Shown here piece after piece: positions 1 through 64,000 of a DNA stretch of 64,000 nt; within the stretch, counting starts at the first letter, position 1, and every line of letters begins with the position of its first letter. Below the pieces are notes generated by a model. That model was not told where the DNA came from. It saw nothing but the letters and a program-made list of their open reading frames with translations, and ran no database searches. The translations under genes were made by a program, and so were the position numbers. Origin of the DNA: Chiloscyllium plagiosum (lineage: Eukaryota); NCBI RefSeq assembly GCF_004010195.1, contig NC_057742.1, positions 27,420,076 through 27,484,075 of the forward strand. The letters run 5' to 3'.

Positions 1-84
1 GCTGCATGTTCACCTACCTTATTTCGTATACTTCTTGCATTGAAGTATACACACTTCAAGCCACTTTCGTGTTTACAGGCACCC

Positions 85-330
85 TCCTTTGAAATTGATG
101 CCATGTTCCTAACCTCCCTACACTCCAGGTCCTGCACCCTAAAGCTACAGTCTGGGTTCCCATGCCCCTGCAGAGTTAGTTTAAACCCCCCCCAAGAGCA
201 CTAGCAAACCTCCCACCAAGGATACTGGTGCCCCTCTGGTTCAGGTGCAGACCATCCTGTTTATAGAGTTCCCACCTTCCCCAGAAAGGACCCCAGTTAT
301 CCAAATACCGGAATCCCTCCCTCCTGCACC
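85..330 (-). mobile_element. CR1 LINE fragment: ORF1 esterase (SGNH) C-terminus and inter-ORF region
   Basis: Minus strand translates CRREGFRYLDNWGPFWGRWELYKQDGLHLNQRGTSILGGRFASALGGGLN*; DGLHLNxxG is the SGNH block V motif of CR1 ORF1. Confidence 0.85.
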
Positions 331-337
331 TATTCAA

Positions 338-642
338 CTGTGTAATACTGAGAGGGTGCTACATTGCCAGAGGTGCCACCTCTTCATTGAGGCATTGATC
401 TAAACCTCTGGGTTGCCTTTCATGTGAATGTAAATGATTTTAAAGAATAACCACAAAGATGAACAGAGGGGTTATCACCAATGTCCCAGTCAATACTTAT
501 CTCAAAATCAACCCCACTAAAGCCAAACTATCATCATCGCATTGCAGTTTTGTATTGCTGGATAGTGTCTATCTGGCTGGAAAGAACCTTTGGATGTTCT
601 GGGCTCATGAAAGGCGCTGTGTAAATGCAAGTGTTTCTTTCA
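338..642 (+). mobile_element. Decayed Deu-domain SINE (SacSINE1/AmnSINE1-like)
   Basis: Blocks tactgagagggtgctacattgccagaggtgcc, gtcccagtcaatacttatc and tail tgaaaggcgctgtgtaaatgcaagtgtttctttc resemble the DeuSINE consensus as I recall it. Confidence 0.65.
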
Positions 643-2522
643 GAAAAGAAAAAGTATTTGACCATTTGGTGAATGTAGGCTGGCATCACTGAGTGCATCA
701 CTGAGATTCTCATTCAATTTACAACAGGCTGCTGCTACCTGCAAAATGCTGAAAAAAACTCTGGCACCAGAAAATCAGGTTCAAAGTTCATCTATTGAGA
801 TTATCATGTTAACTTTAAAGCTGGAAATGTCCATAAAGAAGAAAGGTTATCCACTTGTTAAAAGATGTGTTAATGGAATGTACTTACAAAACTACTCCTG
901 TTTTTCTTTATCAGGATTTATTATTCATCAAGCAACATTCTACAGCAAGTTATGCTTTTAGCTTCACTTCAAAATATCAATGAAACAATCATGTTATAAG
1001 ATGTAGTTTTATTTCACGTCTAAGTATATTTAAAGCATTGTAGGGTGTTGGATAAATGCTCAGGTATTGTGAAGGGGCAAAGACTCAATAGGTACCGAGC
1101 AATTGACATTGCAAATTAACTTTGATTTCTTGGAAGCACTTCATAAATCATGCAATCCAATTATTCTAAACACCCCATACCTAAGCAGTGAATTCTTCTG
1201 ACCTTTCACCTCGAACGTCAGAATAGCATTTCCTCTTGATGCCAGCACTTTGTTGATTTTTAGACAAACAGTCAGACATGTTTATTTGTTTAGACTTAAC
1301 AAATTAAATTATCTAAAGTCTCAAGTTCTGAATTGGTTCCAGACAAACATTGTAATTTTTACAGATGTGCACACCACACGGTCAAAACTGGATCCCTGCT
1401 GCTGCCACTTAATCATTGGAGAACTGAATCATGCACTCTCACTGGAATGTGGGGCTACTGGAATTCCCCAGGAACCAAAACAACATCTTCTTTGCGATTG
1501 CACTGATGCTATTCAGTAAGTTTCAATATGCAGAGTAATTGGTGCAAAGGAACTACCAATCTGTATTTTGGGGCCCTAGCATAAGGATTTTGATCATGAA
1601 AACTTGAAAAATGGTCTTCTTTTGCATGTTGTTTCCAGTTGCAATGGATTTATTTACAATATTTCCTTTCCAGTGTTGCTGCTGCCATATTCTCCTCTCA
1701 ATAGGCTCCACAAAAAGGTGTCAAGGCACTTAAGTTGATGAGTTAGCCACAGATGTAACATTCAGTTTTAACACTAAACCTCAGCATTCTTCTAGGAACC
1801 TTAGCAATGGGCTTTGATGACCTTTGAGGTGTGAATCTCAAATTGCAATGTCTAATAGCAGTCATAATAATACATGTCTTGGTTTCACTGTGCCTCAGAG
1901 AATGAAATTTCATAGCAATCCATTATATATCAAAGGGATGTTTCACAGGCTGTGTAACAATGAGACGTAATGCACAAGAGTGGAAAATCTGTGTAAAATT
2001 AATCCTAGATTTATGCCTCAGTTTCCTTATTCAGATTGAATTAATCCTGTGTTGTCCCACCTAATTAAAAAACAGTTGATAATGTGGTAGAATTATATGT
2101 AATGTGTGCCTTTTGAGGAATAAACTAGGGTCTTTAAAACTAATAGTTTTTTTTGCCAGAGGCAGGTTGGGCAGCATTACCAGAGGAGGCAATTATGTTG
2201 AAATCTTTAAATTTATCATTGTTTATGTCTTTCATTTATTAATAATGGGGAAGAGCCATCTTCTGCTACAGCTCAGCAAGTTAAGACTCTGAATAACTGA
2301 GCTATACGAAGTAAGAAGGGCTTAGTGTTAGAGCCAAGATGGGAGAAGTTCACACTTTCTTTCTTGTCACAACATAAATTCAGAGTCACAACATAAATTT
2401 AATTATTTTACCCAGTTCCAAATATAGCTAATCATATGCCTATATCAGTCTTACAATAAAAAGACCCATTGACCAGGTTTCTTTAATAATTGCAAAATTT
2501 TTCATATATTATGAAACAAAAG

Positions 2523-2845
2523 AGGTGGCACGGTGGCACAGTGGTTAGCACTGCTGCCTCACAGTGCCAGAGACCTGGGTTCAATTCCTGCCTCAGGCTA
2601 CTGTCTGTGTGGAGTTTGCACATTCTCCCCGTGTCTGCGTGGGTTTCCTCCGGGTGCTCCGGTTTCCTCCCACAGTCCAAAGATGTGCAGGTTAGGTGAA
2701 TTGGCCATGCAAAATTGTCCATTGTGTTAGGTGAAAGGGTAAATGTAGGGGAATGGGTCTGGCTGAGTTGCTCTTCAGCGGGTCGGTGTGGACTTGGTGG
2801 GCCGAAGGGCCTGTTTCCACACTGTACGGAATCTAATCTAATCTA
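2523..2845 (+). mobile_element. HE1-type tRNA-derived SINE, full length
   Basis: A box tggcacagtggtt, B box gggttcaattcc, conserved core gtgtggagtttgcacattctccccgtgtctgcgtgggtttcc, CR1-like tail gggcctgtttccacactgta and (aatct)n. Confidence 0.95.
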
Positions 2846-3193
2846 AAAAAAAACTTAGTCAGCAAAGAACAGAATTGGCGAACACGCACAATTTATAATA
2901 TGAGAATAATACGGTTATTTCTCTAAGTAGCCTAAAACACACACACACCAGCTAAAGAGGGAAAGGATAGATTCCTCTCTACAGACATTTTTAAAAACAC
3001 CTTTAACTAGCAATAATTAGTTTTTGAGAGAAAGGAAAAGGACAAGGTCTGGAGCTCCTAAACTGAGTTGCCAGAAAACATTTATTTTCTTTGAGCCGAT
3101 TGAAAAACTTTTTAAACATTTCACTTTGGGAAACATTAAACATTGCTTTCTCCCTAATTGTTGGAAGTAAAGATGAACCATCGCCTTGTGACT

Positions 3194-3302
3194 TCACTCA
3201 AAATTCACTGGTAAACCATCAATGGTGCTGATTTTCAAAACTGGTCCAGTGTTCCTTGTCATTGTTATATGTGGATTACGAAAATCTCCTTCACTTGAAA
3301 TC
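3194..3302 (-). CDS. Candidate terminal coding exon of an unidentified host gene
   Basis: Acceptor acagtttaatttctgtag|G, then ISSEGDFRNPHITMTRNTGPVLKISTIDGLPVNFE*. Followed by about 2.5 kb of AT-rich, repeat-poor sequence with several minus-strand AATAAA. No homolog recognised. Confidence 0.4.
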
Positions 3303-3909
3303 CTACAGAAATTAAACTGTGTTAAGTGATCATTTCCAAACTTCAATCGGTTCTTTTCTAACCAAATCTAATGTTTATAGAATTCAGTATCACTTGACAT
3401 AGCATCTTACACTGAATCTAACATGTATTTGGCAAAGTGTGAATTGAGTCTAGTTTTTTGTGGGCATTTTCTTTGCTGGAAAGCTGAGAGAGATTTCACA
3501 GCTCAGTAACCACCTAGCCTGCCTTTATGGCATCTGTTACATCCAGTTATGGGCCTATCTTACCCTGTGCTCTTCTCAGAACAATGAATATTGGCCAAAA
3601 CACCAGTAGCCTTTGCACCCATGGCATCTTCAAAAGGCCGCTGTGCACCCTGACAAGCATTGGCAATCTTGTGTTGCCCTTTTCTGGCAACATGATGACA
3701 TGGTAATCACTTGCCCATGGCACATAGCCATTCTCTCACCCTAGTTGCTGTTAAACCACCACGGTACACAGGTTGCCTCTCATCAAGCAGAGGCAGTAAA
3801 AAGCATCGATGTGGGAAATGTAGTTTTCATATTGGTCCAAAAGAAGAAATTCTTTCCACATTGCAATTCAGAGACAATGTTAGGGCTAAATGGAGGAGAC
3901 ATCTTCTGT

Positions 3910-4640
3910 AATATAGAAGTATGGAAGATAGGAGCAGGAGGAGGCCATTTGGCCCACTCTGCTGTTCATCACAATCATAGCTGATTGTCCAACCCAATAG
4001 CCTAATCCTACTTGCTTCCCATAACCTTTAATCCCATTCATCCCAAGTGCTATATCTAGCTGCCTCTTGAATATTTTGGCATCAATTACTTCCTATAGTA
4101 ATAAATTCCACAGGCTCACCACTCTTTGGGTCAAGAAATGTTTACTATCTCCATCCTAAATGGTCCACCCCAAATCTTCAGACTGTGACCCCTGGTTCTG
4201 GATGCACCCATAATTGGGAACATCCTCCGTGCATCTACACTGTCTAATCCTTTTAGAATTTTATAAGTCTCTATGAGATCCCCCTTTATTTATCTGAACT
4301 CCAGACAAAACATTCCTAACCTGATCAATCTCTCCTCACAGTCAGTCCCACCATCCCTAGAATCAGTCTGGTAAACCTTCGCTCAAGACCAAAAACATCC
4401 TTCCTCAGAAAAGGACACCAAAACTGCACACAATGTTCTCGGTGTCACCTCACCAAGGCCCTGTATAACTGCAACAACACATCCCTGCTCCCGTACTCGA
4501 AACCTCTCACAACAAAAACCAACATACCATTTGCCTTCTTTACCACCTGCTGCACCTACATGCTTACCTTCAGCAACTGGTGCACAAGGACACCCAGGTC
4601 CTACTGCACACTCCCCTCTCCCAATTTACACCCATTCAGG
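3910..4640 (-). mobile_element. CR1 LINE 3' fragment
   Basis: Tail ataggagcaggaggaggccatttggccc plus ORF2 C-terminal blocks (ccaaaactgcacacaatgttc, ctcaccaaggccctgtataactgc). Confidence 0.9.
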
Positions 4641-5585
4641 TATGGCTATGCTAATTGGCTATGCTATATCTAATTTGAATGCGCTCTGAATAATTTATCC
4701 CTTGTGGAAAGTCTTTCACAGTTCATTCCTGATAGGTGGAAAAAGGAAGATATTATCAAAATATGTTAAACATATCTAAGATTCTAAGTATGGAATCTTA
4801 AATAATGTTTCATGGTGGAATTACTTTGAACACTGCCATTTGACAACCAACATAAGCACACAAAGGGTCAAATGTTAAGGTCATTATATTGAAAGTTGCT
4901 TGTCACTTACTTTCTGTCAAGGGATAAGAATTATAATTTACTTTTTATTAAGGATGAGGGGGGATGTTTAACTACTTAGGCTGAAATGCTTTTAGGTCAT
5001 CACTAATATTTCTGTCAAAAACTAAATACTTCCACTTATTTAATAATATAATAGGGACAAAATGCATCAGAACTCTCCAGTGACTAGTGTTACTCACATG
5101 AAATGTATGTAATTTTATAGCTGTTAAGTGATAAAAATGGAGGCAGATCATGCAGTTTTATAATGAATGACATTTTTATATTCAAACTGCTTCAATGTCA
5201 CAGTGCCAGTCTGTTTTTACTCAGATAGCCAATTACACATAGCATAAGTCAGTTACCAAAGAAACACTATATTCATGTATATAAAAACAATTGAAGTCTA
5301 AAATCATTTTGAAAAGGGATAAATTGTGCCGTATGCTGCTAAAGTAACTAATTGGACAACTGTTTTCAACGGTATTTTGCATTTAACAGAGTGGATGTGA
5401 GCTAGCATTTTGCCATTACTGTATTAATAGACTCTGTGATGGATGAAGAAATGAAGACAACCAGATTTATGGGGAAAGAAAATCATAGTGATTCAAAAAT
5501 AAAGGGAGAGTCTTCTTGCCCGAGAAGTGCCAAATGGCAAAAGACTTTGGGCAAACTGCTGTCTTCTTGTTGGAGAGAATATTGA

Positions 5586-6872
5586 CACAGCACCACATAC
5601 TATCACCATCCCCTCAGTACGACACACCATTACCATTCAATCAGTACCACACACCATTACCATTCCCTCAATGCCATACACCAACACCATCCCCTCAACA
5701 CCACATACCATTACCATTCCTTCAATATCACACTCTACCACCAACCCCTCAACACTACACACCATTACCATCCCCTCAACACCACACACCATTACCATCC
5801 CCTCAACATCACACACCATCACTATCCCCTCAAAACCACACACCAGTACAATTCCCTCAATTACCACACCCCAATACCATTCCCTCAATACCACACACCA
5901 TTATCATCCCCTCAAAACCACACACCATCACCATCTGCTCAACAACACNNNNNNNNNNNNNNNNNNNNNNNNNNNNNNNNNNNNNNNNNNNNNNNNNNNN
6001 NNNNNNNNNNNNNNNNNNNNNNNNNNNNNNNNNNNNNNNNNNNNNNNNNNNNNNNNNNNNNNNNNNNNNNNNNNNNNNNNNNNNNNNNNNNNNNNNNNNN
6101 NNNNNNNNNNNNNNNNNNNNNNNNNNNNNNNNNNNNNNNNNNNNNNNNNNNNNNNNNNNNNNNNNNNNNNNNNNNNNNNNNNNNNNNNNNNNNNNNNNNN
6201 NNNNNNNNNNNNNNNNNNNNNNNNNNNNNNNNNNNNNNNNNNNNNNNNNNNNNNNNNNNNNNNNNNNNNNNNNNNNNNNNNNNNNNNNNNNNNNNNNNNN
6301 NNNNNNNNNNNNNNNNNNNNNNNNNNNNNNNNNNNNNNNNNNNNNNNNNNNNNNNNNNNNNNNNNNNNNNNNNNNNNNNNNNNNNNNNNNNNNNNNNNNN
6401 NNNNNNNNNNNNNNNNNNNNNNNNNNNNNNNNNNNNNNNNNNNNNNNNNNNNNNNNNNNNNNNNNNNNNNNNNNNNNNNNNNNNNNNNNNNNNNNNNNNN
6501 NNNNNNNNNNNNNNNNNNNNNNNNNNNNNNACACACAATTACCATCCCCTCAGCACCACACACCATTGCCATCCCCTCAACACCACTCACCATTACCATT
6601 CTCTCAATACCACACACCATCATCATCCCCTCAATACCACACAGCATTAGCATTCCCTCAATACCACACACCATTAACATTCCCTCAACGCCACACACTA
6701 TATCCATCCCCTCAGCACCGCACACCATTACCATTCCCTCAATACCACACACCATTACCATTCCCTCAGTACCACACACCATTACCATCTCCTCAACACT
6801 ACACACTGTTACCATCCCCTCAGCTCTGTACACCATTACCATTCCCTTAGCACCACACACCATTACCAACCC
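5586..6872. repeat. 27-bp minisatellite (cacacaccattaccatcccctcaacac) spanning an N gap at 5949-6530
   Basis: The same 27-nt unit is visible on both sides of the gap and explains the 9-aa periodic ORFs (SPQHHTPLP / GMVMVCGVE). Confidence 0.95.
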
Positions 6873-7367
6873 CGCAGCACATCATTGCCACGTTAAAATA
6901 ATGAAAAGTAAACATTCTCATGACTAGCATTCGAATCTTTGGTCTGTCAGTGCTCCTGTACAGAAAGCATCCTGCAGATTAACCCTTCACTATTTCAATC
7001 CTTTGAGTCTCTTGAGCTTGTTATCAAAAACATAGTTTGTGGCATGACTCAGTAGTTATCTCAGTAATCCTGAAGCTAAATGTTTTGCTTCAGGCTTCCT
7101 CTAATCGCGACATTAGGATTCTGACACATCAATTGGAAGGCTATTCTATAAAAATTGCAACTCAGTTGTTTGTCTCCAACTTATTAATTTATTTATCTTG
7201 GGATTAGTTACAGTGATTCGGTGCATTGGACGTAGGGTGACAATTAGTCAATTTTACGAATGGAAGTTAACAGATAAGGATGATATGCTAATATTTAATA
7301 ACATAATGCCACAACTGCCCTGTTGACCTTGCAAAATCCTTCTTACTAATATTTGGAGACAATGCCA

Positions 7368-7525
7368 AAATTGGAATCCTGGAATTCTCTCCCTCAAGAC
7401 ATTGTGGGTCTATGTACTGCAGCAGTTCAGAAAGGTAGCTCACCACCACCTTCTCAAGGGCAACTAGGGATGGGCAATAAATGCTGAGCAGCCAGCGATG
7501 CTCACGTCCCATGAATGAATTTCAA
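7368..7525 (+). mobile_element. 3' tail of a second APE/RT LINE family (here called family B)
   Basis: gctcaccaccaccttctcaagggcaactagggatgggcaataaatgctg; reverse complement of the tails near 16580, 32320 and 34510. Confidence 0.8.
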
Positions 7526-8892
7526 AAAATATTTTATATATTTTCCTTCTGTCAGGTGTGTCATTGCTAACATGAATATTATCATTGCAATATTTTGATG
7601 ATTTGTTACAACCTGCAAACCTTTTACTTTAATACATCATTTCAGATTCAGTGCACGATATGAAAGACACTCCAGGAAAGTCTTACTCATACATAAAACA
7701 AAACATTTACTAAAATCAATGCTGCCAACTGATGTACAAATCTGCGATTGAGATTACATTAGCTGTCATTTAGAATTTAGAAGGTTGTGCTGATATCACA
7801 ATGGTGGGAGAAGGCTCAGGGAGATTCCAATGACTGACATTGACCACTTGAACTCAATGGTTTATTTCTGTGCTGTAAATCTAACTTAATTCCATTGGGC
7901 AAGCAGAACACAGTGCCAAACAGCCCTAACATCAGCCCAGTCCTGCCAATAATTTCAAGGACAGTTGTGTTTAAATCATATTCAGTGAGGTTAATATATA
8001 CTTTTATAGAATAGCACTAACTGCAATTTAAATGCAATTTTTATTTCAGTTTTGTAAGTGGGATTGTCAAGTCATGAAAATATTTGTGGGTCCAATCTAG
8101 CATTGCAAACTCAGTACTGATCTATGCTGTGTTTTCAGTGTTATGTGACTGTAAAATTTTTATCTCTATTATTAATCCAACTAAAATGGTGTGATGCTAA
8201 ATGGTTGTCCTTGTAATGACAAATTACATGAGACCATGTAATGATGGATCAAATGCTCACCTTCACAGATCTTGTGTCATTATTGAAGACTGGTACGATT
8301 ACTTTAGCACCTCTCATTTTAATATTATAGAGAGGAGTAAAAGAAAGGGAGTGCCTGTCAAAGGTCATTCCAAGGTTATGAGCTATAGATCACTAATTCA
8401 AGCAAAATAAAGTCTGTCATTATCAGTTTGTGGCCCAATTATTCTTTCCATGTCTTGATCATGTGGGTTGAAATACGGGACAAACATGCTTTTTCCAAGA
8501 TTAACTGTATGGAGTTCAAAGATCAGAATGTCCAGCATGATGTTATGGGACTGCAATACAATTAAGAAATGAAAGATGAAGTTGAGTGACTTATTGATAT
8601 CTCTAATCTCATTATTTATGGAGAAGGGTAGATAAGTGGGTAATGTGTTGTATGGTTTCACATGCCACTGATTCTCAACACTGTTGTCGACAGTAATTCA
8701 GGTATCTTCACATAATGTAATCTCAAGGCACTTTCAATGATCTATCCTCTCCTGGAATAGTCCAGAACACATCCCTATTAATGAATTATATATTCCAATA
8801 AAGCACAGGTTGAAGCCCAGAACTTTTGATCTTTGCAGAAATCTTATATCCTTTAGTACTCATATAATCGAGACAATTTGCCTCAAAGTTAG

Positions 8893-9092
8893 TCTAGAGG
8901 ATAGTTCAGTGGGTTGGACAGTTAGTTTGCGAAGCAGTGTGATGCAAATTCCCACACCTGCTGAGGTTACCATGAAGGAATCTCCTTCTCAATCTCTCTC
9001 CCCTTGCCTGAGATGTGGTGGCCTCCAGGTTAAATCATCTCTCTCTAATGAGAAAACAGCCCTATGGCCTGGTAAGACTATGGTGACTTGGT
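8893..9092 (+). mobile_element. Decayed tRNA-type SINE, non-HE1 family
   Basis: Shares gttaccatgaaggaatctccttctcaatctctctccccttgcctgag with the copy at 62030-62215. Confidence 0.6.
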
Positions 9093-9352
9093 TACGAACT
9101 TGGAGGAGTTCAGTTAAATACAGATTCCAGTTTAATTAATTTAAATTTATAGTTATTAATTTATATCAATAAACTGTATAGAAATTAAACTCATATAAAA
9201 GAGATCAGATTTAAAGATAATGACAGTGGTAGCTATACTTGGTTATAGTGAGTGCAATACATCACTGTGAGGGGTATTTAAAGCTTTCTGCCATTTTCAG
9301 AGCCCAGGCGAGGGATATAATTCATCACGGTTCCAAAAGGGATGCTCCAAAC

Positions 9353-10261
9353 TGTTATGTTCCCGGGTGAGCTATCTCCCTTCTCTATTCACTCATCCCT
9401 TCAGCACGTTGCAATGGGATTAACTTAAAATGGATTCCTTTCAAACCAGATGAAATTATTTTTTTAAAAGGAACCAATTTAACCAGGTTTACTTAAATTA
9501 ATGAAAAGGACAAGTTTATTAGTTACTGCATGCCAGATTAAATACTAACAGAACACACGTACGCACAAATGTAAAATAAGAAGTGAGACCAAAAACCTGA
9601 ATTTTTTTTTAAAAGGCTATACAGTTCAATCTCTGAATTGTTTGTAAAGAACAATAAGACAACATTGCAGTCGTCATTGGGTTGCACTGGTAGTGTTGAC
9701 ATTGGCAGCTGAACAGATGATTTCCCAGGTTCTTGGTTTTGTGGGCTGTGGCTTTGTCTTGACTCCTTTTTAACTGGCTTGCAGCACTTAGCATGAAGGA
9801 AGGTTTTCCTTTACCTGAAACACAGGGTAGTTCTTTGACTGTGACAGTCACAACACACCAAACCATAAACTCATGATGGTAGACATGAAATCATTGAGTC
9901 CCACTAACCTACTCCAGTAGTGTTGAAACTGTGTTTTGTAACATCTGTCCTTGTGCATCCTTCAAAGCAAAAAAATGTGTAAGAGGTGTCTGCAATGTGG
10001 GATGTAATCCACAGATGGTGGCAGCTGTTGAACAGACGGCCATCGGCCTCTCGTTATCATTGTAGACACAAGAGATCACAGTCCAGACTGTTTGAAGTTT
10101 ATTTGATTTTTTAAGTACATACTTTACATATTACCAGACAGCCACTTAATTTACTTCCACAGGCACTTATGGATGCATCAGCCCTCTTCTTAAAAGCATA
10201 GTTTGGAATTACAAGTTAAAAATGTAAACAACATTCAGGGTTCAGCCATGTTGTCGTAACA
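9353..10261. mobile_element. Solo-LTR-like segment
   Basis: Inverted termini TGTTATG...CGTAACA, 909 bp, minus-strand AATAAA near 9515. No TSD seen. Confidence 0.4.
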
Positions 10262-11605
10262 TTTCTCACTCACATATTTGATTTGGTTTCACTATGTTTT
10301 AGTTATTCTGTTTTTTTTCCAACCTGGAGACCAATTCCTTTTGAAACTTAAAAGGAATGGTTGTGTATTGAAGTTGTTGGACTCAATGGTGAATTCTAGA
10401 CAGATACAAACTAACATGTTAATAAGTTACAGTCACTTCTAGATTGAGTCATCTACCATGTTGAATTGTGCTCACTTCCCGAAAAAAGCTTTCTTGCTTT
10501 AATGAACACGGTCATTTTTTTGGAAATCAAAGAAAGAGCATCTTGTTGGAGTGAGACATGTTGGAGCCAGGAAACCAGTTTAGATCTTAACTTACCTTCC
10601 TTTTAAATTTATACAGTGCACTATTCAAGTTGTACTTATTTATACACAAATAGTTCCACCTCTTATCCATCTTAATGTAACACAACATGGAATCTGTCCC
10701 AAACTGAATAATGGATTGTTGGTGCTGCAGACCAAGAATATGCATTTTGTGTTCTGCCTGCTTTTTAAGTCTCCTACTATTTGATATTGTAGTGATTTTT
10801 TCAACATCTCTGATCACTGTTTCACACACTTCAATATTGTTGAAATATTGTTTTAGATTGAATGGACTATTTATTGCGCTGATTCCAATCTTTAACTACT
10901 ATAAAAACACTGGGGAAAACAGTTTCCAAGCTTTATATCTATGAAAAACCTTGACGTACTTTAGTCACCGTTGAGCAGTGTGATCGGTAATCACCGCAAA
11001 TTCCCAGTTCATGATGGTCGCAGTTAGCAAGTTTTGACAGTTAATAATGAGGAGGCTTCGTTGCCAACAGTTATATAGGCAACATATGTTACACAAGGAT
11101 TGTGAAAGATAGGTCTTCTTTAATTAAATAGTTTTGCTGCACAATATGTACACGAGCATCAACAGTAATTATTTTTCTCCAGCCTTTGCTGGAGGTTGTT
11201 CAACCTTCAGGAAAGTGACAACCGAGTGACATTGCTGGCATTGATGTGTTTTTTTTTCGCTGTGTCGCTCCCTGAGTTGTCAGTATGAAGGTTCTCAGCA
11301 AAGCTGCAGGAGTGCTCATCCACAGATATAGAAGTATAAAGGGATCTGAGGCAATACCAAGTCACACATGAGCTGCAGTCCATTTGTAGAATCATCAATC
11401 CTTCACGACTGTCTGGTGCAGGCATCTTCAAGCCTTAAAGGTCAATCTCACAAGTACCACAGCTCAGAAGAAAATGATCACCAGGCACCAGCAAAAATAA
11501 ATATTCTTTTGCTGATTTTTCTTTAAAACATTGATTTGTAATAAAAATAACAGATATCTGTAAATATCTGTTTGCCACAGTGGAGCATTTGAAGGCAGAA
11601 TCTTA

Positions 11606-11712
11606 CAGAAATAGAAAACAGAAGTAGGAGTAGGCCATTTGGCCCTTCGAACCTGCTCTGTTATTCAGTATGATCATGGCTGATCATCGAACTCAGTAAC
11701 CCTGTTCCTGCT
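11606..11712 (-). mobile_element. Short CR1 3' tail
   Basis: gtaggagtaggccatttggcccttcgaacctgctctgttattcagtatgatcatggctgatc, same tail type as 47087 and 63006. Confidence 0.85.
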
Positions 11713-12054
11713 ATAGAAACATGTCATGTGTTAAAACCTTCAAGGATATAGCATTTTACCTGTGGGTTACAAGGACAAGAGAGAGGGACTGATGAGGGTA
11801 AGGACACATTTGAAAGAAAGGAATGGCATAATGATTCATTCAGGGACAGCATACAGGAATCAACCATCAGCCCCCTCGATACGGCCGACGTAGATAACCA
11901 ACTTGAAATCTAACCCGATAGGTTAAACAGACCTCAGCCAACATAAGTGAGGATGAGGGACAACTGGCTGGAGATGAAACCAATATGGTAGCCATGTTAG
12001 TGGGACACAATAAAACAATCAACCAAATACTTAAAGGGAAATTAGAGAATTGAC

Positions 12055-12890
12055 CCTGTGTGTGGCATCTACTGCAATGGATGATCAAACAGTGGAGGGG
12101 GGCGTTGCGGCCTGGTTAATAGGGGAGAGGTTCCATCCTGCATTAATGACAGATCAAACATTTGTTTGGGGGAGAAATCATCCAAATATATCCAGCTGTC
12201 AATCATGGCAATTGACCAAGATGGTTTAATGATCGGAACTCCAGGGAAAGCCCTGGGGATGATGTTTGCAGTGATGGCAGATGGCAAAATTGGATTCTGG
12301 TTTTTGAGATAGAGAGTGCAGGCACCGTGTAGGAGGGAATTTGGATAGGATATGATGGCACCTTACCATGCATAGTGGATCAGGGCATACCCAGAAATGT
12401 TGCTGGTGTTGTCTACAGGGTCTGTGAGGTACAATTCTGTGATATAACCACATCAGGCTGTTGCTAGACTTGACAGTTCTCCCAGTTTTTGCAATAGCCC
12501 CGAATGTTAGGAAAGATCGATAGGATCAACAGCACTTGGTTAATAATTCTTATTTCTAATGGCTAAGTCATTGCCTGGGTGTCTATTCCTTTTTGTGACT
12601 TTTTAGAAATTTGATATAACTGAGTAACTCATTCGGCCATTTCAGAGGGTGACCAAGAGTCAACCACAACATCGTTGTGAGGCTGGAGTCTCATGTATGC
12701 CAGAAGTGCAGCAGATTTCCTTCCTTTGTTGAAATAGTGATGTTGTTAGTTTTTACAGCAATTAGCAAAAATTACATGATCATCACTGGACTTTTAATCC
12801 CAGATTTTCTTTTTTATTGCATTTGAATTCCATCATCTGCCATGGTGTGACTTGAACCTGGGTTCCCAGAGCATTACTCTGGATAACTAG
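12055..12890 (-). mobile_element. Decayed 5' region of LINE family B
   Basis: Blocks gctagacttgacagttctcccagtttttgc, ggccatttcagagggtgaccaagagtcaaccac and aattccatcatctgccatggtgtgacttgaacc; assignment to family B is from recall. Confidence 0.5.
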
Positions 12891-12894
12891 TTCA

Positions 12895-14412
12895 GAAAAG
12901 AGCACCCCAGGTTACTGAGGGAAGCGAGAGAGGAAATAGCTGCAACCTTAACAGATGTCTTTGCAGCATCCTTGAACATGGGTGAGGTCCCGGATGACTG
13001 GAGAATTGCTAATGTTGTCCCTTATATAAGAAGGGTAGCAGAGATAATTCAGGTAATTATAGACTGGTGAGCTTGATGTCAGTGGTAGGGAAGCTGGTAA
13101 AGGAGATACTGAGGGATAGGATCTATTCCCATTTGGCAGAGAGTGGGCTTATCAGTGATAGGCAATATGGTTTTGTGTAAGGAAGGTCATGTCTTACCAA
13201 CTTAATAGAATTCTTTGGTGAAGTGACAAGGTTGATGGATGAGCAAAGAGCTGTAGATGTCATATACATGGACTTCAGTAAGGCATTTGATAGGGTTCTG
13301 TATGGTAGGCTGATGGAGAAAGTGAACTTGCATGGGATGGATAAAGAACTGGCTGGGCAACAGGAGACAGAAAGTAGTAGGGGAAGGGAGTTTCTCAAAA
13401 TGGAGAACTGTGACCAGTGGTGTTCCACAGGGATCCATGCTGGGACCACTGCTAGTTGTGATATACATAAATGATTTGGAGGAAGGAATAGGTGGTCTGA
13501 TTACCAAGTTTGCAGATGATACTAAGATTGGTGGAGTAGCAGATAATGAAGGGGAATGTCAGAGAATACAGCACAATATATATAGATTTATTTGAGAGTC
13601 GGGCGGAGAAATGGCAGATGGAGTTTAATCCGGGCAAATGCGAGGTGATGCATTTTGGAATTCAAGAGCGAACTATACGGTAAATGGAAAAGTTCTGAGG
13701 AAAATTGAAGTACAGAGAGATCTGAGTGTTCAGTTCCATTGTTCCCTGAAGGTAGCAATGCAGGTCAATAGAGTGGTCAAGAAGGCATACGACATGCTTT
13801 CTTTCATTGGACGGGGTATTGAGTACAAGGGTTGGCTGGTCATGTTACAGTTGTATATGACTTTGGTTCAGCTACATTTAGAATGCACGTACAGTTCTAG
13901 TCACCATATTACCAGAAGGATGTGGAAACATTGGAGAGGGTGCAGAAGTGGTTCACCAGGATGTTGCCTGGTATGGAGAGCTCTAGCTATAAAGAGAGGT
14001 TGGGTAAATGGGGATCGTGTCATTAGAAAGACAGAGTTTGAGGGAGAACCTGACTGATGTCTACAAAATCATGGAAGATATAGACAGGGTGATTAGCAAG
14101 AAGCTTTTTCCCAGAGTTGGGGGCTCAATTCCGAGGGCTCACAAGTTTAAAGTGAGAGGGGAACCATTTAGGGGAGATATGCGTGGTAGTTCTTTACACA
14201 GAGGGTGGTGGGAATCTGGAAAACGTTGCTAACAGAGGTGGTAAAGGTGGGCATGATAGTGTCATTTAAGATGTATTTGGACAGATACATGAATGGGCAG
14301 AGAGCAGAGGGAAACAGATATCTTTGAAAATAGGCAGCAGGTTTAGATAAAGAATCTGGATCTGTGCAGGATTGGAGGACTAAAGGCCCTGTGCTGTAAC
14401 TTTCTTTGTTTT
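12895..14412 (+). mobile_element. 5'-truncated CR1 LINE with frameshifted reverse transcriptase
   Basis: VDVIYMDFSKAFD (13223 ORF), VTSGVPQGSMLGPLL...KFADDTKIGG (13332 ORF) and the CR1 3' tail; several stops and frameshifts. Confidence 0.95.
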
Positions 14413-14683
14413 TTGTCGAAACAATCCCATCATAGCATTGTGGGTGGATGTACACAATGCTGTGGTGGGATTGTTTGTACCTTCCCACAGCCTGTGTGTG
14501 ACATCAGTAGAATGGGTGGAGCCAATGTAACTTGAACATCAACCCCATTAAAACTATTACCTCATTCAATAAGGCAGACCCATTGGAGGTAGTGGTACAG
14601 AGTATTAATATGGGAGGAGATGCCCTGGCTGTTCTCAACAGAGGTTCTTGATACTGTAAAAACTTAAGACATCAGATCAAAAA

Positions 14684-14780
14684 CTGAAGAAGGGTCCTGC
14701 CTGAAACGTTGACACTCTTGCTCCTCAGATGCTGCCTGACCTGCTGTGCTTTTTCCATTGCCACACTTTATCAACTCAAA
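14684..14780 (+). mobile_element. Short PLE-derived element, family 1, single arm with hammerhead-like core
   Basis: CTGAAGA agggtcctgcct GAAA cgtt, then ctcctcagatgctgcctgacctgctgtgctttttcca. Confidence 0.7.
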
Positions 14781-14789
14781 CACAATTTG

Positions 14790-16090
14790 AAAGTTCATGG
14801 CTTGGCATATCCCTCACTCAACCATCAACCCAGGGCATTGACCTGAGCTCAGTGCAGTGTATATTCCTATGATAGCATCAAACATATCTAAAAATGAGGT
14901 GTCAACCTTATGAAGCCACAATATCAGACAACTCGTGAGCCAAAGTGCAAATGCTCATAGAATTCTTACAGTGTGGAAACAGGCCCTTCTGCCCAACAAG
15001 TCCACACCAACTCTCCAAAGAGTATTCCACCCAATTACTCTACATTTACCTCTAAATAACACAGCCCTGAACACTATGGGCAATTTAGCATTGCCAATTC
15101 ATTTAATCTGTGCATCTTTGTGATTGTGGGACAAAACCAGAGCACCAAGAGGAAACCCACACAGCATGGGGGGAACATACAAATTCCACACAGACAGGTG
15201 TCCAAGACTGGAATTGAACCTGAATCCCTGGTGCTGTGAGGCAGCAGTGCTAACCACTGAGCCACCGTGCCACTGCACTTGCTAGACCAAGCCAAGCAAT
15301 CTCACAACCAATGTGTGAGACATCAGTTCTGCAGTCCTATCACATCCAGTTGTGAATGGTAGTGGATAATTAAACAACTCACTGAAAGAGGAAACTCCAT
15401 AAATATCTCCATCTCCAATGATAGGAGAGTACATATTTTCAATGCAAAAGATAAAGGTGAAGCATTCACAGAAACCTTCAAAAATAAATGTTGGGTGGAT
15501 CACCTATCTTGGCTTCCTCCTCAGATTCCAGTCTTCAACCAATTTGATTCACTACACATGATATGAAAAAACAACTAATGGTGCTGGATGCTGTGAAGGC
15601 TATGGGCCCTGATAATATTCTGGCAGCAGTACTAAAGACTTGCATTTCAGAACTTGCTGCACAAAGCAGCCAAGCTATTCCAATACAGTGACAAAACTGG
15701 CATCTAGCCAACCATGTTGAAAACTGCTCAAATATACTGTATGGAAAAGGCAGGAAAACATACCACCAATCAGTCCATGCTCGAGAATCAGTAAAGTGAT
15801 GGAAGGTGTCTTCAACAATGTTTTCACGCAGCACTTAACAATAATCTGCTCAGTGATGCTCAGTTTGGGTTCTGCTGGGGCCACTCAGCAACTGATTTCA
15901 TTACGGCCTTGGTTCAGACATGGACAAAAGAGCTGAATTGCAGGGGGAGGTGAGAGTGACAGCCCTTAACATCAAGTCTACATTTGACCAAAGTAGTATT
16001 AGGAAGCTCTGGCAAAATTAAAGTCAGTGGGCATCTGCAGGAAAATGGGTTTGACTGAGACCTGGCACAAAGGAAGGTGGTTTTGACTCT
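14790..16090 (+). mobile_element. LINE family B fragment interrupted by an HE1 SINE
   Basis: Collinear with the element encoding ORF 59425-60183 (gctatgggccctgataatattctggcagcagtactaaagacttgc = AMGPDNI). Confidence 0.85.
14957..15272 (-). mobile_element. HE1-type SINE
   Basis: Reverse complement of the 2523 element, with A/B boxes at 15210-15272. Confidence 0.9.
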
Positions 16091-16571
16091 TGACATCTAC
16101 CCTGTGGCAAATGTCACAAGAGAGTGCCTAACTCAGTGATACCTCAATAATTCATTCCACAGAAAGAACAAGAGAACTCCACAAATTGATTACATGCTTG
16201 CCAACATAAAAAATTATAACATTCTGATAGATTATCTCCAACATTCTAAATGTTTTCTTTCATCCCTACATTTTGTTGTATGACTTCAGGTTCATTCAAG
16301 TGTTTTTTGTTTTACATCAGCTGGGGATTCATCTCATGGAGACAGCTTCCATCTGTATTTTCTTCTCTGCCCAAAATCAATGAAGCGGATTTTTGCCTCC
16401 AACAATCATTGCATCCAGAATAAGCTATATTCTGCTGCTTATGTTTTTAAGCCACTTAATTTTAGGTCATTAGCCATGTGAGATTTTCTATTAATTTTGC
16501 CTTTATTGTCTTAGCTCAGCTGTAATACTACAGTGCACCAAATATTGTAAACTGAAATATGCGATATGAGA

Positions 16572-18255
16572 AGTTGTGATGTGGGTGTCACTGGCTGGCC
16601 AGCATTTATTGGCTGTCCCGAGCTGCCCTTGAGAAGGTGGTAGTGAGCTGCCTTCTTGAACCACTGCAGGCCATCTGCTGTGGGTTGCCCCACTATGCCA
16701 TTAAGGAGGGAATTGCAGGATTTTGACCCAGCGATGCTGAAGGCATGACAATATATTTCCAAGTCAGGATGGCAAGTGGCTTGGAGGGGAACTTGCAGAT
16801 GCTGATGTTGCCATGTACCTGCTGCCCTTGTCCTTCTAGATGGAAGTGTTCATGGGTTTGGAAGGTGCAGTCTAAGGATCTTTCTGCAGTGCTTCATGTA
16901 GATAGGATACGCTGCTGCTGGTGGTGGAGGGAGTTGATGTTTCTGAAATCGGGGCAAATCAAGCAGGTGACTTTGTTCTGGATGATTCCAGCTTCTTGAG
17001 TGTTGTTGGAGCTATGGTCATCCAGGCAAGTGGGGAGTATTCCATCATACTACCTGATTTGTACCTGACTTAATGGACAGGTTTTGGGGAAATCAGATGG
17101 TGAGTTACTTGCTGGAGTATTCCTAGTCTCTAACCTAGTCTTGTAGCCTCTCTGGTGAGTCCAATTAAGTTTCTAGTCAATGGTAACTCCCAGGAAATTG
17201 ACAGTGGGGGATTCCATGAAGGTCACACCATTGAATGTCAAACAGTATTGGTTAGATTGTCTGTTATTGGATATGGTCATGCCTGCCATTTTTTGTGGTG
17301 TAAATCTTAATTGCCACTTAAGCCTGGATATTATCTAAGCATTTGAACAGAGACTGTGTCAGTACCTGAAGACTGGCAAGTGTTGCTCAACATTGTGCAA
17401 TTGTGGACGACAATCGCCACATCTGACCTGATGTTGGAGAGAATGTCACTGATGAAGCAGCTGAAAATGTGGGCCTAGGACACTACCCTGAGGAACTCCT
17501 GCAGAGATGTCCTGAAGCTGAAGTGACTGACACTCCACAACCACAAGCAGCTTCCCATGTGTCAGGTATGACTCCAATCAGTGGAGAGTTTGTCCCTGAT
17601 ACCGATTGATTCCAGTTTTGCAAGGGCTCCATGATACTACATTCGGTCAAATGCAGCCTTGATGTCACTCTCACCTCCCTTCTGGAATTCAGCTCTTTTG
17701 TGCATGTTTGAACCAAGGCTGTAGTGAGGTCAGAAGCTGAGTAGCCCTGGTGGAACCCAAAATGGGCGTCACTGAGCAGGTTATTGCTGAGGAGGTGCTG
17801 CTTGATAGCACTGTTGGCAATACCTTCTCTCACTTTACTGATGAGCGAGACTAAAAAATGGGGCAGTGATTGGCCAGGGTGGATTGGTCTTGCTTTTTGC
17901 GTACAGGACATAACTGGGCAATTTTTCACATCGTTGCATAGGTGCCAGTGTTGTAATTGTACTGGAAGAATTTGGCTAGGGGAGCAGAAAGATGTGGAGC
18001 ACGCGAACTATTGCCAGAATATTGTCAGTCCATAGCCTTTGCACTATCCAGTGCCTCCCACCATTTTGTGCTATCATGTGAAGTAAGTCAAATTAACTGA
18101 AGACTGGTATTTGTAATGCTGGGGACTACTCGCGGAGGCTGAGCTGGATCCTCCACTTGGTACTTCTACCTGAAGATTGCTGCAAATACTTCAGCCTTAT
18201 TTTTTACACTGATGTGCTCAGCTCCTCCATCAATGAGGTTGGGGATATTTGTGGA
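16572..18255 (-). mobile_element. LINE family B, 3' half (RT region to tail), decayed
   Basis: ORF 17483-17929 has AIKQHLLSNNLLSDAHFGFHQGYSASDL (RT QxGF region); tail at 16575-16700 matches 7368-7525. Confidence 0.9.
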
Positions 18256-18989
18256 AGAGATGTATTATAAATGACATGTTGTTACTTGTTGGCCTGTCTA
18301 TGAAGCAGAAACTATCTCTTGCTCAACCTTGTGTACTCTTCAAGGCCTGTCCAATGCTGATAGTGAATTTTAAAAATCTAAAGCAAAAATATGAATCTAA
18401 AGAAAATTGATGGTACTGGTTTATGTTTACACTGAGGCAGATTATAAATTCAGGATTTGGTTTAGATTTCAACAGTTCGCAAAGTATTTTCACTTAACAG
18501 GAAGGTGTTTATAAGTTAAACTGAATCTCAGACCTATTAAAGTAACAAGTTTGGAATTATGTTCCAGACGGAGATACAAAAACAGGGTAACTTTCAGCAT
18601 AAGTAAATAAAACAGGGCAGGGATGTACCTGTTTGATATTAACAGGGTGAAGGGGTAATTTGAGTCTCTGGCAGGTAGTTTTCCTAGAAATGTCTCACAA
18701 TACCTATCTCGACTCATCGACTGGCTCATTGCAGAACTTAGCAATGTTTTAACAAGGTTTCTTTTAGGTTACCCTTCCTGGCAGGTAGTCTGCTGTGGCC
18801 CAAGCCAACTTTCCAACGCAATCTTCTACTCTTCAGCTTATTAATTATGCAACCGGCCTACCCAGTGCTCACCTCCTAGAATTGTTTGACTGAAGACATT
18901 TCACTACTGATGGGACTTTGCAAGTTCTATGTCACTGAGGTCATATTTAAACCCAGTTTCACAGCACTTCCTGCAAACTATGAACTGCC

Positions 18990-20145
18990 CACCACATTGT
19001 CGTGCCCAGAAAGGGCAGGGTTGACTCCTTGGTTCATCCACAGAGACCCGGAGGAGCTGGTGGATCGGGTGGTGGAAAGGAGGGCACTGCTGACCGACAA
19101 AGGAGATCATGCCATCAGACTGAGCCAGTCTGAACCAACATAGTGGTCTGGTCAATGCAGTGTCCTGGAGAAGGACAGTGGATGGGCAATGCAGACAGAA
19201 GGTTAATGACCTTCTGCACTCTGCAAGGACAAGTGTCACCAACGTCTCTCTGCTAGCTCACATTGACACATCCCCCCAGAATATGATAATCATGACTGAC
19301 TCTGACATTACCCCTGATTGACCATTGTCCCCCTTCAGTCTGCTAAGGACTGGTTCCCTTTGGTTTTCAGACAGAGCCAATTGGTTGTGGCATCTCGCAA
19401 TGTGGAGCCACATAGGCTGCTGGCACGTGCTGGAGGTGGTGACTTCAATGTAGCACAGTGCGCACCCCCTTGACTGTTCAACACTCCAGACTACACCTAG
19501 CAGCTTGCTCCCTCTTGGAGTAAAACACACAGCTTGCCACAGAAGCTGGCAGCCTCCAAGTTAGCGCAAAGAGACTCAGTGCTAACAAAGCAAGCTAAGT
19601 GCAATAAGATGTGCAAATGCATGATATGCGTCTGTCCTTGCAGGAATAGCGACCTGGCAGAAGCATGTAAATCACAGGAATCCCTGAGCTGCAAATGAAG
19701 TCCTGCAGGGATAAAGTGGGGTGTCAGTTTGTGATGAGAGACATGGTGATGCCAACTTGCATGATGAAGGGTAGAGCAGAGCTTTGCACATGGAGCATGT
19801 AGGCACGTAGTGGCGAAGACAGAACTGTGCGAACATTCAGAGAATGAAGCAATGAGCTGCTGCTGCCAGGTATTGGCTATATCTTTCACGCGAGAAATTG
19901 GCTCCATCTTGTTTCTTGTGGATGGATAGGAGAATCAGAAGAAATGAAGGGGGGATTAATTAATAATAAGATACAAATGCATGGAAATAAGCTAGCTGTT
20001 GCTCATTATCAAATATCAGAGGTTTCTATTTAAACTTTATGAGGAAAGTTGGAATTTTGCTCTCGACACCGAGAATCTGGTTTGCCCATTTTTGACATAT
20101 TACCCCAACTTTCCTGCGCTGCTCAACAGAATAGAAAATTCTGCC
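18990..20145 (+). mobile_element. Harbinger/PIF-type Myb/SANT (MSANTD/NAIF1-like) relic
   Basis: TPWFIHRDPEELVDRVVERRALL, then after a frameshift LVNAVSWRRTVDGQCRQKVNDLLHSAR; ends aaaattctgcc, a possible TIR. Confidence 0.65.
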
Positions 20146-21129
20146 AACAATCTTTCTTGGATTTAGATACCTTCAAAGAAATAAATGGGTCAGAGAAGGA
20201 TGAAAGGGAGAAAACAGCTCTGAAGAAACATGTGGCTGTTTTTGCAGCGAAAACATTATGTTGGGTAGAGGTAGGAAGAGAAAAAAAACCTCGTTCCAAA
20301 AAAAATTAAAGAAATAAAAAGACTGACTCTGAAGTTAAAAACACAACTTCCCATCAATTTGTAATTTTTGACATGCAAAAAAACTTAATCCTTTCATAAA
20401 GGTTCAAGCACGTCGAGGTAATAGCCCATTAATGGAAATGCAATTGATGAGAGAACTGAATGTCTGCTGACAAAAAGGAAAATTACCTCCTTTTATGTTA
20501 ACGCTCATAGAAGGAAATATGGAAACACTTTTGTCTAAATCAAGCTCAACTAAACCATAATCTGTATCTTTGGAATCTATTAAATCCACAAGACTGTTTT
20601 ACAGATGTCTTACACTAGGTGTCAGTAGATTACTTAACAGAGGAATTTCACCTTTTGGAAATGGTTTAATTCTTATCCTGTACATATTATTTTGCAGTCT
20701 TCCTTTTCTTAAAAATTGAATACAACATGTGATCAAAGTAAAATCTGGCTTCATCCATTCACAACGAAGATTCTCACCCAACAATTTCACAGATCACCTG
20801 ACAACAGATTATCAGCTCAGTAAATACTCTTCAAACCCTGATGAGTACATAATTAGTGCAATGGATCAGGATGTAAAATGATCTGAGCTGTACAATGAAA
20901 AAGGATGTAATCACCACACTAGCTAGATGCCTGCAATTATCCAGTCTCACTTTTATCTGGCAGAAGAAAAAGGAGAAACATCAAGGAGCATTATCACAAG
21001 AAAAAGAACATTCTCCTTGTTGTTTATTCAGAATCACAAATTCAGATATTACAGTCTGGATATCTGGGTAGCAATATTATTAGATCAAAATGTGGAGCAG
21101 CCACAACTTGACTAGTTAGTGAGATAGAA

Positions 21130-21280
21130 TGGAAGCTGAAAATACTGGAGAGGCTTTAAATCAGAAACAAAAATAAAACTCAGTAAGGGTCATTCAACCC
21201 AAAATATTAACTCTAATTTCTCTCCACAAATGCTGACAGACCTGCTGAGATTTTACAACAGTTTCTGCTTTTGGTTTGTG
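21130..21280. mobile_element. PLE-derived short element, family 3, collapsed inverted pair
   Basis: aagggtcattcaacccaaaatattaactc...ctctccacaaatgctgacagacctgctgag; related to 48255-48415 and 60291-60380. Confidence 0.55.
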
Positions 21281-22041
21281 AGGGAGGTAGAATGGGCTGG
21301 TGTACGTGTCCAACAAATGTACTGCACAGAAAGAAAAACAAGAAAGAAAGAAAGGAGAGCGATAGAAAAAAATGAGGAAATGGAGGGAGAGAAATGTTAC
21401 CAAAGACATAAAGTTGTTGTGATTGGAAAAGAGAGAGATATGGAGACCTGACTATTAATTTTAAATAAAGACATGAGACCTCCCCTATAGAACTGCAGGA
21501 GATTAGAGAATCCAGAAGAGATGGGCGAGAAAGGGGAGTTGTACTAAATCTTGTTACTTTATTTTCAATCACATATCCTTCTTAAAATATTTTGAGGGCA
21601 TCTTTGCTACTCTATAACAAATTAAAACGTTTCTGCCAGACAATTACAGAGAACATATTTTTGGCTGTCCTTTAGAGAATTTGTAGATTACAAGAAATGA
21701 ATTGTTTTGTTATTTTCCATTACATTTTTTTTTAAATTAAAAGCAGTAACTTTTTTTTCTCATTAGGAAGGAGATGAATCAACATACAACATTGTCTGAT
21801 GCTATAAGTAGAAGTTTAGAATAGAACATATCCATTCCACCTTCAAACACAATATCTTGTTGTGTTCGCTTGCTTTGCAGTTAATACTGTGCCTTCAGGT
21901 ATTACTGTCTCCTGGGGTTTGATAAAATCATGGTTTGCAGACAACATTGAGTGAGTCTAATTTATCAAATCGACTGAATAAATGAATGCTCACAGCTGGG
22001 CCACACAGACCTTGGGCATGAGTGAAATGACCCTGTTTCAC

Positions 22042-22111
22042 CTGAATATTACAGACTTTCTTCTTGACTGAGTGAATCTTCGCCTGATCAATAGTATATC
22101 ACAGCTTTTCT
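22042..22111 (-). CDS. Weak candidate internal exon
   Basis: Acceptor atgttgcttttacag|, donor CAG|gtgaaa; one open frame KSCDILLIRRRFTQSRRKSVIF with a phase-2 end compatible with the 3302 exon. Confidence 0.2.
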
Positions 22112-22394
22112 CTGTAAAAGCAACATGCGCTGTGGAAAAAATAGCACCCAAAGCCATTCGTGTTTGACGGTCTGCACTGGGTGTGGCTATCAACTACTGC
22201 AGAGCACAGCTGGATATGTGGAACCCTCTGAGGTCAAAGTTACAGAGAGCAGCCACACTCTCCAGACATCCTGCAAGTTGCCTTAAGCCAGGTTCTCTCT
22301 TCCAGAACATTTTTACCTCCCAGTTTCCCTTGCTTTCTCAAACATGCTACAATATTTCTCCATAGTGACAGCTGCTCTTCAGCGTTTTGCTCAA

Positions 22395-22785
22395 GTAGAG
22401 TTTGAGGGGAGTTCTTATCGAGGTTTGTAAAATAATGTTGGGTATAGATAAGGTGAATCGTGTATTTTCCATCAGGTGGGAGATTTCAAGACTAGGGGGA
22501 ATGCTTTTAAGGTGAGAGGAGAAAGATTTTAAAAAGATATATGAGGCAATTTAGTTTTATGGAGGCAGTGGTTCATGTGTGGAATGAAGTTCTCGAGGAA
22601 GTAGTGGATGCGGGTACAGTTACAACATTTAATAGACATTTAGATAAGTACATAAGGAAGAAATGTTCAGAGGGATATAGGCCAAGCACAGGCAGATGGG
22701 ACCAGTTTAGTCTGGGATTATGGTTGGTATGGACTGGTTGGACCGAAGGATCTTTTTGAGTGCTGTACGACTCCTTGACTCTACA
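22395..22785 (+). mobile_element. CR1 LINE 3' fragment
   Basis: VVHVWNEVLEEVVDAGTVTTFNRHLDKY (22541 ORF) and the CR1 tail. Confidence 0.9.
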
Positions 22786-22859
22786 CGGAAGCTATATCAT
22801 GAGCTAGGTAACCTGGGAAGAGAAAAACATTTATAAGCCCAGGTTCCACTCCTTCACTG

Positions 22860-23330
22860 GCAACCTGCTTTTACAAGGTCCTGCTAACAGAGTGACATGT
22901 CCCATGCTGCTCCACAAGAGTGTAAGCTGAGCAAAAAAAAAAAGAAAGATTGGAACAGGTGACCAAAGGTTAGGTTAAAGATGTAGGTTTTAAGGAAGGT
23001 CTTAAAGGAAGAGAGTGATATAAATACTTATGCATAAATTCCAGAAGTTAGAGATGAAGCAGCTGAAGATATGATCACCTACAGTGAAGCAAATGAAATT
23101 GGGATGGTTGCAAAATGAACTGCACAAGAGGCTAAAGTTAGAGAAGCACTGTCTTCTGGGAATGTTGTGGGACTCAAGGAGATTACAGAAATGTGGACAC
23201 AGTGAAGGGAGGGTAATGGAATAGGCTATGGAAAGAAATGATCATGTACATAAGAATTTAAAAGTTGAGACACTTTATGTACAGGAGCCAATGTAGATGT
23301 GTAGCCAACATATATTAGTGAACAAAAGGA
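22860..23330 (-). mobile_element. Old L2-like LINE 3' end
   Basis: ggaacaggtgaccaaaggttaggttaaagatgtaggttttaagga...aattccaga; similar to 44920-45450. Confidence 0.55.
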
Positions 23331-24523
23331 TAACAGTTGAACAAGTCAATTCAGTTCAGACTTGATACCAATAGAAAATTACAAACTGACTTTTCTTTTT
23401 CCAAGTAATAACCAACATAAGAACCCTTGAGGTTTAATAGGCCAGTTTAAAATTGAAGTTAAAGTTTTAACTGGAATGGATGCTCCACCTAGTTAATGGG
23501 TAAATGCTCTTATAGCATGGTGGTTGTCCATGTTATGGACCAGTAGGCTTGGGTTCAAGTCCCATCTTATTCAGAGATGTTTGAGTGATAACATCTTTGA
23601 ACAGGTTGGTTAAAAAATATCTTTAACTGACAAGTGGATATGTCATCATAATGGCTGAGCAAATGCAGCTTTCTAGCAATTTTACAGGTGATCTTGGTTA
23701 TTAAAAGCTACTGTTCAGAGGCTGCAAATGGTAATGAAGATGCCTTGTAGAGACACAAAAGGGAATTAGTTGTGCTAATCAAGAACATAATGCATTTGTA
23801 AAAAATAGTTGGAATGCACTGAAGGTTGTGCTTTGACCATTAGCTCCATATTAAAATCGAAATTCCGGGCAAATGCTGATGGTGCCAGATTTTTCCAAAT
23901 TACGCAGTTTTTAATTTGTAGTTCTTGCCATTCAAATGCTGTCAAAGAGCTGCATTGCCAAGTGCTGAGTAGCCAACTGAAAGGAAATTTGGAGCTATAA
24001 CCTGTCAATTCAGAGATTTGTGCACTGACCTCCATCTCTCCCTCTCTTTCTGTCTCCTTCCCCGCTCCCCCCTTCCCCATCCAAATTGAAATTGGTATTC
24101 CTCAGTTAAAATGTAGACTTTAGGTAATTTGAATCCTCCATCAATGTTCTAAACACTAACTCTAAAACACAACATTTCCTGTTTTGCACTAGAATTTTAC
24201 TTATGCTGAGATGAAATGTTCAAGGCCTTCCTTCCAAGCTAGATCTAAAGATGTTGTGCTGAGCATGACTCAGATAAGCTAGAACGTGCAGTTAACAATG
24301 GGGTGCTGGAGGCAAGGGTCATGGGTTAACAAGGTGGAAAAGCATTCATTATCTACAGCCATTTAATAGTATTGGAAGCATTCAGTATGTAAAGTCAGTT
24401 AACAAGGTGAAACGTATTCATTATGTGAAACCAGTTCATTGTGCAACAGCAGATAGCTTAATCTTTACTGCTGACCCTTGCTGATTGTAATGGTCACCCA
24501 ACTTAATATATATGTTGCCTTAC

Positions 24524-24749
24524 CTGGATGTTCCTCCCTGTAACATAACTATGTCATTCATTAAAAAATCTGCTCTTCCAGAGAAGACGGAGAACTCATG
24601 TCTCTGTGCACATGGGCGATTGTTCTTGCTCCCTCCAGGGCCCGGAATAAAGATGAAGGAGGTAAAACTATATTGTCTCTGAGCATTTTGCTTTGACTGA
24701 GGGGGGAAATGGGACGACATGGTGAGTTGCTGAGGGACCAGATATGGAA
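24524..24749 (-). CDS. Candidate coding exon of an unidentified gene
   Basis: Acceptor aaattctcag| (or accATG at 24720), open frame PYLVPQQLTMSSHFPPQSKQNAQRQYSFTSFIFIPGPGGSKNNRPCAQRHEFSVFSGRADFLMNDIVMLQGGTS, strong donor CAG|gtaagg. Phase-2 end matches the 3302 exon; GC-richer than flanks. Confidence 0.35.
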
Positions 24750-25218
24750 CTGAGAATTTAGTTGATAAGTATTTAATTTGTTTTGTATAATGAAAATATT
24801 TGTGGCTATTGGTAATGGAACTATAGGTTAATTACATTGTGATAGCCATGGCACAATGTTTCAGGTGCTGTGGAAGTTCTCTTTTTCAGTGGAGTAGTTT
24901 GAGAATTCCATTCTAAAAGTTAATAACTTGGACATAGTTTATTCTAGTCCTGTTTTACAGTAATACCTTTGTGATGGTTCTTCAGGCTCCATTCTGACTG
25001 TCAAATGACTATTGCGACGTAAGCTGCACAGTGAATCACTTGGCAGTCAAATAGCAATAAATCTTCAGTTTTGCAGTTAAAAATGGGTCTTTAATTCACA
25101 ATGCTTTTTCTTAAAAAAATTGAAATTATCACTTCTAATAACTGCATATGTTGGTTTATTTTGTATAGAACTTCAAGGGTACAATGTAGTCGCAAACAAC
25201 TGTAGTCAAAATGCTGTA

Positions 25219-25533
25219 TAGATTAGATTACTTACAGTGTGGAAACAGGCCCTTCGGCCCAACAAGTCCACACCGACCTGCTGAAGTGCAACCCACCCAT
25301 ACTCCTACATTTACCCCTTTTTACCTAACACTACGGGCAATTTAGCTTGGCCAATTCACCTAACCTGCACATCTTTTGTGACTGTGGGAGGAAACCGGAG
25401 CACCCGGAGGAAACCCACGCAGACACGGGGAGAATGTGCAAACTCCACACAGTCAGTCGCCTGAGTCGGGAATTGAACCCAGGTCTCTGGCGCTGTGAGG
25501 CAGCAGTGCTAACCACTGTGCCAACGTGCCGCC
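25219..25533 (-). mobile_element. HE1-type SINE, young full-length copy
   Basis: Close reverse complement of 2523-2845 with CpGs retained and a (tagat)n tail. Confidence 0.95.
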
Positions 25534-27119
25534 CTATCCATTTGACCAACTAGATCTTAGTTAGAAAGGCCTTTTTTCAACGTCTACAACTTTGAGTATC
25601 AAATGTTCATAACTTCATTGCTAAATAGATACAATGACTAATTGAGAATGCTGACATGTTCACGACACTAGACTGCAATACAGTGCTGTTTTTACTTTTT
25701 TAATGTTCTCATTACACTTATTTGGACATCATTGGTTCTTCATGATTGCTCTGTTCCCAATTGAAGCATTTCTCTCTGAGTTCAGTGCACTGCTATGTTT
25801 ATGTCTTGTCAGATTAGAAGTCCCTGTCATGTATTTGTAGTGATTTACTGCTGCAACGATGGCAGGAGCAGCTTGGTGTAAGGTTTTAAGAGTGTGAGAG
25901 GAGAGTGATGGGGAATACTTAGGATTGATTGAAGAATCTGTTGTAGGATCTTAGAAATGCCAGAAATTTGGCCTTTTAGTGTCTTGACCTATCAGAATGA
26001 TTACCTTTTGAAGGTTTCAGGAATCATCATCAATGGTGGGAATTAATTGGCCAGCATCCATTGACATTTATGGATATTATTAAGTTTGAGATCCATTTTC
26101 AGTAATGATAGCATTGATGTTGTATGGAAAAAGGTCACGCAACAGAAGTCCTTGTAGGGTATTGAGCAGTTTTGGGAGGTCAGCTGTATAACGATTTACA
26201 GTCGTGTGTACAATAAGTAAAGGATATAGGTTTTTAATACATGGTCCTGCTCGAATGGGATTTAACATTAATGTTTAGTTGTAGCAACTAATAATCTTGC
26301 TTTACCAGTGGTTTTAATTAAGGCAAATAATTTTCTCAGTCTTGTTTCTATTTGACAATAATTAAGCATTGTTATTTCAATGCAATTTAGGTCAGTATAT
26401 CTTTTTTTCTTTTAATAAATACTCTTGTGGCTTTGCACTGTGCATGCCTGCAGGAAATTCTGACCGAAATCAACTCCAAGTTGTATTGCTCAGTTATGCT
26501 TCCAGTTTCCGTTAAACTTCGATTATAGAATCACAAGCATCAAATCGTCTACAAACCAGTGCAACTGGGAGCATAATAGATTTTTTTCTTCTTTGTTAGA
26601 AGTACCCCTTGATGCATTTGGAATGATAATTGTAACAAACTCAAATAATACAGCTGCAAATTGGGTCATCATCATCTTTAATATTAATACCAAATCTTCT
26701 TTCTGTGAATAACTTGTGATAAGCTTGTAAAGAAAATAATGCTGAACAATGTAATTAATGTTTTGATGAACACAAGTGAATTTCCAGCTTTAATCCTGCA
26801 TCACTAGACGAGAAACATGAGTGGAAGAGGGTTTGCATGTAAGTTGACAACATTTAAATTTGTCCATAGTTTATGTAAGTTCAACCAAGATTGCACTAGA
26901 ACCTGGGCACAATGCTAACAGAAACAAATACTCAAGGTTTGTGTAAAGTTTTCTAGATTGGGTGCCGGTTTGTCGGGATTGTGGGTATGTTTGCCGAGCT
27001 GGGAAGTTGATTTGTAGATGTTCCACCCCCTGTCTAGGTGAAAGCTTCAGTGCTTTGGAGCCTCCTGTGAAGCGCTGCTGTACAGTGCCTTCTGGAATTT
27101 ATTTGGTTTCATTTCTGCT

Positions 27120-27709
27120 AACATGATGGGGAACGTATCAACAAGGAACGCATTCTCAAACTTCTAGACCGGTGCTTGACAACGCACTTCAAATTCAACA
27201 ACCAAATATATGAGTAGATCAATGGAACTCCTATAAGCTCACCCATCTCCAGGCTCATGGTAGAAGCTGTGATGCAAAGGGTGGAACATTCAGCTCTCTC
27301 ATCAATCCAACCCAAACTCTGGATCAGATACGTAGACGACACTTGTGTTATCATTAAGAGACCACAAATTGAGAACACACACTGGATTATCAACAGCTTG
27401 CTCACAGGGATCAGATTTATGAGAGAAGAGGAAAGCAACAATCAACTCCCATTCCTTGATGTGATGGTCGAAACAACACAGAATGGTGAATGCATCACAA
27501 GAGTGTACAGGAAAGCCACACACACTGACCAGGTCCTGAACTACAACAACAAACACACAAGAGAAGCTGCATTAGGACCCTGTTCAAAAGGGCTACAACA
27601 CACTGCAGCATTCCCAATCTATGAAGGGAAGAAGAACACCTCTATAGAGTCTTCGCCAAGAACGGATATCCCCACAGCTCCACCCACAGATGCCGAACAA
27701 ACAATGTGA
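27120..27709 (+). pseudogene. Penelope reverse transcriptase remnant
   Basis: THFKFNNQIYE*INGTPISSPIS...LWIRYVDDTCVII...LPFLDVMV...VYRKATHTDQVLNY; internal stop and frameshift. Confidence 0.9.
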
Positions 27710-27872
27710 CAAGGACATGCCATGACCTGACTCACTAACCTCGCTACCTCACATACAGAATGTTTTGGAACTGACAGCCAGACTTCTCTGACCATTGGGA
27801 TTCATGACAGCCCATAAACCGACAGCCAGGCTTAGACAATAACTCGCCAGAACAAAGGCCCCGATACTCATC

Positions 27873-28217
27873 ATGTGCAAGACTGTGATTTACAGGATTC
27901 CATGCAAAGACTGCACAAAACACTATACAGGGCAAACAGGCAAACACCTAACAATCCGCATCCACGAACACCAACTAGTCACTAAACACCACGACCGGCT
28001 GTCCCTAGTAGTCATACACACAGATGACAGGGACCACAAATTCGACTGGGACAACAAAACAATCATAAGACAAGCTAAACAGAGGACAGGCAGAGACGTC
28101 CTAGAAGTTTGGCACTCATCCACAGACTCCATCAACAAGCACATTTACCAGGACGCAATATATCAACCACTACAGCAAACAACCAGAACCAGTGCCCGGA
28201 AGCAGCGGGAACGGTAG
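27873..28217 (+). pseudogene. Penelope GIY-YIG endonuclease domain
   Basis: VIYRIPCKDCTKHYTGQTGKHLTIRIHEH...H.FDWD...LEVWH...SIN matches the PLE GIY-YIG pattern with CxxC. Confidence 0.9.
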
Positions 28218-29399
28218 CAAATAAATCCCAGAAGAGAGAGTACAGCAGCGCTTCACAGGAGGCTCCAAAGCACTGAAGATGTCACCGAGACAGGGGACAA
28301 CATGTCTGCAAATCAACTTCCCAGCTCAGCGAACATACCCACAACCACAAAGACCAAATACTGTAGAACCTTCATGAACTCAATGGAACATACCTTGTGT
28401 TATGAATTCCTTTTGCTATATCCATTTTGTACTGTGTGAGCCATCAATCTATGAATATTGTAACACTCAAAGAATACGCAGTTCCAAGGACTTGCTACAT
28501 TTCACTTTTCCAAAATATTAGTTCCATTCAAAACTACCTCAGAACAAGGTGCTGAAAGGTTTTCGGTAGGTTACTTAGAACAGTTCAACAGGTTATTGAA
28601 CACATCAATAGGCAGTTGAACAGAAATATTGAGAGGAGAAATTTGTTACCTTGGGCTGTTAATCAATCAGGTACTTCAGAGCATAGACAAGAGGCTCTAT
28701 CCCAAAAAGATGTTTCTGTAAAAGGTTCCAAGCTTTCAAGACTCAGGAGAGGTCCAGAGAATCAGAAGTGAGTTTAACATTTGGGGTTAGGGCTCAAGAA
28801 AAGTCCTGTTTGTAAAGAATTGTTCAATGCAGCTGAGATTCAGTTGAAGGATATACACAAGCAGTTTTTGCTTTGTTCAGTAGAGCAATATTTCAGCTTA
28901 GAGAAACACATGGGCTGCACCAGCTCAGTAAAGCTAGCTGTCTGTGAAAAGTGGGAATTGAACCTGTGATAAGGCACTAGAGTGCAGTTTCCAAAATCCA
29001 AGAGAGTGCAACTCATTAGGAAGAATAAACAACCCAAATATGAGCAATCATTGAGGCAGTTAATAATGGAAAGGCATTTTAGGGACTTCCCATGCCAGGC
29101 CTTTAACAGTGACCAATTGGAATCCCTTGTTAGATTTTAATGAAACCCACAGTTTCATTAACATTGGAGGGAGGGGGGGCATTCAGTTGCTGAGAGATTG
29201 ATGGGATCTTTCTTGATCATATTTGTTATTTGATGTTAGCAATGTTCAAACACAATGCATCTGCTACCCATATTTATCCCAGTGTAGTTTTAATTTCAAA
29301 TTAGGATATAAATTGGACTCATACTGTAGATTGCTATTTTTCTAACTGTGCATAGTAAACTCTATTATTGTTTGTTCAAAACATTTGTGAATTGCTTGG

Positions 29400-29862
29400 T
29401 TGTTTGAGTATAGGACTTGGGAAGTCATGTTGAGTTTGTACAGGACATTGATGAGACCTTGTCTGGAATACTGAATTCAGTTCAGGTCACCCTATGACAG
29501 GAAGGATATTATTAAGCTGGAGAGGGTTTGGAAGAGATTTAACAGGATGTTACTGGGTATGGAAGGTTTGAGTTATAAGGAGAGGCTGGATAGGCTAGGA
29601 CTTTTCTCAATGGAGCAACGGAGGTTGAGAGGTGACCTGATAGAAGTTTATGAAATAATGAGGGGTATAGATAAAGTTAATAGTAGTTGTCTTTTCCCTC
29701 GGATGCAGGATTTCGAGACTAGGAGGTGCTTTTTTAAAGTGAGAGAAGAGAAACGGGCCAGAAGCAGGCAGGAGGGACTTGTTTATTTTGGGATTATGTT
29801 CAGCATTGCCTGGTTGGACCGAACGGTCTGCTTTTGTGCTATATGATTCTATGACTCCATGA
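29400..29862 (+). mobile_element. CR1 LINE 3' fragment
   Basis: LSYKERLDRLGLFSMEQRRLRGDLIEVYEIMRGIDKV; (atgact)n-like tail. Confidence 0.9.
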
Positions 29863-30394
29863 CTTTCTTAATAAGTACCTGGGACCTACATTTTGTCCAC
29901 TTCAAATGAAAGTTACTGGTTCATAAACAGTTTGTGGTGGCCCCCTCCAGGACGGTAACAGCTATTTGCCATAGTTTAATCATTTCCAATATAAGGAGTG
30001 CAGAAGATCAGCGTTGATCAAACAAATCAAAGCAGCAGGATCAATGGATCAATGAAGGATGACGTCCAACATTCATTGGTCCTGGGCAGCAGTGTAAAAC
30101 AAGAGAAAATGAACACTTTTTTTTTATTTCCAGTTCCATCAAGATTTACTTTGTTCCCATCAACAAGACTGAAAGCTGGACAGAGAAATCATGATACGGG
30201 GTCCCAGGAGGAAAGCTATTAACAATAATCATCACAGTTATTTATTCACATTTAAGACTGTTAGAACATGTTCTTTATTTGAAAGAAAAATTATTTAATT
30301 GAATATTTAATTGCAGTGTTGATTGAAGTTCTGGCTCATGAATAATTATGATGACAACCAAAAGTCTTTGGACATATGGATTCACAATGATTGA

Positions 30395-30720
30395 TTAGAG
30401 AATTGATTAGGACTTATACAGTTAATGGTGGGGCCCTGGGGAGTACCAAACAATGGGACCTGAGGGTGCAAGTGCAAAGTTCCTTGAAAGTAGACTCGCG
30501 GGTAGACAGGTTGGTGAGAAGGTATTTAGCACATTGGCTTTTATTGGTCAGAACACTGAGTAAAGGAGTTGAGACATCATGTTGCAGCTGCACATGACAC
30601 TGGTGAGGCCACTTTTAGAATACTGTGTATAATTCTGGTCGCCCTTCAATCGGAAGGATGCTGTTAAACTCGAGAGGCTGCGGGAAAGATTTTTAAGGAT
30701 GATGCTGCAATTGGAAGCTC
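30395..30720 (+). mobile_element. CR1 LINE internal fragment
   Basis: RTYTVNGGALGS...DLRVQVQSSLKV; ctggtgaggccacttttagaatactgtgt. Confidence 0.85.
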
Positions 30721-31469
30721 AATAGGAACATACAAAGGTAAAATACAGTGGGTTGTTCCCAACATTGAAAAAGACCTTGCCAGACTTCATGCAATTTTCC
30801 CACATTTCTCACCATAGCCCATGGCATTCAGCATCCCATAACATTTTGCTCCATCTGTTTAAGTTGGGAAACAGAGACAATGTACAGCTGTAATAGGCTG
30901 AATGTCTTTTACATCTTTGTGACCTGATTGTAATTTAATAATATCAACTCAACCTAGAACATTTTGAAGGGGCTTTTAATGCCTCATGTCCATCCGTCCA
31001 TCGTTATCAATTTTAAAAAGGTTTTATGGAAGGTATCTTGAAACTGCACTCCTTGTTTAAGGGCACCATTCCAGAGTCAGCAATGAGCCACTGTCTTCCC
31101 AGTCTTTAGTTATCATGTTCACACTTGTTTAATCAGCAGACAATTCTTTCTTTTATATATTTAATTAAACTTGACATGGAAATAAATTTAATCATTGTGA
31201 TTTAGGAATTGAGGACAAGCACCAGGAAAGGGCAGAAACCAATGTCTCTCAGAAAATGCCACTTGAACTTTATAACATATCTGTCAGGAACTGTTAGAGG
31301 GAATTGAATACTCACTTCCACAGGTATTCTCTAATCATTAGAAATCCATATGTCCAAAGACATTTGGTTTTCATCATAGTTATTCATGAGCCAGAACTTC
31401 AATAAACACTGCAATTAAATATTCAATTAAATCATTTTTCTTTCAATTAAAGAACATGTTCTAACAGTG

Positions 31470-31640
31470 CTGGTTTGCCTTCCCAAAGTATTATGCCTCA
31501 CATTTACCCAAACTAAACTCCATCTGCCCCATCTCAGCCCATTGGCCCATCTGATCAAGCTCTCATTTCACTTTGAGATAATCTTCTTCAATATCCGCTA
31601 CACCACCCACTTCATCATCGTCTGCAAACTTACTCATCCT
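31470..31640 (-). mobile_element. Short CR1 RT fragment
   Basis: catcgtctgcaaactt is the reverse complement of KFADD; aactccatctgccccatctcagcccat encodes WA..QMEF. Confidence 0.75.
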
Positions 31641-32311
31641 AATAACTGGATATTTACATGCAAAGTCCATTTCTTGGTTACCCTTTAATAGGGAGATGCT
31701 GACTATACTTATAATGGAGTGAGGAGAGGTGAAGAAAAAGATCAGAGATCCTCCAGAACAAGCCTTGTGCTTTCAGGTTCCCCATTTAAGCAGCACTGGT
31801 GGCAGCCTCACATTCCTGTCTTGGGGGATGGTGCGATTTAAAACAGACCAACAGCCAAATGTGGTCATTAAGGATGGTAATATAAAATGTTAAATTTAGG
31901 AGGAAAATCTTTAATAAGTTCATTGCCTTTGAGTCCTTTGAAGTTGAAGTTGTAGATTGTCCAATTGGGAGTTAAGCTACTTCAGTAAATAAATAAACTC
32001 AAGCTTTGTATTAATCATTTGCATCTGTGGGTACAGCATTTATCCATTAAACTGATGCTGTTAGAACAGAAGTGAAGAATGATCAGTCATTAGCTTGATG
32101 TTTTTGAGTGTAAAAGATTAAACAAATTTGAAATGAAGGATGTGGTGTAATAAATCCCTCCGTTAATGGCTTGGATATCCTATCCACGAGTGCTAATAAG
32201 TTAGCACTGCCGGACTATAAATTAGACTACCTTTTGCTGTAACTTTTTTCCATTTTTTTCCTTTACTGTGTTCTGATTGCAGTTTATGGCCAGAAAATCC
32301 ATAGAGTGCCA

Positions 32312-32775
32312 GATTTTATTTATTCTCTTGTGGGACATGGACATTGCTGGCTGGCCAGCATTTATTGCCCATCCCTAGTTTCTCTTGAGAAAGCTGTCCT
32401 CTTGAATCGTTGCAGTGCATGTGCTGTAGGTTGACCCACAATGCCGTTAGAGAGGGATGTCCAGGATTTCAATCTAACTGGGATAGTGATATGATTCCAA
32501 GTCAGGATGGAGAGAGGTTTGAAGGGAAACATGGCATCCGCATGTGTCTTCTGTCCTTATCCTTCTATGTGGAAGTGGTCATGGGCTTGGAAGGTGCTGT
32601 CTGAGGATCTTTGGTGAATTTCTACAGTCCATCTTGTAGATAGTACACACCATCATGACTGAGTGTCGGTGATGGAGGGAGAGGATGTTTCTGCATGTGT
32701 TGCCAATCAAGTGAGCCACTTAGTCCTGGACAGTATCAAGCTACTTGAGTGTTGTTGGAGGTGCACCCATCCAGA
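32312..32775 (-). mobile_element. LINE family B 3' end
   Basis: ggctggccagcatttattgcccatccctagtttctcttgagaa...; collinear with 16575-17030. Confidence 0.85.
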
Positions 32776-33329
32776 CAACATTGAAGAAATATTTGGTTGA
32801 CTCAGAAATAAACTTGATGTTTTCCATTGCAGTTTAGACTCAGATTTATATAAATTACAGCACAATATAATTAGTCCATTTGGTCCATCATATCTGTGCT
32901 GACTCTGTTTAATTTCCCTACCCTTGTCTCTATTTGACTAACTACTATCATTTCTTTATCAATGATCCATTCTGTTTATGGATCTGCTCCTAAGATTTGT
33001 TTTTGGTCTTCCATATCATAACAACTATCAGAAGTTTTTGTTTTTTCCTTACTTTTGCCAGGGTTAAGCATTTAATCAAGGCAAATGACTTTGCAATTCA
33101 TGACCTGCTGGAGCCTTGCTGATGGGGTTGGGAAACAAATAAGTTTTAGGTGCCTTATTCATCTGCTCAGTTCTACTGTGTGACCCATGCTGTTACTGTC
33201 TTCTCCGTGCTGTTGGCTGCCTCAGTGCACAATAGAGAATGAGCTGCATTGTTCAGATAACACATGGGGCAGCCATTCTGTTCTTCCAAAAGGCAAATTC
33301 TCCCACTTAAAGCTACACTTAATAATATT

Positions 33330-33720
33330 GGTGGAATTAAATGGTGAAAAATTGAACTCCAGGACAGAGAGAAAGTTTCATGGCCATAGATGGATCACTG
33401 ATGACAGTATTGGTTATGATGCTGGGTGGAAGGAGACTACCAAAGACCAACCTTATGAGGAATGGGAGCAAGTGGCCTGGGAGGTCAATTCTTGATTTAT
33501 GGGCCTGAGGATCCAGCTACAGTGCCTGAGGAAGTCTAATGACCTCATTTATGTAGTCATGGTCAGTGACCATATTGTGTGCTATCTCTAACCATGATAT
33601 TGCCTCATTTTAAATCTCTGTACACCACATCAACATCACTCACTCATCACTCACTCCCTGACACTACTGGTTAATATTCACAAATTGCACCTCACACCCA
33701 CACACTTACCAAAGGAGCAG
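33330..33720 (+). mobile_element. Second Harbinger-type Myb/SANT relic
   Basis: EWEQVAWEVNS*FMGLRIQLQCLRKSNDL fits WxxVAxxVN...RTxxQCxKKxNDL, followed by a gtcagt donor-like site. Confidence 0.55.
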
Positions 33721-34489
33721 CCTAATACTCACTTCCTGTTGTCTCCATACCATCATTTAAGTGTCACATTGCAGGGCACAGGTCACCATGATCTTCCAAA
33801 TGTTCCAGTCATAGAAACAGTGAAGGACCTCATCATTGTAATATAAGCCATTCTTTAATGTTGTCTCATGCTTCCTTCACCATCAGCCTATTCCTCTTCC
33901 ATGAATCTTTTCATTGGTAACTAAGCAATCTAACCCTTTCACACAGACAGCTTATTAGAATAACTCTATTTAACTTCTTTCAATCTCTCATATTCTACTT
34001 GCTTTATTTTGTACCTCTTCATTAGTAGTTTTCTTCAGCCAATTTATCTTTAAGATCCTCCTGAAGAACTGTGTTTCAATGATGTTGGTGTTCACTTTTC
34101 CCTCTACAAAGCTCCAAACTTCATGTTCATAATTCATTATTTACTTGACAGATTCTTAGTTCAACACTCAAACAAACATTTCTTTGAATTTCGCTTAATT
34201 TTATAAAAGCGCTTTTGGCATACCCAATCCTTTTATCAGATTTCAGTGCTGTGTTGACGTTGGATGTTGTTATGTTTCCAAGGTAGTTGAATTGATTGCT
34301 GAGCTCGAGCTTGCTTCCAGTTCCAGCTATACTTCATACTGGAATGTCCTTTGCCTTTGTCATCACTATAGTGTATATGTTCTTTCAGCTCACTGTAATT
34401 CCACATCTACCACTTTCCTTTCTGACTGTACAGGTTAATTTTGCAAATCTTCTTAATTTGCTCCTGTTGGCACAGTGACTTTTTTTTTC

Positions 34490-35602
34490 CCCATTTTCCT
34501 TATTTGTTCACAGAGTGCAGGCATCGCTTGCTAGTCTAGTATTCATCATCCATCTCTAGTTGCCCTTGAGAATGTAATGGTGAGCTACCTTCTTGAACTG
34601 CTACGGTCCTGAAGGTGGAAGTATGCCCACAGTGCTGTTCAGGTGGAAATTCTAGAATTTTTGCCCAATGAAAGTGACAACAATATGCAGAGGAACCTCA
34701 ATTATCCGCATTCAATTATCCAAATATTGGATTATCCAGCAAGTTTGCAAGGTCCTGATGTTTGGTTAAACTATGTTATCCGGCATTCGAGTTTCTGGAA
34801 TTCGATTAACTGAATGAAATACTCCCCACACGTGTCCTTCGGATAATCGAGGTTCCTCTGTAGTTCCAAGTTGGGATGGCCTGTGACTGGAGGAGAAATG
34901 CAGATGGTGGTTCTTCTAGACATCTACAGCCCTGTAGATGTACCATTCTTTTAGATGGTAGAGGCAAAGTGTTTGGAAGGCGCTATCAAAGAAGCTTTGG
35001 TAAGTTACTGCCATGTTTCTTGTAGACGATATACGCTGCTGCCACTGTGCATCGGTAGTGAAGAGAATGAATGTGAAAGGTGATGAATAAGATGCCAATC
35101 AAGTGGGTTGCTTTATCCTGGATAGTATAAAGCTTCTTGAGTGTTGCTGGAGCTGCACTCATCCTGGCAAGTAGATTCTACCATGCTCATGAATTGTGTC
35201 ATGTAAGTGATGCACTGGCTGTGGGGAGACAGAAGGTGAGTTCCACACTGTAACTAACCTCTGTCCTGCTCTCATAGGAACTGTATTTACATGCTGGTCC
35301 AATTCTATTTCTGATCAATGGTAGAACCCAGGACATTGATAGTTGAGGATTGAGTGGTGCTAATGCCAATGGGTGATGGTTTGATTTCCTTTTGTTTGAG
35401 ATGGTCATTGCATGGCACTCATGTTATTTGCCACTTCTCAGCTCAAACCTGAATATTGTCCAGATCTCACCGAATATGGACACAAGTTGATCACTATTTC
35501 AGGAGTAATAAAATGGTTCTATAGATTGTGCAGTCAGCAAGAAACATCCCCATCTCTGACCTCATGACGGAGGGAGGGTCATTGATGAAACAGCTGAAGA
35601 TT
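34490..35602 (-). mobile_element. LINE family B 3' fragment interrupted by a MITE
   Basis: Collinear with 16575-17470; ends at the G-rich tract 35603-35637. Confidence 0.85.
34688..34860. mobile_element. 173-bp pogo/Tigger-like MITE
   Basis: TIRs cagaggaacctcaattatccg / cggataatcgaggttcctctg (20/21 match); flanks tg and ta (decayed TA TSD); the host LINE is continuous across it. Confidence 0.9.
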
Positions 35603-36849
35603 GGGGGTGGGGTGGGGTGGGGGGGTGGGGGTGGGGTCCTTCCTCCTGCCTTTATACCTTACACCTCCTTCAGTTCTGTCTACATATTCTCAGCTCCTGA
35701 GCTCTGGCAGCACCATCACAATGAAGATGCTAAAGAGTCAGTGACATTGTTACTGAGTGCATTGTTCAGCATGGGAGAGAGTGTCCAGTCACCATCAAGA
35801 GGAGTCTGAGTTGTTAGAGGACAGGGTGTAGAACCTCCATAATCTTCCACTGATACTCTATTTTCACTGTCATGCTGTGAACCCCGTGACATTGCACCCC
35901 AGCAGCTTCTATATGAATAGGTGACCTACCCCTGAAACCTCCCAGTAAGGATACAGAAACACTCTCCAGCAAATTCAAAACTCATCATCTCCAAAATCAC
36001 TCTGGAGAGTCTTCAGACCATTGTCAATGTTAGGAGTTCTTAAAAACTACATTCGTTGAAATGAAATGTTTTCCATTTAAGCAATGCAAGGACAGGATCC
36101 ATCTTACAGTTTCACACTTGAAGCTCACCCAGCAATTGATGAACTCGATAGCTGGCATCATGATGCCCCATCACTCGGGGTTGTTTTCCACTCAACATGA
36201 GATAGAGAAGGTGGGCAATGGCACACTGAGTCCTAACATAATGGATACTCTAGGCCTCCTGATACAATGAATATCACATCCCCTTTATCCCTTTCACAAT
36301 GGCCTTCAATTAGTGCTGTTTATTTACCAACTCAACAACCAGAGGAAACAGCTGGTGAGAGAAGTTGAGAATTGGCCAAGATGGCAGCTTGGTCTGATGT
36401 CGCGAAAGGAGGAACAGTTGGTATAACAGAATTTTGCTTCATTAGCATTGTTTGAACCTCGGACTCAGCAATTTTTTTGTGCTCCTACTGCAGATCAATT
36501 TAAGGAAAGTGCGCTGATTATATGTATCAGTAGTCATTGGCTTTCCATGTTTTTTCCTGTTTTAGATCCTTATTTTCATGGTTCACTGATCAACTGCTTC
36601 ATTCCAAGTAAAAGAATGAAGACTTAAATGTAGAGCAACATAGACCAAATTCTATTCATTCTCAGGATAGGGACAGCACAGGGCAATACTGACATTTATA
36701 GTACATTTTTTTACCCTTGGGAAGTTGGTCGTAAGACAATCTTCTTTCCCGTTTGTAATTGGTATAGCCATGTCATGTGGAATATATAACATGCACTTCA
36801 ATGGTTGTGTACAAATGTCCAGCTTTTCAATGAATCATTTGAATTGCTT

Positions 36850-37064
36850 TCTAATCCATTAGCTCACTCTTAAATGTTAGGTCAATGTGAACTCTAATCC
36901 ATTAGATCACTCTTAAATGTTAGGTCAATGTGAATTCTAATCCATTAGCTCATTCTTAAATGTAAGGTCAGTGTGAATTCTAATCCATTAGCTCATTCTT
37001 AAATGTTAGGTCAGTGTGAATTCTAATCCATTAGCTCACTCTTAAATGTATGGTCAGTGTGAGC
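36850..37064. repeat. 43-bp tandem repeat, 5 copies
   Basis: Unit tctaatccattagctcactcttaaatgttaggtcaatgtgaa(c/t) starts at 36850, 36893, 36936, 36979 and 37022. Confidence 0.95.
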
Positions 37065-38634
37065 TCTCTCTATGCATAATTGGTCCTTCATTCTACTGTG
37101 TTTGTGGGATTTCCTTGCAGATATTGTACTGTTTTATGTTCTATGTAGGTTAGTCTGATCTTAGAGTAGGAAAAAAGGTCGGCATGAGTTGAAGAGTCTG
37201 TGTTGTGCTGTGCGGTTCTATGTTCTATATTCTATATTGGTTCCACATTTATGTATTTGGTAGGGTCGGTATGGGCTGAATGGCCTACTTCTACACTGTA
37301 AGGATTTTATGATTGTTACTTGCCAATTACCAGCCTAAGCCTGGATATTCAACAGAACAGATATCAGGGTTCCTTTTCAAAGGATTCTACCTTCATAAGG
37401 CAAGGCCGGCAGTAATGCATGGTGTTGTAATTCCAGGCTATACAAAACCAAAGCCTGAAACAGAGGTTCAAAACACAAACTTCTGATTCAGGGGAAGGAA
37501 TGCTACCAACTAAACCAAACTGACATTTTTCATTCCAGTTCCATAATGTAACTTGAAAATAAAACTAAGCATTGAGGGTATCACTCATTTGAAAGTATTC
37601 AAAAATATCACATTCAAGAAAATGAAACCAGTAAACAGTTTTTTGAAAAATGTGGTTTCAATCTGCTGTGTTCTGCTGTTAAACAGTTGCATCTTGAAAT
37701 GTACAGAAAGTAGGGGGTGTTCTGCAATGGCTTAATGAGCATCAGACACAATAATATTCACATTTTGCGTGAAAATGTTAAATTTTATTAAAACATTGGG
37801 GGATGGGGATGGGGATGGGAGGAGGTAAACGTTTCACTCCGTGATCATTGTATGAATTGAATACCATTACATAGACTGACTGATTTACCTTTACATTGGA
37901 TTGAGTGGAAGGGATAGTTGGGCAAGAAATATAAGAAGTTCACTACCACATAGTTTGCAACCAAAGGATCTGCATTTGACCTTCATCATTTCCAGCATTT
38001 TTCTATTTTTATTTATATGTAGCAGTTTCAGCGCATCACACCTCACCCCCCTCATGAGGGAGATTTTAGGGTTTTTACACTTCATAAGGTTTTCATCACA
38101 CACATCCCAGACCCTTTGACCTCCCTTGTTAATAACTTCTTAGTTTAACAAAAACCTATTTAACAATAACAAATGGAAAGGGAATTAATTGCACATTTTA
38201 CCCTACATGTTGCAGTCTCTCAGATTTTACAAATTGTGTGCTTATGTTAAAATTTTCCACGGGGAATATGCTTTGGCAGGAATGAACTTTAAATTGCTGC
38301 TTAAAAAAATATTGTGGATTAAATGAAAACAGAAGAAAGGTCAATCCTGAACCAATGTGAACAATTGAGTTTCTGAGATAATGAGATCTCTTAGATCTAA
38401 TTTAATGGAGGACGTCTGACATTTGTATCATTTTGCTGAATAATATCTATGGACTTTTGATAAAATATTCTTGCACGAACCTATATTTTCTTCCTCATTT
38501 CATTGGTCTTCACCCAAGTAGAAAATAAAACTTCACTTGCTCCATTTCCAAGAAAATGGCTAATGCTTGGGATCTAGATTAACTATATGTCCTGAAGAGC
38601 AACATCAATCTCAGAATGCTGCAATGTTAACAGT

Positions 38635-38860
38635 GGGCCAAAATGAGGACTGCAGATGCTGGAGATCAGAGTCGAGAGTGTGGTGCTGGAAAAGCACAGC
38701 AGGTCAGGCAGTATCCGAGGAGCAGGAGAATCGACATTTTGGGCAAAAGGCCTTTATTAGGAAAAGCCATTCCTGATGAAGGGCATTTGCCTGAATCATC
38801 AATTCTCCTGCTTCTTGGATGTTGCCTGACCTGCTGTGCTTTTCCAGCACCACACTCTCG
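38635..38860. mobile_element. PLE-derived family 1 inverted dimer with hammerhead-like cores
   Basis: Arms meet at ...tttattaggaa aagcca ttcCTGATGAagggc...; flanked by gcaatgttaacagt / gcaatgggaacagt (12/14 direct repeat). Confidence 0.85.
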
Positions 38861-39660
38861 GCAATGGGAACAGTACCAGGCACAGCCAGCTTCCTGATCC
38901 TAAAACCAAAGTCTCAACCTGCACTATGTACCAGAGATATTCCAACTCCAGTGGTTTTGTTCAGGGCATGCTATAAAGGCAGTTTCAATGGGTTTCTCCT
39001 GTCAAGACTTCTCACTGTGAAGAACAATAATCTTCATCCTTCGTGCACCCTTCTGATGTGACAAGGGGGTCACCAACTAGAGTTCAGGACTTGGAATATT
39101 AGCTGACTTTTCTCAGCTGTGAGGTGATTCAGAGATATAATGTAATGGCCTTCACCAGACCATAACATCTATCTGACACAAAGCATGATATAATGAATAG
39201 GATGATAATTGAGTCATTATTATGCCAAAATTATTATTTTAACTTATCTGTAGATATCTCCTCAATTAATTTAAATTAATATAAGCCTTCAGCAGGGAAA
39301 ATAAGATTTGTTTCCTTTTAAAGTTTCTGTATTATGAGGTAACAAAAGAGAATATAACATGTTATAAAATATTTTGTGGCTGGTAACCATATATTTAACT
39401 TTGAATAATAGCTTATTTTGTTCTTGAATGGAAGAGATTGAAAAAAAGATGATGAAGATCTTAAAATTGGAGAATAATAGATATTGATGATGCAAAGTAT
39501 TTAATGGGGAAAGTCGGTGCTTGACTAATAGGTCAAGATATAGGAAATAAGGACTGTTATTACTTTGGGTTGATCAATATAAATGAGTAATTGGAAACCT
39601 TCAACCATGAGGGATGTCCATAAAGAGTTAGAGCAAATCAATGATTGTGTGCTCTACTCA

Positions 39661-40048
39661 TGGTCAAATATCACATGCCACCAGGTTATCATCCAACAGG
39701 TTTATTTGAAATCACAAACTTTTGGAGCATGATTCCTCTGTCAAGTGAAGTGGAGGGAAGTGGACAGGCACAGAATTTATAGATGACGAATTCTTTGAAA
39801 GATAGTTCCAGGTGATCAAGAGTGTCAAAAGATCGTACAAATGGTGTGAATGGAGTGTCAACAAGTGGAATAACAAATCTTTGCAGGTGATTGGAAGTTT
39901 CAAAAGGTGTGAGTAAAGTGTCAACAGTTAAATAGCAAGGAAAGGGATGACCTATGATCTGATTAATTGAAGCAGTGAGATAACTACAAAAAATCAAAAA
40001 TAAGATGGTGCTAGAGACACCACAATCCAACACTGGCACCTCCACATA
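39661..40048. mobile_element. PLE-derived family 2 element
   Basis: ccaggttatcatccaacaggtttatttg start and inverted terminus tccaacactggcacctccacat; TSD ctctactca at 39652-39660 and 40049-40057. Confidence 0.75.
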
Positions 40049-40429
40049 CTCTACTCACAGAGATGGAACAGGTCTTCGTTCAAAACACAAGTGTCAATCA
40101 AGAATCAATAACCCTGGATGTCCTGAAAAGAATGCATCTTTTTATTTTTCTCTATTTTTGATTGTGAACTAAAATAGGAAAGGGACTGTTTTAAAAACCA
40201 AGGATTACAAAAAGGATTAAAGCACTTGTTAACGCAAGTTACCTGACTCATTGCAAGTACTGTTTCTACTGCTGCGTGTGGGGACTGATGAAAGACAAAC
40301 TGAAGCTGGGAATGTATGTAAAGGGACCTTCCACCAGCAACAAGTAGCCAATTGGTTTTTGGAATAGCGACCACTTGTCAATGATAAAGGGCTTCTGTCT
40401 GCCAACAACTAAGTGATTGACTCCCAGGA

Positions 40430-40595
40430 TATTAGATCAGTTGTTAATTTTAAGTCTGAGGCAGATAAACTTTTATTAAGCAAAGGTATTTAGGAATATG
40501 GGCCAAAGGGAGGTACATGGTGTTAGGCCACCGATCCGGTATGACTTCACTGAATGTTGGAATGGGCTCCAAAGGCTGAATGCCCTACTCCTGTT
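40430..40595 (+). mobile_element. Short CR1 3' tail
   Basis: tttaagtctgaggcagataaacttttattaagcaaaggtatttaggaatatggg...gctgaatgccctactcctg. Confidence 0.75.
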
Positions 40596-41390
40596 TGTAA
40601 GTTCCTACCTTCCTCTGTTCAAGATTGCTGAAAGACTTGTGGGTGTGAATAATCAGTCAGAACTCATCGGACCTCCAAGAAGGAAGGAGCGAATCTCACT
40701 GCATTAAAATGGCATCTCACCCCTGAAGAGAGTCAGTTTATGCTTCCTCATCAGTTATTGTGAGCTGTGCCCTGTAACCAATAAGTCAGAGAGACTTTAT
40801 AAATGTGAACCAGTCACTCTATGCCTCCTGCAACAGGTGAAAGTACCTGAAGTAAGAAGATCAAGGAAAACAAACCCTGATGAACCAGAATCAAAACCTT
40901 AGTGAACCTGGGCAAGGGCCTTCCCATTCTTTCCCTCCATTCATGATACCCTTTCTGTATGGCTGTCTTTTTGTTTGTAGGTGGAGTTTTACAAGGCCAT
41001 TAGAGTTTTAACTAGTAGAGTAATATGTTATTAGCTCATAAAATTTTACCTGTAGCTAGAGTCTATTTATTTGTAACAAATAGCAATTCCAGAAGGCTGG
41101 TCTACGCTTTCTGTGATCCTCGGTCTGACATATGGGAAGATCGGTGAAGGCTGCAGATGTTTATAAAATCTTCAACTTTTGTGATGGCTCTGGGAGTAGC
41201 AGGGCTTGATTTGTAGCGTGTTACCCCAGTGAGGCATTGCAGTACATTAGGCGAAATTTTGGAATTGAATGCTATGTCTAGTTTCATTGTTCCAAGTCAA
41301 ATCCCTGACTGCATGGAAAATAGCAGCAATCGGTTCACGTTGAAAGTCTCAAGAGCTACATTCCTCTGCCAAGCCCAGAGTTGTGATAAT
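40596..41390. mobile_element. Possible LTR-like segment
   Basis: Starts tgtaag immediately after the CR1 tail and has LTR-like composition; no clear TSD or 3' terminus. Confidence 0.25.
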
Positions 41391-42099
41391 TAGTAACTCT
41401 GTAATATAACTTCCATCCAAATTGAAGAAAAATAACAATTATTGGCTGTCATACTTTGTACACTTTGGATGGCAATAAACAGTATTTATTGGCATCAGTC
41501 AGCCCAAATGAAAAACATGCTTTCCTGTAAGCCTACATAAAATAGACAGTCAATAAAAACCTTTATTCATCCTTTGTTGTACTGACCGACACCAAGAAAT
41601 CTAAATCAATAAACTGAGTTCATAAAATTGATGTCCTTGCATTAGTCAGATAATGACTGAGGGCATTTTCAAAAACTGCTTTGAGTGATTTTGTTGACTG
41701 CCTTTCTCCTATTTTGAGCTGGTTAAATGCAAATTATTTTACTGCTATGTTAATTGGTATTAGTTCCACCAAATTGATTATACTTGACACTCAGCTTCAC
41801 TTAGCTACATTGATTTGCTGTGTCAAATGATTCAGACAGATGGACTTTCTTTTTAATCGCAACAATAACTCGAATGTGTTACTGATATCATGAGGTTATT
41901 GAATCATGACAACTTGTGAACAGTTTTCCTCTAGTCATGCATGAGGTGCAGCTTAGTTCTGAACAATAGATTAATGGTTTCAGCATTTTGTAATTTTGTA
42001 AAAATGGACTAACCATTTTTTATTTGATTATTTTATGTGTGTTTTTTTAATCCTGGGATCTTTTCATGTTTCACATTTTTTAAAAGGAACAATGCTGAC

Positions 42100-42982
42100 C
42101 ATAATAACATAAGACCATAAGTTATAGGAGCAGAATTAGGCCAATTGGCCCATCAAGTCTACTCTGCCATTCAATCATGACTGATAAATTTCTCCACCAC
42201 ATTCCCATGTCTTCTCGCCGAACCCCTTGATCCCTTTACCAAACATGAACCTACCTATTTCTGTCTTCAATACACTCAATGACTTGTCCTCTTCAGACTT
42301 CTGCAGCAATGAGTTTCACAGATTCAGCACCCTCTGACTGAAGAGATTACTCCTCATCTTAGTTCTCGACTCTAATCTCCAGCATCTGCAGTGCTCACTT
42401 TCGCTTTGTTGTACGACAAGCCCTTCAACCCCAAGATTGTGCTTGTAAACCTCCCCTGGACCACCTTCAATGCCAGCATATCCTTCCTGAGATACAGGGC
42501 TCAAAACTGCTCACCATTTTCCAAATGCAGTCTGACTAGAGCCTTATACAGCCTCAGCAAGACACCGTTACTCTTGTATTCTAGCCCTCTTGAAATTCAT
42601 TCTTACCATTGCATTTGCCTTCTGAACTGCCGACTGAACCTGTGTGTTAACCTTAAAATAATTCAGCAGTAGGACTCGCAAGTCCCTTTGTGCTCCAGAT
42701 TTCCAAAGCCTTGGAAAACAGTCTATGCCTCTACTTTTCCTACCAAAATGGTTAACATCACATTTCTTTGCCAATTCCCTTAGCCTATCCATGGACTTTT
42801 GCAGCCTCCCTGCCTCCTTAGCACAATTTATCCCTCTACCTATCTTTGTATCATCTATAAACTTAGCAACAGTGCCTTTGGTTCCTTCATTCAGGTTAAA
42901 CATTGTGTTCCTTCATTCAGGTTATACATTGTGTTCCCAACATTGACCCCTGTGGAACTCTACTAGTTACTGGCTGCCATCC
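42100..42982 (-). mobile_element. CR1 LINE 3' fragment with an internal deletion
   Basis: AKFIDDTKIG (42568 ORF) and gaccataa tail; a family-1 fragment sits at about 42363-42405. Confidence 0.9.
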
Positions 42983-43343
42983 TGTAACTTAAGATGGCCT
43001 CAGGTTTAGGGCGCTCCAGAAAGGATCATTCAAATTAGACAGGGCTGAAGTCAATTGTCAGCACAGAGCCCAAAGGAGACAACTCAACTGGAATTTGGTC
43101 ATTAGCTATAAAAGAGGACAAGAAGGACCAGAGAAGGTGATAAAAGATAACAATGCTGATCCAGAGCATTAAAGGAGGATCAGAGAAGTTCTCAGACAGA
43201 CCTGAAGACAGTAGGTTTTAACCTTACTTAGTGGAAGAGTCAAAGGGTGGGAAATGTTAGAAGCTGAGCATCCACCAAATGACAATATTTTGCCAGGGAT
43301 AATGGAACAGATTAGGGGAAAACTGATTCTCACTAATATTACA
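42983..43343 (+). mobile_element. Possible short solo LTR
   Basis: TGTAAC...ATTACA termini with internal ctataaaag; no TSD. Confidence 0.3.
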
Positions 43344-43384
43344 AAGTATTAGACTACTAACTGGTCAATACATTCATTGTTCTG

Positions 43385-43551
43385 AGTTAAAAATCACACA
43401 ACACCAGGTTATAGTCCAACAGGTTTAATTGGAAGCAAAAAGAGCGTCGCTCCTTCATGCTAGTGTGCTTCCAATTAAACCTGTTGGACTATAACCTGGT
43501 GTTGTGTGATTTTTAACTTTGTACACCCCAGTCCAACACCGGCATCTCCAG
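43385..43551. mobile_element. PLE-derived family 2 inverted dimer with collapsed centre
   Basis: agttaaaaatcacacaacaccaggttatagtccaacaggtttaattggaagca and its exact reverse complement flank the remnant gagcgtcgctccttcat. Confidence 0.9.
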
Positions 43552-44356
43552 TTCATTCTCCTGGTTATCCTAACTACGTTGAGTAATATGTCTTGGCCAA
43601 GTGTATAGTTTAATCAATTCTCAGAGGTTTCAATTTTTCAATATTGTGGAAAACTTTATTTGGGTTTTATTTATCTCTTATTTCTGTGGTCGTGATCTGG
43701 AGAGGATGTGTGTGATCATCCATTTTTGCAAATGCATAATCTCCAAATCCTCCTGCACTTTGGTAACATTGTTACATTTAATCTGATGAACTGAAGGGAC
43801 TGACCAAGAGCTAGACTTGAACTGATTTCAAATCTTTTTACTGACATTTAGTTTTGGCTATTCTTGTAACTTTAGTGTTTTTACTCCCTTAATTTTTGAT
43901 GGGATTCTAAGAGTTTTAATCAATGAATCAAATCAACGAGCCATTCACAACATTTAAGACTTAAATTATTTTTATAATGTTCAGAAATATACAGAGAAAA
44001 ATGCATAAGACGCATACCCGTAATTGTTGCAGGAGGAAGTTGAATTGAAGTATGGTTTATAAATTAGATTTTCAGGCAGTCCTTGTATTTTTCAAGTCAT
44101 ATTAAAAAGAACAATATCAAATTTGCCTCTTGAATCTTAAAATAGATATTGATTAGAAGCATTATTTCCCTGTTTGTAAAGGGATATGTTGACGATTCTC
44201 AAAGTGATTAGTTGAGATAAACAATAGAAATGTCAAAGACCTGTAACAAAAATAAGAATGGATAGCATTTATTTGAGAAGGTATACTTAACATTTCAACT
44301 GGCAATCCCATATGGGATTGGTTCCTGTTTCGAATGTTTTTGGAATGTGGAAACCC

Positions 44357-44447
44357 GAGCTGAAAAAAGTGTTGCTGGAAAAGCGCAGCAGGTCAGGCAG
44401 CATCCAAGGAGCAGGAGAATCGACGTTTCGGGCATAAGCCCTTCTAG
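44357..44447 (-). mobile_element. PLE-derived family 1 single arm
   Basis: Minus strand gaagggcttatgcccGAAAcgtcgattctcctgctcc; stem II and GAAACGTC intact, CTGATGA truncated. Confidence 0.85.
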
Positions 44448-44919
44448 AACCCTATTCTAGAATTCAGACTTCTTTCTCTTTTTTTAAAATCTAATACTAT
44501 ATTAACATTGGCCACCGTAATTTGAGTCAAATTAATTTAACTCCTTTCTGATCATAATAGGATTAAGTTAGGTAAAAGTCTATCTGAGGATCACTAAGGT
44601 TGCTAAGGAACAGCTGCTGCTTGGTAGCACCTAGCTTTTGGAATTAAATTTCTCTTCGCTTCACGTCTAACTGGGGACAATGCCTTCCTTGGGAGGATTG
44701 GCAGCTCAGACAGTCCCTTTACAATATGGACACCAGATGATAAACAATACAAGTCCATCTGTTGTTGGCATGAGAAGGGATGCTGTCGTTTTTGCAGACG
44801 GTGAAGCTGGCTTCAAGGATTTTATCATGTTTGCACACTGAAGGGGGCTATTCTCTTGGCAACACTTTGTGAAGCTGCTCATCATAAAATACTGACCTAA
44901 CTGCTCAGTAATAACAAGA

Positions 44920-45450
44920 TCATGCTTGAACCAATGTTATATCATGCCTTTAATGTAGCAAAATTTCCCAATGCACTTTAACCAATGCAAAATTTGACAC
45001 TGTGTGCATATAAGATATTAGGACACGCGACTTAAAGCCTTGGTCTAATCGGTACATTTTAAGAAATGGTTTAAAGAAGGCAAGCTAAAGAGACAGAAAC
45101 ATTGAGGAAGGGATTGCAAAGAGCTGAAAACATATAAAGGCAAGCCTGTCAGTAGAGGGGTGAAGGAAATCAGGGATCACTGAGAGGCAGGATTTGGAGA
45201 AGTACAATGATGTTGGAGGGTTGTAGGAATGAAGGAAATTACAGGAGCAAGGAGGGACAGGCCATGGGGGCATTTGAAAAGAAAAATGAGCATTTTAAAA
45301 TTGACTCATTGGTCAATGTAAAGTAATGTGAGTCTTTGGTCTAATGCAATATATTTGAGCAAGCATATGGGTGATAGGTGAATATTACTTAATGCGAGTC
45401 AGCATATGGGCAACATAGCTTTGGCTGAGCTGAAGTCTATAGGAGGTAGA
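44920..45450 (-). mobile_element. Old L2-like LINE 3' end
   Basis: Similar to 22860-23330 (gatattaggacacgcgacttaaagccttggtc...ttttaagaaatggtttaaag). Confidence 0.55.
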
Positions 45451-45489
45451 AGAAAATGAACAATATTAAACTATGGCACTATTGGACAA

Positions 45490-45830
45490 TGGGGTGGTAT
45501 TTTGGCTCAATGGTCAGCATTGCTGCCTCACTGTGCCAGGAACCTGAGTTCAATTCCACCCTCAGGCCACAGTCTGTGTGGAGTTTGCATGTGCTCCCTG
45601 TATTCGTGTCGGTTTCCGCTGGGATCTCGGCTTTCCTCCCTCAATTGAAAGATGCAGGTCTGATGGATTGGCCATGCAATAGTGTCCAGGGATGTGCAGG
45701 CTAGATGTGTTAACCATGGGAAATTTGGGGTTACAGGGAAAGGGGTGGGGGGATGGGTCTGGGTGAGATGTTCTTCAGAGGGTTGGTGTGGACTTGTTGG
45801 GCTGAATGGCCTGTTTCCAGAATTCTATGA
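45490..45830 (+). mobile_element. Decayed HE1-type SINE
   Basis: tggctcaatggtcagcattgctgcctca...gagttcaattcc...gtgtggagtttgcat...ggcctgtttcca. Confidence 0.85.
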
Positions 45831-46104
45831 AATTTCTGTAGTATGTAACAGGCCCATGTGGGTCCAGAAGATCTCTAAATTGGTTGAATATTGAAGCAAT
45901 ACTGAGAAAGGGGACAGATGTTTGAAGGATGATTTTAAAAAATGAAAATATTGAGTATGTTATTTTAAAAGAAAACAAATCTGAACAGCAGCTCAGGCAA
46001 CATAAGCTGTTTCATGATGCTATTATGCACTGGCAACTAAACAATGATCTTTCCACCAACTGGATGCTGCTATCCATCTAACAATATATTCATCGAGCCA
46101 AAGC

Positions 46105-47420
46105 TTGGAAACAAACCCTTCGGACAAACTCAACCATACCAACCAAGTTTCCCAATCTAAACTAGTATCATTTGGCCCATATCCCTCTAAACCTTTCTTA
46201 TTCATGCACATATCCAAATGTCTTTTCAATGCTGTAACTATACTTGCATCCATCACTTCCTCTGGTCGTTCATTCCACACATGAACCACCCCTCTGTGTG
46301 AAAATGTTGCCCCTCAGGTCCCTTTAAAATCTTTTCCCTCTCACTTAAAAATATGGTCCCTAGTTTTGAACTCACCCACCCTAAAGAAAAGACCTTTGCT
46401 ATTCACCTTACCTATGTGTCACTCATGATTTTATAAACTTCATTAGGGTCACCCCTCAACACCTGCTCTCCAGTGAAAGAAGTCCCAGCCTATTCAGCTT
46501 ACCCTTAAAATTAAAACCATTCATTCCCAGCAACATTCTGGTAACTCTTTTCTGAGCCCTGTCCAGTTTGATATCCTTCCTATAGGAGGGCAACCAGAAC
46601 TGTACACAGTAATCCAAAAATGGCCTCACCAATGCTCTGTGCAACTTCAACATGACATCCCAACTCCTATACTCAGTGCTCTGAGCAATGAAAGCAAGTG
46701 TTCTAAACCACCCTGTCTCCCTGTGATGCACCTTTCAAAGAATGATATACCTGAACCCTAGGTCTCTCTGTTCAACAGGACCTTACCGTTCATTGTATAC
46801 GTCCCTGCGCTTGTTTGTTTTACCAAAAGGCAATACCTCACATTTATCCAAATTAAACTCCATTGGCAACTCTTCAGCTCATTGGCTCAATGGATGAGAA
46901 TCCCTTTGTAATCTTAGATGATCTTCTTCACTGTCCACTATGCCATCAATTTTGGTGTCATCTGCAAAGCTACTAATCATACCTCCTAATCTCTCAACCA
47001 AATCATTTATATAAATGACAAATAAAAGTGGACTCGGCACCAATCCCTGCAGGACACTGCTGGTCACAGACCTCCAGTCCAACAAACAATAGACAATAGA
47101 CAATAGGTGCAGGAGTAGGCCATTCAGCCCTTCGAGCCTGCACCGCCATTCAATATGATCATGGCTGATCATTCCTAATCAGTATCCTGTTCCTGCCTTA
47201 TCTCCATAACCCTTGATTCCACTATCTTTGAGAGCTCTATCCAACTCCTTCTTAAATGAATCCAGACTCACCCATCAGCGGAAACATGTTTCCTGCTGCC
47301 AGAGTGTCCAATCCTTTCATAATCTTATACCTCCACCACCACCCTCTTTCCTACCATCAAGACAATTTTGTATCCAATTGGCAAGCTCTCACTGAATCCC
47401 ATGTGATCTATGCCAGTAGG
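46105..47420 (-). mobile_element. CR1 LINE (RT to 3' end) with a younger CR1 tail nested at about 47087-47330
   Basis: SFADDTKIDG, RALVRPFLDYCVQFW, VHVWNERPEEV; the nested copy starts with (caataga)n. Confidence 0.9.
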
Positions 47421-47549
47421 CAACACAGTCATCTTGACTCACACCCTGTGCTGCGGAGAACAGTGTCAGTACCCCCTCACTATGCTTCCTCCCTAAAACC
47501 ACATTCCATTTCACAACTCTATCTTGAATGGCTTCCTGTGCACAGTCAG

Positions 47550-47746
47550 GCAGACAGAAGTGGGAACTGCAGATGCTGCAGATTAGAGCCAAGATTAGAG
47601 TGGTGCTGGAAAAGCACAGTAGGTCAGGCAGCATCTGAGGAGCAGGAAAATCAAGGGCTTTTGCCCGAAATGTCGATGTTTCTGCTCCTCGGATTCTGCC
47701 TGACCTGCTGTGCTTTTCCAGCACCGCTCTAATCTTGACTCCGATC
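47550..47746. mobile_element. PLE-derived family 1 inverted dimer
   Basis: Inverted arms around gggcttttgcccGAAAtgtc; TSD cacagtcag at 47541-47549 and 47747-47755. Confidence 0.85.
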
Positions 47747-47889
47747 CACAGTCAGTTAACTCATCCACCCAGCGACCTTCACTCTCATCAGGATGAGCTG
47801 AAAGAACATCAATCAGTCTCTTTGTCAAGATAAAGGATATGTAAACAAGATAATTTGAGTTTGTAACATGGAAAAAGCTCTTAAGCATA

Positions 47890-48415
47890 AACAGAGAACT
47901 GTGGATGCTGGAGATCTGAAACAAACTAGAAGCACCTGGGGCAGCATGGTGACTCAGTGGTTGGCACTGCTGCCTCACAGCACCAGCGACCCAGGTTCAA
48001 TTCCAACCTCAGGCTCCAGACCGTCTCTGGAGTTTGCGCATTCTCCTCATGTCTGTGTGGGTTTCCTCCCATCACTCAAAGACGTGCAGGTAGGTGAATT
48101 GGCCATGCTAAATTGCACATAGTGCTGCAGAGCTGTGTATGTCAGATGCATTAGTCAAGGGTAAACGTAGGATATGGGAATGGATCTCGGTGGGTTTCTT
48201 GTTGGTGTGGACTTGTTGGGTCAAAGGGCCTGTTTCCACACTGTAGAGATTCTAGTTAATGAAAAAATTGCTGGAGGAAATGCAGCATCTGTGAAGCAAA
48301 AAAAAAGTTAACATTTTGAGTCCGGTGATCCTTCTTGTCCTGAAAAATGTTAGCTCTTAGTTCTCCAGCAATTTCTGTTTTTGTTTATTTCAGATCTCCG
48401 TCATCTACAGTTTTG
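47890..48415. mobile_element. PLE-derived family 3 inverted pair interrupted by an HE1 SINE
   Basis: aactgtggatgctggagatctgaaa at the left; ttcagatctccgtcatctacagtt at the right. Confidence 0.65.
47938..48255 (+). mobile_element. HE1-type SINE
   Basis: A/B boxes gtgactcagtggttgg and aggttcaattcc; tail gggcctgtttccacactgta. Confidence 0.9.
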
Positions 48416-48419
48416 TTTT

Positions 48420-48800
48420 GAAACTCATGAGATGCTACATTCTATCCATTTTCTGACATGAATCAGAAACCTGGACAATAAGTAAAGATCTGGAAGAAAG
48501 TGGAGGCCTTTGAAATATGGATGCTGATACATCTGCACAAAATTCCGGATATACATATCCTGATAATAGATGAAGAGGTATTTGAAATTCCAAAACCAAA
48601 GAACTCTTAAAAAGTGAGATCCAAAAAAGAAAATATTGGTACTTCAGCCATTTGATCAGAGAGCAAACTGGAGGGCAGCAGAAAGGGGAATTGTCCTAGG
48701 CATAGCTGGATGACTGTTATCACAGAATGGGGGTGAACTACATTGATGTGTGAAGAATGTGCAAGGCAGATAAGTGTGGTACACCATGACAGGTGTTCCA
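48420..48800 (+). mobile_element. RTE-clade LINE 3' fragment, decayed
   Basis: ESETWTISKD...KVEAFEIWML resembles the RTE C-terminal motif YGxETW...IEAFEMW. Confidence 0.65.
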
Positions 48801-48893
48801 GTAGGTGTAGCCATAAAAAGCTGCAGTTAGAACTGAAATAAAACAAAGAACTGTGGATGCTAGAAATTTGAAATGAAAAACAGAAATCTATCT

Positions 48894-49175
48894 TGGAGAA
48901 AGTGAGGACTGCAGATGCTGGAGATCAGAGTCGAAACGTGTGGTGCTGGAAAAGCACAGCTGATCAGGCAGCATGCAAGGAGCAGGAGACTCATCGTCTC
49001 AGGCATAAGTCCTTTATCATATTACGTATTTACATAAAACATTATATTACATATAACATTTACATATTAATAAACCGAAACCTGATGAAGGGCTTATGCC
49101 TGAAATGTCGATTCTCCTGCTCCTCAGATGCTGCCTGATCTGCTGTGCTTTTCCAGCACCACACTCTTCTACAGC
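48894..49175. mobile_element. PLE-derived family 1 inverted dimer with AT-rich spacer
   Basis: Right arm cCTGATGAagggcttatgcctGAAAtgtcgattc; TSD aatctatct at 48885-48893 and 49176-49184. Confidence 0.88.
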
Positions 49176-49736
49176 AATCTATCTACCATAAAATTGAGCA
49201 ATGCCTGTGAATAAGTTTCAGTTCCACTGCAATGCCGGTTCCTACATCTTCACAATGGGTGATCAAATCAAACAATATGTTCTTTCTGTTGTTTAAAATA
49301 TGCAGGGCATAGAACATATTCACCTAACCATGGTTGCAAAATCCAACATAGAATGTTGACTATTAGATTTGAGTGCATGATTCAGCAGCACCTGATGAGC
49401 AATCCTGTTTGTCCTAATAGCTAAATAAACAACTAATTTAAGATAATTAATCAAGCCCATAAGAATAGCTCACATACACTTACTGAAGATGAAATACATT
49501 CATACACATATCTATTCTCTGTAATCTATATGATCAAGCCTTGTCAATTTTGCTCAAAAGCTTGGGAAGCCCATAGTCCCCCAATGGTGAGGCATGCCAT
49601 AGAGAAAACAGTCAAAATTGACTTGCCAAATGATCAGCATCTTTCACTCTTATCATGTCTGGTTCACATCTTATTCAATCTGGCATTTTTCTATTTGGTC
49701 TAATTAATGCTTTATGACTCTTTTTTCAGAATTATT

Positions 49737-50282
49737 GTCATGATGTGGAGGAGCCGGTATTAGACTGGGGTGGACAAAGTTAAAAATCACACAACACCAG
49801 GTTACAATCCAACAGGTTTATTTGGAAGCACTAGCTTTCTGAGTGCTGCTCCGTCATCAGGTAGCTGTGAAGCAGGATTATAGGACACAGAATTTATAGC
49901 AAAAGATTACAGTATCACGTAACTGAAATGATATAGTGAACAAACCTAGGTTGCTGTTAACCTCACGTCTTTAATGCATAGTCTGAGTTGAGGTGTCACT
50001 TATTTTTATAAAATCTTAAGTTAACTCGAGAAGGTGACTTAAAAGAAGTTCTGGGATTTACATATTAAGGAATCTACAACCCATTCTAAAAGATGAAGAA
50101 CTTAATAGCAATCTAGGTTTGTTCAATATATCATTCAGTTTCATGACACTGTAATCTTTTGCTATAAATTCTGTGTCTTATGATCCTATTTCACAGTTAC
50201 CTGATTTGGAGTGCAGCACTCCAAAAGCCAGTGGTTCCAAATAAACCTGTTGGGCTATAACCTGGTGTTGTGTGATTTTTAA
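49737..50282. mobile_element. PLE-derived family 2 long inverted dimer
   Basis: Arms about 49780-49955 and 50110-50282; minus-strand CTGATGAcggagcagcactcaGAAAgctagtg; TSD tttcagaattatt at 49724-49736 and 50283-50295. Confidence 0.88.
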
Positions 50283-51691
50283 TTTCAGAATTATTCACAT
50301 TCGGTGCTATCAAGTCACTTTGCATTGCTCCATGGAGATATGCTATGCAATGAGATAGGGTTGATAAAGTTGATTTCGATAATGGTTCCCAAATTAATGA
50401 GCACACAAAGAAAAACTGTAATACTTAGAATCCTAAAAGATATTGCATAAGAACGTGTAGAGAGGAGACTTGTGCAGAAATATAATAAAATAAATTGGAT
50501 AGTTTACATTTTGAATCAAATTGATAACCAAGGTTAATATTGGATTAAACTATTAACGTAACTTACAAATTCTAAAATCCACAAAGACTGTCAGTAATCA
50601 ATTAATTTTGTACAGTCATCAGGATTGTTAAATAGAAAATAGATATTATACAAGAACTGGCAAGCTGCTCTGCTGCCCATTCCACTAAACAGATGATACT
50701 TGAAATTAAAAAAAACAATTGAGGCTTAAATATCATTTTTTGTGAAGGTTCCAATCCTTCTTATTCTAGCCCCTTGAGTACAGTTCCCAACTTACATTCA
50801 TTTGCTTCCATCATTTTTAATGTTGCCCTTTAGCCACCAAATTCCAGCATCTGGAATTTTCTTCTTTAAAGTTCTATCTATGACTTTACATCCAAGACCA
50901 CCCTTAATTTTCCCTCTGATCTAGCTTCAGTTAATTGCTCCTTGCGCATCTTGCTTTATTGCGAGTGTCTTGTTTTCTATGATAAAGGTGCTATGGCAGT
51001 GACTAATGTAGCAAAAATGGGTTTATTAAATTATATTGAAACCAGGCTACTCTGAGTGCAATTAAGTAAATTCCTGTTTGGTGCTGATACTTAAAGACCA
51101 TCAGCAGAAATTAGAAACTTTCTTTGATCTACATTAAATGTATTTCAACTTCAAGCAACATAGGGTGTTATAAATTAGAGACAATTATGGCCTTAAGGAA
51201 CATCAATAAACTGCACAGATGCCGACTCAGTGATCTGTGGAATCATATAGAATCAGTTACATTTTTACACTTTATTAAGTCAAGGCTTATTGTGCCGTTC
51301 ATAATTCAAAGGAAAGGATGTTCTTCCAGTTTTATATTTTTGTTCCAGTTTCATTCTGTCACTAGGTCATATTTTCTTTCAGGGTTCCATGTGAAAATTT
51401 TAATTATTGTGAAGTAGGTCATGAAGTTAGAGCTTGCTAATAACTGGAACAATCTTGATTGTTCTTTATTGAACTGTCTGTTCCATGTGCTCTTTAATCA
51501 TTAAATGCCTTACAGACGCGAAGATGCATTGACTATGTATATACATAGATTTATTATAAAAGAACAGAAGGATCTAAATTCAAGGTTAATTGACCTGGGA
51601 AACATCCCTTCTAATCTGCATGAAATTCAATCATAATCAAAGCTCATGAACGATCAGTCACTTGTGTTAGAATCATTGTTAGATGCATGTT

Positions 51692-52040
51692 TTAGAGTCA
51701 TAGAGATGTACAGCATGGAAACAAACCCTACGGTCCAACCTGTCCATGCCGACCAGATATCCTAAGCTAATCTAGTCCCACCTGCCAGCACCTGGCCCAT
51801 TTCCCTCCAGACCCTTCCTATTCATATACCCATCCAAATGCCTCTTAAATGTTGCAATTGTACCAGGCTCCACCACTTCCTCTGGCAGCTCAATCCATAC
51901 CCACACCACCCTCTGTGTGAAAAAGCTGCCCCTTAGGTCTCTTTTATATCTTTCCCCTCCCACCCTAAACCTATGCCCTCTAGTTCTGGATTCCCCGACC
52001 CCATGAAAAAGACTTTGCCTATTTACCCTATCCATGCCTC
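51692..52040 (-). mobile_element. CR1 LINE 3' end
   Basis: RTRGHRFRV...FFTQRVVWVWIELPEEVV...FKRHLDGYM (51772 ORF). Confidence 0.92.
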
Positions 52041-52328
52041 TTGTAGGCTGTTTTCTTAACCTTTACTTCAATGATTGAACTGTGTTTTACGACAGACTAT
52101 CAGACAATGGATGCAGTTGTCATTATATGCTGAATGCCAGTCGACTTTCGGAAATACTCAATACTCTCTGCTGACAAGTGAATGCCCATTATCTGTGAGC
52201 AACACGTCCAAATACCAGATGCTCACAACTTTACAATCATTGGGTAGGGCATTTGGCTAAATTTCAAATATGTTAAAAATAGATGAATGCAACCAAAACA
52301 ATTTGTTAAAATAACACTTTTTCATAAC

Positions 52329-52600
52329 TTAGATTAGATTCCCTACAGTATGGAAACAGGCCATTTGGCTCAACAAGTTTGCACTGACCCTCTGAAGAGT
52401 AACCCACTCAGATCCATTTCCCTTCCCTATATTTACCCCTGACTAATGCACCTAACACTATAGGCAATTCAGCATGGCCAATTCACCTGACCTGCACAGC
52501 TTTGGACTATGGGAGGAAACCCACACAGACAGTCACCTGAGACAGGAATTGAACCTGGATTCCTAGCATCAGTGCTAACCACTGAGTCACCGTGCCACCC
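52329..52600 (-). mobile_element. HE1-type SINE with internal deletions
   Basis: (tagat)n tail and gtgctaaccactgagtcaccgtgccaccc head. Confidence 0.88.
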
Positions 52601-53383
52601 ATTTAGTAACTAGCTTTCTATAAGACACTAAAAATTAGCCTTGCTGAGTGAAAGTAGTCCCTTATTGTAATGCAATGTATAATATGTTAATTTTTAAACT
52701 TCCAGTAATGATGATACAATTTACATTTCATAGCATTTTCATGTTTCAACCACAATGAATGTACCCACTAATGTATTTAATATAGAAGGTGAGCAAAAAT
52801 GACCCACAGTGGATCTTCTGTTACTCATTAATGAGTTGGCTAAGCCAGTATTTATCTATTTACTGATCACTTTAGCAATCAAATGCTGGTGTCACGATTT
52901 TGAGTTTGCAATCTTAGTTCTGGGTCCAGAAGACAATTTTCTTTCTTCATACCATTATGTGAACCTTTTAAATGATAACAATCTCACCAATCGGCTTTTT
53001 TTTAAATTTAGAATGGAAATAAGATATGAAATATATAAAATAGTATATAATGCAAAATGTAAAGTAATCTTTAATCAACCTAAATTTTGCTTAGAAAAAA
53101 AATCTTATGTACATAAATGACCAATGCTAATTAAGTCGGAAGCAAGCAATTAGGTACTGAGTAACCAATCACAATAGTCTTCTGAAGGTAGAGCTTAGCA
53201 CTGGAAGATGTTTGGTACAGATACTGCCTTCTTATGGAGTCTGTTTGTCTGAAGACATTACCTCCATTACAAAGCTCAATAATTGAAATACATTGACACC
53301 ACTTCTCATAAAGTTAAGGCTGCCTCTGAATCAGCTCCTCCCATTACGCTAACCATTTTGATCATTGTTCGAGAAAACAGATG

Positions 53384-53508
53384 TCAGTGTAATTGCATCA
53401 AGGTTTGCTGATGTGGCCAGGAAGCAACCTGTAATCCAGTCTTAAAATATGTTCTCAGCAGCCCTTCAATGAGCTCTGCTGCTTTAGTGGTGTCCGTTAG
53501 TTCATTGT
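53384..53508 (-). CDS. Weak candidate exon
   Basis: Strong acceptor caagtttaatttctccttttag|; the only open frame is NELTDTTKAAELIEGLLRTYFKTGLQVASWPHQQTLMQLH*; no good donor. Confidence 0.25.
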
Positions 53509-54099
53509 CTAAAAGGAGAAATTAAACTTGCAGTTTAGCCCATATCATGGACTCAAGGTTAAAAATAAATATGAAAAGGTGTAAACTGGAAAGTAATAGG
53601 TCAGTGGAAGGAAACTAATGTGGGAAGATTGAGCAAATGACTGGTGGAATTGCTCAAAATCCTTTTATAGCCATTTTAGATGAGTACTGACCAATATATT
53701 AAGAGTTAATCACATGTGGCTAATAGGGAATCAAAACATTATTTCCAGTCAAATCAAAAAATGTGTGATTGGCCATGTGATCTCATTTGTTTTCTATTCA
53801 TTCAGCATTTCTGTGTGTTCTTTAATTGTTATGTACATTTCTTGGTTAAGCTGGTAAGATGAAAAGCAAAGTGTGCATATAGTTTTTTTTATTAGTGTTA
53901 GTGCTCTACTTTTGTGCTTATTCGATGCTGCTGCGTATTTGTTAAGCTTACACATAAAGAGGTGATGTGATTTGTTCTGCAAGTGTATGTGCAGTACTTT
54001 AAAATACAACAGAGCAAGTGGTTAAAATGCTGTCATAGATAAAAATGTACCTAGTTAACAATTGTGCAACACAGATTTACACAATGAATGCATGATTTG

Positions 54100-54560
54100 A
54101 GGTCGAACATTGCTAATGATATATTAAAGGTTGCCGATGAAATCATAAGCTTAGGTATTCAAATATCTAGCTGAGAAAAGGCTGATCATTTCAAAAAGAA
54201 CTCAGACAAATTAAATGAGTTAAATAATGTCAGATGGAGCTCTGGGTATGTGTAAGATGATGCACAATGATTGAGGAAACACAAAACATGTGTACAAAAT
54301 GGATGGGTGCTCAGTGGCTCAGATGAAATAGGAAAACATTTGGGTGTGATTATCAACTATGGACTTAAAGTATTTGGTGAATATGGAGCTGCCATCAGCA
54401 AGGCTAATCAAATAGTAGGAAAGATCTTCAGGGCATTTGATTATAAGTCAAAACAGGTTACTTCAACGTTAGAGAAGTCATTGATGTGGTTGCATTTACC
54501 TTCAACATTATTTTGATGCACTGAGAAAGGATCAGAGTGGAACAACTGAGATGTTGCCAA
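54100..54560 (+). mobile_element. Old CR1 RT fragment
   Basis: gttgccgatga (xADD remnant); LGVIINYGLK...AAISKANQIVG. Confidence 0.7.
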
Positions 54561-55299
54561 GGCACTGCTAATCTGTAAGGTCCATAGCAGGGAATCTATT
54601 TCCATTTTCATTTCATTCTTTTATTCTTAAATTGGTTGAATCCCTTTTAAAGTGTTCTGTTAAAAATGTAGAAGGGCTATGATTCTGATCAAGAGGCTGA
54701 AAAGAGACGCAATTGTAAGATTTTCTTTGAAAGATTTCAGACAGTATCTCAGCATCTCTCTGCCATTAGTAAGGCACATGTATGACTTTAACTCACTCAT
54801 CCTCTCGGGATGAACAATAACTCAATTTCATCCCATTCCCCAAACTTTAGAACTATGTTAATTGTAGTCCTGTGCTAATTCTTGTGTTGTCCGTATGTAA
54901 TATAAGTGAGGTACCTGGATTCTATTCACATGAAGATGTCTAGTGGCTTTATTTACAAATATACTAGTACAGACATTATAGAAAATCACCTGACACAGCC
55001 TTTGTCTAAGGTGCTGTGACGTAGAGAGACCATGGTTCCTGGCCATATAATAACATCGGTTTCCTTGGCTCATCGGTATACTGAGCTCCTTGAATGGATA
55101 TCATTCTTAAAGTGTTGAGTACAGCTTTTTATAGCAGAAGGGTTTGAAATTCTACCAGTAAAACCACAGAAGCCTTAGATATTAGCAAAAATAGCTATAC
55201 AGAAATAGGAATAGTAACATTTCTGAATACAGAAACAGTTTATGAATAAATAAATAAATAAATATAGAAGTCTCAGAGCCTAAGTCACTTTGGTGGTTT

Positions 55300-56800
55300 G
55301 GCTAGTCTTCTGGATTTTGTTCTGGATTAGCCTGTTGGAGATATGGATTTTATCTTTAGCTATTCATGATTTGCAGATGTGTTGCTGGTGTGTTGTATGT
55401 TGCCCTGATGTTCTGTCACACTGTAGTTATCTTCTTGTATTTCCTTGATGTATTCTTTCATGTTGGATGTACGTAGTCGGCCTACTGTGTGTCTTCCTTT
55501 AACTGGCTTTTGTTCCTCCTCAGTGTTACTCTGCTGGATGTTGTGAGTTCATAAAACCAGGACTCCCTGTACACTTTGGATATTTCTGTGGTAAACAATG
55601 TTCCCATTATAGATTGTGTGACCTTGACCTTCTGTCAAACATGTATTTGAGATTGTTATGTACCTCCATGCCAGTCATACATCACCTTCAACCTTCTGTG
55701 TTTTTCAAAACATGTCTCCTGCACCTTAGAGAATTTAGATGGATGGTGGCTTGGCAAAGTCATTCTCACTTACTCTTTAGGTTTGATCTCTACTGGCAAT
55801 GGTAATCCCACATCCAGAGGTGTAGCTCTAAGGTGGGACATGGCAACACATAAACCTTGTTGCATTGTCCTATACATCATGAGAAATGATGAATTGCTGC
55901 TCATTGTCAAAACGTTTTTCTTCAGGGCCACCAAAAAGTCTGGATAAGGCACTCAATATGTCTGTCACCAATATGTTTGAAGTGCTTATTGTCTGTCTGA
56001 CAATTGAAAATTTGTAGAATTAATCAGTGACTACAATAATTTTATCAGCATTTATGGTAAGTAAGTCAATGGCAGATTAAGAAGCTGGCAGAATATTGTG
56101 AGGTTGCAGAGCCTCTTAACACTGCTGTGGATAATAACTTTGGCAGGCCTTGCATACCCTTGCTAACATTTGGATGTTAATGATGATCTGTAGCCACTAC
56201 ATCATGTCATGTGCCAATCATTTTACCCACTTTGTGCCCATAAATCCTTGTGAAAGATATATCCTAATGGAGCCTTTTGACCACAAATACTTGATTTACT
56301 TTGAAAACTATGCGTTTTGAGATATTGAGCTCACCTCCGGGAGACCATCTATTAATGTCTGGCACCTCTTTTATCATATCAGACCTCCCTTCAAAGTTAT
56401 CCAATGATAGTGCTGTCAGTTGAAGCAAATTATTATTAGTAGTAGCTTCTGATTGAAATTGGTCACACTTACGCTGACTCGAATGCAATATGGACAATGT
56501 CTTCCATTTTGATGTCCATGCTGTCTATGTGTAGATCCAATGGACGGTCTGCAACATTGTTTGGATTTGGTAACCTGCTCAACCTATCTGAGGTGGCCAG
56601 GTTTGTAGCAGATGTATACTATGCAGGAATGTTTCAACAAGCCTATTATTAATGGGTACACCACAAACCTGGCTTCAGCAGGGTTTCTGCTAAGTTTCTT
56701 TATGGTTTCACTTTGTATTTTTCCTCTGTGCACTCCTTGCGCACCTTTTGCATTGTATTCAGTGTTCTTTTCCTAATTTTGATGTAAAACATGTTTCAGG
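55300..56800 (-). mobile_element. Decayed Ty3/Gypsy pol relic (RNase H end, linker, integrase)
   Basis: In order on the minus strand: ICYKPG..DRLSRLPNP; IKEVPDINRWSPGGELNISKRIVFK; CKACQSYYPQQC*EALQPHNI (HHCC); IDLLTINADKIIVVTD*F; HLRATPLDVGLPLPVEI; YELTTSSRVTLRRNKSQL. Confidence 0.85.
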
Positions 56801-57384
56801 AATGTTCTGTTGACTCGACATATTTTCTGATTGCAGCCTGCTCTCTTCTTTCTCCGTTTGAATATTGATGCGCTTTTTCTTATTTACAGCTGTGCCTGTT
56901 GTTCCTTTATATTAAAATAGACTTTAGAGTCAGCTGACTGCCTGCCTGGCTTTATCCAGCTCAAAGTTACTCACAGTTTGTGAAGAAAATCTTATTCCCT
57001 TCCCTTTATTTATTTCATTCTATTTTCTGTTTGTTAGGAATTTCTAGATTGCTCTTGTATCTTGTTTACTGCTGGTCTTCAAGTCTGTATCATTGCCTTC
57101 CTTATTCTTTCTTTATAATCATCACTGCCCAGCAGATAGTCATTTCTTGTGCTACCTGCATGTATATGAATGAGATACTTGAATTCCTTTTAATGTGAAG
57201 ATCTTAAAAGGGCATCATTCTTAAAATCATAATACGTAGTGCAAGCATGATTGCTATGGTTACAAGCAGCTGGCTGAAAAAAACGAGAACCTGGGACAAT
57301 TGCTGATCTTTATGGCTAAGTCATTGTTTGACAAAGGTAAGTAAAAAGCACCACTGCACAATCTGATTAACAATCGTACCTCGA

Positions 57385-57830
57385 CTTCCCGAGTTGTGTC
57401 ATGAGGAGAGATTATACAAACGAGGCCTGTTATCTCCAGAAGTTTGAAGGTTAAGGGGTAATCTAATGGACGGCTTCAGATATTAATAGGAAAAGACAGG
57501 GTAGATAAAGATAAACTATTTCCACTGGTTGGAGATTCTGGAACCATGGGCCATAGTCTGAGAACAAGGGCTAGGCCAGTCAAGAGAGATGTTGGGAAGC
57601 ATTTCTACACACAAAGGATGGTAGAGATTTGGAACTCTCTTCCACATACGGCAGTGGATGCTGGATCAGTTGATAGTTTTAAATCTGAGAAAGCTAAATT
57701 TTGGGGTAAGCAAAGATATTAAGGGATATGGGTCAAAGGCAGGTACATGAAATTAGGTTTCAGATCAGCCATGAACTCACTAGCTGGAGAATAAGATTGG
57801 AGGGGCTAGGTGGCCTACTTCTGTCTATAT
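57385..57830 (+). mobile_element. CR1 LINE 3' fragment
   Basis: ttctacacacaaaggatggtagagatttggaactctctt; tail ggaggggctaggtggcctacttctg. Confidence 0.85.
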
Positions 57831-58814
57831 AGTCCAATAAAGAGTGATGATTTATGGAGCATCATCAAATGATTTTGCTGTAAGTGTGACATTGTGTATC
57901 CATTTCATGTTCAATTTGAATATATTATTGAGATAATCACAACAGACTACTTCCAGTTTCATCCACTGCTGTGTACTGTGATCAAGGTAAGTCCCTGGGC
58001 AAACATTACCTTCTTTTGACTACCTATTCAGTTTGAATAACTGCTCTGTTCATGTTAGACTTCATCTTACCATTTTGTCATTTGAATCAAATCCTAACTC
58101 AAAACAGTGTCATTCCAAAATGGAGTTTGGGACAGGAAAATTTTGATTTATCCAGCTGCATGGTCTCAGAGCAGCTTATAATATTCAGGTCATAATTAAC
58201 TGCAAGAGCATCTTCTGCGTGACAATTAGGCCCCGATTCTCATGAAGTTGTGATGGCTCCAGAGACCTTGGTTAATGGTGTGTGGGACATTTTCGCCCAC
58301 ATATCCAGCTGGTACTTTTATCGCCAGGAGGGAAACGGGGGCGTAATGTGAATCACGCAGCTGAGAAACCTGAACTCAGCAGGACTATTTAGAAATAGCG
58401 CTGGGTCTAAATAGACTCCCTTTTACTCTGGTCTAAAGGGCTTAGCCTGGAGTTATGGGATCATAGATTTATGCAGGAGATCTGGCACTCTTGAAGGGCA
58501 GACAATGTCTATTTAAGTGTCATGATCTGAAGTTATTTAAATGCCTAGCGCTTTGAAACTGAAAAGAAAACCTAAACTCTGTCTATCAGTCAGAGCAAGA
58601 CAAAAGATTTTGATTGACAAGACATCCAGTTTAGCTTAGAAAAAACAATCTGTTGCTGCAGTTTCAATAGAGTTCATTGTTAATGTTTTCCAAGGGCTAT
58701 AATATCAGCAGAATCCATTATAAATGTTTGGTAGAGTTTCAAAACATCCAAAGATACTTAGCTTGCCACAGGACTGAACTCACATTTTATTGATAGGTGA
58801 ATGGCAATGGTGCA

Positions 58815-60213
58815 AAATGTACTCTGGGTGGGGGATATCAATGTCCACCATCAAGAGTGGCTCGGCAGCAGCATTACTGATCAAGCTGGTTGAGTCCTAA
58901 AGGATGTAACTGCTAGACAGGGCCTGCAGAAGGTGATAAGCAAACCAACAAGAGGAAAACACATACTTGACCTCATCCTTACTAACCTGCTGGCTGCAGA
59001 AGCATCTGTCCATGACTGTATCGGTAAAAGTGGCCACCGCACTGTCCTAGTGGAGACAAAGTCCCGCCTTCACATTGAGAATAACCTCCATAGTGTTATT
59101 CACCGTGCTAAATGGGACAGACTTCAAACTGATCTAGCAGCTCAAGACTGGGCTTCCATAAGGCACTAGGTAAAAACAATGACTGCAGGTGCTGGAAACC
59201 AGAGTCTAGATTAGAGTGGTGCTGGAAAAGCACAGCAGTTCAGGCAACATCCGAGGAGCAGTAAAATCGACGTTTCGGGCAAAAGCCATTCATCAGGAAT
59301 ACTTCCATAAGGCGCTGTGGGCCATCAACAGCAGCAGAACTATACTCCAGCACAATCTGTAACCTCATGGCCTGGCATATCCCCCACTCAACCATTACCA
59401 TCAAGCCAGGGGATCAACCCTGGTTCAATGGAGCCAGGGGATCAACCCTGGTTCAAACTGGGCGTCACTGAGCAGGTTGTTGCTGAGCAGGTGCTGCTTG
59501 ATAGCACTTTTGATGCTCTCTTCCATCACTATACTAATGATGCAGAGTAGACTGATTGGGCAGTAATCGGCTGGGTTGGATTTGTCCTGCTTTTTGTGTA
59601 CAGGACATACCTGTAAAATCTTCCAAATTGTCGGATAGATGCCAATGTTGTAACTGTACTGGAAGAGCTTGGCTAGGGGAATGGCAAGTTCTGGAGCACA
59701 AGTCTTCAGTACTATTGCTGGAATGTTATCAGGCCCCATTGCCTTTGCAGTAACCAGTGCCTCCAGCCATTTCTTGATATCACGTGGAGTGAACCCAGTT
59801 GGCTGGAGACTGGTATCTGTGAAGCTGGGGACCACTGGAGGAGCCTGAGATGGATCATCCACTCGGCACTTCCGACTAAAGATTGTTGCAAATGCATCAG
59901 CCTTACCTTTTGCACTGATGTGCTGGGCTCCTCCATCATTGAGGATGGGGATACTTGTAGAGCCTCCTCCTCCAATGAGTTGTTTAATTGTCCACCACCA
60001 TTCACGACTGGGTGTAGAAGGACTGCAGAGCTTAGATCTGATCTGTTGGCTGTGGGATCGCTTAGCTCTGTCTATCACTTGCTGTTTATGCTGTTTGGCA
60101 CACAAGTAGGTGCTGTTCCAGCAATAAAGTTTCAGCTTGGCACACAAGTAGTCATGTTTGGTAGCTTCACCACATTGACACATTATTTTTAGGTATGCCT
60201 GATGCTGCTCCTG
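58815..60213. mobile_element. Rearranged LINE family B: endonuclease part on + (58815-59456), downstream part inverted (59457-60213)
   Basis: + strand WVGDINVHHQEW...PTRGKHILDLILTN...SGHRTV (APE); - strand ORF 59425-60183 AMGPDNIPAIVLKTCAPEL...YCPISLL...SDAQF. Confidence 0.9.
59168..59301 (-). mobile_element. 134-bp family 1 monomer with hammerhead core, inserted in the LINE
   Basis: Minus strand starts tattcCTGATGAatggcttttgcccGAAAcgtcgat; TSD cttccataaggc(a/g)ct at 59153-59167 and 59302-59316. Confidence 0.9.
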
Positions 60214-60689
60214 TTTCTAGTGTGATAGAGGAAAACAACTTGTAGTCTTAAAGGAAGAAATTTGTTTTAAACAATATGGAGTTTATTGAGTTCTGAAGAA
60301 GGGTCACTGAACCCAAAACATTAAATTCTGCTTACTCTCCACTGATGGTGCTGCTTTTTCAACAATTTCTGTTTTTGTTTGTAGTTCATTGCATGATAAG
60401 AACTATATACAAGTTGCACTTTTGTGTCAGATGTTGTGACAGAGACTATGAGGAAGACCAGGAGCAGCATCAGGCATACCTACTCCAATGACGGCTTGGC
60501 AGAGAAAGGCTTAGGATCTCTAGGAAGTAAGTCCTACAAACTGAATCTTCCTCATCAGTGGAGAGTAAGCAGAATTTAATGTTTTGGGTTCAGTGACCCT
60601 TCTTCAGAACTCAATAAACTCCACATTGTTTAAAACAAATTTCTTCCTTTAAGACTACAAGTTGTTTTCCTCTATCACACTAGAAACAG
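60211..60689. repeat. 137-bp inverted duplication (60211-60347 vs 60553-60689)
   Basis: Direct comparison shows one mismatch; includes a family 3 core ctgaagaagggtcactgaacccaaaacatt. Confidence 0.95.
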
Positions 60690-61249
60690 CAAACTCCATA
60701 ACCTGAAAAAGGCTGGTAACAGTAAATCGACTTTGCAGCGAGTAACAGTACAGACAGCCTATGTAATAGAAAGAAGCAAAACAATAATAAAAGCAAAAAA
60801 CTGCTGCATGCAACAGGTTGGTTTTATGATGATTGCAATCCACTCAACTCAGCAGAAGCGAGTTTAAAGGCTTTGACTGGTAACCCTGCACGTGCCAGAA
60901 GAAACTTCCAGAATTTCACAGGCACCAAGTCATTGACTACTGAACAGATACTCCCTAGAAACAGAAGATTACTTCAGGAATGGCCAGATAGCAACCAATG
61001 ACAACAAGCATGAATGCCTTTAGAACACCTTCACTATTTTTCGATTATATATGCAGTGCATGGGCAGTGACAGATGAAACTGAGACAGACTAGAATAAAC
61101 AGTTTATATTCTTGAATGATTATGCTCCTTGTTAACCGTGTGTATTGGGTAACTTAAAACTACAATTGATGGTGCATGCATTTTGTATGAAAGGAAAGAT
61201 ATTTGCGGAAGAACATTCATATATTGTACAAAAGACGCTTGCCATAGTC

Positions 61250-62500
61250 ATCCAACTTGCTTTTCTTTCAAAATAGTAGTTGTTAAAACACATTGATTGA
61301 AACAATTCCCCATCCCTCAACTACGTTTGTACCCAAACATCTATCAATCTCTGACTTGATAATATTGAATAATTGAACACTGATAACCTCATAAGGTAAA
61401 GATTCACAAAACTCTGAAAGAAATTGTTCCACTTCTCAGTAGCAAACAGGTGATCTCTTATCCTGAAAGAATGATTCCCAACACGCTCAGCTCTCAGCAC
61501 TGCAAGAACTATTTGCATTTTAAACAGATCATTTGTCATTGTAAACCAAAGAGAATATGGACTTATTATGCATAATCTTTGATTATGGTTCTCTCATCGC
61601 CAGAATCAACCTAATAAACCTTCACTGTAAGACAAGCATATGCTTCCTGAGACAAAAAGACCAAAATTGGACACAGTACTCCAGACCTCAGCTAACTATA
61701 ATAAATATAATTGCAACAAGATGTCTTCACTTCTGCACTCCAAACTCATTGCAATGATGGCTGAAATCCTACTTGTCAATTCTTGCTTGCTATGTCTACA
61801 TGTTAGCTTTCTGTGACCAATGTACATAGTCAGCCAAATCTCTTTGAATACCAACATTTCCTAATCCCATGCCTTTAAAAACATTCTGTTGATTGTTTAT
61901 TCTTCCTGCCAAAGCAAAAACCTCATGCTTTCCTAAATTATACGTCCTCTGCTATCTTTTTGTCCAATTACATTTCCTGTCCATATCCCTCATAATAGCC
62001 TTACAAAATCCTTACTATTTGCTGCCACTCTGGAGATAAGTTAGCTCAATTATCTGGATGGCTGGGTTGTGGTGCTAACAGCATCGGTTCAATTCCTGCA
62101 CTAGCTGTGGTTATCATGAAGGACTTTCCTTGTCAATCTCTCTCCTTGCCTAAGGTGTGTTGGTCCTCAAGAGAAGCCACAAGCAGTTCTGTCTCTATAA
62201 TAAGAGAGTATGACTTTGCTTTTGCTACTTAATATCCCTTCATATTGCCAGCAAAAGTGGATGTATCACACTTCATCAAAGTGATTAGCGTAAATTTTAA
62301 GAAACTGATGTCCAAGCATTTGAGTTTCTGCTACCTATTTCTTCTCTCTGTTTTCTGTCTGTTTATGAATCATCATAATTTATATGATTAGTTTATTATC
62401 CATAATCTCATGAATCAGAACCTTATGGAACAACACCCAGTATAATACCTTATCAACTTCAAACATCCAAATACACTACATTCACTGTTTCCTCCTTGTC
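61250..62500 (-). mobile_element. Old CR1 LINE fragment
   Basis: agaccaaaattggacacagtactccag and other CR1 blocks; interrupted by a SINE. Confidence 0.7.
62030..62215 (+). mobile_element. tRNA-type SINE, same family as 8893-9092
   Basis: A-box-like gttagctcaattat, B box cggttcaattcc, shared core tcatgaaggactttccttgtcaatctctctccttgcct. Confidence 0.65.
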
Positions 62501-63005
62501 TACTCTGCAAGCTGCACTCTGAAAAAAAGATTTAAAATTTCTCAAACATTGTAAAACTGTGTTGACTCTGCTTAAGAACGCTGTGAGTTTCCAAATTTTA
62601 TCTTACCACATCCTTAATTTTGTTTGTTTATGCTCTTGTGAAGCACTTTGGGATGTTTCACTGTATTAAAGATGCTATATGAATGTCATTATACTGTTTA
62701 TGTTGTTGGAAGGCAGCAACAATGATTTTATAGAGTTAGCATTTCTAACGTCATCAAGTATTACTTAGTTGCTGTTCAGACTTTGACAAATCACCCCCCC
62801 CCCTCCAAAAATCCTCTGTTTCATTTTCAAAGAGAAACCAAGATGCTAAACCAATGAACAAAAATCTACTGAGGTATCTGTGCTGTATGCATACTTAGAG
62901 AAGGCTCTTTGTTTTTATTGAAACAAGGCTTTTTGTTGACTCACTTCTGTCGAAAAAGCAGCTGGCATTTTGTTTAACTTGAAACTATCCTCATCACTGG
63001 CAGTC

Positions 63006-63217
63006 AATAGACAATAGACAATAGACAATAGGTGCAGGAGTAGGCCATTCAGCCCTTCGAGCCTGCACCGCTATTCAATATAATCATGGCTGATCATTCC
63101 TAATCAGTATTCTGTTCCTGCCTTATCTCCATAACCCTTGATTCCACTATCTTTGAGAGCTCTATCCAACTCCTTCTTAAATGAATCCAGAGAGTGGGCC
63201 TCCACTGCCCTCTGGGC
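63006..63217 (-). mobile_element. Young 5'-truncated CR1 tail
   Basis: (caataga)n tail; nearly identical to 47087-47266. Confidence 0.92.
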
Positions 63218-64000
63218 ATGAAGATTAATCAAGGGAGCATTTTTATGGCTTTTTAAATCTTTATCTGTTTCAAAAATGTAATTCAACAATGCCCCTTGTA
63301 TGAAACTATGAATAGAGCGGCTCCATATGATATCCAAATTCTGTTTAACCTTTGGCTTTGACTTGCTTGAGGCCAATCGTACTTCCTGTCAAGGTGCCAA
63401 AGGGTGAATTAAATCATCAATTAAGGGCGAGCTGGAGGGAGCAGAACAACTTAGTTGATTCCGTTAGTGACAAGCACAGAAGGCAAAGCTCATCATTTTG
63501 TCCATGAAACAGCTCCAGCCGTTTGTGCACTAAGAATAATAAAATACTGCAATGTACAAAAGAGCGTTAAAAACCAGTAATTGGCTCTCAAGAGGTCAGG
63601 GACGAGCATGGGAAATAAAGCTGAACAGTTTTGGAATTAATTCATCTTCGATTATACAGTTCCCCAACACATTATTCTATTTACTCCAAGGCACCTTGAG
63701 TGGTGGTTAGGTGAACTTTTGGCTGAAAAACAAATGTCAAGTCTAATTGTGATTTAAATAGTTAAGCATCCTCACCTCATTAATGCCAAAATTACTTTTG
63801 ACCTTGATACATACTAATTGACGTTTGTGATTCTTTCCAGAATGGGAGAGAATTCTGCTTTCTGCACTGAGGGTGGAAATAAACATTTTCTGTCTGTGTT
63901 TCTGTTCTATTGTCAACTATTATAGTCATTGCATTTTATGCATATTTTTGCTTTCCGAATAATGTTTCAGCAACTTCCACTCCATGAAATAGATCCAACC

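Follow-up and report, generated by a model that had tools for sequence, protein, structure and literature searches.

Short repeats built on a hammerhead ribozyme core are abundant in the genome of Chiloscyllium plagiosum. Our analysis indicates that they are very probably dead, 5'-truncated 3' ends (pLTRs) of two endonuclease-bearing lineages, A and B, that belong to the Penelope-like elements (PLEs). The class as such is ordinary; what stands out is that the repeats show a marked tendency to start just before the hammerhead motif.

Repeats in the 64-kb window

The window is a 64-kb stretch of Chiloscyllium plagiosum NC_057742.1. An earlier note had listed 13 coordinates in it and assigned them to three families, here F1, F2 and F3 (its families 1, 2 and 3). 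All 13 are real, and each holds a piece of its named family. However, they are not 13 separate elements: a single insertion (49738-50285) accounts for both 49830 and 50200, one in each arm, leaving 12 insertions. Similarly, the three motifs stand but three lineages do not: F1 and F3 are sister families whose homology extends outside the core, each profile matching the other, and we therefore recognize two lineages, A (F1, F3 and further subfamilies) and B (F2). Nor are the families complete at three, as a fourth had been missed at about 26933-28350.

14684-14767, + strand: lineage A (F1/F3) pLTR fragment with a variant stem II, beginning at the core
21185-21279, + strand: F3 pLTR fragment beginning at +6; CUGA box absent, GAAA decayed
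26933-28350 (bounds approximate), + strand: fourth family, a different kind of PLE, 5'-truncated, that retains remnants of RT and GIY-YIG, a decayed hammerhead core at 28273 and an inverted pLTR (core at 27050, - strand)
38638-38860, both strands: F1 head-to-head pair; tailed - arm (38638-38766) and short + arm with core at 38772 and mutated GAAA box; candidate 6-bp duplication
39659-39782, - strand: decayed F2 pLTR fragment
43386-43552, both strands: F2 head-to-head pair; with the inversion junction, neither arm has a whole core
44352-44444, - strand: F1 pLTR fragment beginning at +4/+5, without CUGA
47558-47745, both strands: F1 head-to-head pair; + arm without CUGAUGA, - arm from near +29; 9-bp duplication
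48262-48420, both strands: decayed F3 head-to-head pair
48898-49167, both strands: F1 head-to-head pair that includes AT-rich filler; the + arm, whose core is at 49082, shows two changes of CpG type and lacks the 5' arm of stem I; 9-bp duplication
49738-50285, both strands: single F2 insertion with two arms; tailed - arm with core at 49860 and a broken closing pair, + arm with core at 50200 partly deleted; 13-bp target duplication
59172-59301, - strand: F1 single copy from -5 to the tail end, flanked by a 12-bp target duplication; its core, at 59296, carries a single change (G10.1 to U)
60288-60385, + strand: F3 pLTR fragment; core at 60293, GAAA decayed

As had been reported, no window copy is fully intact, and a complete hammerhead is present in 0 of the 12 insertions. 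The copy at 14684, previously read as the F1 consensus, is a variant instead. It is the sole window copy that passes our strict descriptor; its closing pair is G.U, and it lacks the stem I 5' arm because the fragment starts at the core. The suggestion that loss was mostly by CpG decay does not hold, since five copies (21185, 43440, 44420, 47655 and 50200) lost core parts by truncation, inversion junction or deletion. The scattered window copies are probably inert.

Half of the insertions (6/12) are head-to-head pairs, and all six combine a long and a short arm. Target duplications of 9-13 bp flank 4 of the 12 insertions; at the other 8 no exact duplication of at least 7 bp was found, which counts against a PLE origin. 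Both arms of 49738-50285 continue into PLE 3' UTR. A tblastn search of the 12 insertions for PLE proteins (RT, GIY-YIG) was empty. The Rfam search returned 7 matches at E<=5 with no hammerhead among them, and two miRNA matches below the gathering score were artefacts of the inverted pairs. A local inverted duplication (60553-60689) has copied the fragment at 60288-60385 along with its flank.

Minimal hammerhead cores and their abundance

The hammerhead-core repeats are real and far above chance. Exact core patterns matched the genome 19,480 times for F1, 16,636 times for F2 and 207 times for F3, while each reversed pattern gave 0. The high abundance that the earlier note supposed is borne out by these 36,323 exact matches for three patterns, compared with about 4,000 in coelacanth and 9,000 in Xenopus in the account of Cervera & De la Pena 2014 (PMC4209133). 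Our statistics rest on an unselected sample of 40 stretches from large contigs, about 382 kb. In its 382,150 bases the strict minimal-hammerhead descriptor gave 18 matches, whereas the 10 Markov controls gave 0-1 apiece. Extrapolation from the 382 kb yields about 160,000 descriptor-intact cores (95,000-250,000, Poisson error only) and about 950,000 pLTR arms. Core counts are well above the frog and coelacanth figures, and therefore host transcripts in number carry such motifs on either strand.

The proposed minimal type I architecture was likewise confirmed. CUGANGA and GAAA boxes, U16.1 and a cleavable H17 are present at the family level, and in the window in one copy only. A single base separates positions 9 and 10.1 (A in F1-F3, U in the fourth family), and the closing pair G10.1-C11.1 is G-C in all main classes. 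Stem III is a loopless palindrome, as described before: pair 15.2-16.2 is C-G in F1 and F3 and G-C in F2, with no loop 3.

The stems differ yet keep pairing, and stems I-III covary between subfamilies. Stem I pair 1 is C-G in 23/30 F1 and 24/30 F2 loci and U-A in 23/30 F3 loci. At stem II pair 2, the partner of a 5' A is U in 52, C in 43, A in 4 and G in 1 of the first 100 of 2,162 rows, and all 52 A-U rows belong to one subfamily; at pair 4, the partner of U is A in 74, G in 23, C in 2 and U in 1 of the first 100 of 1,276 rows. The covariation represents few independent events, its counts are plain tallies, and the multiple alignment had F2 and the 11-nt hairpin rows out of register.

Helix I has 2-4 bp. 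In the main F1 class it consists of 2 bp, a U.U and 1 bp, with the U.U at position 3 in 28/30 F1 loci; F3 and one F1 subfamily have 4 bp and F2 has 3 bp. When 11 copies were folded, stem II formed and the full hammerhead was absent in most, and co-folding of two strands did not yield a dimer stem III. An upstream anti-ribozyme strand is not a general feature, since among the 11 folded copies stem II was lowered in L024, L006 and L035 but not in L029, L052 and L075.

These cores resemble the minimal hammerheads (min-HHR) reported genome-wide in the pLTRs of metazoan PLEs, mostly as truncated copies (PMC4209133). They share the core boxes, the one base between 9 and 10.1, G10.1-C11.1 and the loopless palindromic 15.2-16.2, as well as several covarying families per genome, found mostly as singles from truncated PLEs, and opposite-strand pairs. 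In contrast to the Schistosoma min-HHR of that account, stem II is 4-6 rather than 7-8 bp and stem I 2-4 rather than 4-5 bp; for min-HHR helix I it gives 4-5 bp, and 2 bp in D. virilis. We found no mention of sharks there. The earlier note had allowed that novelty would fall if these families were already annotated as ribozyme-bearing pLTR fragments, and in substance this is so, through this 2014 class.

Coding Penelope-like elements as the probable source

The PLE origin that had been suggested was supported, since the cores sit in the pLTR of coding PLEs. In long copies the order is RT, zinc-finger linker, GIY-YIG, 3' UTR, minimal hammerhead, about 55-60 nt and an optional tail of ~35 nt. 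In partial tandems (pLTR, tail, ORF start; L124 and L025/L026) it is this tail through which the ORF is entered. The F2 core lies downstream of the GIY-YIG C-terminus, on the same strand, in 24/30 loci; these were picked by a GIY-YIG protein piece, one being the query locus, and 4 of the 6 misses have more than 400 N in the next kb. The link is gap-free in L122, L124, L126 and L127. For F1, the core follows RT in 10/12 RT-picked loci, every one across an assembly gap, and an ungapped GIY-YIG-to-core link is present in L029. It counts against our reading that the F3 parent is known from one GIY-YIG-like remnant read by eye (L075) and from pLTR homology to F1.

The lineage A ORF matched Pfam RVT_1 at 33.2 bits, above the cut-off. 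Against the assignment, its GIY-YIG match (19 bits) is below the cut-off and Pfam gave no family for three lineage B pieces. In the Atlas, the lineage B ORF has neighbours (scores 0.94-0.97) with HTH_animal, GIY-YIG and RVT_1. Searched against PDB sequences, the lineage A RT had 0 matches at E<=1. RT followed by a C-terminal GIY-YIG is present in long copies elsewhere in the genome with broken frames, and no intact full-length ORF was recovered for lineage A or B. L129 was rejected as a full element, its two same-strand cores being separate insertions.

By eye, translations of L029, L122 and L136 contain a CX2-5CxxC linker, CCHH in the EN and a DKG motif, as defined in PMC8557442. They resemble the Neptune and Nematis EN+ PLEs described there (Craig et al. 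2021), which have RT, a CX4CxxC linker and, at the C terminus, GIY-YIG with CCHH and DKG, and also show partial tandems, an inverted 5' copy and a 30-40-bp tail at one end. Unlike those reference elements, ours are known without an intact ORF. The vertebrate range suggests the clade Neptune.

A further likeness is to Poseidon PAc of the green anole, as described by Frangieh et al. 2024 (PMC11167929), in which the hammerhead lies shortly upstream of two tail-bounding 3' ends and there is no sign of cleaved RNA as template. However, PAc belongs to a different clade and its ORF begins inside the hammerhead, whereas here the first ATG comes after the tail in F2 and about 40 nt beyond it in F1. In their optional tails, head-to-head pairing and target duplications the repeats agree with PLE anatomy as published (PMC8557442, PMC3846280, PMC11167929).

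A shared 5' boundary and the origin of short copies

Short arms make up 90 of the 100 scored in the unselected sample. The 3' ends of copies form two classes, at about +81..93 and +117..126 in F1 and at +82..88 and +120 in F2. Head-to-head pairs were long+short in 17 of 20 classifiable cases, long+long in 2 and short+short in 1 (p 0.001); 6 further pairs had one arm too short to class. Target duplications of 9-16 bp accompany a share of copies.

Among F1 arms that reach the core, 42/51 end in the interval -10..+5, a 16-fold excess, as do 7/7 F2 and 6/8 F3 arms. Single F1 arms alone gave 16/25 (13-fold), and this is the cleaner test because the reference is capped at -10 for overlapping pairs. 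Profile ends at -24..-31 were overlapping-arm artefacts and were re-mapped. Random truncation fails to account for so sharp a boundary, which counts against our preferred explanation. Of the idea of a short element, this much survives: in most copies the 5' boundary coincides with the beginning of the core. We found no published description of this boundary, nor of a fixed one in the account of PAc (PMC11167929). The boundary does not derive from a spliced upstream exon, since the flanks of 27 single arms share only one 10-nt match and one local duplicate. At the cleavage site 5' ends show no excess (3 F1 ends at +27..+31, ratio 2.1, p 0.22), which argues against cleaved RNA as the main template.

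The earlier note had regarded the repeats as non-autonomous, retrozyme-like PLE derivatives; a standing as independent families is not supported. Like metazoan non-LTR retrozymes as described in PMC7229834 and bioRxiv 2026.07.22.740005, they are non-coding and PLE-related with a type I hammerhead, and the latter source proposes that retrozymes derive from pLTRs and finds them in one chondrichthyan. Retrozymes, however, repeat in tandem, each unit of 150-450 bp carrying a canonical hammerhead with a helix III loop and contacts between loops 1 and 2, and are processed to circular RNAs that are then reverse transcribed. Here we see dispersed singles and pairs with minimal cores (loopless helix III, 2-4 bp helix I), no tandem arrays in the window or the 40 unselected stretches, and in those stretches only 2 close same-strand neighbours, both inside complex insertions. 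Circles should also leave ends at the cleavage site, where ends do not gather. In longer copies, coding DNA for GIY-YIG/RT is contiguous with these cores, and several subfamilies have long copies. Origin as retrozymes is thus highly improbable and already largely refuted for these copies.

The predominance of short arms and their common boundary would also be expected if the copies behaved like SINEs, with an internal promoter, transcription from about -5 and re-mobilization in trans by the PLE protein. The flanks upstream of boundary copies are unrelated, and words at -4 in F1 and F3 resemble the initiator consensus. Published work describes a promoter inside a PLE and pLTRs that act in trans (PMC2377424, PMC3846280). 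Nevertheless, several subfamilies include UTR- or ORF-linked long copies, no examined short copy passes its tail into common non-PLE sequence, the 3' extents ending close to +130. An RNA run from a related organism (poly(A) single-cell, a weak test) covered both strands, with no start pile-up listed; 96% of its 1,397 reads continue into unlike flanks, only opposite-strand joints being listed, and a second raw sequencing run gave no reads. We consider a SINE-like origin quite unlikely. It is also unlikely that the motif here never was catalytic, or has ceased to be, and is a protein-binding or promoter element that retains the hammerhead shape. The short stem I with its U.U and the folding results are in keeping with such a motif, as are the 8/9 frog dimers that remained uncleaved and the anole PLE, where cleavage depends on protein and insertion in vitro can do without cleavage (PMC11167929). 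But four families preserve the boxes, the additional base that follows A9, the G10.1-C11.1 pair and a cleavable triplet while the stems covary, and related motifs cleave weakly as dimers.

With the repeats read as truncated PLE 3' ends, work on the anole PLE suggests how they could arise. The PLE protein would nick both target strands, and cDNA would be primed at either of two internal RNA sites, with or without the tail, usually ending just past the hammerhead. One cDNA would give a single copy of ~90-135 nt, and two would give a head-to-head pair with one arm tailed and the other untailed. The template would be mostly uncleaved RNA, and the hammerhead would serve the parent element through weak, dimer- or protein-assisted cleavage.

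A candidate explanation for the boundary itself is run-off at an RNA 5' end. It is conceivable, if doubtful, that the boundary at about -5 is such an end and the run-off strong-stop product the main product of transposition. The pLTR promoter would then fire at the 5' arm of stem I, and RT would prime internally 90-125 nt downstream and run off, the product going in either alone or as a palindrome of two cDNAs (in all, roughly a million arms in the genome). If so, the short copies would be a distinct PLE by-product that may itself re-mobilize, and transcription would be seen to start at the boundary, with uncut RNA as the in vivo template. PLE transposition is poorly understood, and these copies supply in vivo statistics that any mechanism must explain: the 5' boundary, one tailed and one untailed arm, and no ends at the cleavage site.

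At the F2 ends that fall at -9, microhomology with the short inverted arm may contribute (L148, L177).

Hammerhead cores in the window and across the genome

The earlier note described three families of hammerhead-core repeats, here F1, F2 and F3, at 13 positions of the window. We found repeat pieces at all 13, which correspond to 12 insertions, 6 of the 12 being head-to-head pairs. The note had correctly recognised minimal hammerheads of the type carried by Penelope-like elements (PLEs), and the motif is real. It also stated that no copy is fully intact, and indeed core, stem II and stem I never occur together in the 12 window insertions. Additional small F3 tail fragments, outside the note's list, lie at 47894-47925 and 48844-48888.

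In the 3.56-Gb genome the exact core pattern matched 19,480 times for F1, 16,636 times for F2 and 207 times for F3, and each reversed pattern matched 0 times. A sample of 40 unselected 10-kb stretches, placed at fixed coordinates and totalling 382,150 non-N bases, was then searched with profiles and contained 107 arms, that is, pseudo-LTR (pLTR) copies standing singly or in head-to-head pairs (73 F1, 25 F3 and 9 F2). A strict hammerhead descriptor recovered 18 cores in this sample versus 0-1 in each of 10 Markov controls; in the window it recovered 1, at 14684.

Both boxes, the one base after A9, the G10.1-C11.1 pair and the loopless 15.2-16.2 palindrome are kept in all main classes. This class scan does not test stem II because it required a paired stem II, and the stem II counts that follow are unconditioned. 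With A at pair 2, the first 100 of 2,162 matches had U opposite it 52 times, C 43 times, A 4 times and G once. All 52 A-U rows carry U7 and are one subfamily with a double change; those with C as partner probably derive from the common form by a single mutation. Where pair 4 has U (first 100 of 1,276), A was the partner 74 times, G 23 times, C twice and U once. In stem I, pair 1 is C-G for F1 (23/30) and F2 (24/30) and U-A for F3 (23/30), and pair 3 in F1 is U.U (28/30). Covariation is thus present, resting on a handful of events, and stem I itself is a weak helix. In folding, stem II forms and the whole motif seldom does; the dimer stem III was absent from folding of two strands. Dimer cleavage was reportedly described in a 2017 paper. 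Numbering the C of CUGANGA as 0, positions -28..-1 of the youngest F1 subfamily (L006, L024) can, in folding, base-pair with the core and so reduce stem II, a pairing missing in some families.

Protein-coding parent elements

The copies extend upstream by variable lengths. At one locus elsewhere in the genome (L029) a GIY-YIG endonuclease (EN) region, with a Pfam score of 19 bits that is below the cut-off, and a 3' UTR run ungapped into an F1 core. Twelve reverse transcriptase (RT) loci were fetched from 150 listed matches, picked for strong scores or long frames. Ten of these 12 have a same-strand F1 core downstream, with an N gap between in every case; the remaining 2 also have gaps. The RT of the F1-linked loci matches RVT_1 above the Pfam cut-off. 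F3 belongs to the same lineage (A): F3-F1 homology reaches past the core, and a GIY-YIG-like remnant lies upstream of F3 at L075. For F2 (lineage B), among the 30 loci that best matched a GIY-YIG C-terminal query, 24 have the core 298-1,436 nt downstream, and L122, L124, L126 and L127 contain RT, EN and F2 core gap-free. No Pfam family matched the lineage B pieces; Atlas neighbours of the protein carry HTH_animal, GIY-YIG and RVT_1. In their matched parts, the lineage A and B proteins share 39% and 29% identity. Both contain, by eye, DKG, a CX4CxxC linker and CCHH, which excerpts of PMC8557442 give as marks of Neptune/Nematis PLEs. In L124 and L025/L026, partial tandems with internal deletions, the tail continues into the ORF start.

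The window repeats are pLTR fragments of coding PLEs, a known class, rather than new retrozymes. Excerpts of PMC7229834 and bioRxiv 2026.07.22.740005 describe retrozymes as tandem arrays that have canonical cores and form circular RNAs; in contrast, no tandem array was found in the window or in the 40 sampled stretches, and the cores are of the minimal type. According to PMC4209133, minimal hammerheads are widespread in pLTRs, where truncated PLEs have left them as singles and as opposite-strand pairs, and their cleavage as dimers is weak. Passages of PMC6155905, PMC2377424 and PMC3846280 were also consulted. Among the papers listed by an open-access library, we found none on shark PLE hammerheads, nor on the fixed 5' boundary described below.

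Ends of the copies and the 5' boundary

The 3' ends fall into two classes about 35 nt apart, and this interval is the PLE tail; in the anole element, according to part of PMC11167929, the tail spans two internal priming sites. The sample contained 26 same-family pairs, 20 of them classable: 17 long+short, 2 long+long and 1 short+short (p 0.001). For F1, 67 arms were scored at the 5' end and 64 reached +45.

5' ends of F1 arms (of 64)
+45..34: 1
+33..25: 3
+24..6: 9
+5..-10: 42
-11..-45: 1
-46..-200: 5
beyond -200: 3

The rate of ends in -10..+5 is 16 times the rate elsewhere, for a bin picked after the data were seen and with overlapping pairs capped at -10, so the figure for single arms alone (16/25, 13-fold) is safer. 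F2 (7/7) and F3 (6/8) arms end in the same bin. Upstream flanks of copies ending at the core start have no kinship, and several such copies adjoin target duplications. The cleavage site had no excess of 5' ends (p 0.22). Reads of a related organism have the same step in depth, on both strands, where the core begins; their loose ends are mixed (301 reads, agreement 0.45), and no pile-up of starts was listed. These reads come from copies embedded in host transcripts.

Domain order, tail, pairs, duplications and boundary are the observed part of the mechanism. By analogy with the anole element, both target strands would be nicked and cDNA primed internally; cDNA synthesis would stop just past the hammerhead, and one or two cDNAs would integrate. 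Such a stop may, at less than even odds, be an RNA 5' end near -5; F1 and F3 contain initiator-like words. Excerpts of PMC2377424 and PMC4209133 report an internal promoter in a fly element, although its transcripts begin about 120 nt upstream of the hammerhead. A stop imposed by protein or structure is about as likely as an RNA 5' end. What probability remains goes to joining driven by microhomology, which can be seen at F2 -9 and where the arms of pairs meet.

A fourth family and other repeats

A fourth hammerhead family, overlooked in the earlier note, lies at 26933-28350 inside a truncated PLE that keeps RT and GIY-YIG remnants and an inverted pLTR. By eye this PLE is Poseidon-like, and no linker finger was seen in it. 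Stem II of the fourth family has 6 bp with one inner mismatch, and its core gave 504 exact matches genome-wide (control 0).

Other repeats in the window were as follows.

60190-60689: local inverted duplication of recent origin (137 nt, 99%) that covers host flank and part of the F3 element, its two copies separated in part by another short inverted piece; a template switch or an assembly artefact
30257-30392 and 31333-31468: inverted repeat of 136 nt, AT-rich (93%), the intervening ~940 nt including LINE-like sequence; perhaps a fold-back element or a DNA transposon
5500-6957: 27-bp tandem array flanking a 582-N gap on both sides
36849-37062: 43-bp tandem unit x five, 93% matches
17486-18255, 59428-60216 and 13629-14054: LINE-type RT fragments, by eye

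The window holds several more dispersed repeat families. Elsewhere in the genome the hammerhead-bearing families are often nested or adjoining (L004/L032, L035/L036, L054, L071, L139), including an F1 copy inside an F1 ORF.

Follow-up and report, generated by a model that had tools for sequence, protein, structure and literature searches.

Mirror repeats of the shark Chiloscyllium plagiosum as paired, 5′-truncated Penelope-like ends, probably primed on each side of a single DNA break

Six elements in the window

The window, a 64,000-nucleotide stretch of the Chiloscyllium plagiosum genome, contains six short elements of two repeat families between positions 38621 and 50295. These mirror repeats are real, yet ordinary for this genome, and their density is unremarkable (four TSD-confirmed dimers, with 3.4 expected per 64 kb). 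In a search for a host gene, 150 of the 222 non-repeat frames of at least 50 aa were compared with Pfam and gave three weak matches, all below the cut-off.

Four palindromes lie where the initial annotation had placed them (38635–38860, 47550–47746, 48894–49175 and 49737–50282), and each is flanked by a TSD as it had reported, except that the aatctatct given at 48894 is too short. At the first, the left TSD (38621–38634, + strand; right copy 38861–38874, 12 of 14 matching) is followed by a tailed family-1 arm on the − strand (38635–38765; approximately −3 to +125, where +1 is the C of CUGANGA) with a mutated core, and by a tailless arm on the + strand (38766–38860; −5 to +88) with a mutated core GAAA. 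The second has the left TSD cacagtcag (47541–47549, +; right copy 47747–47755, 9 of 9 matching, or 13 of 16 if extended by eye), a tailed family-1 arm (47550–47652, −) that ends internally at +30 and lacks the hammerhead core, and a tailless arm (47651–47741, +) that ends at +4, 26 nt further 5′. At the third, a left TSD (48880–48893, +; right copy 49171–49184, 13 of 14 matching) precedes a tailed family-1 arm (48894–49019, −; inner end +2), a junction insert (49020–49084, +) and a tailless arm (49081–49170, +; inner end −1) with a near-intact minimal hammerhead core at 49082–49105. Within the insert, 26 of 27 positions of 49058–49084 match family-2 upstream sequence (score 49, where the highest among 2000 shuffles was 31), and the junction of this piece with the family-1 arm is a 4-nt overlap. 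Arms of the family-1 palindromes in the window are 77–97 nt long and 82–89% identical; a junction only a few bases from the core, as claimed, is present at 38635 and 48894 but not at 47550.

The palindrome at 49737–50282, which consists of three arm pairs, is a family-2 element with an exact 13-of-13 TSD (tttcagaattatt; 49724–49736, +, and 50283–50295). Its tailed arm (49737–49960, −) runs from −100 to +122 and its tailless arm (49958–50282, +) from −252 to approximately +82, so that the latter carries 152 nt absent from its partner; the two overlap by 3 nt at the join. A second family-2 element, 39661–40048, indeed has the annotated TSD ctctactca (39652–39660, +; right copy 40049–40057, 9 of 9 matching) but is not a palindrome, its longest helix being 7 bp. 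It comprises a long tailless arm of a diverged subfamily (39661–39880, −; 3′ end +82, inner end uncertain), homologous over about 200 nt to another copy, and a tail stub of about 30 nt (40018–40047, +) that has no sequence in common with that arm. The third, 43385–43551, pairs a tailless arm (43385–43437, −; +31 to +83) with a tailed one (43465–43551, +; +30 to about +120) across a 27-nt spacer that holds a further core fragment. It had been described as lacking a clear TSD; none lies above threshold, although a candidate decayed 12-mer is present (43373–43384/43552–43563, 10 of 12 matching).

Relationship to Penelope-like retrotransposons

As judged from sequence, the repeats are 5′-truncated 3′ ends of two Penelope-like (RT plus GIY-YIG) retrotransposon families. 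Family-1 ends run upstream into a GIY-YIG frame; a 462-aa frame continuous with arm sequence contains RT motifs, a CxxC linker and GIY-YIG, and matches the Pfam GIY-YIG model at E 7e-4 and 20.3 bits, under the cut-off of 22.6. Family 2, as read by eye, leads into remnants of RT and a YIGETK-type endonuclease that is frameshifted; an 88-aa piece of this family had no Pfam match. A PDB search gave no match, and the protein homologues found were three unnamed shark proteins. In both families a C-x4-C-x2-C linker, of a type common to Neptune and Nematis, lies between RT and endonuclease (EN). At 30 of 30 loci selected for a tail/body junction the tail runs into a common body, in many cases followed by another pLTR piece. 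The apparent ORF of family 1 starts at about +160, with the RT start sites just before it. Intact copies of full length were not recovered; long candidates fall in assembly gaps, and five of eight long-frame candidates are such gaps or broken. The features of EN+ PLEs that were found are RT followed by a C-terminal GIY-YIG, a pLTR leading into the ORF start, an inverted truncated copy with a one-sided tail, and a hammerhead motif.

This motif, CUGANGA-stem II-GAAAC.GUC, is present in every family-1 subfamily consensus, and a related core in family 2, in each case as a sequence motif only. An Rfam scan found no hammerhead, returning only miRNA-hairpin look-alikes below cut-offs. Most window copies have mutated cores; within 38621–50295 only 49082–49105 passes a core-pattern scan, the others being mutated or truncated. 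The initial annotation did not identify the repeats as Penelope-like element ends. In a third hammerhead family, cross-hits confounded the tail test.

Short non-coding repeats with type I hammerheads are also characteristic of retrozymes, according to the available parts of two reports (PMC7229834, PMC6155905), but retrozymes are described there as direct tandem repeats that spread via circular RNA, whereas the shark repeats lie in inverted orientation and run directly into coding sequence for RT and endonuclease. With close pairs numbering 49 head-to-head and 4 tandem, a retrozyme was excluded.

In themselves, the shark elements are common and belong to a known class of repeats, with a layout already published for PLEs. 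EN+ PLE insertions with an inverted pLTR, tail and TSD are known from Adineta vaga (Pen2a_Av and others; PMC3846280) and from D. virilis Penelope (PMC2377424), and a general scheme has been given (PMC8557442). As in these, the shark units have a head-to-head inverted 5′-truncated copy, a 30–40 bp tail at one end, one TSD, a hammerhead in the pLTR, and a pLTR/tail that adjoins the ORF start. Unlike them, the shark units are mostly ORF-less stubs of 100–550 bp at very high copy number, their TSDs are 12–15 bp rather than 8–10 bp, and the tail asymmetry can be counted over 62 insertions. Their value is that so many natural insertions can be brought to bear on a question posed in PMC8557442, namely how inverted pLTRs and a tail at only one end arise in PLEs.

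Pairing of arms and position of their ends

Dimers were surveyed in 1.16 Mb of unselected genome and taken as TSD-confirmed at a score of at least 8; a score of 8 arose by chance in 0.66% of 2861 cross-block arm pairs of family 1 and 0.47% of 1895 of family 2. All 46 confirmed family-1 dimers pair a tailed with a tailless arm (43 of 43 at a score of at least 9, 34 of 34 at 12 or above), for which P is 1e-14 given that 50% of the family-1 arm pool is tailed. The same holds for 16 of 16 confirmed family-2 dimers, two of which are one segmental duplication, and not one of the 62 confirmed dimers of both families is tailed on both arms. Exceptions occur among close pairs without a TSD (4 of 13 in family 1 are tailless on both arms, 1 of 8 in family 2 tailed on both) and at L204, L220 and L205/L206 among 30 loci selected for the ORF start; 90 of 201 arms belong to no confirmed dimer or confirmed monomer.

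The two arms differ in their outer ends, which fall at fixed sites separated by about 35 nt: the tail site at +122 to +126 and the tailless site at +83 to +90. Because each end type also occurs alone with a TSD (10 tailless and 9 tailed single arms), both are real start sites. TSDs are 12–15 bp long, with a mode of 14–15 bp, and have an AT content of 66% relative to a background of 59%. A MITE or other DNA transposon was excluded, as the tail makes the ends asymmetric, the centres are variable and the TSD mode is 14–15 bp.

Inner ends of family-1 arms were compared with the predicted ribozyme cut at +28/+29, which is derived from the motif. Whereas 48 of 172 inner ends fall in two bins just upstream of CUGANGA, only 3 lie at +26 to +32, and in 91 young-subfamily arms the stop rate per base was 8.0% at −9 to 0, 0.4% at +26 to +32 and 0.6% at +33 to +60. 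This count was limited to family 1 because the family-2 reference diverges upstream, making its inner ends at −2 unreliable. Junctions are thus non-random with respect to the core, as the initial annotation had anticipated, but they cluster where the hammerhead begins on its 5′ side, some 30 nt beyond the predicted cut, and not at the cleavage site, if that is what it had meant by a ribozyme-defined RNA end. Because the pile-up lies upstream of the core, the RNA template was likely uncleaved by the ribozyme. Joining of the arms at an RNA end produced by hammerhead self-cleavage is accordingly very improbable: the clustering near the ribozyme and the motif's minimal type I layout, of the kind given for PLEs in the available part of PMC4209133, are in its favour, but the stop rate at the predicted cut does not exceed background and most arms retain the whole core, which sits 5′ of that cut. 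The reading of the hot spot as a splice acceptor, by analogy with helix I in D. virilis, was rejected, the subfamily consensuses having no AG at −4.

Within a dimer the two arms share source-specific variants: common non-consensus bases amount to 1.9% within dimers versus 0.7% in permutations (0 of 5000 as high), and in 5 of 46 dimers the arms fall in different subfamily groups. Conversion between the arms, or the use of two RNAs from a single source locus, could also give such common variants. Among 29 compact dimers, the arm reaching further 5′ by more than 5 nt is the tailless one in 12 and the tailed one in 8, with 9 falling within 5 nt; for differences of at least 25 nt the numbers are 7 and 3. 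Inspected by eye, one of the 12 dimers with a longer tailless arm (B05 17497) resembles the product of an internal deletion. Beyond the common hot spot, the inner ends of one dimer are uncorrelated (Spearman 0.15, P 0.41), and they lie within 6 nt of each other in 9 of 31 dimers, where 7.1 are expected. Overlaps occur at 14 of 31 junctions (raw count), and a templated origin was significant for 2 of 6 junction inserts of at least 6 nt, one being merely diverged upstream element sequence.

Origin of the paired arms

Integration in one event, as the initial annotation inferred, is supported by the single TSD around both arms, by the orientation of close family-1 pairs (49 head-to-head, 1 tail-to-tail) and by an empty site. 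At a young family-1 dimer outside the window (L068:4597–4818), contigs from runs X12 and X15 (one species) and X18 (another) join L068:4582 directly to 4819, lacking 236 bp that equal the element plus one 14-bp TSD; these related species thus have one TSD copy and no arms, and a one-armed orthologue was absent from the three runs of two species at this one locus. Two independent insertions, the second targeted beside the first, are therefore hardly credible. PLE endonucleases can cut their own pLTR, according to the available part of PMC11167929, and nested and tandem copies do occur, but a second insertion would not account for one TSD around both arms, the lack of doubly tailed dimers, or variants common to both arms.

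That only one arm bears a tail likely reflects copying that started on each side of a single DNA break and not fold-back. We propose, with a probability of roughly 70%, that a single insertion gave rise to each element, bringing in two short, 5′-truncated copies of the hammerhead-bearing PLE end through a staggered cut and priming from both 3′ ends. The GIY-YIG domain would leave 3′ overhangs of 12–15 nt; synthesis from one would begin at the tail site and from its counterpart at the tailless site, with a single uncleaved RNA probably serving as template for the two. Each cDNA would stop early, often at a likely RNA end near −4, where transcription may start or the 5′ end may be protected, and the cDNA ends would be joined via 1–4 nt overlaps or short re-copied inserts and then filled in. 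The palindrome would thus be a by-product, not copied as a unit. That the known pair of RT start sites is divided by one ribonucleoprotein between both ends of a single staggered cut, on one uncleaved RNA, is an extension that we only slightly favour. Twin priming is here read from end products.

Fold-back or self-priming is an unlikely alternative. In this scheme one cDNA, or an antisense RNA, would fold on itself and be copied outward, and the endonuclease would cut the second arm back to the tail boundary. Self-priming on an antisense template has been hypothesised (PMC3846280), as has a tail arising from EN-mediated resolution (PMC8557442), and such a process would account for one tail per insertion, for common variants and for the 9 of 29 centres that are within 5 nt of symmetric. 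A fold-back copy, however, cannot contain sequence absent from its template, and each arm often carries element sequence missing from its partner, as in the 7 of 29 dimers noted above, in the long tailless arm at 49737–50282 and in the non-overlapping arms at 39661–40048. The zero-loop centre of the L068 dimer and the existence of tailless monomers with TSDs also argue against the fold-back that had initially been suggested. Later central deletion could nevertheless make a tailless arm seem longer after fold-back, and the near-symmetric centres count against twin priming. Amplification as a unit, with a MITE-like or SINE-like non-autonomous palindrome as master, is largely refuted: family-1 dimers number about 1.4e5 per genome by rough extrapolation, many of 200–230 bp, but their centres vary among copies, arm lengths grade continuously between 30 nt and more than 600 nt, and sub-subfamily variants match inside each dimer.

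In L1 elements the internal site at which the second primer anneals varies, and the resulting inversions do not overlap. In the shark families the second start site is instead fixed about 35 nt from the first, and the arms therefore overlap and form a palindrome. Twin priming itself was described for L1 (Ostertag and Kazazian 2001): as summarised in PMC2246262, the two 3′ ends at the break each serve as a primer on the element RNA, and the resulting cDNAs meet mid-way. Closer still is Poseidon of Anolis carolinensis, whose protein, in the in vitro work covered by the available part of PMC11167929, nicks and extends both strands, with RT starting at two internal sites that bound the tail and ribozyme cleavage being unnecessary. 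The shark families resemble Poseidon in these two start sites and in their AT-rich targets, but differ in their CxxC-type linker, which is Neptune/Nematis-like according to PMC8557442, and in family-1 start sites located just before the apparent ORF start. The same part of the anole report describes no coupling of start sites within one insertion and finds no strand difference in start site, so that one site per strand is not shown by it. The strict pairing of tailed and tailless arms provides a sharp prediction for that in vitro system.

If transcribed, such a hairpin would trap the ribozyme sequence, and the approximately 2e5 inverted units per genome (a rough extrapolation) could supply much double-stranded RNA in shark transcripts. 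In the window, the long hairpins initially proposed are predicted for five of the six elements and not for the sixth.

Identity, abundance and insertion of the dimers

The four palindromes and their target-site duplications (TSDs) described in the initial annotation (38635-38860, 47550-47746, 48894-49175 and 49737-50282) were all found in the window at the level of sequence, with TSDs longer than annotated for the 48894 element (13/14 matching) and the 47550 element (13/16 by eye). At 39661-40048 the proposed TSD is present but the hairpin is not, the element consisting of one long arm and a stub of 30 nt, and 43385-43551, described as having no clear TSD, has at best a decayed 12-mer around 43385-43556. 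A search of Rfam reported no hammerhead; the minimal core was recognized by pattern, and within 38621-50295 it is near intact only at 49082-49105.

The arms of both families are high-copy repeats. Some family-1 arms continue more than 600 nt upstream into a GIY-YIG frame, which in longer copies is a 462-aa RT-linker-GIY-YIG frame, while 3′ of the tail (defined below) a shared body starts with an apparent ORF start. Family-2 arms likewise run into a GIY-YIG-type endonuclease, there frameshifted. The closest protein matches of the element's endonuclease are shark proteins (58-82% identity). To judge from these continuations, the arms of both families are the pLTR ends of endonuclease-bearing Penelope-like elements (PLEs), possibly Neptune-like ones. 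An unselected sample of 24 blocks of 50 kb, picked regardless of content (1,159,050 non-N bases), extrapolates over the 3.56-Gb genome to ~1.4e5 family-1 and ~5e4 family-2 dimers. The dimers are genuine and abundant and belong to a kind already known; because 3.4 are expected per 64 kb, the window is ordinary.

That each palindrome integrated in one event was borne out at the one locus covered by the empty-site check, which lies outside the window's own loci: L068:4597-4818, a young family-1 dimer with both arms identical to the consensus. Its flanks are joined directly in contigs from two runs of one related species and one run of another, where the site is shorter by 236 bp, i.e. by the element and one 14-bp TSD copy. 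A low-depth contig, from a run with a label like those of the runs that best match the locus, probably represents an empty allele too, as read from depth columns only. Two related species lack this dimer, which is probably polymorphic in its own species, so family 1 has been recently active. The youngest family-1 subfamily, 1.1% from consensus, includes this copy (G000 C11).

Pairing of tailed and tailless arms

With element coordinates numbered from the C of CUGANGA, the 3′ ends of family-1 arms are bimodal, lying near +90 (tailless) and +126 (tailed). After 7 of 218 arms were removed as a look-alike family, 201 remained outside the window, half of them tailed. Divergent family-1 pairs at most 6 kb apart numbered 103, the window's own included, and a dimer was taken as confirmed by a common TSD at a score of at least 8 (null rate 0.66%). 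By this measure 46 pairs outside the window were confirmed, and all 46 joined a tailed to a tailless arm (P 1e-14; 43/43 at score 9), with TSD lengths peaking at 14-15. The 19 monomers with a TSD comprised 10 tailless and 9 tailed arms; 90 of the 201 arms fell in no confirmed dimer or monomer, some of them adjoining assembly gaps. Among 46 close family-1 pairs, 13 had no TSD, and 4 of these 13 were tailless plus tailless. In family 2 the same pairing held in 16/16 confirmed dimers (two being one segmental duplication), and one of eight close pairs without a TSD was tailed plus tailed. All six window elements obey the rule, as do the outer ends of most complex units among 30 loci chosen for an ORF start, the exceptions being L204, L220 and L205/L206. 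The window also holds a tailed family-1 monomer at 59152-59315 (TSD 12-15 bp, 5′ end at -6) and further single arms at 14684-14777, 42364-42406 and 44348-44445.

Inner ends, template RNA and fold-back

If the ribozyme-defined RNA end of the initial annotation means the cleavage site, the idea that the arms meet there is wrong or unsupported. Of 201 family-1 arms, 21 abut gaps and 8 reach the reference end; among the 172 counted, the two 5-nt bins immediately upstream of the core hold 48 ends, against 3 at +26 to +32, around the predicted cut after +28. For three young subfamilies whose upstream references are good (91 arms), stops per base occurred at a rate of 8.0% at -9 to 0, 2.5% at +1 to +12, 0.4% at the predicted cut and 0.6% further 3′. 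The cDNAs therefore crossed the scissile bond, and the template RNA was likely uncleaved. Because monomers pile up likewise (10/19 end between -11 and +3), the pile-up is independent of arm-arm pairing. Only 4 of 30 copies spanning the ORF start extend past -5; we infer, as an unproven reading, that the 5′ end of many template RNAs lies near -4, either because transcription begins there or because the RNA is protected from that point. In D. virilis, PMC2377424 and PMC4209133 place the transcription start further upstream.

Fold-back, the other element of the initial proposal and the rival of the twin-priming reading, has to begin from the tailed cDNA, and the tailless arm should therefore lie inside the tailed arm. 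Instead, the tailless arm often holds sequence beyond it: of 29 compact dimers, 12 have a tailless arm that outreaches the tailed one by over 5 nt, 8 show the reverse and 9 are near-symmetric, and for differences of at least 25 nt the counts were 7 and 3. In the window, the tailless arm exceeds the tailed arm by 152 nt in the 49737 element and by 26 nt in the 47550 element, and the two arms of the 39661 element do not overlap. A secondary central deletion remains a way to reconcile longer tailless arms with fold-back, and 1 of those 12 dimers shows what by eye resembles an internal deletion; as it stands, fold-back is wrong or unsupported. In 41 of the 46 dimers, those with both arms in one subfamily group, non-consensus bases common to both arms made up 1.9% of 2721 non-CpG sites, compared with 0.7% on permutation within subfamily (observed level reached in 0/5000), which fits a single template RNA, a common source locus or conversion between the arms. 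The inner ends of the two arms are otherwise uncorrelated within a dimer.

An inverted pLTR, a 31-bp tail and a TSD are described in PMC3846280, which also remarks on junctions that are head-to-head and puts forward self-priming as their origin. PMC8557442 gives the same scheme and explains the tail by endonuclease resolution, while treating the mechanism as an open question. PMC11167929 reports nicking and extension on both strands from two start sites, one at each boundary of the tail, with cleavage not required; its supplements may bear on start-site pairing. PMC7229834 and PMC6155905 concern retrozymes, and PMC2246262 summarizes L1 twin priming. The literature covered, with few subscription papers and without Repbase, held no statement of PLE twin priming, strict PLE tail pairing or these shark families, a weak negative. 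The present counts give sharper form to a mechanism of PLE integration that can be tested.

Probable template jumps and other inverted repeats

The junction of the 48894 element contains 27 nt of family-2 sequence, and many of the selected ORF-start loci show a jump from the 5′ end of an arm back into the body; together these point to template jumping after run-off. Mini-tandems recur at loci L201-L230: ahead of a short arm stands a body piece that starts at +183 to +263, and these starts cluster at +189 to +201, which suggests a preferred re-entry site for such jumps. In a long family-1 copy at L070, near 4540-4950, the endonuclease part is immediately preceded by an RT fragment in inverted orientation, resembling the 5′ inversions of L1.

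At 47878-48431 two copies of a third hammerhead family, older than the others, face each other in inverted orientation and are split by a SINE-like insert; both arms look tailed by eye, the family-wide tail test being confounded. Inverted arms of 136 nt (93%), 940 nt apart at 30257-31468, surround LINE-like pieces and have no other match within the window. The very young inverted duplication at 60190-60689 (137-nt arms, 99%) takes in ~80 nt of flanking host DNA and part of a third hammerhead repeat, and has in its middle an exact 24-nt inverted copy of its left flank (60190-60213 versus 60459-60482); it looks like replication template switching rather than PLE twin priming. A similar event is seen at L101:528-646, a palindrome of two short family-1 arms in which at least 25 nt of flanking DNA is also inverted.
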